Shown here: positions 1 through 31,926 of the stretch, piece by piece
Numbering within the stretch: position 1 is the stretch's first letter
Layout of the letters: each line of letters begins with the position of its first letter
Source of the DNA: an uncultured Candidatus Peribacteria bacterium
Lineage (GTDB): Bacteria > Patescibacteriota > Gracilibacteria > JBDHUY01
Direction of reading: 5' to 3'
Assembly (NCBI GenBank): GCA_964407085.1
Contig: CAYOUH010000001.1
Location: 1 to 31,926 of the forward strand
Length of the DNA stretch: 31,926 bases
Notes under the pieces: model-generated
Told to the model about the DNA's origin: nothing
What the model saw: only the letters and a program-made list of their open reading frames with translations
The model's database searches: none
Translations under genes and position numbers: made by a program

Positions 1-372
1 GACCTTGCGGAAGTACGGCGACATAGGGGGCAGATGATAGGGCATGCTGGAGGAACGCACGGCATCTACCCCTCGGTCGGCCATCTCGTTCACCTTGTCC
101 TCCTGCTTGGACTTGTAGCCATCCACGTCGCAGATGATGAACAGCTGCCCCGCTTCGGGGAACTTGCGCATGGCGACGTTCTTGACCAAATACTGCAGTG
201 CGGAGAGCGTATCGCCGAAGTGGCCGATGACGAGGTTGGCATCCGGCGTGGTGATGTCGACGCGGTAGGTCAGCTCGTCCTTCTCCTCGACGCTCACGCC
301 CTGGACGAAGATACTCAGCCGGGTGAGGGTTTCGGTGACGAAGGTTTGGAGGAAGGAGGAGATTTCGTTCAT
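1..372 (-). CDS. jag: Jag/EloR (KhpB) RNA-binding protein, KH + R3H domains; 3' end runs off the window
   Basis: Not in the ORF track. Manual translation from ATG 372: MNEISSFLQTFVTETL...NLVIGHFGDTLSALQYLVK...CDVDGYKSKQEDKV...LPPMSPYFRKV. This gives the KH GxxG loop (IGxxGxTLxALQYL), the DVxGY motif and the R3H start LPPMSP. It lies directly downstream of yidC, its usual position. Confidence 0.87.
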   Translation of the reverse strand, partial: MNEISSFLQTFVTETLTRLSIFVQGVSVEEKDELTYRVDITTPDANLVIGHFGDTLSALQYLVKNVAMRKFPEAGQLFIICDVDGYKSKQEDKVNEMADRGVDAVRSSSMPYHLPPMSPYFRKV

Positions 373-438
373 GGCTTCTCGTTTCGTAAGGTCGCTAAAG
401 TCATAGGGAACCGACAAGGGCCGGAAGTGGCCAGTCCA

Positions 439-1683
439 TCATTTCAGCGTGGACGGGGTCATTTTATTAACCCACAGCTGTTGCGCAATGCCAAACAGCG
501 TGGACATGCCCCAGTACACCGCTACTCCCGCAGGGAAGCTGATCGACATCACGCCGATGACCAGGGGCATGACGTACTTCATGGCCTGGTTCATGGCCTT
601 GTTGGGATCCGCCTTGGTTTCGGTCGATACGGCCTTCTTGGAGGCTTCCTTGGCTGCCCGGCCCACGGTCAGGTGCATCTGGTACCACTGCAGGACCACG
701 AGCAGGACGGGCAGGACGTAGATGTTGGGCTTGGAGAGATCGAGGATACCGAGGAAGTTCGAATTCACGGAGGAGACCGCGAAGCCCTTCAGCGGTTCGT
801 ACAGGTAGTGCGTGCTGCTGAGCTCCAGGCCGTGGGAAACGGCATAGTACAGCGCGATCAAAAACGGCATCTGCAGGAGGAGTGGGAGACAGCTGCCCAT
901 CGGGTTCACGCCGTTTTCCTTCCACAGCTTCATGGTTTCCTCGCCGATCTTCTTGGTGTCGCCCTTGTACTTCTCCTGGATCTCGGCGATCTTGGGCTGG
1001 ACGAGCTGCAGTTTCTTCTGCGACTCCAGGGCCTTCTGGTTCGGGATGAGGAGGATGAGGCGGATGATGATGGTCAGCAGGATGATGGCCCAGCCCAGAT
1101 CGTACCCGGGGAGCACAGAGACCAGCAGGATCAGGAGGTTGTAGAGCGGCTGGTAGAAGAGCAGGTCCCACATCCGTCCCAGGAACCCGCGGTTCTCGAC
1201 CGAGAACGTGGCGGTCAGGGGGTAGTGCACGGCGGCGGCATCCGAGGCGGTCAGGGCCAATTCGTACTGCCCGGGCGTGGAGAGGGAGGTGTGCAGGTAG
1301 TCGAGGGACAGGGTTCCCTCTTCGCCGGCTTTTACCTCAATTCGATCCGAGGGACAGGCGGTTATGCGATCGAGCACGGAGCGCATGTCCACAGGCTGTC
1401 CGTCGCGCTTGAGGGAGACGGAAGAAGCCGAGCAGAGGCCGTCGATGGTCACCAGATTGGCCTCGGGGGAGCCTTCGATGGATGGGAGGGCGTTTTTCAG
1501 CCGTACCTTGGCCGCTTCGCCGGGGTGGAAGGTTTCGCCGGTGGATTCCAGGATAACGGCCCCTGAACCGCTGGCGGGAGTGGGAGTGGCAGGTTCGTCC
1601 TTTTTCCCCGGCATCAGCAGGAAAACGACGATATAGGCGGCGGCGAGGACGAAGGCGTACTTGTAGAACTTGTCGGTTTTCAT
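439..1683 (-). CDS. yidC: Membrane protein insertase YidC/Oxa1 with an N-terminal TM and an extracytoplasmic beta-rich domain
   Basis: Core motifs GWAIILLTIIIRLIL, QPKIAEIQEKY, ENGVNPMGSCLPLLLQMP, AGVAVYW. Start set at ATG 1683 (MKTDKF) rather than 1713. Confidence 0.95.
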   Translation of the reverse strand: MKTDKFYKYAFVLAAAYIVVFLLMPGKKDEPATPTPASGSGAVILESTGETFHPGEAAKVRLKNALPSIEGSPEANLVTIDGLCSASSVSLKRDGQPVDMRSVLDRITACPSDRIEVKAGEEGTLSLDYLHTSLSTPGQYELALTASDAAAVHYPLTATFSVENRGFLGRMWDLLFYQPLYNLLILLVSVLPGYDLGWAIILLTIIIRLILLIPNQKALESQKKLQLVQPKIAEIQEKYKGDTKKIGEETMKLWKENGVNPMGSCLPLLLQMPFLIALYYAVSHGLELSSTHYLYEPLKGFAVSSVNSNFLGILDLSKPNIYVLPVLLVVLQWYQMHLTVGRAAKEASKKAVSTETKADPNKAMNQAMKYVMPLVIGVMSISFPAGVAVYWGMSTLFGIAQQLWVNKMTPSTLK

Positions 1684-1746
1684 GGAAAGCAAGCAAGGAA
1701 AAAGGCGCGGCAAAGTGGCGGAAGTGTACCCGAAAGGCGGTTTTTT

Positions 1747-1755
1747 TGCTATACT
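1747..1755 (+). promoter_or_regulatory. Extended -10 promoter (TGcTATACT) for the VirD4-like gene
   Basis: TGn-TAnnnT match in the divergent yidC/VirD4-like intergenic region. Confidence 0.5.
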
Positions 1756-1809
1756 ATTGGGAATATTCTCCTCCTGGGCATGCGCCCCGGAAAAAGACCA
1801 AAACAGAAG

Positions 1810-4539
1810 ATGCTCGCCCTCCTCGAATTCCTGGCTCTCCTGATCCTGCGCCTCGTCCTACCCGCCACTATCGCGACCGAGGTCGCGGGCAAGTTTTCGG
1901 CCAACCCGTTCTCGAGCGTGGACAACTTCATCGTGTTCACGATCTTCTTCGTGCTGACGTGGATCGGGTGGAAGGTCCTCCTATGGACATTCCACTACGC
2001 GTACGAGGCGCGGCAGGCGAAGAAGCTGGTGTATCTGAAAGTCATGCTGCCGCGCAACGACAGTAAGATCGACAAGGAGCAGCAGACCAAGAAGGACTTC
2101 CGAGAGAAGGTGGCCATCATGCACCAGCTCTACCGATCACTGTGGGAAATCCGGCAGCTGAACCTGGAGAACATGATCCGGGTGTTCCTGCTCAAGGTCG
2201 ACAAACTCAGCTTCGAGCTCGTGCTCGAGAACCAGGAGCTGAACTTCTACGTGGTGACCAATCCGTATTTCCAGAGCATCGTGGAGAAGCAGATCACGAG
2301 CTACTACCCCGATGCCGATATCCAGCCGGTCAAGGAGTACAGCACCTACGAACACGGGTACAACCTGAAGGGCTTCTCGTTCCACCAGGCGAAGGAGGGG
2401 TACTACCCGGTGAAGACCTACAAGACGCTCGAGGAAGATCCGCTCAACGGCCTGGCGAACGTGTTCTCGAAGCTCGACAAGGATGAACGGGCAGTGTTCC
2501 AGATGGTCCTGCGGCCGCGCGGGAACGGCTGGCGGAAGAAGGGGCAACGGCTGGCGGAATCGATCTTCAAGAAGGAGAAGAAATCGTTCTTCTCCCACAT
2601 CCCCGGACTCGGGTGGCTCGGGAGCCTGATGGGATTCTTCATCTCGGGGGACACCGGGTCGCTCGGCAGCAACGCTCCCGGTGCCAGCCATGGCGACTCG
2701 TATATCCGCATGCTGCAGCCCCAGGAGGAAGCCGTGAAGCGCATGGGGGAGAAGATCGGCGAACCGGGATTCGACGCCAGCCTCCGTGTCCTGGCATTCT
2801 CGAAGAAGAGCAAGTCGCGCGTGGAGGAAATCATCAACGGGGTGGTGGTGTCGTTCAACCTGTTCCAGGATAATTACAACAACTGGTTCGAGAACCGGCG
2901 CATCCTGCCGCTCGACTGGATCAATACACCCCTGATGTACTACGCCTTCCAGAAGCGCTTCCTGGGCTTCTTCCAGCGGCAGTGCCTGCTGACGCCGGAC
3001 GAGCTGGCGTCGCTGTTCCATTTCCCGGATGCCAACTACAACAAGGTGCCGGTGATCAAATGGCTGCCATACAAGGTGATCCCCGCGCCGCTCGAAACCC
3101 CGAAGGAAGGCATCCTGCTGGGATACAACACGTACCGCGGGGTGAAGACGCCGGTGCACATGCTGAAAAATGACCGCTCGCGGCACTTCTACATCATCGG
3201 AAAATCCGGAACGGGTAAGTCCGCCTACCTCTCGTGGATGGCGCGGCAGGATGTGCGCAATGGCGAGGGCGTGTGCGTGATCGATCCGCACGGCGACCTG
3301 GTGGAAGAGATCCTGTGCTACGTGCCGAAGGAGCGGGTGAAAGCCGTCAACGCATTCGACCCGGCAGACAACGAGCGGCCCATGGCGCTCAACACCCTGG
3401 ACGCCCATACGCCGGACGAGATGGACCGCGCGTCACTGGACGCCACGGAAATCTTCATCAAGCTGTACGGCGACGAGATCTTCGGCCCGCGCATCCAGCA
3501 CTACTTCCGCAACGGCTGCCTGACACTGATGGAGGACCAGGAAGACGGCGCGACGCTGATCGACGTACCACGCCTGTTCGTGGACGAACCGTTCCTGAAA
3601 TACAAGCTGACGAAGGTGAAGAACAACGTGGTTAGATCGTTCTGGGAACACGAATACATCCAGACCGGCGACCGCGAGAAGCAGGAGATGATCCCGTATT
3701 TTTCCGCGAAGTTCGGCCCGTTCATCACGAACACGACGATGCGCAACATCATCGGGCAGTCGAGGAGCGCCTTCAACATCCGCGAGGTGATGGATACGGG
3801 AAAGGTCCTGCTCGTAAACCTCTCAAAGGGGAAAATCGGCGGCATCAACGCGCAGCTGCTCGGCCTCATCTTCGTGAACAAGGTGAACATGGCGGCCATG
3901 GCGCGCGCCGACATGCTGGAAGAGAAGCGCCGCGATTTCTTCCTGTACGTGGATGAGTTCCAGAACTTCGCGACCGACACCTTCGCCACGATCCTGTCGG
4001 AGGCGAGGAAGTACCGGCTCAACCTGATCATGGCGCACCAGTACATCGGGCAACTGGTGAGCAAGACCGCGGGTAGTAGCCAGCAGAGCACGCAGATCCG
4101 CGACGCGGTTTTTGGTAACGTCGGTACCATGATGAGCTTCAAGGTCGGCGCCGAGGACGCGGAATATTTGGCCAAGGAATACGCTCCCGTCCTCTCCGAG
4201 CAGGACATCATCGGTATCGCCAACTACCGCGCGTACCTGAAACTCAATATCAAGAACACCACCAGCCGCGTATTCTCCATGGAAACAATCTGGGACGAGA
4301 CGGGCAAGAAGCGGAAGATCGCCGACATCATCAAGAAGTATTCGCGGCTGAAATACGGAAGGAAGCGCGAGTTCGTGGACGCGGAGATCGAGGCGCGGAT
4401 CGGGATCAGTGATAGCGAAGCGGCGGTTCCCACTGCCGAGATGCCAGGCGCACCACAAGCTGAAGATATGCCAATCACACAAAGCGAAGGGGTGCAAAGC
4501 ACCCAAGAACAACCATCCACGGAATCGACTTCCGTGTAG
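1810..4539 (+). CDS. VirD4/TraD-like (HerA/FtsK superfamily) membrane-anchored ATPase, T4SS coupling-protein-like
   Basis: Two N-terminal hydrophobic segments, Walker A IIGKSGTGKS, VIDPHGDL, Walker B FFLYVDEFQNF, ILSEARKYRLNLIMAHQY and AVFGNVGT, all typical of this family. Start is 1780 or 1810. Confidence 0.85.
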   Translation: MLALLEFLALLILRLVLPATIATEVAGKFSANPFSSVDNFIVFTIFFVLTWIGWKVLLWTFHYAYEARQAKKLVYLKVMLPRNDSKIDKEQQTKKDFREKVAIMHQLYRSLWEIRQLNLENMIRVFLLKVDKLSFELVLENQELNFYVVTNPYFQSIVEKQITSYYPDADIQPVKEYSTYEHGYNLKGFSFHQAKEGYYPVKTYKTLEEDPLNGLANVFSKLDKDERAVFQMVLRPRGNGWRKKGQRLAESIFKKEKKSFFSHIPGLGWLGSLMGFFISGDTGSLGSNAPGASHGDSYIRMLQPQEEAVKRMGEKIGEPGFDASLRVLAFSKKSKSRVEEIINGVVVSFNLFQDNYNNWFENRRILPLDWINTPLMYYAFQKRFLGFFQRQCLLTPDELASLFHFPDANYNKVPVIKWLPYKVIPAPLETPKEGILLGYNTYRGVKTPVHMLKNDRSRHFYIIGKSGTGKSAYLSWMARQDVRNGEGVCVIDPHGDLVEEILCYVPKERVKAVNAFDPADNERPMALNTLDAHTPDEMDRASLDATEIFIKLYGDEIFGPRIQHYFRNGCLTLMEDQEDGATLIDVPRLFVDEPFLKYKLTKVKNNVVRSFWEHEYIQTGDREKQEMIPYFSAKFGPFITNTTMRNIIGQSRSAFNIREVMDTGKVLLVNLSKGKIGGINAQLLGLIFVNKVNMAAMARADMLEEKRRDFFLYVDEFQNFATDTFATILSEARKYRLNLIMAHQYIGQLVSKTAGSSQQSTQIRDAVFGNVGTMMSFKVGAEDAEYLAKEYAPVLSEQDIIGIANYRAYLKLNIKNTTSRVFSMETIWDETGKKRKIADIIKKYSRLKYGRKREFVDAEIEARIGISDSEAAVPTAEMPGAPQAEDMPITQSEGVQSTQEQPSTESTSV

Positions 4540-4561
4540 AAGGCCCCAACCTTCTCATGGA

Positions 4562-5863
4562 TCAGCGCCTTCCTTTCTTATTCCTCACCGGCTGAGGTTT
4601 TTTGCCAGCATTCGGTACCGTCTTTTGGGGCTTGCTTTTAGGGGCTACGGTCGGACCCTTGCCCTTTTTTCCTTTACTGACGGGGGACTTGGGCAGCACC
4701 CTTCTGGGCCTGGTAGTAGGGGCAGTGGGAGCTTTCTTACTAGGCGTCCGTGCTCCCCGTTTCCTGGCCCCCCGATTCCTCAGAGCCTGCTGAAGCTTCT
4801 TCCTCACCGCCTCTTTTTCGGTGGCAATGCGGACCCGTTCGGCCTCTGCTCGGCGATCGGCATTGATCTTGTCGATTTCCGTGGCGAAATCGGCGGTATT
4901 ATTGCTGACCTGCTGCAGGCCGAAGTGCCACGAGCCTGCCACCTCCTCAGCGAAGAAAACATTCCCGGCCTCTTCCTGGGAAATAAGGAACAGCCGTATC
5001 CCGTTCATGAAATCCTGCCATTTCTCGTTATCGCCGATGCGGGTCGCTTTGTATGGTTTCTTGTCCGTATCGAGAAGCTTGCTGTAGCTGATGTCGATGG
5101 CATCGCCACCATTGGCGTGCATGCTCCGTCCTACCACTGCGGCAGCCGCTTCCTTGCCCTGCATGCGGCCGACGTAGTCATCTGTCCGCACGGCGCTGGT
5201 GATGGCCAGTCTCATGTTTTCAGGAATCCCATACTCGGCCTTCAACCGCCTTACCTCGGTTTCCAACGGGCCGGTCAGGAACGCGTACAGATCGGGGTGA
5301 ACGTGGGAAAGCAGTTTGTATTCCTCGCCTTTCCTGCGGTCCCCACCCTTCTTGTCCGGCTTGGCATGTTCGCCGAATTCGACCGGATCGATGGTGAATG
5401 GGGTGTCGGCAAGTTCCAGTGGAACGACTTTTCCGGCATCGGCCATTTTTTTCAGGATCGCGGCATTGGGAATGGATCTGATATTCAAGTTCTTCGCACG
5501 GATGATGTCCTCGCGGTTGCGTCCTTTCATGCGCTTTTTTTGTTCATCCGTGAGGACGATCCTGCCTAATGCCGCGGACTCTGATTCCTTAGGGGGAAGA
5601 GTGGGCATCAGGCCACGGTCACGGATGAAGGCACTTAGGACCAATCCCATAACTGTACCGGAAGCCAATGTTCCGATGGTCGTGAGGTTGCGGTACGCAT
5701 GCTTGAATTCGCCTACAACGAGAGGAACTTGGTGCCATAGGACGTTATAGACGGCCCGCCGAGTAGCCTCCACGGCATGCAGGATGGCGGGGAGGACCAT
5801 CTTCGGTTGTTCCCGTGGCCCGCCTGGTCCGCGTTCCGGGTTTTGCGGAACATTACTTGCCAT
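4562..5863 (-). CDS. Membrane-anchored DUF5715-like / M15 (LAS) Zn metallopeptidase with a highly basic C-terminal tail; predicted peptidoglycan peptidase
   Basis: ITSAVRT...SMHANGGDAIDISY...EEVAGSWHF matches the Hedgehog/DD-peptidase H...D...H ligand pattern and my recollection of DUF5715 (TSxxRT, SxHxxGxxFDISY, FHI). Hydrophobic segment LTTIGTLASGTVMGLVLSAFI. ATG 5863 overlaps the upstream stop. Confidence 0.65.
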   Translation of the reverse strand: MASNVPQNPERGPGGPREQPKMVLPAILHAVEATRRAVYNVLWHQVPLVVGEFKHAYRNLTTIGTLASGTVMGLVLSAFIRDRGLMPTLPPKESESAALGRIVLTDEQKKRMKGRNREDIIRAKNLNIRSIPNAAILKKMADAGKVVPLELADTPFTIDPVEFGEHAKPDKKGGDRRKGEEYKLLSHVHPDLYAFLTGPLETEVRRLKAEYGIPENMRLAITSAVRTDDYVGRMQGKEAAAAVVGRSMHANGGDAIDISYSKLLDTDKKPYKATRIGDNEKWQDFMNGIRLFLISQEEAGNVFFAEEVAGSWHFGLQQVSNNTADFATEIDKINADRRAEAERVRIATEKEAVRKKLQQALRNRGARKRGARTPSKKAPTAPTTRPRRVLPKSPVSKGKKGKGPTVAPKSKPQKTVPNAGKKPQPVRNKKGRR

Positions 5864-7718
5864 AGGATTCAGTCGTGAGAGGAAGCTTGAAGACCGGCTT
5901 TCCGGCGGGATCATTCATGCCTGATAACAATGTAGCCCAACCGGGTGGGAGGTTGAGCACCATGCGGAATGTAATTGGCTTCTGAGGACGTTTAGTATTA
6001 TCTGGGAAAGTCGTCATCTTCTGGGGACCGGGCAAAGGAACCTTGTCGAAGTCGGGATTGGCCGGGTCGACGGTGATGGCAGGATTAAGCTTCGATAGGG
6101 TATTGCGGATCTCCCGTCCATCGAGAAGCTTGCTGGTTTCCGGATCAGTTACCTGGGAGCGGAGCAGGTGAGCTGTTACGGCGCCCAGGCTCGCGGGCCG
6201 CATACCCTCGGCATAATTGATAACGACCTGGTTGAAGGCGATGGTCGGACGTTCGACGTAGGAAGCGAAGGGGTTCTCTGCGGTGTTTTTCTCTCCGTTA
6301 AATTGTCCCTTGTATCGCGGATCGGCGTATAAGGTCTCGATCAGTTTTACGCTTTCTACTATCCCGAAGAGGCGCAGGGGATAGGCGGCATTTTCCAGCT
6401 CCTTGATATTGACCTCCCCTCCCTTGCCAGCATCCCGTTTGTCATAGTAGCTGCCGTTGAGTCGCGCCATGTACGCGTAGGGATTCACCGCTTTCGTTAT
6501 TTTTCCCGCCTTATTCGTTTCCAGGATGAGTCCTCCCGATCCCCCGTTGTAGGCCAAGACGGCGAGGACCCAAGCGGCATCGCCTTTCTTTGCTTCTGGA
6601 ACAGTAGGCTCCAGCTTGGCAGTAGCGAAGGAATTTTTTAGGTCACGTAGGTATTCCACCGCCCCCCGCATCGCCAACAGCGGGTCGCGGCGCAGATCTA
6701 TGGAGTACCCCTCGCCATTGGCATATACGTCATTGGGTCGCGGCGGCTTATCCTCCACATGACGGAATCCCTGCGCATCGCCGGACTTGAACCGGTTTTC
6801 TAGGGCTGTAGCATTTTGATCATTCGGTTCGACCCATGTCCCATTCCTCGCTCGGACCTGGGTGAGGGGAAAGGTACGAGGCCCATTCCATTGTGTGGCC
6901 GGCATGAATTGGACGCAGCCTGCGGCTCCGGCGCGCGAGATGCCGTTCGGATCGAAGAAGGTTTCGACCAGGATGATCTCTGGGATCCATTCGGGTACCG
7001 AAGAGTCGACCTCCTGGGCGACTTTCTTGAAGTGCTTCTCGTACTGCTTGTAGGCCTGCAGCCCAGTACCGACAGAGGTTTCCGTAGGAGCCCTCCCTAT
7101 GAGATCCCGGAAGCTGGCCGGCATGAAAGTCTCTTGTCCGTCACGCTTATAGGACAACAATGCACTGCGATTCATCTCCGACAGGGCCTCCGTTGGTCCG
7201 GTCGGGTCGACGTTATAGCGCATGTATTGGTAGATCCGACGCAGGATGGCGCGGCGCTGGTGACGGATTGCGGTCTGGTTCCCAGACAATGCCCCATCGG
7301 GGACATAGGTATCGTAGACCAAGCGAGTGAGATCGCGGATGATCCCAGCATGGGGATGGGCAAATCCCTTGTTAGCAGACTCAACCCAATCGAGATCTTC
7401 CTCGGTCTCCGTCCTCGTCTTGGCATCGTTGGTTACCGCGCGTTTGGCGGATAAGTACTTCGCTAGGGGAATACCCAGAGCCGGGGCCATGAAGAATTTC
7501 AAGAGCGTGCGCCGGCCGATGCGCTTCAGTTGCTTATCCGACGGATGGGGCTCGTCCAATAGCTTTTTCACCCCAAAATCACGACCAAAGCGCAACGCTG
7601 TAAGAAAGCCGTGTCCCAATCGTCGAGCAATGCGTTTGGCTGTCCACTTGCGCTGCCGCTCAATATCAGGTGTAGGGGGATTGTTTTCCTGTGATGGCTC
7701 TCGCTCGACTGAGGACAT
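5853..7718 (-). CDS. Lytic transglycosylase (SLT/MltD-like) with an N-terminal extension
   Basis: Motif I ILVETFFDPNGISRAGAAGCVQFMPAT (putative catalytic Glu252, nt 6963-6965), DLRRDP...GAVEYLRDL, WVLAVLAYNGG and ENAAYP. The C-terminal LSKLNP...LNLPPG resembles the degenerate LysM-like region of MltD. Confidence 0.85.
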   Translation of the reverse strand: MSSVEREPSQENNPPTPDIERQRKWTAKRIARRLGHGFLTALRFGRDFGVKKLLDEPHPSDKQLKRIGRRTLLKFFMAPALGIPLAKYLSAKRAVTNDAKTRTETEEDLDWVESANKGFAHPHAGIIRDLTRLVYDTYVPDGALSGNQTAIRHQRRAILRRIYQYMRYNVDPTGPTEALSEMNRSALLSYKRDGQETFMPASFRDLIGRAPTETSVGTGLQAYKQYEKHFKKVAQEVDSSVPEWIPEIILVETFFDPNGISRAGAAGCVQFMPATQWNGPRTFPLTQVRARNGTWVEPNDQNATALENRFKSGDAQGFRHVEDKPPRPNDVYANGEGYSIDLRRDPLLAMRGAVEYLRDLKNSFATAKLEPTVPEAKKGDAAWVLAVLAYNGGSGGLILETNKAGKITKAVNPYAYMARLNGSYYDKRDAGKGGEVNIKELENAAYPLRLFGIVESVKLIETLYADPRYKGQFNGEKNTAENPFASYVERPTIAFNQVVINYAEGMRPASLGAVTAHLLRSQVTDPETSKLLDGREIRNTLSKLNPAITVDPANPDFDKVPLPGPQKMTTFPDNTKRPQKPITFRMVLNLPPGWATLLSGMNDPAGKPVFKLPLTTESYGK

Positions 7719-7743
7719 GGAGGCTACATGAAAAGCATCCTCT

Positions 7744-7759
7744 CAGGATACCATTCATG
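7744..7759 (-). promoter_or_regulatory. Extended -10 promoter element CATGAATGGTATCCTG upstream of the lytic transglycosylase; identical copy at 24423-24438
   Basis: Contains TGgTATCCT, 26 nt upstream of ATG 7718. Exact 16-bp match to the element upstream of the response regulator. Confidence 0.55.
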
Positions 7760-7830
7760 GCTTCTCTCCGCGATTCATGAAAGACTGCGAACACCTGTTC
7801 CGCTTGACGTTTTATCTAAAAGTCCGCCCC

Positions 7831-8601
7831 CTACTGCGCCAATCTCTCCCACTCGCCACGTGAGAAGATGAGCTTGATTTGCGTATCTGAGACATTGATT
7901 ACGCGGACACCCTTCAGGATCGCGTCACGGTTGGCGGTGAGGAAGGTGTAGCGCTTCTGCATCGTGGAGAGCGCTTGCGAATACTGCCCATCGAAGCGCG
8001 AGATGGCACGGCGGGTTTCCTCAAAGGGTTCGATCTGAGCCTGGATTTGTTGCATGCGATCGAAGGCGAGCTGCGCAGCGTCGGGGACTTGGTTTTTCAG
8101 GGCCTCGCTGTAGGCCTTCTTGGCCACCTTAAGATCGTTATTGAGCGTTCGGATATTCGCGCGATAGTCCTCGGTCAGGGCTTTGTTTTCCGCTCGGATG
8201 CGGGTAATGAGGGTTGCCTCGGTTTGCAGCTGTTCGACATAGAGATCCAGCGCTGCCGCGCGGTCGGAGCTATCGTTGAGCGCCTTCAGGACATCGAAAG
8301 CCAGGAGTTCGCCAGTAGCGCGGACACGGCGGATATTGTCGCTGATGAGGCCCGGTTTTTCGTTCGTGTCCTCATTGAAGAAGAACCCGGCGGAAACACC
8401 TTCGTGGAACCCGTTAGGGATCTTGTCCGCCTGGTACGCGTTCTGCTCTACCACTCCTGCGGCAGCCGCCAAGCCCTCATCGTAGCTGACCGCCTGGGCT
8501 GTCGGGTTCGTGGACAGCGCCTGGAGCGTGACGATGATAAACGAAAGGAGGAAGGAGAAACCGAGGAGGCGTCTATAGATGGGCGAACCTGGGGTAACCA
8601 T
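7831..8601 (-). CDS. Hypothetical membrane-anchored coiled-coil protein
   Basis: Long ORF with N-terminal TM (RRLLGFSFLLSFIIVTLQAL) and a helical heptad-like body. Start 8601 chosen because a promoter lies at 8655-8682. Confidence 0.7.
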   Translation of the reverse strand: MVTPGSPIYRRLLGFSFLLSFIIVTLQALSTNPTAQAVSYDEGLAAAAGVVEQNAYQADKIPNGFHEGVSAGFFFNEDTNEKPGLISDNIRRVRATGELLAFDVLKALNDSSDRAAALDLYVEQLQTEATLITRIRAENKALTEDYRANIRTLNNDLKVAKKAYSEALKNQVPDAAQLAFDRMQQIQAQIEPFEETRRAISRFDGQYSQALSTMQKRYTFLTANRDAILKGVRVINVSDTQIKLIFSRGEWERLAQ

Positions 8602-8654
8602 GGGAGGCGCCGAGGGCGCAGAGAAACGATAGAAAACGCGGAAAGACAACAAGC

Positions 8655-8682
8655 ATTCTAGCCTAGATGTATATCCGGTCAA
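8655..8682 (-). promoter_or_regulatory. Sigma70-type promoter TTGACC-N16-TAGAAT
   Basis: Near-consensus -35/-10 pair about 54 nt upstream of ATG 8601. Confidence 0.6.
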
Positions 8683-8742
8683 TATTTTCTATCCGTGTCA
8701 ATACTCTCCTCCTGAAAGCCGTGGAGAACCGTCCCGTACCCG

Positions 8743-8748
8743 TATAAT
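8743..8748 (+). promoter_or_regulatory. -10 box TATAAT upstream of yhhQ
   Basis: Perfect -10 hexamer. It overlaps the ORF-track ATG at 8747, which argues against that start. Confidence 0.4.
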
Positions 8749-8857
8749 GCCGCCGACAATCACCCAATCCCATGCTCCACAGTACCCACAAGACGATCTG
8801 GTCGAGCTTCGCCTGAGGAATGAGAGGAATTTATCCAAGATCCAACTCCCATTTCCC

Positions 8858-9520
8858 ATGATCAACCTGTCTGACCGCGCTGCGCGGAAACTCATCATCG
8901 CTCTGACGCTGTACCTCACGTCCCTGCTCGCTGCCAACACGCTGGGACTCAAGCTCATGCCCTTCATCCTGGGCACGCACCTGTCCGTCTCGGTGTTTTT
9001 CTTCCCCTTCGTATTCCTCGCCACCGACGTAGTGGGGGAAGTCTATGGCAAGAAGGTGGCGAAGGGCTTCGTATTCGCCGGCATCCTGGCCAATCTCCTG
9101 TTCCTCCTGTACTCGATCATCTCCCTGCCCCTACCGTGGTCAGCGGACGCGGAATGGGTGAGGAGCAGCTACGGCACGGTGTTTGGCGTTTCGGCCCGCA
9201 TTGCCATCGCTTCGCTCGCGGCCTTCGCCCTGGCGGAGTACCAGGACGTATGGTCGTTCTTCCTGGTCCGCAAATGGACGGGGGGGCGGTTCTTTTGGCT
9301 GCGCTCGCTGCTGTCGAACCTCTGGTCACAACTGCTGGATACCGCCGTGTTCATGTTCATCGCCTTCTACGGCGTGTATTCCTTCGACGTCCTGATGGGG
9401 TCCCTCGTCGCATGGTGGCTGTACAAGGTCGCGATGGGAGCCCTCTACACGCCTCTCTCGTATTTGGGGCTGAAGCTGTTGAGGGAAAAGGATGGGCCCG
9501 AAGGAAACATCGAGGCGTAG
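8858..9520 (+). CDS. yhhQ: Queuosine precursor transporter (Vut_1/YhhQ, COG1738)
   Basis: Polytopic membrane protein with FPFVFLATDVVGEVYG, RIAIASLAAFALAEYQDV and RSLLSNLWSQLLDTAVF, all family signatures. Confidence 0.9.
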   Translation: MINLSDRAARKLIIALTLYLTSLLAANTLGLKLMPFILGTHLSVSVFFFPFVFLATDVVGEVYGKKVAKGFVFAGILANLLFLLYSIISLPLPWSADAEWVRSSYGTVFGVSARIAIASLAAFALAEYQDVWSFFLVRKWTGGRFFWLRSLLSNLWSQLLDTAVFMFIAFYGVYSFDVLMGSLVAWWLYKVAMGALYTPLSYLGLKLLREKDGPEGNIEA

Positions 9521-9530
9521 CATTTTTTTC

Positions 9531-9791
9531 ATGAGCCACTTCGGCAAACGTTTCGGCATCGCGCTGCTCCTGTGCATTCCATTCTTTTCCCTGGCGCATA
9601 TCGCAGCACTCCTTTCCACGCCACTATGGTGGAGGGTTGAAGCCTGGACAGGGTGGGAGTTGGCCGGGGGGCATGGGCCGAGTGAAGAGCTCCTCATAGG
9701 ATTCTGGATCATGGCGATCCTGGCAGCCTTCCTGACCGCCTTCCGACCTAAGCGTGGTGAGGGGACCCATGGTAAAATGGAAATAACGTAA
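9531..9791 (+). CDS. Small putative two-TM membrane protein
   Basis: ATG 10 nt after the yhhQ stop; two hydrophobic segments; no recognisable family. Confidence 0.4.
   Translation: MSHFGKRFGIALLLCIPFFSLAHIAALLSTPLWWRVEAWTGWELAGGHGPSEELLIGFWIMAILAAFLTAFRPKRGEGTHGKMEIT
9770..9778 (+). promoter_or_regulatory. Extended -10 (TGgTAAAAT) for the SIMPL gene
   Basis: TGn-TAnnnT match 35 nt upstream of ATG 9814. Confidence 0.45.
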
Positions 9792-9813
9792 TTCATTTCC
9801 TTTTCATCCTCCC

Positions 9814-10605
9814 ATGGACAATAAATCCTCCGTCGCCGGACTCTTTCTCCTTGGTATCCTCATCGCCGCCGGCATCGGGCTGCACGGCTACCTCACGCAG
9901 CCGAAGGGCGGGTCGCCCATCAGCGCTAGTGAACTCACCGGCGGGCAGAAGATTGGCATCCTCTCGGTCACGGGGGATGGGAAGGCATTGGCCCGGCCGG
10001 ACATGGTGAGCATCCAGGCCTCGTTCTCCGAAACCGATACCACGAGCGCCGCGGCGCTCGATAAGGTCAACCGCAAGGTCGCCGAGATCGTCAACATCGC
10101 TAAGGCCAACGGCGTCGCGGACAAGGACGTGCAGACCTCGGGTCTGTCGATCTATCCCGAATACGAGTATGGTTTCGGAGGAGGAACGCCCAAGCTCAAG
10201 GGCCAGCGCGCTACGGAGTCAGTAACCATCACGGTACGGGGCGTGGACGCGAAGGCGGAGAAGGCCTCGCGCATCATCGACCAGGTCAGCGCCATCGACA
10301 ACGTGCAGCTGGGGGGCATCAGCTTCGACATCGAGGACAAGACGAAGCTCTTCACGGAAGCCCGTGAAGCGGCATTTAAGAAGGCTAAGCAGAAGGCCGA
10401 GGAGCTGTCGAAGCTGGGCGGAGTGAAGCTGGCCAAGCCGGTCACGATCACGGACAGCGCCGTGGAATACTCCCCTCCGATCCTCAACTACGCCATGGCC
10501 GAGCGCAGCATGATCGCCGCCGACGGGGCCAAGGCCTCGACCCCAGTCCAGACGGGCGAGCTCTCCGTCACGGTGAACCTGTCGGTGGGTTGGGGAATTG
10601 AGTAG
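9814..10605 (+). CDS. SIMPL domain protein (DUF541/YggE/BP26 family)
   Basis: N-terminal TM, then ISVTGxG-like LSVTGDGKALARPD, DVQTSGLSIYPEY, GGISFDIED, EAREAAFKKAKQKAEELS and TGELSVTVNLSV. Confidence 0.9.
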   Translation: MDNKSSVAGLFLLGILIAAGIGLHGYLTQPKGGSPISASELTGGQKIGILSVTGDGKALARPDMVSIQASFSETDTTSAAALDKVNRKVAEIVNIAKANGVADKDVQTSGLSIYPEYEYGFGGGTPKLKGQRATESVTITVRGVDAKAEKASRIIDQVSAIDNVQLGGISFDIEDKTKLFTEAREAAFKKAKQKAEELSKLGGVKLAKPVTITDSAVEYSPPILNYAMAERSMIAADGAKASTPVQTGELSVTVNLSVGWGIE

Positions 10606-10614
10606 GCCCACCCC

Positions 10615-11604
10615 ATGACAGATGAAGCGGGAGGAAAATTGGAAATAGATACCGAAGCGTTCCTGGCCGAATACCAGGAGCTTTCGGCGTGGCAGAGCGC
10701 GGGGAGGGCATCACATCCCACCGTTTCCGAGCCCCTTGTCGGCAACGCGCTCGGCCAGGTGCTACAGGTCATGGATGCCAGGAGCCTGTCCACCGTCCTC
10801 CAATTCGAAGGGGGGTCGGATAATTTCAAGATAAATCTGGACCATGCCCGGTCCCTGCGCGATTCCGTGGAAGGTTTCCTGGGGCAGGGCATCGATCTAT
10901 GGAGCATCGACCTGGCCCATCCCCCCCGTGCTTCACAGGAGCCACTCAGGGGACTGTATGACTTATGGCTGCGCTACCGGCCTACCGGCCAACAAGCGCA
11001 AAGGTTCATCAAGGATGTAGCCACGCTCCTGGAAGATATCACCAAAGGCGCAGTAGGGGATACTATCGCGAGAGTCCGCGAAAGCGTGAAGGCCGCCGAA
11101 AGAGTCAAAGGCTCATTTTCGGTGTGGGACTTCGTTAACGAGCAAGCGCTTGATGCCGCCAAAAAGACTAATTCCGACGTCCCCTCCTATATCCGAAGGA
11201 ACGCCCGTAACAAAAAGGATTCCCTGCTCGTAGTGGTTTTTTCGCATCTCCTAAGTGGCATCATTCCTAAACCCTCCATCCTTCGTAATCCGAGGCATTT
11301 CCACTCAGACGAACTCAATGCGTTCATCTCCCGAATGGATGTATTGGAGAACCTCATCGGAGCGATAGAAGGATTGCGGGGGAGTATTGCATTATGGGAT
11401 CTCAAGGGTGATAGTCCTGAGGAACCAGGCCGAAGCCTGAGAGATCTTTGGGATAGATGCTTGGAGAAGGGTAGTCCAGAGGCATTCGTCGATTTCCTCG
11501 TCCAGATCGCCAACCAAAGGCGGATCATGACACAATCACCCGACATACTACAAAGAGCCAGGACTTTCATCATCCCCGATCCGATCCGTCATTCCAGAAA
11601 ATAG
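10615..11604 (+). CDS. Hypothetical protein, 329 aa, with a possible internal duplication
   Basis: Long ORF 9 nt after SIMPL that ends just before a terminator. Codon usage looks more A/T-ending than its neighbours (by eye). Confidence 0.65.
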   Translation: MTDEAGGKLEIDTEAFLAEYQELSAWQSAGRASHPTVSEPLVGNALGQVLQVMDARSLSTVLQFEGGSDNFKINLDHARSLRDSVEGFLGQGIDLWSIDLAHPPRASQEPLRGLYDLWLRYRPTGQQAQRFIKDVATLLEDITKGAVGDTIARVRESVKAAERVKGSFSVWDFVNEQALDAAKKTNSDVPSYIRRNARNKKDSLLVVVFSHLLSGIIPKPSILRNPRHFHSDELNAFISRMDVLENLIGAIEGLRGSIALWDLKGDSPEEPGRSLRDLWDRCLEKGSPEAFVDFLVQIANQRRIMTQSPDILQRARTFIIPDPIRHSRK

Positions 11605-11611
11605 CAGCACT

Positions 11612-11641
11612 AAAAAGCCCCGCCATGTGGCGGGGCTTTTT
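11612..11641. terminator. Bidirectional rho-independent terminator
   Basis: AAAAAGCCCCGCCA-TG-TGGCGGGGCTTTTT between convergent genes. Confidence 0.85.
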
Positions 11642-11657
11642 ATCGCCAGACCGAGGA

Positions 11658-11924
11658 TCACATTCCCTTGTTCATGGGACGGGAACAGTTGCCCATGCAG
11701 CACTTACTCCAGGAAAGGATGGACCACAGGCCCGAAATCCCGACCAGGATGTAGACGATCCATTCGATCGTCGGGTACCCGCCGAGGAGGAGGTTGACGA
11801 CGTTCCAGTTGGAGCCGGCGAAACCGCCGATCCCGACCAGTCCCCAGTTGAGGGCGCCGATGATGACCAGCACCATGGCCGCGCCGCAGAGGCCGCACAT
11901 GCCGCGGGAGGAGTTGGAGTCCAT
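11658..11924 (-). CDS. DUF378 family small membrane protein
   Basis: LVIIGALNWGLVG and IVYILVGISGL signatures. Start at ATG 11924. Confidence 0.85.
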   Translation of the reverse strand: MDSNSSRGMCGLCGAAMVLVIIGALNWGLVGIGGFAGSNWNVVNLLLGGYPTIEWIVYILVGISGLWSILSWSKCCMGNCSRPMNKGM

Positions 11925-12056
11925 AGGGAAAATGGATGAGGAAATAATTGGCCTCATGCTAGTCCTGCCCCAGCGGAAGGGAAGGCAATGCGATTGACTC
12001 GCATGCTGCAGCGTATCGAAAAGCAACAAGCCTTTTTGCCTGATAAATGGCAGTTT

Positions 12057-14240
12057 TCAGTCTTCTTGCGAGCCTTTCTTCTCGATGGGTGCGATGTTGA
12101 CCGCCAGCTTCTTGATGCCGACCTTCGGATCGCGGAAGGCGATAGTGGCGATGTCCCCGCGCACGTTGATGATCACGCCCTCGCCCCAGGACTTGTGGAC
12201 CACCGCATCGCCGTCGTGGAAAGCGGCTGCGCGGGAAGCATCCTCCTCGCGGGTGGAAACGTTCTGGCCGCCGATGCGCGCATAGCGGTTCTCCTGGGCG
12301 GGACGGGCGGTGAATTCCTCGGGGATTTCGGTGAGGAAGCGCGACGGGGCGTTGTAGTTCGTATTGCCGTAGAACTGGCGCGACGTGGCGTGGAGGAGGT
12401 AGAGCTTCTCGCGGGCACGCGTGATGCCGACGTACATGAGTCGCCGTTCTTCCTCGAGCTCGCTGTCCGTCCAGGCGCTCTGCGCATGCGGTAGGACGCC
12501 TTCCTCCAAGCCGCAGATGAAGACGTAGGGGAATTCCAACCCCTTGGCATTGTGCAGGGTCATGAGGGTCACGCCTTCTTCCGATTCGGACAATTTGTCG
12601 GTCTGGGAAACGAGGGCGACTTCCTCGAGGAAGGTGGCGAGGGAAATGCCGGGTTCGAGCTCGTCGTACTTGCTTGCAACGGTCACGAGTTCCTGTACGT
12701 TTCCCCAGCGCTGTTCACCCTCCTCCGTCCCGTCGTCGAGGAAGGCGCGGAATTCGGTGATCGAGAGGACGTATTTCATGAGCGCTGCGGCGGGAAATTC
12801 ATTCTTCTTTTCCCGGAAATCCTCGAGCATCTTGTAGAACCCCATGAGGCGCGTCTTGGTCCCGGCATTGAGCTCCAGGATCTCACTCGAGCGGTGGATG
12901 ACTTCGAGGAGCGTCAGGTCGTATTTCGCGGCATAGTTGCCTAAGGTCTCGAGGGTGGAAGCTCCGATCTTGCGCGAGGGGGTGTTGATGATGCGCAGGA
13001 GGGAAACCGAGTCAGCGGGATTGGAAATAGCGCGCATGTAGGACAGCACATCCTTGATTTCCTTGCGCTCATAGAACCCCACACCCCCGACGATACGGTG
13101 CGGGATGCCCCAGCGCAGGAAGGCTTCCTCCAGGATACGGCTCTGCGCGTTCGTGCGGTACAGGATGGTGAAATCGCCCCAGGTCAGGTCCTTTTCCTTC
13201 TTGCGTTGTTCGACGATCAATTTGATCACCTGCTCGCTCTCGGCCCGCTCGCTCTCGGTCTCGTAGATCTCGATCTTCTCGTCGCTCACCTTCTCGGTCC
13301 AGAGCGTCTTGTCGGTGCGGTTCTTGTTCTTCTTGATCACGTGGTTGGCGGCCTCCACGATCACGTTCGTGGAGCGGTAGTTCTGTTCGAGCTTCACAGT
13401 CTTGGCCTCGGGATAGTCCTTTTGGAAGTTCAAAATGTTCGTCATGTCCGCCCCGCGCCAGGAGTAGATCGACTGCCAGTCGTCGCCGATCACGCACAGG
13501 TTACGATATTTTTCTGCTAAAAGTTTCGTCAGCATGTACTGCGCGTAGTTGGTGTCCTGGTACTCATCCACGGACAGGTACAGGAACCGGTCCTGGTAGC
13601 GCTCCAGGATATCGGGGAACTTCTGCCAGATTTGAACGGTCTTCATGATCAGGTCGTCGAAGTCGAGCGCCTGGTTCTTCTTGAGTTCCTTCTGGTACAG
13701 CGGATAGAGCTTCGCTACCGTGTCCTCGAAGTAGCTGTCCACCCCGGCATGGAAACGGTCCTCGTCGATGAGGAGGTTCTTGGCCCGGCTGATGCTACCA
13801 AGCACCGCCCGGGGCGCGAAGCGCTTCTCATCCAAGTCCTGGCTGCGGATGATCTTCTTCATCAGCGCCTCGGAGTCGGCGCTGTCGTAGATGGTGAAGG
13901 AATTCTCGTAGCCGATGTGGTGGATATCGCGGCGCAGGAGACGCACGCAGACGGAGTGGAAGGTGCCCACCATCGGATCCCCGCCGATCCGCGACCCGTC
14001 CTCATTCTGGAGCAGGGCGCCGATACGGTCTTTCATTTCCTTAGCAGCTTTATTGGTGAAGGTAACTGCCAGGATATTATCCGGCCGGATACCTTTGTCA
14101 CGGATGAGGTGCGCGATCCGGGCGGTCAGCACGCGCGTCTTGCCCGAGCCCGCTCCTGCTATGACAAGTAACGGCCCTTCCGTCGTCTGAACGGCTTCCT
14201 GCTGCGCCGGATTGAGTCCTTCGAGGAGAGGGGAAGACAT
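12057..14240 (-). CDS. pcrA: ATP-dependent DNA helicase PcrA/UvrD
   Basis: GLNPAQQEAV, IAGAGSGKT, VDEYQDTN, GDDWQSIYSWRGA, LEQNYRS, MTLHNAKGLEF, EEERRLMYVGITRA and a C-terminal Tudor-like GDAVVHKSWGEG. Confidence 0.96.
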   Translation of the reverse strand: MSSPLLEGLNPAQQEAVQTTEGPLLVIAGAGSGKTRVLTARIAHLIRDKGIRPDNILAVTFTNKAAKEMKDRIGALLQNEDGSRIGGDPMVGTFHSVCVRLLRRDIHHIGYENSFTIYDSADSEALMKKIIRSQDLDEKRFAPRAVLGSISRAKNLLIDEDRFHAGVDSYFEDTVAKLYPLYQKELKKNQALDFDDLIMKTVQIWQKFPDILERYQDRFLYLSVDEYQDTNYAQYMLTKLLAEKYRNLCVIGDDWQSIYSWRGADMTNILNFQKDYPEAKTVKLEQNYRSTNVIVEAANHVIKKNKNRTDKTLWTEKVSDEKIEIYETESERAESEQVIKLIVEQRKKEKDLTWGDFTILYRTNAQSRILEEAFLRWGIPHRIVGGVGFYERKEIKDVLSYMRAISNPADSVSLLRIINTPSRKIGASTLETLGNYAAKYDLTLLEVIHRSSEILELNAGTKTRLMGFYKMLEDFREKKNEFPAAALMKYVLSITEFRAFLDDGTEEGEQRWGNVQELVTVASKYDELEPGISLATFLEEVALVSQTDKLSESEEGVTLMTLHNAKGLEFPYVFICGLEEGVLPHAQSAWTDSELEEERRLMYVGITRAREKLYLLHATSRQFYGNTNYNAPSRFLTEIPEEFTARPAQENRYARIGGQNVSTREEDASRAAAFHDGDAVVHKSWGEGVIINVRGDIATIAFRDPKVGIKKLAVNIAPIEKKGSQED

Positions 14241-14316
14241 GAAGAAAATGCCGCGAGAGTATACGCGAAGCGGAAGCCCCATACCAATGGAAACCTCATC
14301 CTTATCACGGAGGGGA

Positions 14317-17300
14317 CTACTGCAGCGTCTTGGTTCCCTTGCGCTCGAGCATGCCGGTCGCGGGGAACGTGACGAAGAACGTCGTCCCCTTGCCTTCTTC
14401 GGATTCGAAGCGGATCGTCCCCCCAGCCTGCTCGACGGCGAATTTCACGATGTAGAGACCGAGGCCATTGCCTTCTGCCACGTTGACGCGAGCGTTCTCG
14501 GCGCGGAAGAATTTGGAGAAGATCTTTTCCTGTTCCGCCTTCGGGATCCCGTAGCCGGTATCGGCCACGATGATATTCACGTCTTGGATACCCTTGGTGA
14601 TGCTTACCCGTACCGTTCCGCCATCAGGAGTGTACTTCACGGCGTTGGAGAGGAGGTTCTGCAGGAGGATCCGCAGGATCGTCGGATCGGCGGTGAAAGC
14701 GGAGAGCGTATTATCGTATTCTTTCAGGATCGAGAGCTTTTTCGTTTCGACCTGGGCATGGAGCTCCCAGAGGACGCTGTCGGCGGTCTTGGGCAGATCG
14801 GTGGGGACGGGATGGACGGCGAGGTTCCCGAGATCCACGCGGGAGACATTGAGCAAGTCAGTGACGAGGGTCACCATGCGTTTATTGCCCTGACTGACTT
14901 CGTCCAGGTACTGCTTCTGGTCGGGATTGAGTTCTCCCGCATCCCCGGACAGTAGCATCTCCACGTACCATCCTATGGCCGTGAGCGGGGTCAGGAGCTG
15001 GTGCGAAGCGAGGGAAACGAAATCGGTTTTGGCGCGGTTGATCTCCTGTTCCTTGGTGATGTCCTCGAGGATGAGGATGGTATCCGTGCCGCGCTCGGTG
15101 CCACTGTCCTGCTGGACCAACGCGCTGGTGGCACGGATGAAGACATCCCTCCCATCCGGGAGATGTAGCAGGATATCGTCCTTGCTGGCTACCTGCCCGG
15201 TGGCCAACGTCATGTCGAGCGGGAATTCCTCTTTCGGGTACGGTTGCCCGTCAGGCCTACAGAATGCGGAGAGATAGGAGGGGGAATTACGACCCAGGAC
15301 CGAGGCGGCGTTGTCGCCGAGTAGTTCCTTCCCCACCCCGTTCACGAGCAGTATTTCGCCGGTTCCCGCGTTGGAGAGAAAAACCCCAAAAGGAAGATGC
15401 TCGAGCAGGAGCGATAGGAGGGCACGCTGCTTCTCCACTTGGCCTTCTTCCTCGGACAGTTCGCGGGTCATTTCCTGGGCGATCCTCTCGGCGCGGCGGC
15501 GGGAGGTGGTCAGGAAATACACGATGCCGGAGAATAAGATACTGAACACTAAGCCGATGATGAGCGCGAAGGTCGGGAGGTTGCGTTGGGCGGAAGTAAG
15601 CCCCGTCTCGGACGAGACGGCGAAATTGACCGTCCATGCCCGGTCGAGCAGGTAGGCCACGCGGGTTTTGGAGAGGATTTCCGTTTCAGTGGAAACGTTG
15701 GATGTCTTGCGGGCGTAGAGTTCACGCTCCTTATCCGGGTCGTATTCCCAGATCCCGTCGAACACCTGCAGGCGGAAGGCGGGATTGTGGTTGGTCAACG
15801 CACCTTCCACCATCTCGGACACGCGGATGAGGTGGTAGAGGTAGCCGGTGATATTGTCGCGCCTTTCCTGGACGGTGGATAGCCGGACGCCGCCCTGGTA
15901 CACGGGAGTACAGAGCATGACGCCGACCTGCTCATATCCGTTCTGGTCACGAGCGATGACGACTTTCGGGGACAGGACGGATGATCCTGTATCGCGGGCG
16001 GCGAGGAGCGATGCGGACAGGTTGGGGTCGGATAGGAGGTCGATCCCCAGTGCGGGCTTATCCTTTTTGGCCAGGGTCTCGAAGTGCATAACAGGAGCGT
16101 ATTCCGTGCGGTTCCCGGGAGGAGAGATGCCATACGTGGGATCCGCACTGCGGGCAGATGCGAGGAAGGCGTCGCGCTCCGAAGACCGTACATACGCCGC
16201 GAATCCCACACCCTCGAGACCAGGGTAGTGCTGGTCCGAATCAATGCTCTCCATGTAGGCTTTCCAGTCGAAACGCTCCTTGGTATCGGCAGTAAATCCC
16301 TGCTTCAGGCCGTTTTCCAGGATCCTGGTAGCGCTATCCACCTGCGTCGTGATCGCGCGCTCCATACTGTCGATCTCCTGGGCGAACCAGAGTTGCTCCT
16401 GCTGGTCGGTGATGCGTTGCGCGAAACGCCATACCAAGAGAGTGATCAGGACGAGGACAAGGAGGGCGATGGCCGGAATGACGATCGGGAGGCGGCTCAC
16501 AGATTCCTTTTCTCCCTTTCCTGACATCGGACGGTGGCTGCCATGCCACAGGGAAACCAGCAGGAAGATTGCCAGGAGTCCCACCGCAGAAGGGATGATG
16601 TAGGATATGATGATCGCCTTCCATTTCTCGTAGATCGCCTCCTGGACCTGTGAGAGTACGCTGTCGCGCGAAGGAGTGTAAAAGGAATTGCTGTACGGTT
16701 GGGATTCACCATACGGACTAGACGACGATCCGATGGCTCGATCCTCGTAGGTCACCAACCTCCCTGACACCGGTTCGACCCAGTAGGTGAGCCGGATGTC
16801 GAAGGTCAGGTCGCGCGGGACGTCACCCTCATCCCGGTAGAATCCAATGAGCGGTGGATCGTTGGTCTGGAACTCGGCCTCGTACTGGTAAACCGTCAGG
16901 CCTTCGATTTCCGTTTCCCCCTTGAAGGTGAAGGCTGCAGGGGCATTGTAGTGAACCGGCCAGGAGACGAAGTCCTGTTTCCCGACGTTCCCCGGAGCGA
17001 ACAGATAGCCCGTGCGGTCGCGATCACCAGCACCCTTGAGGTTTTCACGCGTCCGGGCACTCACTCCGTAGATCCGGGCCACGGAACGGCCCTTGCCTTT
17101 CGTAGCCCCGCGCGCGTTGAAAATTCCGCGGACGAAGAGCGTGTCGTCCTGCTTCCCCACAACGTCGAAAAACAATTTCCCGACAGAAAGCGTCTCTGGT
17201 GCGAAATCTTCCACCTGCGCATCGTAGAGCTTCTGACGAGAAATGATATCCGCCTCATAGGTGAAGTCGGGACGAAGGGAAAGGAGGCGAGGCACGGCTC

Positions 17301-17385
17301 CATAGATCCATACCGGCACGGACAGGAGGAGGAAGGTCGCGAGACTGATACGCGCCAAGAATATGGAGCGGAGGAGGGTAATCAT
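14317..17385 (-). CDS. Membrane sensor histidine kinase: DUF3068-like + CHASE + PAS + HisKA + HATPase_c
   Basis: H-box ASHQLLTPL, N-box QNLLSNAVKYT, D/G boxes DTGYGIP and GNGLGL. CHASE-like YPGLEGVGF...GIDLLSDP...AARDTG...TPVY. PAS-like PDGQPYPKEEFPL...LEDIT. The N-terminal domain has FKGETEIEGLTVYQY and YWVEPVSGRLV, resembling DUF3068. Confidence 0.9.
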   Translation of the reverse strand: MITLLRSIFLARISLATFLLLSVPVWIYGAVPRLLSLRPDFTYEADIISRQKLYDAQVEDFAPETLSVGKLFFDVVGKQDDTLFVRGIFNARGATKGKGRSVARIYGVSARTRENLKGAGDRDRTGYLFAPGNVGKQDFVSWPVHYNAPAAFTFKGETEIEGLTVYQYEAEFQTNDPPLIGFYRDEGDVPRDLTFDIRLTYWVEPVSGRLVTYEDRAIGSSSSPYGESQPYSNSFYTPSRDSVLSQVQEAIYEKWKAIIISYIIPSAVGLLAIFLLVSLWHGSHRPMSGKGEKESVSRLPIVIPAIALLVLVLITLLVWRFAQRITDQQEQLWFAQEIDSMERAITTQVDSATRILENGLKQGFTADTKERFDWKAYMESIDSDQHYPGLEGVGFAAYVRSSERDAFLASARSADPTYGISPPGNRTEYAPVMHFETLAKKDKPALGIDLLSDPNLSASLLAARDTGSSVLSPKVVIARDQNGYEQVGVMLCTPVYQGGVRLSTVQERRDNITGYLYHLIRVSEMVEGALTNHNPAFRLQVFDGIWEYDPDKERELYARKTSNVSTETEILSKTRVAYLLDRAWTVNFAVSSETGLTSAQRNLPTFALIIGLVFSILFSGIVYFLTTSRRRAERIAQEMTRELSEEEGQVEKQRALLSLLLEHLPFGVFLSNAGTGEILLVNGVGKELLGDNAASVLGRNSPSYLSAFCRPDGQPYPKEEFPLDMTLATGQVASKDDILLHLPDGRDVFIRATSALVQQDSGTERGTDTILILEDITKEQEINRAKTDFVSLASHQLLTPLTAIGWYVEMLLSGDAGELNPDQKQYLDEVSQGNKRMVTLVTDLLNVSRVDLGNLAVHPVPTDLPKTADSVLWELHAQVETKKLSILKEYDNTLSAFTADPTILRILLQNLLSNAVKYTPDGGTVRVSITKGIQDVNIIVADTGYGIPKAEQEKIFSKFFRAENARVNVAEGNGLGLYIVKFAVEQAGGTIRFESEEGKGTTFFVTFPATGMLERKGTKTLQ

Positions 17386-17391
17386 CCCATC

Positions 17392-17400
17392 ATTGTACCA
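17392..17400 (-). promoter_or_regulatory. Extended -10 (TGgTACAAT) positioned for a leaderless kinase transcript
   Basis: Only 6 nt separate the -10 hexamer from ATG 17385. Confidence 0.5.
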
Positions 17401-17456
17401 AAAACGGCTTGGAAAAGGAACGCGATGGTCCTAATAGGAGGTGGACTACCGAATAC

Positions 17457-17491
17457 AAAAACCGCCCCGTACCACGTGGTACGGGGCGGTT
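17457..17491 (-). terminator. Rho-independent terminator after the tandem pilins
   Basis: Perfect 32-bp palindrome AACCGCCCCGTACCACGTGGTACGGGGCGGTT (17460-17491) ending in a T-tract on the minus strand. Confidence 0.8.
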
Positions 17492-17511
17492 CAGGAGGTC
17501 GTGCCGGGAGA

Positions 17512-17967
17512 CTACCTCGTAGCCGTGATCGTGGCGCCCTGCTCGGCACCAGGAGCGGAGACTGTCACACGGCCGTTGGCGTCCTTGCTTACCTGGTAGC
17601 CTGTCGTGGTGGCTGTTCCAGCAACGGGGTCCTTGGGCAGGGCGACCAGGTACTTGCCGTTGGTCGTCAGGACAGAGAGATCGATGAGACCCGAGCACGA
17701 AGCAGCACCGGTCGCACAAATGTCGGTCGGCGTGACGGTGATGGTCGAAGCTACTGTACCGGCGTTGTCGATCGAGTGCTGGTAGATGGCATTGAGGATC
17801 GTGTTCACGTCGGCCTTGCGTTGGGCGTTCTTAGTCTCCCCCAGCTGCTTGCCAGGGTTCAGGGCGACGATAACGATACCGGCCAGGATGGCGATGCCAG
17901 CCACGACCAGGAGGATTTCCAGGAGGGTGAAGCCTCCGCGGCGGGAAGAAAGGGTGAATTTCTTCAT
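17512..17967 (-). CDS. Type IV major pilin, copy 2
   Basis: Class III signal peptide RRGG/FTLLEILLVVAGIAILAGIVIVALNP (Glu5 present) and a Cys pair. Start MKKFTLSS at 17967. Confidence 0.9.
   Translation of the reverse strand: MKKFTLSSRRGGFTLLEILLVVAGIAILAGIVIVALNPGKQLGETKNAQRKADVNTILNAIYQHSIDNAGTVASTITVTPTDICATGAASCSGLIDLSVLTTNGKYLVALPKDPVAGTATTTGYQVSKDANGRVTVSAPGAEQGATITATR
17835..17937. repeat. 103-bp exact direct repeat, copy in pilin 2 (other copy 18347-18449)
   Basis: Base-by-base comparison shows identity across the cleavage-site and N-terminal helix coding region. Confidence 0.9.
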
Positions 17968-18026
17968 AAGAGAAAGGGGGTAAGGATAGGTGAGATAAAG
18001 AAAAATACAGGGGAAGAAGCCCACAC

Positions 18027-18482
18027 TTAGCGTGTGGCCGTGATCGTGGCGCCCTGCTCGGCACCCGGAGCGCTTACCGTTACACGACCATTGGCGTCCT
18101 TGCTGATGTTGTATCCCGTTGAGTTGGCAGTGGCCGTCGTGGGATCCTTTGGCATGGCCACCAGATACTTCCCGTTCGTCGTCAGGACGGAGAGGTCAAT
18201 GATTCCCGTACAGGTACCGCCGGTCGTACAAATAGCGGTCGGTGTGGTCGTGATGGAAGCGGGGACGGTCCCTACGTTATCGATGGAGTACTGGTAAACA
18301 GCGTTGAGGATCGTGTTCACGTCGGACTTGCGCTGGGCGTTCTTAATCTCCCCCAGCTGCTTGCCAGGGTTCAGGGCGACGATAACGATACCGGCCAGGA
18401 TGGCGATGCCAGCCACGACCAGGAGGATTTCCAGGAGGGTGAAGCCTCCCTTAGCGGCAGCTTGTGTGCGTGTTTGTTTCAT
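18027..18482 (-). CDS. Type IV major pilin, copy 1
   Basis: KGG/FTLLEILLVVAGIAILAGIVIVALNP, Cys pair, close paralog of the downstream pilin. Confidence 0.9.
   Translation of the reverse strand: MKQTRTQAAAKGGFTLLEILLVVAGIAILAGIVIVALNPGKQLGEIKNAQRKSDVNTILNAVYQYSIDNVGTVPASITTTPTAICTTGGTCTGIIDLSVLTTNGKYLVAMPKDPTTATANSTGYNISKDANGRVTVSAPGAEQGATITATR
18347..18449. repeat. 103-bp exact direct repeat, copy in pilin 1 (other copy 17835-17937)
   Basis: Direct sequence comparison. Confidence 0.9.
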
Positions 18483-18517
18483 GGATATTGGAGATAGTGG
18501 GGAACGTATCTGAATAA

Positions 18518-18546
18518 AGCATACAATTCAGCCTCTGGGAGCGCAA
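18518..18546 (-). promoter_or_regulatory. Internal promoter TTGCGC-N17-TATGCT for the major pilins
   Basis: -35/-10 pair with a 17-nt spacer in the gap between the PilX-like gene and pilin 1. Confidence 0.5.
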
Positions 18547-18565
18547 GTGGGGGGACGATCTCGAT

Positions 18566-18979
18566 TTAGGGGGTTTCCTGCCAGGACGAAATGATGACTT
18601 GGGGATTAATAGCGGCGATGACCACAGTGAGACGGCGCACGACGGTGCCTACCGTTCCGGTGGAAACAATCTGGCGGCTCTCCCCGCCCAGATCCGAGAC
18701 CGTGGCGGTACAGGTTCCTGATGAGAGCGTGAGGTTGGCGCTGCCAAGGTAGGCGGTAGAGGCGCGTATGGACTCGAGGGAATTCTCGACACAGGCAATG
18801 GCCAGTTCCTTAGCCTTGCCGGCTTGCTCGAGGGCGAAGCTGTCACGCGAGGTATTGATTCCGAAGACCAGTACGGCGACCACGATCGAAATACCGACCA
18901 TGCCTACGAGGGTTACCGCCAGGAGGCTAATGAACCCAGGAGACGCCCGCGTACCTGGTTGATGCTTTTGTGCATTCAT
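18566..18979 (-). CDS. PilX/GspK-like minor pilin
   Basis: G/FISLLAVTLVG prepilin motif lacking Glu5, in the last position of the minor-pilin run. Confidence 0.75.
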   Translation of the reverse strand: MNAQKHQPGTRASPGFISLLAVTLVGMVGISIVVAVLVFGINTSRDSFALEQAGKAKELAIACVENSLESIRASTAYLGSANLTLSSGTCTATVSDLGGESRQIVSTGTVGTVVRRLTVVIAAINPQVIISSWQETP

Positions 18980-18992
18980 AATGGCTTTTTAG

Positions 18993-19547
18993 TCAGCGTA
19001 TCCCGGCCGAGCCACTGAAAGTCTTGGAGTATTGGTATTCATTGCGGGCCGAAGCGTTATTACGGGCTATAGTAAACTGCGTGCTGATGATGCCCTCCGT
19101 CCCACTCCTCCCATAGTTGGCAAAGGTGAGGGCGCTGATCGTTATCCGCGAAGGAGTAAGGGGGATAGCTGCCCCTGCGCCCTCCTGTACCATGAGGACT
19201 CCATTGGAGAGTGAGAAGATGGTGGGGTTCTTGGCACTGTCGGGAACCGAAAGGGTCAGAGTGGATTGACTCCCTCCGATCGCAGGAGCGGTTATGCCGT
19301 TGGCATTCCTGATGGCCGATCCAATCCGCTCCAGCGTAGTGCGCCCCACACTGTCGACGTCGGAGACGGTTTCGTTCTTTACCCGCGAGCGCAGCGTCAC
19401 ATAGTATGTCAGGGAGACGGACGTCAGCAGGATCCCCGTCAGCGTGACGTACAGGAGGAGTTCGAGCAACGTGAAGCCCTTACGTTTCGATTGCGAAGTT
19501 CTCGACTCGCCATCCGTACCATTGTGGGAACAGGACATAGTTGTCAT
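18993..19547 (-). CDS. PilW/GspJ-like minor pilin
   Basis: KG/FTLLELLLYVTLTGILL. The ATG at 19547 forms an ATGA overlap with the upstream stop. Confidence 0.8.
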   Translation of the reverse strand: MTTMSCSHNGTDGESRTSQSKRKGFTLLELLLYVTLTGILLTSVSLTYYVTLRSRVKNETVSDVDSVGRTTLERIGSAIRNANGITAPAIGGSQSTLTLSVPDSAKNPTIFSLSNGVLMVQEGAGAAIPLTPSRITISALTFANYGRSGTEGIISTQFTIARNNASARNEYQYSKTFSGSAGIR

Positions 19548-20473
19548 TCGTCGGAAGTACAATCGATCTCGGCCGCATCACAGGGGGGCGGGATGAAGTT
19601 GGTCAGGGTCCTGGTCGAACCGTCCGTCATTGTGAAGACGATGGTAAACTTCGTACCCACCATGTTTTGGTCGAACCAGAAGCGGATGCGCCTTGAGGTG
19701 TTTTGATTGAGCGTGTAGTTGCTGACATCCAGTTCCGTACCAGACAATTGCGGCCCATCTGGACTTCCCACCCCTGTCGCCTCCCAGATCGTTCCACCGC
19801 CCCCTTGCATCCTGACGGAGGTCACCCGCTGGATCACATTCGGACTCAGGTCTACCCAGGTCAGCTTGATCTTGTTGATCGTGATGGGGGAAGATCCTTC
19901 ATTTGACAGGAGGAGCCGGCGCAGGCGGGAATACGGAGGATCGGTGTTGGGGCCGCCGATCTTGGCCAGGCTCGTATCGATCCCGAGGTTGTTCCCCATG
20001 GTGCCGCCACCGGGTGTGGATGTGGGGGTGGGAGAAGGTGTGGCACTAACACGTTTCCAGTTAGATACATAGCTCACGAGGGAAACACTTCCTGTGCGTT
20101 GGGGATCCTGTTGCCACGTGACCGTGGACGTTATTTGTTTGCGGTTGGCGTCGACGGTGGCGATGGTGATCTGGCGGGTGAAGATGCCGCTCACGTCGGA
20201 GGACCCACTCAGGATCCATTGGTTGCCCGAGAGGGCCAGCCCATGGGTTCCATTGGTAAGATTTGAGAAGCTGGCATTGCGCAGATTGGCCACAATCTCC
20301 AAACCTTCCTCCGCCAGGGCCACGGCCCGGCCGCGTTCCCCCGAGACAGAGGCATTGCGCTGGCCGATGGCCAAGACCCCGATTACCCCCGTGACGATGA
20401 TCCCATAGAGCGCCACCGCGAGGAGGACTTCGACTTGGGAGAATGCCCGATTGGAGAATTTCTTCAAGGACAT
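19544..20473 (-). CDS. PilV/GspI-like minor pilin with a Pro/Thr linker and an extra C-terminal beta-rich domain
   Basis: RA/FSQVEVLLAVALYGII, then RAVALAEEGLE and ITSTVTW, linker SATPSPTPTSTPGGG and about 150 additional residues. Confidence 0.8.
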   Translation of the reverse strand: MSLKKFSNRAFSQVEVLLAVALYGIIVTGVIGVLAIGQRNASVSGERGRAVALAEEGLEIVANLRNASFSNLTNGTHGLALSGNQWILSGSSDVSGIFTRQITIATVDANRKQITSTVTWQQDPQRTGSVSLVSYVSNWKRVSATPSPTPTSTPGGGTMGNNLGIDTSLAKIGGPNTDPPYSRLRRLLLSNEGSSPITINKIKLTWVDLSPNVIQRVTSVRMQGGGGTIWEATGVGSPDGPQLSGTELDVSNYTLNQNTSRRIRFWFDQNMVGTKFTIVFTMTDGSTRTLTNFIPPPCDAAEIDCTSDE

Positions 20474-20481
20474 GGGAAGTT

Positions 20482-20925
20482 TTAATAGTCGATCGTTCCT
20501 TTTGCGTTGATCACAACCGTCCGCACATTGCTCCCAGAAGTCAGCGTAAAGGTTCCCGTCTGCTGCGGGTCTCCGGTCAGTTTGGAGAAAACCACTTCAG
20601 TCAGTCCACTCGGGACGATAGCGGTACTAATGGCAAAGGTTTCGTCGCATGTCCTAACCCGCAAGACGTAGCTTGTACCGCAGAAGATTGTTATGCTTCC
20701 TGTTTGTACACTTCCCCCCCATGCGTTATCCGCATCCATTGCTATGGACAGGGTTTGGGCACGACGCAAGGAAGAGACAATGGCATTGGCCCCGATGTCC
20801 AACTCGTTCCTGGTCTGCATGCTGAGGAAAAGCGGCATGGAGGAAGCGGAGATGATCCCGATCACCGCGACCGAGAGGATCAGTTCCAGGATGGTAAAAC
20901 CGGATTGTCTCTGGGAAGCATTCAT
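20482..20925 (-). CDS. FimT/FimU (GspH)-like minor pilin
   Basis: SG/FTILELILSVAVIGII, LRRAQTLS, WG and C-terminal VVINAKGTIDY. Start MNASQ at 20925. Confidence 0.8.
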   Translation of the reverse strand: MNASQRQSGFTILELILSVAVIGIISASSMPLFLSMQTRNELDIGANAIVSSLRRAQTLSIAMDADNAWGGSVQTGSITIFCGTSYVLRVRTCDETFAISTAIVPSGLTEVVFSKLTGDPQQTGTFTLTSGSNVRTVVINAKGTIDY

Positions 20926-20930
20926 ACGGT

Positions 20931-22241
20931 TCAGATACCACCATTGAAATTCCCGACGAGGCTGTAGAGCGGAAGGATGACCGCCACGGCGACCGTCACC
21001 ACGCCGAGCCACACCATGACGAGCAGGATGGGTTCGAGGATGACACTCAGGTTCTTGGTCGTGGTATTGAGCTTCTGCTCGAAGATCTCGCTGACCTTCA
21101 TGAGGGTGACAGCGAGGTTGCCCGACTGCTCGGACGTGACGATGAGCTGCTGGAAGGGCAGGGGGATGAGCTTCGGGCTAGACTTGTAGGAGGCGAAGCT
21201 GTGCTCGAGCGAATTGCCCTCCTCGATGCGGTCACGCAGGTGCGTGTAGAATTTCTGGTAGCGGTAGTACGTGGTGGCACTGGCGAGGGAGTTGAAGGAT
21301 TCTACGACGGGAAGGCCGGAACTGAGCAGCGTCCCGAGGATATAGCCCAGGCGTGCCATCTCGCCCTCCAGGATGAGCTTACGGATCGGCGGGATGAAAA
21401 ACAGGATGGCTTGCCCGATGAAGTTCGTCCGCTTGTAAACGAAGACGAAGTACATCACCAGTCCCGCCAGGAGGAGAACGGCCGGGATCACGTACACGCC
21501 ATACACTCCGAGGAAGTTTCCCAATCCGATGAGCAACTTGGTCACCAGTGGCAGCGGGATATTGAGCTGGGTGAAGACGCTCGAGAGCTTGGGCAGGATA
21601 AACCAGGCGATGCCCAGGCCGATAACCGCCGTCAGGCCGAAGACGAAGACCGGGTACATGAGCGCGGACTTCACCTTGGAACCGAATTCGCGCTCCTTCT
21701 GCTGCTGGGCGGCGATGACCTGGAGATTCTGCCCCAGGCGGCCGGTCTGCTCGCCGACCCGGATGAGGGCTATAGCATAGGTCGGAAATATGCCCGTAAC
21801 CGCGAGGGATTCCCACAACGTACCTCCTCCGTCGATGCCGTTCTCGATCTGGGTGATGGCCTCGCGCATCGCCTTGGACTTGATGTCCTTCTTGATGGCG
21901 CCCAATGCCGTCATGATCACCATGCCGCTGGTGAGCAGCATGGAGAGGTTCTCGATGAAATAGCTGAGTTCCGCCCCGACGCCGAATTTGGAAAACGACT
22001 TGGCTTTAGCGACCTTAGCCACGGGTTCTGCCTTCTCGGGCTTGGTATCGGCATGGGGAGGTTCGGGACGCTTCTCCACCGTGGGGAGATTGATGGGAGG
22101 AAGGGGGCGTTCCATCACTTCCGTCACGCGGATGGCCGAGGGTGCCTTTTCGTTCACAGAAGGCTTGGCCTTGGGAGAAGCCTTTTTCTCGGCCACTTTG
22201 GCGTTCTTTTCTTTCGCGGGGGCCGCGGCGTTCTTTTTCAT
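20931..22241 (-). CDS. pilC: Type IV pilus/T2SS platform protein PilC/GspF
   Basis: Two T2SSF repeats (NLSMLLTSGM...GEQTGRL and GTLLSSGL...SEQSGNL), KVKSALMYP, LEPILL...AVILPLY. Confidence 0.92.
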   Translation of the reverse strand: MKKNAAAPAKEKNAKVAEKKASPKAKPSVNEKAPSAIRVTEVMERPLPPINLPTVEKRPEPPHADTKPEKAEPVAKVAKAKSFSKFGVGAELSYFIENLSMLLTSGMVIMTALGAIKKDIKSKAMREAITQIENGIDGGGTLWESLAVTGIFPTYAIALIRVGEQTGRLGQNLQVIAAQQQKEREFGSKVKSALMYPVFVFGLTAVIGLGIAWFILPKLSSVFTQLNIPLPLVTKLLIGLGNFLGVYGVYVIPAVLLLAGLVMYFVFVYKRTNFIGQAILFFIPPIRKLILEGEMARLGYILGTLLSSGLPVVESFNSLASATTYYRYQKFYTHLRDRIEEGNSLEHSFASYKSSPKLIPLPFQQLIVTSEQSGNLAVTLMKVSEIFEQKLNTTTKNLSVILEPILLVMVWLGVVTVAVAVILPLYSLVGNFNGGI

Positions 22242-23971
22242 TTCCGTTTGGATTTGGATTTCAGGACGGGCTTGGTAGGCTTACGGGCAGGCTTCGTCAC
22301 TGGGGAGGCCGCCGGGTCGGCCGCCACGACGGTAGCGGACTTCGGGGGAGCGGCGACACGCAGGAGTTCTTCGATGGTCGTTTGGCCGTTCTTGATCTTC
22401 TCGATGCCGTCCTCGAACATGGTGAGGGATCCCTGCTCGCGGGCGAGGTGGGCGATCTGCCCGCCGGAAGGATTCTTGAGCATCAGTTCCTCCATCTCCT
22501 CACTGATCTCGATGAACTCGAACAGGGCGATGCGGCCCTTGTAGCCCGACATCGAGCACACGGTACAGCCCTTCCCCCGGTAGAGCGTCGTCTGGGAGGA
22601 GAGGTAGGGGACTACACTGGCGGGCATGCGGGCGATATCATCCTTGGTCAACGCCTTACTGTAGCGGCAATTGTCGCAAATCTGGCGGACCAGGCGTTGG
22701 GCGATAACGAGTTCGAGGGTGGAAGCCAGGAGGAAGGGCTCGATACCGATCTCGAGCAGGCGCGGGATGGCGGTCGAGGCATCGTTGGCATGGAAGGTGG
22801 AGAGGAGGAGATGCCCCGTAAGCGCCGCATTGACGGAGATTTCAGCCGTCTCCTTATCGCGGATTTCCCCGACGAGGATGATGTTCGGATCCTGGCGGAC
22901 GATGGAGCGGAGCCCTTGCGCGAAGGTCAGGTTGGTCTCGACGTTCACCTGGATCTGGTTGATGCCGGCAATGCGATACTCGACCGGATCCTCGATCGTC
23001 GTGAGATTCGCATCGGCCCGGTTGAGCAGCTTGAGCAGCGAATACAGGGTCGTGCTTTTCCCGGATCCGGTAGGCCCCGTGACCAGGATCATCCCGAACG
23101 GCTTGTGCGAGGCCTCCGTCATCATCTTCTGGTGGCGCGGGGAGAGGCCGATATCACTGAGCGAGAAGCTGCGCACGTAGGAGGATAGGATACGGGCGAC
23201 CACCTTCTCCCCGTTGAGCGTGGGGACGATAGAGATGCGCAGGTCGGCATAGCTGTCGCCCAACGTCACGCGCATGGCCCCATCCTGTGCCGCGTAGTGC
23301 GCATCGATGCGCAAGCGGGCCTGCACCTTGATGCGGTTGATCACGTTGTCGTAGGCTTCCTTGGGCAGGCGTCCCGCTTCGCGCAGCACGCCATCCACGC
23401 GGAAACGGATGATGACGTCCTTCTCCTGCGGCTCGAAGTGGATATCGGACGTATGCAGCGCTACCGCATCGCGGAAGATCTCCTCGAGGAGTTCGGGCGC
23501 TATCTTGCTGCTGTCTTTGAGGATCGCGCTGAAGCGCGTTTCGAGCGGTTGCTGGTAGTGAACAAACTGCTCGATGATGTCCTCGGGGAAGGAGTAGTGG
23601 AAAACGATCTTCTGCTTGGGGAAGAAGGCCTTCACTTCAGAAGAAAGCTTTTCGTTAGTGGGATCACCGGCGGCGACGTGCACCCCGGAGGCATCCTCAA
23701 AGAGCGCCAACACCCCGTACTCGCGGGCGAAGTTCTCAGGGATCTTCTGGGCCAATTCCTTGGCTGGCGCCTGGACTTTCAGGTCCGCGTACGGCACGCC
23801 GAAGGACTCGGCGATGGCTTGTCCCAGGAGGGATTTGGTAAACAGCCCAGAGGAAACGAGATAGTTTTCCAGGGTTGTCTTGTGCGTCACCGCTTCCTGC
23901 TCCGCCTTCACTAGGTCCTGTTCCGTGAGATAGTTCTCACTGAGGAGGATTTTCTTGAGGTCGATTTCCAT
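22238..23971 (-). CDS. pilB: Type IV pilus assembly ATPase PilB/GspE
   Basis: SDIHFEP, RFRVDGVL, Walker A GPTGSGKST, TIEDPVEY, RQDPNIILVGEIRD, TGHLLLSTFHAN, and the Zn motif CDNC...CTVC. ATGA overlap with pilC. Confidence 0.94.
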   Translation of the reverse strand: MEIDLKKILLSENYLTEQDLVKAEQEAVTHKTTLENYLVSSGLFTKSLLGQAIAESFGVPYADLKVQAPAKELAQKIPENFAREYGVLALFEDASGVHVAAGDPTNEKLSSEVKAFFPKQKIVFHYSFPEDIIEQFVHYQQPLETRFSAILKDSSKIAPELLEEIFRDAVALHTSDIHFEPQEKDVIIRFRVDGVLREAGRLPKEAYDNVINRIKVQARLRIDAHYAAQDGAMRVTLGDSYADLRISIVPTLNGEKVVARILSSYVRSFSLSDIGLSPRHQKMMTEASHKPFGMILVTGPTGSGKSTTLYSLLKLLNRADANLTTIEDPVEYRIAGINQIQVNVETNLTFAQGLRSIVRQDPNIILVGEIRDKETAEISVNAALTGHLLLSTFHANDASTAIPRLLEIGIEPFLLASTLELVIAQRLVRQICDNCRYSKALTKDDIARMPASVVPYLSSQTTLYRGKGCTVCSMSGYKGRIALFEFIEISEEMEELMLKNPSGGQIAHLAREQGSLTMFEDGIEKIKNGQTTIEELLRVAAPPKSATVVAADPAASPVTKPARKPTKPVLKSKSKRK

Positions 23972-23996
23972 GCCGTTTCAAAGGAAAGATCCATCG

Positions 23997-24377
23997 TCAG
24001 CTGGAAAGCTTCTGCACCTTCTCGACCAGGTCGGTCAGGGCCGTGCTCGATTTTACGAAGTACTCGTTCGCTCCCATGGTCTTAGCCCGATCGATGTCCT
24101 CCGGTTGACCCAGGTTCGAAGCGACGATGACGGGGACCTTGGCACCACGTGCACGGACTTTCGACAGCACCGTGAAACCATCCACCTTGGGCATGACGAG
24201 GTCGAGGATAACCACGTCGAACATATTCGCGTCGAGCAATTTCCCGGCTTCCTCACCGTCATACGCCACGTTGGTTTCAAAACCCGCCTTTTGAAGCTTG
24301 AGTTCCAGGGCGCGGGCCAATGGCTTCTCGTCCTCAACAATCAGGACGCGCTTGGCTTTGGTCGGTTTATCAGCCAT
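23997..24377 (-). CDS. Single-domain response regulator (receiver only)
   Basis: VLIVEDE, phospho-acceptor ILDLVMP, DGF, VASN and YFVKS; no output domain. Start MADKP at 24377. Confidence 0.9.
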   Translation of the reverse strand: MADKPTKAKRVLIVEDEKPLARALELKLQKAGFETNVAYDGEEAGKLLDANMFDVVILDLVMPKVDGFTVLSKVRARGAKVPVIVASNLGQPEDIDRAKTMGANEYFVKSSTALTDLVEKVQKLSS

Positions 24378-24422
24378 AGGGGGATGAGAGGATTTCCAGG
24401 ACGGACGAAATATCCATCCAGA

Positions 24423-24438
24423 CAGGATACCATTCATG
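24423..24438 (-). promoter_or_regulatory. Extended -10 promoter element CATGAATGGTATCCTG for the RR-pilB-pilC-pilin operon; identical to 7744-7759
   Basis: Lies just downstream of the RRM terminator and 45 nt upstream of ATG 24377. Confidence 0.55.
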
Positions 24439-24491
24439 ACCAATTTTTCCTAGTCGGGAATCCGTCCCACCGGAGACTTATGAGATACACC

Positions 24492-24516
24492 AAAAAGGCC
24501 ACCCCGGAGGGTGGCC
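24492..24516 (-). terminator. Rho-independent terminator of the RRM gene
   Basis: Minus strand GGCCACCC-TCCG-GGGTGGCC-TTTTT. Confidence 0.8.
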
Positions 24517-24545
24517 TCATGGAAAGACGAAATTTCCCGAAGGAA

Positions 24546-24836
24546 TTACATCCTGGAACCGAACTCGCGGCGCGGAGGCCTGTCCTCGAGAGGGCGGGCA
24601 ACGTTGACGACGAGCTTGCGGCCGTCGATTTCCTGATCGTGGAACATCTCGATAGCCTTGTTGGCCATCGCTTCGTTCTCCATCTCGACGAAGCCGAAGC
24701 CCTTCGAGCGACCAGAAAACTTGTCGGTGATCACCATGGCGGAAACGACGTTTCCGGCGGCGGCGAACATTTCCTTGAGCATATCGGACGTGGTCCGGTA
24801 GTTCAGGTTTCCGACGTAGAGCTTGCAGGTATTCAT
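24546..24836 (-). CDS. RRM (RNP-1) RNA-binding protein
   Basis: RNP2 LYVGNL, RNP1 KGFGFVEM, DGRKLVVNVARP. Confidence 0.93.
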   Translation of the reverse strand: MNTCKLYVGNLNYRTTSDMLKEMFAAAGNVVSAMVITDKFSGRSKGFGFVEMENEAMANKAIEMFHDQEIDGRKLVVNVARPLEDRPPRREFGSRM

Positions 24837-25077
24837 GTACGTGGTGTGCGTGGGTTGAGGTAAAGGCGCAAGTCAATCACTTCCTTTCCCCTGGACCTGC
24901 CTTCCTACCGCGGGGGAAAGAAGCACTTGCAAGGAGAAATTTGCACCCCCCATGGTACGCCGTCCAATGTCGCTGTCAATGAATCCGATACTATCTCCAT
25001 CCAATATTCCTCAATTTTCCACAATAGCTTGTTTCAGGTGTCTGGCTGGCATACATTGGCGCCACTTCCCCTTCCCG

Positions 25078-25929
25078 ATGTCTTGGCGCGATCGTGTTCT
25101 CCGACTTCTCACCGTTTCCCTCTTCGTCCTTCTCGTTGGCGGGTGGGTGGCGTTCTTTTCCGGAGACAACACTCCCATCACCACTAGGCAGAAGACCTTC
25201 GCCCAGGGAAACCCAGCCGGCTATGGTCTGGAGGTTGCTGGAGGCGCTACGGAAGGCTGCACAGCCGACAAGGTCCCAGTCCTCATGTACCACCACATCC
25301 GCCATTGTCCGGAGGGGAGCGTGTGCGGCGCGAAGGGATCGGTGGAATACGGTCCCTCCGTCGATCCCGTTCTGTTCGCGCGGCAGTTGGCGACATTGAA
25401 GGACTAGGGATACCACAGCATCCTTCCCCGCGAACTCACGGACGGGAAGGTTCCGTGCAAATCCTTCGTCTTGACCTTCGACGATGGGTACGACGACAAC
25501 CTGGCCGTGCTTCCCATCCTCCACGAATACGGCTTCCATGCGGGATTCGCCATCATCATCGACCGCGTCGACACGGGCGGATACATGGGAGGATCGGACA
25601 TCATGGAGCTCAAGGATGCGGGACACGAGATCCTGTCGCACAGCATCAGCCACCCGAACCTCACCCTACTATCCGACCAGGATCTACAAAACGAACTCCG
25701 GCGCAGCAAAGCCGCCCTCCAAAGCGCGTTCAAGACGCCCGTGCACGGGGTGGTCTACCCGTCGGGAAAGTACGATGAGCGGGTCGAGCGTGCCGCGCAG
25801 CGCGCCGGTTACCGCATGGCATTCACGACGGTGGGGGGATGGGCGGAGATAGGAGGAAACCTTTACGCCCTGCGCCGCGTGCGCATGAGCAACACCACGA
25901 ACACCGACTTGTCGGAGGTGTTGAGGTAG
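25078..25929 (+). pseudogene. Membrane-anchored polysaccharide deacetylase (CE4/NodB, IcaB/PgaB-like) interrupted by one in-frame TAG at 25405-25407
   Basis: The two ORF-track pieces share a frame: ...VPVLMYHHI...LFARQLATLKD*GYHSILPREL...FVLTFDDGYDDN...EILSHSISH...YPSG...RRVR. All CE4 motifs are intact on either side of the stop. Confidence 0.8.
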
Positions 25930-25941
25930 GGAAAGCGGAGA

Positions 25942-26535
25942 TTATTTCATCCACTTCTCGACGCGCTCATTGACGACCTCCCAGTCGATGTTCTTCATGA
26001 AGCCCTCCACGTACGCCTTGCGGCCCGTGGCGTAGTCCACGAAGTAGGCATGCTCGTAGATGTCGAGGATGAGGAGTGGAATAGCGGACCACACGGCACC
26101 GACGTTGTGCGCATCGGCGGCATAGATGCGCAGGGCTTCCTCATCGAGGTCCCAGGCGAGGATCACCCAGCCACGCACGGCCATTCCACAGGCCATGAAC
26201 ATCTTTTCGAATTCCTCATACGACCCGAAGTCCTCGCTGATCTTTGCCAGCAGTTTTTCACTTGGCTTGGAACCATTCTGCGCCATGTTGTCGAAGTAGC
26301 GCTCGTGCAGCTTGTAGGCGTTCACACCGAAGGTCTCGCCGTCTTTGAGGCTGCGGAGATCTGACTGGGTGGCGTTGGCGCTGGAAAGATCGACGGTCTT
26401 GAGCTTCTCGCGGATCTCGTTGGTCTTCTTGATATACCCCGTGTAGAGCGTGTGGTGCTCGCTTAGCTGTTTGGCGGAGAGGAATCCGGAGAGTTCTTCG
26501 TACTTAAGGGGGACAGTTTGGGGAATCTTAGCCAT
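25942..26535 (-). CDS. sod: Fe/Mn superoxide dismutase
   Basis: Metal ligands in LSEHH, LHERYFDNM and LDIYEHAY (DxWEHAY variant). Confidence 0.92.
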   Translation of the reverse strand: MAKIPQTVPLKYEELSGFLSAKQLSEHHTLYTGYIKKTNEIREKLKTVDLSSANATQSDLRSLKDGETFGVNAYKLHERYFDNMAQNGSKPSEKLLAKISEDFGSYEEFEKMFMACGMAVRGWVILAWDLDEEALRIYAADAHNVGAVWSAIPLLILDIYEHAYFVDYATGRKAYVEGFMKNIDWEVVNERVEKWMK

Positions 26536-26588
26536 GGATCGATGGAGGTTAGGAACGTGGGTATTGGCGTATCGTCAACGAGCACCCA

Positions 26589-26597
26589 TGCTACTAT
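26589..26597 (+). promoter_or_regulatory. Extended -10 (TGcTACTAT) for the cysteine desulfurase
   Basis: TGn-TAnnnT match in the divergent sod/iscS gap, overlapping a second TATACT. Confidence 0.45.
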
Positions 26598-26638
26598 ACT
26601 TCCCGCCTGAGTAAAGACGCGTCCTTGTAAAGATCCCT

Positions 26639-27781
26639 ATGACCCCACGCGAAGCCATTTACCTCGACCATGCCGCCACGACGCCGACCGACCCGCGCGT
26701 GGTGGAGACGATGCTGCCGTATTTCACGGAAAAGTCGGGGAACCCCTCCTCGATCCATTCCTTCGGACAGCAGGCGCACCTGGGACTGAACGCCGCGCGC
26801 GAAACGGCGGCGAAAGCGTTGGGTTGCGGGTTGGAAGATGTCGTGTTCACGAGCGGAGCGACGGAAGCGAACAACCTGGTGATCCGCGGCATGGCGCATG
26901 CACTGAAGGAAAAAGGCAGACATATTATTACATCGGCGATCGAACACCCGTGTGTCCTGGAGAGCTGCGGGCTGTTGGAGAAAGAAGGATTCGATGTGAC
27001 GTACCTGTCCGTGGATCACGAGGGGAAGGTATTGTTGGAAGGCTTAAAGGAAGCCGTGCGTGAGGACACGATTCTCATCTCCGTCATGGCGGCGAACAAC
27101 GAGGTGGGCACAGTCCAGCCCATCGAGGACATCGGAAGGATCGCCCAAGAAAAAGGAATTTTCTTCCACACGGACGCCGTGCAGTACTACGGGATATATC
27201 CGTGCAAGGTCCAGGAGATGGGCGTTTCCAGCCTCGTCCTATCGGCGCACAAGTTCGGCGGACCGAAGGGAATCGGGTTGGCGTATCTCAAAAAAGGGAC
27301 AGTGGTCGAACCGCTCCTCGTCGGCGGAGGACAGGAATTTGGGCTACGGTCGGGAACACAGAATGTGCCAGGAGCGGTGGGTATGGGATGCGCGATGGAG
27401 CTCGGGGAGAGTGAGAGGGAAGGGAGAAAGGAGAAGCTTGTTGGGTTGCGAGATACGTTCCTCGAAGCCTTACAGGGGATCAATCACCGCGTGAATACTC
27501 CCTTGGACCACTGCGTGCCACATATCCTGAACGTGGAGTTCCCCGGAGTGGACGCAGCCAAGCTCGTCGTGCGGCTGGACCTCGCAGGGGTAGCGGTATC
27601 AACCGGATCGGCCTGCAGTAATATCGATTCTGACCTGTCGCACGTGCTGACCGCGATGGGGAGGAGTGAGGAGCAGGCGCGCAGCTCCGTGCGGTTCAGC
27701 TTCGGAATAACCACTGCTACCGAGGAGGTGGAACGTGCGGCGGATATCCTCCAACGGGTCGTGGCGGATCTCAAACGGTAG
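26639..27781 (+). CDS. iscS: Cysteine desulfurase (IscS/NifS class I)
   Basis: YLDHAATT, GNPSSIH, FTSGATEANN, HTDAVQ, PLP lysine SAHKFGGPKG, catalytic STGSAC. Confidence 0.93.
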   Translation: MTPREAIYLDHAATTPTDPRVVETMLPYFTEKSGNPSSIHSFGQQAHLGLNAARETAAKALGCGLEDVVFTSGATEANNLVIRGMAHALKEKGRHIITSAIEHPCVLESCGLLEKEGFDVTYLSVDHEGKVLLEGLKEAVREDTILISVMAANNEVGTVQPIEDIGRIAQEKGIFFHTDAVQYYGIYPCKVQEMGVSSLVLSAHKFGGPKGIGLAYLKKGTVVEPLLVGGGQEFGLRSGTQNVPGAVGMGCAMELGESEREGRKEKLVGLRDTFLEALQGINHRVNTPLDHCVPHILNVEFPGVDAAKLVVRLDLAGVAVSTGSACSNIDSDLSHVLTAMGRSEEQARSSVRFSFGITTATEEVERAADILQRVVADLKR

Positions 27782-27785
27782 CACG

Positions 27786-27808
27786 AAAAAACGGGCCGAA
27801 GCCCGTTT
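27786..27808. terminator. Terminator between convergent iscS and rplU with a C(UUCG)G tetraloop on the minus strand
   Basis: Minus strand AAACGGGC-TTCG-GCCCGTTTTTT. Confidence 0.8.
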
Positions 27809-27812
27809 CCAT

Positions 27813-28133
27813 TTATCCAATCTTGGTGACCTCCAGCTGGGTGGTCCTTTGGCGGTGGCCGAAGACCTTGAGATAGCGCTTGCGGCGCTTCCACTTGGCA
27901 CCCATGACCTTGTCGTCCTGGATGTCAGCCTCGAGGACCTTGAATTCAACCGTCTTGCCGGCGAGGTAGGGCATGCCGACCTCCACGACGGAACCATCGG
28001 GTTCGAAGATGGCGAGCACCTTATCGCTCTTCACCGACTTGGCGTCGGCTGCCGCATCGAGCTTGTTGATGGAGAATACCGTGCCGGGAGCGACGGTAAC
28101 CTGCTTTCCCCCGATTTCGACGACTGCGTACAT
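27813..28133 (-). CDS. rplU: 50S ribosomal protein L21
   Basis: MYAVVEIGGKQ, VGMPYL, KRRKRY...GHRQRTT. Confidence 0.95.
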   Translation of the reverse strand: MYAVVEIGGKQVTVAPGTVFSINKLDAAADAKSVKSDKVLAIFEPDGSVVEVGMPYLAGKTVEFKVLEADIQDDKVMGAKWKRRKRYLKVFGHRQRTTQLEVTKIG

Positions 28134-28187
28134 GGTGCTGGTGGCAAAACGAATCAAAACCCGCGAACCTCTAGGGAACGCTTGGTG

Positions 28188-28215
28188 ATTATAGGCAGGG
28201 GGTGGGGCCGGTCAA
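28188..28215 (-). promoter_or_regulatory. Sigma70 promoter TTGACC-N16-TATAAT for rplU
   Basis: Near-consensus pair 54 nt upstream of the start. Confidence 0.7.
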
Positions 28216-28242
28216 GGAAAAGTTGGAAGGAGAAGCCTTTTG

Positions 28243-28251
28243 TGGTAGAAT
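28243..28251 (+). promoter_or_regulatory. Extended -10 (TGgTAGAAT) for prgI/traC-like, giving a very short leader
   Basis: TGn-TAnnnT match 12 nt before ATG 28264. Confidence 0.5.
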
Positions 28252-28263
28252 CGCATGATACCC

Positions 28264-28839
28264 ATGCAATACAAAATCCCCCAAGATACCGGCACGGCGG
28301 AGACCTTCCTCAACCTCGGCATCATCAAGATGTCGCTGAAGCAAATGATCATCCTGTTCGTGGGCTTCGGGATCGGATACTTGCTCTATCTCTCGCTCTT
28401 TCCTCTGTTCGGGACGTATATCGCGCTCGTCCCGGCCGGGATCGTGGGTATCATCGCGTTGGCCTTCGCCTTCGTGCGAAAGGATAATATGAGCTTTGCA
28501 CGGATGCTCCTCTTGCTCATCGAAATGCGGATCAACCCCATGGCCCGGCACTGGATAAGCGGAGGAGCGACCCTGTCGCCCTTCGACCAGATCCTGTCGA
28601 TGCAGGGCCCCGTCGAGGTGAAGAAGGATACCTCCAAGCAGGACCGTAAGATCGAGCAGATCGGATCACTGGTCGAGACCCTGGACCACACCAACATGAC
28701 CCCCATCCTGGAGCGGGTCGACGAGGTGGGGCAGCGCACCGCGGCGCAGAACAGCCGCGTAGGACTCCTCGAAGGATTCGCCCAGGCAGCTGCCAAACGG
28801 ATCAGTACGCATACCCAGAACGGAACCCCCCGCCCATGA
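28264..28839 (+). CDS. PrgI family (VirB3-like) membrane protein
   Basis: MQYKIPQD start, SLKQMII, two TMs (FVGFGIGYLLYL; IALVPAGIVGIIALAFAFV), then a cytoplasmic tail. ATGA-coupled to the TraC-like gene. Confidence 0.7.
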   Translation: MQYKIPQDTGTAETFLNLGIIKMSLKQMIILFVGFGIGYLLYLSLFPLFGTYIALVPAGIVGIIALAFAFVRKDNMSFARMLLLLIEMRINPMARHWISGGATLSPFDQILSMQGPVEVKKDTSKQDRKIEQIGSLVETLDHTNMTPILERVDEVGQRTAAQNSRVGLLEGFAQAAAKRISTHTQNGTPRP

Positions 28840-29528
28840 TCACCCTTTTCCCCAGCAAGGACCCGCGCGACGCCACCGAGAGTACCCAGCGCTACCTGCC
28901 CATCGCCGAGATCCATGACGATACGGTCGTGCTCAACGATGGCGGCCTACGCGCCGTGCTGTCGATCGGGACGGTGAATATCAACCTGAAGTCTGAAGAA
29001 GAACAGAATGCGATCATCGCGTCCTACCAGGGATTCCTCAATTCGCTGGAGTTCCCCATCCAGATCCTGATCCGCTCGGCCAAGCTCGACATCGACCGCT
29101 ATCTCGACAATTTGCAAAAGACCGCCGAGACCCAGCAGAACCCCCTGCTCCAGCGGCAGACGTTCGACTACCTGACCTACATGCGGCGGCTCATCGAGTA
29201 CGCGGATATCATGGAGAAGAAGTTCTACGTAGTGGTGCCGTACGACTCCTCGGCCAAGCCGACAAAGGAAAATGTCTTCAAGCAGTTCTGGCGATCAATC
29301 AATCCGGAGGACAGCGTGGCGAAATTTGCGGCGCGCAGGAAAGAGTTCGAGACGGACCGCAAGGGCCTCATGCAGCGCGTGACTCAGGTGAAGGCGGGAC
29401 TGGCGAACATGAACCTCTCCGAGCGGCAGCTCACGACGAAGGAGCTCATCGAACTCTTCTACTTGGTGTACAACCCGGTGACGGGGAGGAACCAGAAACT
29501 AGAGGACACTCCGAAGGCTGAGGACTAA
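28836..29528 (+). CDS. TraC-like / VirB4-associated T4SS accessory protein (CPR-type)
   Basis: STQRYLPIAEIHDDTVVL, NINLKSEEEQNAII, FLNSLEFPIQI, KKFYVVVPY and ELIELFY match the pattern recalled for this family. Confidence 0.7.
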   Translation: MITLFPSKDPRDATESTQRYLPIAEIHDDTVVLNDGGLRAVLSIGTVNINLKSEEEQNAIIASYQGFLNSLEFPIQILIRSAKLDIDRYLDNLQKTAETQQNPLLQRQTFDYLTYMRRLIEYADIMEKKFYVVVPYDSSAKPTKENVFKQFWRSINPEDSVAKFAARRKEFETDRKGLMQRVTQVKAGLANMNLSERQLTTKELIELFYLVYNPVTGRNQKLEDTPKAED

Positions 29529-29537
29529 GGCGAAAGA

Positions 29538-30599
29538 TTACAAGTTCCCCAAATACTTCTCGCGGTTGAGGTCGTGTTCCTGCTGCGTCCGGGCGTAGCG
29601 GATGTTGCCTTGCCTGTCGTGAAGGTAGTACCAGTAGGGGGAATCCTCGGGGGACACGGCGGCGGCGATACTCTTCTCCCCGGGGTTGCAAATCGGAGTG
29701 GGGGGGAGGCCCTTGTTCTTGCGCGTATTGTACGGGTTATCCTGCGCGAGTTGTTCGGCGGTTATGGGGTTTTGCCAATCGTTCGTGGCATAGCGCGTGG
29801 TGGCATCGACCCCGAGGAACCATCCGGCATCGAGGCGCTTCCAGAGGATCCCCGCGACGATGGGGCGTTCTTCGTCGGTGATCGTTTCCTTCTCCACCAT
29901 CGAGGCCATGATTATCACGTCATACAGGCTGCGCTTACCAGAGGCGATTGTCGGGCGATAGGTCGAGAGGGTTTGCGATGACTGGTCCAGGAGGTCCGCC
30001 ACGAATCCGGCCACATCGAACGCGTCGGGGTCGACGAGGTAGGTTTCCGGGAAAAGGAAGCCCTCGAAGTTGCGGTCTGGGATGGAGGATAGGAGGGAAG
30101 AATCCAGGAGGCAGGTCCGTAGGCATGCAAGAAATTCGTCCCCCTTCACGAGTCCTTTTTCACGAAGGAGATTATCGATTTGCTTAATGGTATAGCCCTC
30201 GGGGATGGTTATGCGCGTGGTGCTGGCCACCTTGCCCGCCAGCCGGGAGGCGATATCGGGAATGAGTGCGCTGGGCTTGAGCACGTAGTCGCCTGCCTGG
30301 ATGGAGGCTTCCCAGCCTTGGGACCTCACATAGCGCGAAAAAGTGGCGGCCTCAGAAATGATCCCTTCATCCTCCAAGAGGGAGGAAACCAGGGCGAGTG
30401 TGGATCCTGTCGGAATAGTTATTTTCTCGGAAAGCTTCGTATCCTGGGAGGCAGGAATTTCTAAAGCTCTCTGGTACCCTAGGGTGTCGTAGGCGAAATA
30501 TCCGCCGGTTCCGATGAGGGCCAGGATAAACAGGGCCAGAATGGTCTTCCCCATTCCCCCTTTGCGCGTGGAGCGCGTGCGGAAGGCTGGTTGCGACAT
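29538..30599 (-). CDS. mltG: Endolytic transglycosylase MltG (YceG)
   Basis: N-terminal TM, TIPEGYT, EGFLFPETY, ASMVEKE, LGVDAT, NPYNT...GLPPTPICNPG. Confidence 0.93.
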   Translation of the reverse strand: MSQPAFRTRSTRKGGMGKTILALFILALIGTGGYFAYDTLGYQRALEIPASQDTKLSEKITIPTGSTLALVSSLLEDEGIISEAATFSRYVRSQGWEASIQAGDYVLKPSALIPDIASRLAGKVASTTRITIPEGYTIKQIDNLLREKGLVKGDEFLACLRTCLLDSSLLSSIPDRNFEGFLFPETYLVDPDAFDVAGFVADLLDQSSQTLSTYRPTIASGKRSLYDVIIMASMVEKETITDEERPIVAGILWKRLDAGWFLGVDATTRYATNDWQNPITAEQLAQDNPYNTRKNKGLPPTPICNPGEKSIAAAVSPEDSPYWYYLHDRQGNIRYARTQQEHDLNREKYLGNL

Positions 30600-30611
30600 T
30601 CGTGGAGATAT

Positions 30612-30902
30612 TTAGGAACCCGGGAAACCCATGTTCCCCATGAGAGGCTTCATGCGCTCTGCAGCGACCTTCTGTGCCTTTTCTAGGCCGCGGTTAGCAG
30701 CTTTCTTGAAGGCTTCAGCCAGCTTGGAGGAAGCCATACCTTCAACAAGAACAGATACGGAAACGATTTCCTGGGAGGCGTTCACGACCACTTTCACCCC
30801 GTCGACCTCGGCCTCGATGTGCGTGCGGGACAGTTCTTCCTTGATCTTCTTGGCTTGGCGCTGGAGGGCGAACATGTCGCCGAATTTCCCGAACATGGAC
30901 AT
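30612..30902 (-). CDS. ybaB: YbaB/EbfC nucleoid-associated protein
   Basis: QAKKIKEEL, GVKVVVNASQEIVSV, AANRGLEKAQ; about 96 aa. Confidence 0.85.
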   Translation of the reverse strand: MSMFGKFGDMFALQRQAKKIKEELSRTHIEAEVDGVKVVVNASQEIVSVSVLVEGMASSKLAEAFKKAANRGLEKAQKVAAERMKPLMGNMGFPGS

Positions 30903-31020
30903 AGTATAAGGAGGAGATGGTACGAACCTGTGAACAGGTGGGAGAAGTATAGCCACCACCTTGGAAAATACCAAACTGTGCCACTACCTCCGGGACAAAG
31001 GTTGACCATAAGCCGATCCG

Positions 31021-31029
31021 TGGTACATT
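31021..31029 (+). promoter_or_regulatory. Extended -10 (TGgTACATT) for rpmH-rnpA
   Basis: TGn-TAnnnT match 28 nt upstream of the rpmH ATG. Confidence 0.5.
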
Positions 31030-31057
31030 GCCCCTACTATCCCTCGCCATTTTTCCC

Positions 31058-31189
31058 ATGCAAGGCAAGCTCCAGAAGGTCAAGCGCCGCAACAAGCACG
31101 GATTCCTCGACCGCATGTCGTCCAAGAACGGCCGCAAGGTGATCAACAGCCGCCGCGCCAAAGGCCGTGCCAAGTTGGCCCTGTCCTAA
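31058..31189 (+). CDS. rpmH: 50S ribosomal protein L34
   Basis: Not in the ORF track. Manual translation [43 protein letters not shown] shows the HGF..RM....GR.V...RR.KGR motif, directly upstream of rnpA. Confidence 0.95.
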
Positions 31190-31195
31190 GTTCCC

Positions 31196-31564
31196 ATGCT
31201 CCCCAAGCGGGCACGCCTGACCAGCGCCGGCGTAGAACGTGTCCTCAAAAAGCCCTATCGCAGCAAGCAGGGGCTTTTTCGTTGCTCATGGCGGGAGAAC
31301 AGGGTGGGATATCCGCGCTGTGCCGTCGTCGTGACGAAGGGGGAGAACATCGGGTCCGTGCAGCGCAACCGTCTCCGGCGCGTCTCGTACGCGGCCTTGG
31401 AGGAAGGCTTGATTGGGAAGGAATTGGCGGCGGATATCGTCGTTTTTATCCGAGGCATGAATGGGGATGTTGGTAAGGAACGTGTTTACGGCGACCTCTC
31501 AACGATCGTGGCTACCATTTCGGAGGCGGCCAAGGGGTTGGTATCCAAAACGAAGGTGGACTAA
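31196..31564 (+). CDS. rnpA: Ribonuclease P protein component
   Basis: MLPKRARL, PRCAVVVTK, RNR motif VQRNRLRR; follows rpmH. Confidence 0.9.
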   Translation: MLPKRARLTSAGVERVLKKPYRSKQGLFRCSWRENRVGYPRCAVVVTKGENIGSVQRNRLRRVSYAALEEGLIGKELAADIVVFIRGMNGDVGKERVYGDLSTIVATISEAAKGLVSKTKVD

Positions 31565-31613
31565 CCTTTCCCTTTCACCTCTCATCCGCTAGGCTTCACG
31601 TAACGAACATCCT

Positions 31614-31907
31614 ATGCCCCGCAGAAGGTCCCGCCATCACGGAAACGGTCCAGCGTCCAATCGACCCCGCCAACCAGCCAGGCCGCCGAAGCCGAAGCTC
31701 ATCCCGATCGAGCAGGACGAGAACGCCATCATGGCCGACGCCATCCCCAAGCTCCCCACGATCCTGTTCTATTGCCGCAAGTGCCGCGCGGTGATCACCC
31801 CGATGCAGCTGCATAAGCGGTTCGAATACCGCTGCCCGACCTGTGGACTAGATGCGGCCTTCGGAACAGAGAAGAGCGTGCGTGGGTTCTACAACTACAA
31901 GGGCTAG
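31614..31907 (+). CDS. Small zinc-ribbon hypothetical protein
   Basis: FYCRKC...YRCPTC (two CxxC motifs) after a basic Arg/Pro-rich N-terminus. Confidence 0.7.
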   Translation: MPRRRSRHHGNGPASNRPRQPARPPKPKLIPIEQDENAIMADAIPKLPTILFYCRKCRAVITPMQLHKRFEYRCPTCGLDAAFGTEKSVRGFYNYKG

Positions 31908-31926
31908 GCTCCATGTTTCGCTTGGG

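Follow-up and report, generated by a model that had tools for sequence, protein, structure and literature searches.

Proteins that carry an SLT domain (PF01464) followed by a DUF5715 domain (PF18979) on a single chain of about 485-620 aa are already catalogued in other bacteria. They have an N-terminal anchor or signal and an invariant H/D/E/H in the peptidase half. DUF5715 was not mentioned in the literature searched, and the catalogued family is apparently unstudied. Glycan- and peptide-cutting activities are also combined in two-domain VirB1-type hydrolases of monoderm conjugation, such as TraG of pIP501 (SLT + CHAP) and PrgK of pCF10, and in S. epibionticum, where an essential peptidase and lysozyme adjoin virB4 (PMC12102498). 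TagX of Acinetobacter is an inner-membrane-anchored VanY-superfamily zinc endopeptidase with a wall-facing catalytic domain, which acts on the producer's peptidoglycan and is required for the T6SS (PMC5061870). In addition, a review mentions proposals that patescibacterial lytic transglycosylases compromise host envelopes (PMC11665869).

The window (the whole stretch of 31,926 nucleotides analysed) contains two minus-strand ORFs, which were found exactly where the first-pass annotation had placed them. Gene A (5853..7718) encodes a 621-aa SLT-domain lytic transglycosylase and gene B (4562..5863) a 433-aa membrane-anchored DUF5715/M15 (VanY-LdcB-like) putative zinc peptidase. Judged from its sequence, the pair is a split, very divergent version of the catalogued fused enzyme. 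The catalytic domains and their order are the same as in the single-chain proteins, and B keeps the H/D/E/H residues. However, A and B are separate genes of very divergent sequence, each with its own N-terminal hydrophobic segment; A also has an SLT insertion of about 100 aa and an extra 200-aa C-terminal region, and B an 88-aa polycationic tail.

The 11-nt overlap of the two genes (ATGGCAAGTAA, 5853..5863, minus strand), on which the first-pass annotation had relied, is present when ATG 5863 is used. In that case the stop codon of A falls within the first codons of B, since gene A ends with ...TAT GGC AAG TAA at 5853 and the in-frame start of B reads ATG GCA AGT AA. at 5863. The start codon of B is not fixed among this ATG, ATG 5914 (frame open, 62-nt overlap) and ATG 5800 (52-nt gap). 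The equivalent of ATG 5800 was chosen by the gene caller in the close relative L004, and the 21 codons preceding it differ between the window and L004 at four places, all non-synonymous. In the distant relative L003 the homologous genes overlap by 4 nt (ATGA). With their genes overlapping or closely spaced, the two proteins would be made together. Comparison with L004 shows purifying selection on both genes (dN/dS of 0.14 for A and 0.25 for B). A separate YceG/MltG gene, which had also been claimed for the organism, is located at 29538-30599 in the same window.

Gene A is the sole PF01464 match in the assembly (E-value 9.2e-11; 41.8 bits, cut-off 21.3). The match falls in two stretches because of the insertion of about 100 aa in the SLT core (aa 222-405; 6504..7055, minus strand). 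Glu252 (codon 6963-6965) aligns with the catalytic E of the 'ES' motif in Neisseria LtgA and Slt70-type enzymes and is unchanged across three members of the A family, and GCVQFMPAT aligns with GLMQVMPAT of the LtgA/Slt70-type structures. The catalytic motifs named at first reading (E252-T253, GAAGCVQFMPAT and LAYNGG, the latter at aa 388-393) are all present. When the core was compared with the SLT core of the fused family using hhalign, a probability of 92 % and an E-value of 5.6e-7 were obtained. The assignment of A as an SLT-domain lytic transglycosylase with a catalytic Glu was thus borne out, its activity being predicted. The label 'MltD-like' did not hold. E. coli MltD is likewise a membrane-associated lytic transglycosylase of the SLT family, but A is not a lipoprotein, lacks Pfam LysM matches even at an E-value of 10 and scores only 17.6 bits against the NCBIfam MltD equivalog (NF008050), whose cut-off is 508, and this subfamily was rejected.

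The C-terminal region of A (aa 420-621; 5856..6461, minus strand) is conserved with the L003 homologue and gave no Pfam match, even at an E-value of 10. Its ESM Atlas look-alikes score 0.83 or lower and many of them carry LysM, which is a weak lead towards a LysM-like region. At the other end, a weak hydrophobic segment (TLLKFFMAPALGIPLAKYL, aa 71-89; 7452..7508, minus strand) is preceded by RR and has a Kyte-Doolittle 19-residue mean of 1.21. It is possibly a signal-anchor with a Tat-like look; TatC was not found in the assembly (87 % complete). In the L003 homologue the corresponding segment is even weaker. The export signal of A is weak and poorly conserved, and we count this against our preferred explanation. 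N-terminal anchors had been claimed for both proteins; B does have a clear hydrophobic helix (aa 62-80; 5624..5680, minus strand; mean 1.69), whereas that of A is weak only. Protein P0003 has a weaker segment (1.20) at the place corresponding to the anchor of B.

The DUF5715 match of gene B lies at the threshold, with 26.6 bits for the protein (cut-off 26.8) and 27.6 bits in a six-frame genome search, and it spans profile positions 78-161 of 171. Other comparisons agree with it. DUF5715 accounts for 98 of the 100 ESM Atlas look-alikes of B, and hhalign of B against the DUF5715 half of the fusions gave a probability of 92 % (E-value 6.3e-7). When 21 DUF5715 domains, most of them clear PF18979 matches, were aligned, the positions of H249, D257, E307 and H313 were invariant and those of S223 and R226 nearly so, and B keeps all six. 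These residues lie in a catalytic domain of aa ~135-320 (4904..5461, minus strand; codons R226 5186-5188, H249 5117-5119, D257 5093-5095, E307 4943-4945 and H313 4925-4927), where the motifs reported earlier (ITSAVRT, SMH249, D257 and SWH313) are also found. The DUF5715 profile itself matches VanXYc (E-value 1.2e-4) as well as YodJ/LdcB; its R-T and S-x-H-x-x-G-x-A-x-D blocks align with VanXYc, YodJ and LdcB, and B has all of them.

An AF2 model of B (pLDDT 81.3, pTM 0.79) matched LdcB with a Foldseek probability of 0.99. In VIA-align the best match was again LdcB (Z 7.5), the top nine chains were all M15 (Z 7.5 to 4.1) and the next ones, of unrelated proteins, scored 3.6 or lower. These scores are middling (TM 0.33-0.48, Z 7.5) and therefore give moderate support for a LAS fold. 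The best profile and fold matches of B are LdcB, VanY and VanXYc (MEROPS M15B) and the phage L-Ala-D-Glu endopeptidases (M15C: T5 endolysin, LysB4, LysECD7 and ChiX). However, identity to these enzymes is only 14-18 %, and B differs from them in an H...D spacing longer by one residue, an insertion after the Asp, an extra N-terminal membrane anchor and a basic tail. The tail (aa 346-433; 4565..4828, minus strand) is proline-rich, with 30 K+R, 2 D+E and 12 P in 88 residues; it gave no Pfam match, and that of P0003 is similarly basic. The placement of B as a DUF5715 protein in the M15/LAS fold was upheld, with its activity predicted. Its sequence is compatible with a DD-carboxypeptidase, an LD-carboxypeptidase or an endopeptidase. 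The closest structural relatives of B include carboxypeptidases (LdcB and VanY), enzymes that shorten peptide stems and do not open the mesh, and 'wall opening' by B is therefore not certain.

In a sample of 400 genomes of the phylum, SLT and DUF5715 were found in one ORF, with SLT first as in the A-then-B order, in 4 of the 15 other DUF5715-bearing genomes (G074, G067, G075 and G208, from four different families). The four fusions are homologous to one another along their whole length, and each has one N-terminal signal or anchor, which would fit extracytoplasmic, membrane-proximal action. Look-alikes in the ESM Atlas suggest that the SLT-DUF5715 fusion (~490-507 aa) also exists in other phyla, e.g. 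Acidobacteriota and Actinomycetota, and they point to SLT+VanY fusions outside this phylum as well. Profiles of A and B found no family member in the 400 genomes, only marginal core-motif matches, and a search of 1.84 billion representative proteins returned only one distant relative. A and B are adjacent in both relatives found in public data, L004 (95 % identity for A, 89 % for B) and L003 (34 % and 30 %), a small sample of two related loci. Functional coupling of A and B, as proposed in the first-pass annotation, is well supported because the fusions have the same order and adjacency is kept in both relatives. DUF5715 thereby gains the functional handle that had been expected of the pairing: placed among the VanY/LdcB-type zinc peptidases and tied to a lytic transglycosylase partner, it would have a concrete, testable function.

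The best explanation of these results, to which we assign a probability of about 0.55, is that A and B form a small operon for a divided bifunctional peptidoglycan hydrolase acting on the producer's own wall. A would be a family-1 (SLT/GH23) lytic transglycosylase, whose Glu252 would cut the MurNAc-GlcNAc bond and leave 1,6-anhydro-MurNAc ends. B would be a zinc peptidase with the M15/LAS fold, anchored in the membrane and most similar to VanY/LdcB, with His249, Asp257 and His313 as zinc ligands and with Glu307 and Arg226 assisting catalysis on the peptide stem. The two would most likely work next to each other, possibly as a complex, at the outer surface of the producer's cytoplasmic membrane, just as single-chain SLT-DUF5715 proteins would. 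From this position they would open or remodel the wall as the cell grows, divides or inserts envelope-spanning structures. The natural split is handy for experiments, since either activity can be expressed, mutated and titrated independently of the other, and complex formation can be tested directly.

The operon would have its own promoter region in the spacer between orf283 and gene A (7719..7830, minus strand), which holds two terminator-like hairpins (7803-7787 and 7752-7734) and a promoter-like element. This spacer shows only one difference from L004, whereas 6 of 49 aligned bases differ in the adjoining 3' end of orf283. The element, CATGAATGGTATCCTG-N3-GGATG (7736..7759, minus strand), includes an ATCC-N5-GGAT dyad and a sequence that resembles an extended -10 box (TGGTATCCT), and its 16-mer ends 26 nt upstream of the ATG of A. 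Within the 1.0-Mb assembly the exact 16-mer has only two occurrences, this one and one that precedes the pilus operon (24438-24423), and the two elements have 21 of 24 positions in common. This gives a hint of a function narrower than general remodelling, and of all the leads only this one could raise the importance of the locus.

On that basis the pair might be a dedicated wall-opening module for an envelope-spanning machine, likeliest the type IV pilus 9-17 kb away and less likely the orphan VirD4-like ATPase, in analogy to VirB1/TraG/PrgK or TagX. We consider this unlikely. Besides the shared element and its almost invariant spacer, it is favoured by gene B being convergent with the VirD4-like gene at a distance of 22 nt. 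There are precedents as well, since the VirB1-type hydrolases and the S. epibionticum pair also combine glycan and peptide cutting on the producer's own wall in a monoderm-type envelope, and the T4CP gene adjoining the pair recalls their settings. However, B is M15/LAS rather than CHAP, NlpC-P60 or M23, and the pair lies outside any T4SS cluster. TagX resembles B in its anchoring and superfamily but is encoded inside a T6SS cluster without a partner transglycosylase gene, whereas A and B have no conserved machine-specific context. The link to VirD4/T4SS-like machinery drawn in the first-pass annotation fared poorly. The T4CP is conserved across the phylum, but in none of the four fusion genomes does its homologue (41-43 % identity) adjoin the fusion, from which it is separated by 66 kb or by its location on a different contig. 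The genes around the fusions are of the housekeeping kind, and none for a pilus or T4SS is among them. No VirB4 was found in the window, PF03135 had no match in the 87 %-complete assembly, and a weak AAA_10 match, when followed up, proved to be FtsK. Patescibacterial T4CPs are mostly orphan, with 148 of 5,713 near virB4 (PMC12102498). Pfam searches of the N-terminal 130-200 aa of A, B and P0003 revealed no VirB2/T4SS_pilin-like module, even at an E-value of 10. A VirB1-type T4SS-associated hydrolase was therefore rejected, given that no VirB4 was found in this assembly, that the pair is not encoded in a T4SS cluster and that the T4CP adjacency is not conserved. The more specific proposal that one regulator switches on the hydrolase and pilus operons together through the 24-nt dyad element, the pair opening the wall for pili, is less probable still. 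If true, the split SLT + M15 pair would be the long-missing module that lets pili for host contact or DNA uptake cross the thick Patescibacteria wall. A near copy of the element, though, lies on contig C98 upstream of a housekeeping gene, a likely CCA-adding enzyme by its N-terminus as read by eye, and for this reason the core may be a mere promoter variant. Extended -10 boxes (TGGTATAAT/TGGTATACT) are common in the genome.

It is distinctly improbable, in our view, that the target, as first suggested, is a host bacterium's wall at an epibiont contact site, where the pair would release nutrients or open a channel. The organism, an ultra-small bacterium, does belong to the Patescibacteria: its closest PilB relatives are 55-60 % identical, its genome is ~1 Mb and it occurs in wastewater and sludge metagenomes. 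The proposals mentioned in the review cited above also speak for this reading. The polycationic tail of B could bind anionic envelope polymers, and the pair is patchy in distribution and low in GC3, as accessory genes often are. No test came out in favour of host-wall breaching, though, and the anchoring and the housekeeping neighbourhoods of the fusions speak mildly against it. The anchor of B looks uncleaved and that of A is at most weak, the locus lacks a secretion signal, a toxin-delivery domain and any immunity-like gene, and the architecture is suggested in phyla that are not known to be epibionts. The locus is mainly of cautionary value for the biology of Patescibacteria. A VirD4-like gene beside a hydrolase pair should not be taken as evidence for a host-breaching device, since this adjacency is not conserved and orphan T4CPs are typical of the phylum. 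That the pair is left over from the lysis or entry module of a phage or another mobile element is the most far-fetched reading. A has matches to PHROG endolysin and lytic tail protein families, and the best ESM Atlas look-alike of its C-terminus is a viral cluster (score 0.83). These PHROG matches are confined to the SLT core, however, and B has none; a search of IMG/VR found no relatives. The flanks are YidC, T4CP, a vitamin transporter, SIMPL and UvrD, with no phage or integrase genes around, and the strong purifying selection and conserved regulatory spacer also argue against a remnant.

Low GC3 would suit both of these last readings. It is 0.64 for A and 0.65 for B, whereas the VirD4-like gene has 0.853 and the median of the genome is 0.753, which agrees with the earlier remark that the pair uses more A/T-ending codons than this neighbour. 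The pair ranks at the 16th-18th percentile among all ORFs, and among genes of at least 400 aa it falls in the lowest 7 %. The 'accessory origin' derived from this remark is weak: low GC3 and patchy distribution are consistent with it, but GC3 is within the genome range. The distance from the mean codon usage of the genome is ordinary (62nd percentile for A and 86th for B), which also counts against a phage remnant. The sole run labelled 'RNA' is probably DNA.

The window is contig C1 of a 1.0-Mb, 58 %-GC, 87 %-complete assembly, and its minus strand carries two tandem open reading frames that bear out the first-pass annotation, which had placed a two-gene cassette at 4562-7718. Gene A (5853-7718, 621 aa) encodes an SLT lytic transglycosylase and its 3' end reads TAT GGC AAG TAA. 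Gene B, a putative DUF5715/M15 zinc peptidase, is open from 5914 down to a TGA stop at 4562; since it ends in TGA, this codon is a stop in the genome. When gene B is started at ATG 5863, the two genes overlap by 11 nt as first described, but that start is uncertain, with ATG 5914 and ATG 5800 as alternatives. ATG 5914 gives a 62-nt overlap, and ATG 5800 leaves a 52-nt gap and was the choice of the gene caller in the 95 %-identical relative L004. The 21 codons from 5863 to 5800 contain four differences from L004, all non-synonymous, a pattern compatible with a leader as well as with a disordered N-terminus. The A and B homologues of the distant relative L003 overlap by ATGA. Shine-Dalgarno motifs were uninformative as a guide to the start, as an SD-like motif precedes only 60 of the 348 long ORFs. 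With any of these starts, A and B share one orientation and no gap between them exceeds 52 nt, so that a single transcript is the simplest reading. The sole 'RNA' run checked for expression and co-transcription was probably DNA, with short contigs only. Upstream, a 112-nt spacer separates gene A from orf283, and gene B converges on a VirD4-like gene (T4CP) with 22 nt between both stop codons.

The HMM search recognized the SLT domain in gene A above the Pfam cut-off (41.8 vs 21.3 bits). An insertion of about 100 residues separates the G-x-x-Q motif from the AYNGG motif and splits the match in two. When a three-member family profile was used, E252-T253 aligned with the catalytic 'ES' of Neisseria LtgA, a Slt70-type enzyme, and GCVQFMPAT aligned with GLMQVMPAT of the same protein; E252 is invariant in the gene A family. 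The label 'MltD-like' did not survive, as the NCBIfam MltD equivalog scored 17.6 bits against 508 and Pfam LysM had no match in gene A. LysM is frequent among the language-model look-alikes of the last 200 residues, but their scores (0.83 or less) are too weak to count, and a LysM-like C-terminus is only a lead. The 87 %-complete assembly contains no SLT-domain gene other than A, and SLT genes are patchy in the class (52 of 121 genomes). A phage origin of the pair was considered and rejected, the PHROG matches being confined to the SLT core.

The DUF5715 score of gene B lies at the threshold (26.6 vs 26.8 bits for the protein, 27.6 in six-frame mode). Four further lines settle that it is a DUF5715 domain of the M15/LAS type, in agreement with the DUF5715/M15-like zinc peptidase initially proposed. 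The nearest ESM Atlas clusters carry DUF5715 in 98 of 100 cases and Peptidase_M15 in the remainder. When 21 DUF5715 domains, taken from the phylum and from the protein database, were aligned, no more than four columns proved invariant, and all are kept in gene B (H249, D257, E307 and H313), as are the nearly invariant S223 and R226. The 21-domain profile matches solved M15 enzymes (VanXYc, E 1.2e-4, then YodJ/LdcB and VanY-like proteins), with the R-T and S-x-H-x-x-G-x-A-x-D blocks aligned. Structure prediction pointed the same way. A first AF2 model from a 2-sequence alignment was unusable (pLDDT 52) and was superseded by an AlphaFold model from the 21-sequence alignment (pLDDT 81.3, pTM 0.79), whose top structural matches are M15/LAS enzymes only. 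Foldseek gave a probability of 0.99 to Bacillus anthracis LdcB, and VIA-align gave Z 7.5 to LdcB and 5.8-6.2 to VanY, LysB4, LysECD7 and ChiX, against 3.6 or less for unrelated chains. As these fold-match scores are middling, the M15 assignment rests on the agreement of the evidence and on no single number.

N-terminal hydrophobic anchors had been described on both proteins. That of gene B is a clear transmembrane helix (aa 62-80, Kyte-Doolittle mean 1.69), but the segment of gene A is weak (19-residue mean 1.21) and still weaker in the L003 homologue. A Tat-like GRRTLLKF motif (7502-7517, aa 68-73) stands before this weak segment, and the L003 homologue retains its LLK. Tat export via RRTLLKF is doubtful, as a search of the 87 %-complete assembly for TatC came up empty. 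The pair was also examined for the pilin-type anchors known from other CPR hydrolase pairs, and none was found. Gene B ends in a polycationic, proline-rich tail (4565-4828, minus strand) of 88 residues with 30 K+R, 2 D+E and 12 P. A similar basic tail was observed in the distant gene B homologue P0003 and is absent from fused SLT-DUF5715 proteins (see below).

In sequence, the two proteins appear extremely isolated. Word-based searches with A and B returned only the 95 %-identical copy of A on L004, and the DUF5715 alignment used in the same way brought up hardly anything of use for the pair. When the gene B domain was compared exhaustively by phmmer with 1.84 billion representatives, P0003 emerged as its single relative (30 % identity). 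No family member was found with the A and B profiles in 400 genomes of the phylum (short-motif marginal matches only), with the B domain as a single protein in 60 class-level relatives, or with pattern scans of JGI metagenome contigs, IMG/VR and GTDB genomes. No synteny was seen with G001, the single same-family genome, whose SLT gene lies in an unrelated 45 %-GC region. When neighbourhood conservation was checked, the partner was found to adjoin in the same order in both loci with relatives, L004 (A 95 %, B 89 % identity) and L003 (A 34 %, B 30 %). Compared with L004, A has a dN/dS of 0.14 and B one of 0.25; these are genuine genes under constraint.

DUF5715 is present in 16 of the 401 sampled genomes of the phylum, the present one included. 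Four of the 15 others (G074, G067, G075 and G208, from four different families) encode SLT and DUF5715 in one open frame with SLT first, and Pfam confirmed both domains on all four proteins. No SLT match was found beside the remaining stand-alone DUF5715 genes of the sample. The four fusions are mutually homologous over about 450 residues and have at their N-terminus a signal peptide, a membrane anchor or what by eye is a lipoprotein-like signal. In profile-profile comparison, the SLT core of the fusions matched the A family (92 %, E 5.6e-7) and the C-terminal domain matched the B family (92 %, E 6.3e-7). ESM Atlas look-alikes of one fusion indicate the same 490-507-aa architecture in many clusters, most commonly labelled Acidobacteriota and Actinomycetota, and also indicate SLT+VanY fusions. 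The pair is therefore a split and highly diverged version of a bifunctional hydrolase architecture that already exists but is uncharacterised; the fused proteins are a single chain, whereas the pair keeps the same domain order in two separate genes. Such fusions are classical Rosetta-stone evidence that the SLT and DUF5715 activities work together. They also supply the functional handle on DUF5715 expected by the first-pass annotation, and no mention of this domain was found in the literature searched.

The best-supported reading is thus that A and B are co-expressed as a membrane-proximal lytic transglycosylase and an M15-type zinc peptidase, which would act jointly on the producer's own wall as the equivalent of the single-chain SLT-DUF5715 enzymes. 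Of the first-pass annotation, the observation of a pair stands, with caveats for the start of B and the anchor of A, and its interpretation stands only in part. Attack on a host wall, the role first suggested, is a minority reading that none of the results favours. Lytic transglycosylases of Patescibacteria as host breachers are a published speculation (PMC11665869) that parallels it, but no secretion or delivery domain was found in the pair, gene B is membrane-anchored, and the architecture seems to occur also in phyla not known as epibionts. Judged by its closest PilB relatives, the organism is a member of Patescibacteria; it was found in wastewater and activated-sludge metagenomes in several studies.

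The evidence also speaks against a tie to T4SS-like machinery through the VirD4-like gene. Full-length homologues of the VirD4-like protein (41-43 % identity) occur in all four fusion-bearing genomes, in each of them either on a contig other than that of the fusion or at a distance of 66 kb. The fusions neighbour GluRS, FtsH, RadA, FKBP isomerase, MPG, RuvB and radical-SAM genes. The 87 %-complete assembly gave no sign of VirB4: PF03135 had no match and a weak AAA_10 match, when followed up, was FtsK. Only 148 of 5,713 Patescibacteria T4CP homologues are near virB4, and in S. epibionticum the T4CP is not essential for epibiotic growth, while a peptidase and a lysozyme adjoining virB4 are essential in that species (PMC12102498). 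The idea of a hydrolase pair dedicated to a machine is thus not new; unlike those genes, the present pair lacks the virB4 context. The VirD4-like protein (1780-4539, plus strand) has a ~440-aa N-terminal extension with no Pfam match; it is possibly an orphan T4CP that serves a different role.

Dedicated service of the pilus is the other minority reading. It draws on the 16-nt element CATGAATGGTATCCTG, of which the assembly has exactly two copies, one lying 26 nt before gene A and the other before the response-regulator/pilB operon; the likeness of both sites extends to 21 of 24 positions, as CATGAATGGTATCCTG-N3-GGATG, including an ATCC-N5-GGAT dyad. By rough estimate, about 0.2 identical 16-mer pairs are expected by chance anywhere in a window of 32 kb, and the figure is much lower for two equally oriented sites that are both promoter-proximal. 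However, the extended -10 boxes TGGTATAAT and TGGTATACT are common in this genome and the core of the element is nearly repeated on contig C98 (about 250-280, plus strand), where CGCGAATGGTATCCTG stands 7 nt after a consensus TGGTATAAT box, before a gene that resembles a CCA-adding enzyme (by eye, from its N-terminal sequence only). Co-regulation with the pilus operon is for these reasons put forward as a hypothesis. The whole 112-nt spacer (7719-7830) shows one difference from L004, the adjoining coding sequence several-fold more. With its two small hairpins and three CATGAA/TTCATG half-sites, the spacer looks like a regulated promoter region. The gene beyond it, orf283 (7831-8682, minus strand), starts with a transmembrane helix; the roughly 200 aa behind it match nothing in Pfam or PHROG and are coiled-coil-like by eye. 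L004 likewise has the 3' end of orf283 upstream of its SLT gene, and the coiled-coil membrane protein is a possible partner or regulator of the hydrolases. An arrangement loosely recalling this one, of an unknown gene plus hydrolase, was observed in one of the four fusion genomes, G074, where an M23 peptidase (L028, 12939-14231, plus strand) lies about 1 kb from the fusion; its long N-terminal region weakly matches two coiled-coil-type Pfam families.

The pair does use more A/T-ending codons than the VirD4-like gene (GC3 0.64 and 0.65 vs 0.853), the latter being a GC3 outlier at the 96th percentile. Ranked among all ORFs, the pair stands at the 16th-18th percentile, and among long genes it belongs to the lowest 7 %; its codon-usage distance from the genome mean is ordinary. 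Accessory origin had been suggested on the basis of the A/T-ending codons; the codon data and the patchy distribution are compatible with accessory status but do not demonstrate it. Elsewhere in the window, a long plus-strand ORF (34-1566; GC1 0.84, GC3 0.575) is probably spurious, the real gene there being YidC (439-1713, minus strand; GC3 0.835; Pfam 60KD_IMP, E 1.4e-52). Finally, 2-10 in-frame TGA codons were seen in the SLT matches of several same-class genomes (G046, G493, G460, G448, G053, G041, G042, G034 and G030), which suggests TGA-recoded lineages among these relatives.

Follow-up and report, generated by a model that had tools for sequence, protein, structure and literature searches.

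The same 16 bases precede two operons in the 31,926-nt stretch of DNA analysed here (the window), which raises the question of whether they place a pilus operon and genes for wall-lytic enzymes under common control. An earlier note on this DNA had proposed such an arrangement as an attach-and-breach regulon. A renewed search of the window for CATGAATGGTATCCTG agreed with that note in finding two exact matches, at 7744-7759 (copy 1) and 24423-24438 (copy 2), both on the minus strand; apart from these, the window contained no match with up to two mismatches. Both copies are intergenic and are oriented toward the gene downstream, as had been described. The distance from copy 2 to the ATG at 24377 of a receiver gene is 45 nt, as stated earlier, whereas copy 1 ends 25 nt, and not 26 nt, before the ATG at 7718 of an SLT-domain (lytic transglycosylase) gene. 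The SLT gene (5853..7718, minus strand; 621 aa; Pfam PF01464 at 9e-11 and PF18979 at 6e-6) is the first of a hydrolase pair, the second being a DUF5715 gene (4562-5914, minus strand). The receiver/pilus operon (17390..24377, minus strand) contains genes assigned by Pfam to the receiver (23997-24377), PilB (22238-23971) and PilC (20931-22241), with pilin-like genes down to about 17512 on the same strand.

As a bare repeat, the 16-mer pair is at chance level. The window holds two further dispersed exact 16-mer pairs (5069/6120, direct; 13566/27001, inverted) and the whole genome holds 662 exact repeat pairs of exactly 16 nt, which bears out the earlier caution that one such pair is not extremely improbable. 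The position of the two copies is non-random, and this is accounted for by both being promoters. We consider it very probable that both copies are cores of ordinary extended -10 promoters of the housekeeping type (sigma-70 family). The sequence fit, the genome-wide recurrence, the position before genes and the conservation in orthologues are observed; the start sites, the promoter activity and the choice of sigma factor are predicted from them.

The promoter model was an iterated weight matrix learned from the whole 1.0-Mb genome, with which 1.97 million positions were scored. The genome, whose assembly is about 87% complete, is small, GC-rich and CPR/Patescibacteria-like. It has TGn-TATA[A/C]T boxes near gene starts and lacks a Shine-Dalgarno signal; the 3' end of the 16S rRNA, sought as an explanation for the missing signal, is absent from the assembly. 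The model consensus reads TTG(g/c)aa, 17 nt, TGG-TAtAAT-G, N4, G-A(start)-W, and the 17-nt spacer terminates in a T-tract or (G)GAAT. When upstream regions were anchored on the hexamer only, TGG was the commonest preceding triplet and G followed the hexamer. Counted from the hexamer start, positions 11-12 were G then A/G, and positions 11-13 read G-A-W, a feature that recurs in the model sites. Genome-wide, a -35 signal, T-T-G-(G/C)-a-a, occupies exactly -23 to -18, and an A-rich stretch comes after it. The TTG at -23 to -21 falls outside the matrix and is thus independent evidence for promoters of the sigma-70 type at these sites.

Scores above 10 bits were reached by 192 sites in the genome, 135 of which have the start of a coding-looking ORF no more than 125 nt downstream (median 25 nt). 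The distance from the hexamer end to the start codon has a genome-wide median of about 25 nt and a 90th percentile of 67 nt; most leaders are short rather than absent, and only some genes look leaderless. The motif AATG[GA]TAnnnT occurs 49 times, with 31 occurrences in the 19% of the sequence without called genes, although these counts are approximate because the gene calls were home-made and crude (81% coding, longest-ORF starts). AATGG-type promoters, including AATGGTAnnnT, also stand upstream of MgtC/DUF4010, DUF1003 and unannotated genes. A scanner for E. coli-type TTGACA/TATAAT promoters called neither copy of the 16-mer; its sites were no more numerous than in shuffled sequence, and it is thus unsuited to this genome.

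Against this consensus the 16-mer parses as CA-TGAAT-GG-TATCCT-G. The alignment of the two copies extends to 21 identical positions out of 24 because GGATG, which corresponds to the start-site box, is present three bases downstream of both. All of the 16-mer except CA(T), plus the shared GGATG, agrees with the general consensus, so that positions favoured by the transcription machinery in every promoter here account for about 18 of the 21 shared bases. Copy 1 scored 17.5 bits, about the 58th best score among the 1.97 million genome positions. It comprises TGG at 7753-7751, the -10 hexamer TATCCT at 7750-7745 and G at 7744, and its GGATG box at 7736..7740 matches the genome-wide G-A-W start context. 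Copy 2 scored 13.7 bits, a value reached by only about 110 of these positions, with TGG at 24432-24430, TATCCT at 24429-24424, G at 24423 and a GGATG box at 24415..24419 that likewise matches the start context. The hexamers end 26 and 46 nt before the respective ATG, both inside the genome-wide range. TATCCT itself is a weak variant: C is found at hexamer position 4 in 7-11% of the model sites, and the hexamer is barely enriched (1.26-fold) upstream of genes.

Upstream of the hexamer, the SLT promoter has TCGCGG at the -35 position and no recognisable -35 box; a -35 box is dispensable where an extended -10 is present. The receiver promoter has TAGGAA at 24452-24447, 17 nt upstream of its hexamer and within CTAGGAAAAA (24444..24453, minus strand), and this box fits the local T-T-G-G/C-a-a at five of six positions. 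TAGGAA was also considered as a special -35 box and rejected: about five cases have TAnnnT 15-17 nt downstream, by estimate no more than chance, and TTG(g/c)aa is the general -35 consensus. In the mechanism that we propose, RNA polymerase carrying the primary sigma factor would recognise TGG-TATCCT and melt the DNA, and transcription would begin at the A of GGATG. Transcription of the SLT gene is predicted to start 7 nt past the hexamer, at the A at 7738, giving a leader of about 20 nt; that of the receiver/pilus operon would start at the A at 24417, with a leader of about 40 nt.

Conservation was examined by footprinting four orthologous pilus-operon (receiver-gene) promoters with 88-100% protein identity. 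Only CTAGGAAAAA, which holds the -35 box and is invariant in all four, AATGrTAnnnT and rGATrG are conserved, while the flanks of CTAGGAAAAA and the surrounding spacer have diverged. TGnTAnnnT is retained in 4/4 promoters, and the same promoter model selects the orthologous sites in the two relatives L019 and L020. Together with the TGG-TATCCT sequence and the scores of the two copies, this retention upholds the earlier reading of an extended -10 in both. Conservation, which the earlier note had asked about for the motif as a whole, thus extends to these three blocks but not to CATG, in place of which the orthologues have GAGA, AAAA or GGCG. The CATGAA that it had left unexplained divides in the same way: GAAT belongs to the common (G)GAATGG flavour of the consensus, whereas CATG does lie outside the consensus but is swapped in orthologues.

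For the SLT promoter, a search with the protein returned one match of 95% identity, too close for promoter footprinting. Copy 1 is unchanged in this relative and the promoters differ by 1 nt, so the comparison with this single relative is uninformative. The SLT protein had no match at 1e-10 when 150 genomes of the phylum were searched. In G001, a family-level relative whose PilB is 43% identical and which is too distant for promoter comparison, this query recovered no SLT orthologue.

We explored whether a dedicated regulator or alternative sigma factor, acting at the 16-mer or at GAATGG-TATCCT-G-N3-GGATG, could co-express the pili and the wall-lytic enzymes. The identity is exact over 16 nt with GGATG in addition, the unusual TATCCT hexamer is common to both copies, and a third CATGAATGGTA is present at position 4395 of contig C61. 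The genome also encodes four or five proteins of the sigma-70 family, three of them ECF-like in size. ECF promoters, however, normally lack the TGn-TAnnnT architecture, and the bases shared here are those of the general promoter consensus. CATG, the part beyond that consensus, is unconserved in the orthologous promoters, and in one of these TATCCT has become TAGCAT. When the genome (about 87% complete) was scanned with up to two mismatches, as the earlier note had suggested, the expected enrichment at envelope or contact genes did not appear: the sole further near-copy precedes the gene for the tRNA CCA-adding enzyme, upstream of which a third GAATGGTATCCTG is located. A factor of this kind is therefore very unlikely, and neither a dedicated shared regulator or sigma factor nor the attach-and-breach regulon is supported by the sequence.

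The promoters elsewhere in the window point in the same direction. Seven sites scored above 10 bits, the two copies included, and all lie just upstream of gene starts. Promoters of the same class precede the VirD4-like gene starting at 1780 (TGC-TATACT-attgGGAAT, 1750..1755, plus strand, 25.1 bits; Pfam T4SS-DNA_transf), the SIMPL/DUF541 gene starting at 9814 (TGG-TAAAAT, 9773..9778, plus strand, 13.8 bits; Pfam PF04402), the CHASE histidine kinase gene (ORF 14317-17385; TGG-TACAAT-gatgGGATG, 17392..17397, minus strand, 22.5 bits) and a gene starting near 28255-28264 (TGG-TAGAAT, 28246..28251, plus strand, 19.8 bits). The L019 site orthologous to the last of these has an equal score and lies upstream of PrgI/TraC-like genes. 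The histidine kinase message is probably leaderless, since its ATG at 17385 sits exactly at the predicted start. As the motif is the general consensus and also stands before the VirD4-like, SIMPL and histidine kinase genes, the regulon proposed earlier is not supported; the copies are the standard promoter signal that precedes roughly 200 genes, and they reveal no special control circuit.

The exactness of the match still had to be weighed. From the matrix frequencies, two independent promoters would match at all 16 positions with a chance of about 7e-6 per pair, or about 1e-3 over the 21 promoter pairs of the window. The identity thus still lies in the tail of expectation and becomes plausible only in view of the many windows and pairs inspected. 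When 197 predicted promoters were compared in register, identical runs of 12 nt were seen in 40 pairs, of 13 nt in 9, of 14 nt in 11, of 15 nt in 3 and of 16 nt in 2, making 16 runs of 14-16 nt in a distribution with a continuous tail. The low per-pair chance could also suggest that the promoter core was copied as a short patch by gene conversion or duplication, in which case the identity over about 24 nt would reflect common descent and not independent convergence. It is consistent with such copying that the receiver promoter of the window departs from its 93%-identical orthologue (GAGA) exactly at CATG, thereby matching the SLT promoter. Beyond the 24 nt, however, there is no similarity (the in-register flanks agree at about 10/21 positions upstream and 4/11 downstream), and identities of 14-16 nt are comparable between many unrelated promoters. 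We regard copying as improbable, and the function would be unchanged even if it had occurred. The leftover identity, CAT, is a coincidence within a large, tightly defined promoter family and no mark of common regulation.

Both copies also contain the symmetry ATCC-N5-GGAT, which might represent an operator for a dimeric repressor or an RNA hairpin linking the two loci. At copy 1 the symmetry is part of an imperfect palindrome of 33 nt (7727..7759, minus strand), with arms at 7759-7746 and 7740-7727 that are complementary at 11/14 positions around a TGAGA loop, and three CATGAA boxes lie within 55 nt. As RNA this palindrome folds at -17.2 kcal/mol (z -4.4), with 0/200 shuffles as good, and the terminator scan classed it as a weak terminator-like hairpin. 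The folds of copy 2 and of the receiver-gene orthologues, in contrast, are no better than shuffles, and in L019, where TAGCAT replaces TATCCT, TAnnnT is kept and the ATCC/GGAT symmetry is broken without a compensating change. Transcripts from this promoter, moreover, would lack the left arm, which is upstream of the predicted start. The genome contains the long palindrome only once, and a palindromic operator as a genome-wide motif was rejected after scans for CATGAA-N4-ATCC and ATCC-N5-GGAT gave no further promoter-associated copies. An operator or hairpin joining the loci is accordingly highly improbable, although the palindrome of copy 1 may matter for the SLT gene alone, without connecting the two operons.

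We likewise asked whether translation of a leader peptide or protein (MNGIL...) could begin at the ATG within the 16-mer. The copy 2 ATG shares the reading frame of the receiver gene and has C at -1, like most starts in the genome, and many real genes in this genome open ATG-AAx-xxx-ATC-CTx. The receiver gene calls, however, are all of 126 aa, and copy 1 gives a frame other than that of the SLT gene, with a stop after 31 codons. This start is extremely unlikely, and a small ORF or alternative N-terminus was rejected since the ATG is missing in 3/3 orthologues (GAGAAAT, AAAAAAT, GGCGAAT). Leaderless mini-ORFs from the ATG of GGATG, with 4 and 15 codons and a stop at or close to the main start, were discarded as well: L019 has ATA instead, and the reading frames and stops of L020 and L021 are different.

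The promoter model also helps to delimit transcription units in the window. The RRM-protein gene upstream of the receiver gene ends in an intrinsic terminator (24495..24518, minus strand; a 10-pair stem then a T-run), and its hairpin is present in orthologues despite altered sequence, which sets the receiver/pilus operon apart as a separate transcription unit. With the terminator located by the scan at 17492-17459 (minus strand), this unit is predicted to run from the promoter at 24429 to 17492-17459. The histidine kinase, probably leaderless, and the hydrolase pair, with its palindrome, would each have a promoter of their own. Related sequence, mostly 90-95% alike, was found in Logan contigs of three wastewater metatranscriptomes, in which the covered regions exclude the SLT locus.

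The analysis removes a false lead, since the sequence offers no evidence of an attach-and-breach regulon, and it provides a workable model of the promoters of an uncultured, CPR-like wastewater bacterium. Because the consensus is long and sharp, identical 14-16-mers before unrelated genes are to be expected in such genomes and should not be taken for regulons. A more speculative reading holds that promoters carrying (G)GAAT twice, immediately before TGG and once more at the start site (GGAAT-N12-GGAAT; here the variant TGAAT...GGATG), constitute a sub-class that a lineage-specific factor recognises, with the pilus operon and wall hydrolases co-controlled, or, more broadly, that the G-A-W/GGAAT start-site box represents a new kind of promoter element in these bacteria without Shine-Dalgarno signals. 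We think this very unlikely.

Dedicated pilus and envelope regulons are exemplified by the PilS/PilR and sigma-54 control of pilin genes and by ECF-sigma envelope regulons. The earlier proposal of one factor and one motif before linked envelope operons resembles these systems. The promoters described here, however, show neither the GG-N10-GC architecture of sigma-54 nor a GGAAC-N16-CGTC-type ECF architecture, their motif is not confined to envelope genes, and the receiver protein has no DNA-binding domain according to Pfam. Like extended -10 (TGn-TATAAT) sigma-70 promoters, the element has TG two bases upstream of a TAnnnT hexamer, an optional -35 box and a predicted start about 7 nt downstream. 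It also shares the A/T at -17/-16 before TG (AATGG here) with the '-16 region' TRTG promoters reportedly found in Bacillus and other Gram-positive bacteria. It differs from both in that the base after TG is strongly G (TGG) in this genome, the G-A-W start-site box (often GGAAT) is unusually informative and the spacer has a G-rich block and then a T-tract or GGAAT; unlike the TATAAT of extended -10 promoters, both copies of the 16-mer carry the weak variant TATCCT.

The window was scanned for the 16-mer CATGAATGGTATCCTG, and exact matches were found on the minus strand at 7744-7759 and 24423-24438, as an earlier note had reported; there was no third match elsewhere in the window when up to two mismatches were allowed. 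Copy 1 falls within the 112 nt that separate a 283-aa unannotated gene (stop 7831) from the gene for a 621-aa SLT-domain protein (ATG 7718), after which a DUF5715 gene comes next. For copy 2, the upstream neighbour is the terminator of an RRM-protein gene, and the downstream one is the gene for a stand-alone receiver protein (ATG 24377), with PilB, PilC and pilin-like genes beyond it. The copies are 25 and 45 nt from their respective ATGs, and both have GGATG three bases downstream, which extends the identity to 21 of 24 positions. A bare 16-mer pair is not more than chance, as the window has two other dispersed exact 16-mer pairs and the genome has 662 pairs of exactly 16 nt. The argument therefore depends on position, and the caution to this effect in the earlier note was justified. 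An exact 16-mer, ATCGAGAAGCTTGCTG, is also common to the DUF5715 and SLT coding regions (plus strand, 5069-5084 and 6120-6135), either by chance or as a trace of shared ancestry.

To describe the promoters of this genome, we examined the k-mers enriched upstream of genes, which include TATAAT, TATACT, TACAAT, GGTATACT and GTACAATG. When only the -10 hexamer was fixed, the triplet in front of it was TGG much more often than any other, G directly followed the hexamer, and G then A/G occupied positions 11-12, with G depleted beyond. A weight matrix obtained by iteration, with a site threshold of 10 bits, gave the consensus G-rich block, T-tract or (G)GAAT, TGG, TAtAAT, G, N4, G-A-W. A coding-looking start lay within 125 nt of 135 of the 192 sites above threshold (median 25 nt), and T-T-G-(G/C)-a-a appeared outside the matrix, exactly at the -35-box position for a 17-nt spacer. 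This proximity and the -35-type signal identify the model sites as predicted sigma-70-type promoters. G-A occupies positions 11-12 in 117 of the 192, the G-rich block and T-tract precede TGG in about a third, and AATGG and GAATGG occur in 20 and 15 sites, respectively. The pattern AATG[GA]TAnnnT has 49 genome occurrences, 31 of them outside called genes.

Seven sites in the window exceed 10 bits, all directly upstream of gene starts. They precede the VirD4-like gene (25.1 bits), the CHASE histidine kinase (22.5 bits, its ATG coinciding with the predicted start), the SLT gene (copy 1, 17.5 bits), the SIMPL gene (13.8 bits) and the receiver gene (copy 2, 13.7 bits); the other two form a divergent pair at 28246/28260. 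Parsed as CA-TGAAT-GG-TATCCT-G, the 16-mer is consensus-preferred throughout except for CA and the T for G in TGAAT, and the G-A-T of GGATG falls on the start-site positions. Both copies are very probably ordinary predicted promoter elements.

Conservation was examined in four receiver-gene upstream regions, those of the window and of three Logan-contig relatives (receiver proteins 93, 89 and 88% identical). The spacer has mostly diverged, while the terminator hairpin, CTAGGAAAAA (containing the -35 box TAGGAA at 17-nt spacing), AATG(G/A)TA(T/G)C(C/A)T and (G/A)GAT(G/A)G are kept. The CATG of the 16-mer reads GAGA, AAAA or GGCG in the three relatives, and the hexamer TAGCAT of one leaves TAnnnT intact and loses the ATCC/GGAT symmetry. 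Applied to the relatives, the matrix built from the window's own genome selects the orthologous sites in two of the Logan contigs (L019 and L020). For the SLT gene the comparison is uninformative because the intergenic region of the sole relative (protein 95% identical) differs by one base.

The earlier note had proposed that a shared regulator or sigma factor could co-express the pili and the wall-lytic enzymes. A genome scan at 0-2 mismatches returned one more copy, CGCGAATGGTATCCTG (two mismatches), 44 nt upstream of a gene whose PolyA_pol head, RNA-binding and HD domains mark its product as a CCA-adding enzyme. AATGG-type promoters lie ahead of one MgtC/DUF4010 gene, one DUF1003 gene and seven genes whose products have no Pfam family. 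RNA contigs from three runs came mostly from 90-95% relatives and none covered the SLT locus. The reading as a promoter element agrees with the matrix fit and the orthologue conservation. A dedicated regulator shared by the two operons is not supported by these sequence comparisons, given that the sole extra copy precedes the CCA-adding enzyme gene and that CATG, the part beyond the consensus, is replaced in all three relatives.

From the matrix frequencies, two independent promoters would be identical at all 16 positions with a probability of ~7e-6 per pair, some 30,000-fold above that for random sequence. The 197 best sites form 19,306 pairs, and their longest in-register identical runs were 12 nt in 40 pairs, 13 nt in 9, 14 nt in 11, 15 nt in 3 and 16 nt in 2, and GGAATGGTAGAATG is common to three unrelated promoters. 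This tail is smooth, and the 16-mer pair is thus the extreme of the distribution, spotted by looking for the window's best repeat. Short-patch copying from one promoter to the other would also yield such identity; we consider it very unlikely and, even so, it would leave promoter function unchanged.

An imperfect palindrome of 33 nt (7759-7727, minus strand; 11 of 14 arm positions complementary), with copy 1 as its left arm, overlaps the SLT promoter and occurs once in the genome. Its RNA fold has -17.2 kcal/mol (z -4.4); no fold better than that of shuffles was seen for copy 2 or for the receiver-gene orthologues. A further CATGAAT box, the third, is found 19 nt upstream of copy 1 (7772-7778). 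The palindrome provides no link between the two loci. Its possible role, confined to the hydrolase genes, is that of an operator or of a hairpin in read-through RNA, and it is a modestly interesting by-product outside the finding.

The assembly has 1.0 Mb in 162 contigs (58% GC, ~87% complete), and genomes of the same phylum are ~1 Mb. Receiver-protein homologues carry the names Magasanikbacteria, Parcubacteria or Patescibacteria, and related RNA and DNA came from wastewater. No Shine-Dalgarno signal was found before the 807 predicted starts of the genome (e.g. window 7719-7721, 24378-24380), in an assembly without the 16S rRNA 3' end; C occupies -1, -2 and -3 in 50, 48 and 40% of them ("CC-ATG"), and gene leaders are poor in G. 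The CHASE kinase ATG lies exactly 7 nt past TACAAT (TGG-TACAAT-gatggg-ATG, 17385-17397, minus strand), so its message is probably leaderless, likewise a by-product of modest interest beyond the finding. A 15-pair terminator (17492-17459) precedes this promoter. Nearby, a tandem pilin-like gene duplication (17519-17937 / 18034-18449) comprises two blocks, 78% and 88% identical, at ~512-nt spacing. The receiver-gene leader (24388-24404) matches 16 of 17 positions at 17911-17927 and 18423-18439, where these two genes encode their N-terminal TLLEIL motif; the match is either fortuitous or left over from a pilin gene start.

Elsewhere in the genome, the promoters at C11:49 and C11:2457 have in common an exact 37-nt stretch of terminator-like hairpin, T-tract and CGG-TATGAT, which is a duplicated terminator-promoter module. 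Many further promoters likewise have as their spacer the T-tract of a hairpin that lies upstream, also modestly interesting as a by-product apart from the finding. On contig C54 (3700-4000, minus strand), CTAGGAA-N16-TATGAT-CCTGTC precedes a short (ECF-size) sigma-70-family gene; it is similar to the receiver-gene promoter in its -35 box and ATCCTGTC and is probably of the same general class. A short intergenic repeat family around TTCCTGAG, GCGAAGGATC and GGATCCTTCGC, some members hairpin-forming, has exact shared runs of 16-33 nt on C3, C7, C33, C55, C73, C108, C117, C118 and other contigs.

The consensus is unusually long, with four free bases after TAtAAT-G and then G-A-W, often GGAAT(A), across the genome (window 1750, 17397, 28246). 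This long consensus with its start-site box is a further by-product of modest interest, separate from the finding. A literature search found no publications reporting a promoter consensus for Patescibacteria or their start sites. The architecture is the same as that of extended -10 promoters, and the AATGG prefix is like the "-16 region" TRTG of Gram-positives.
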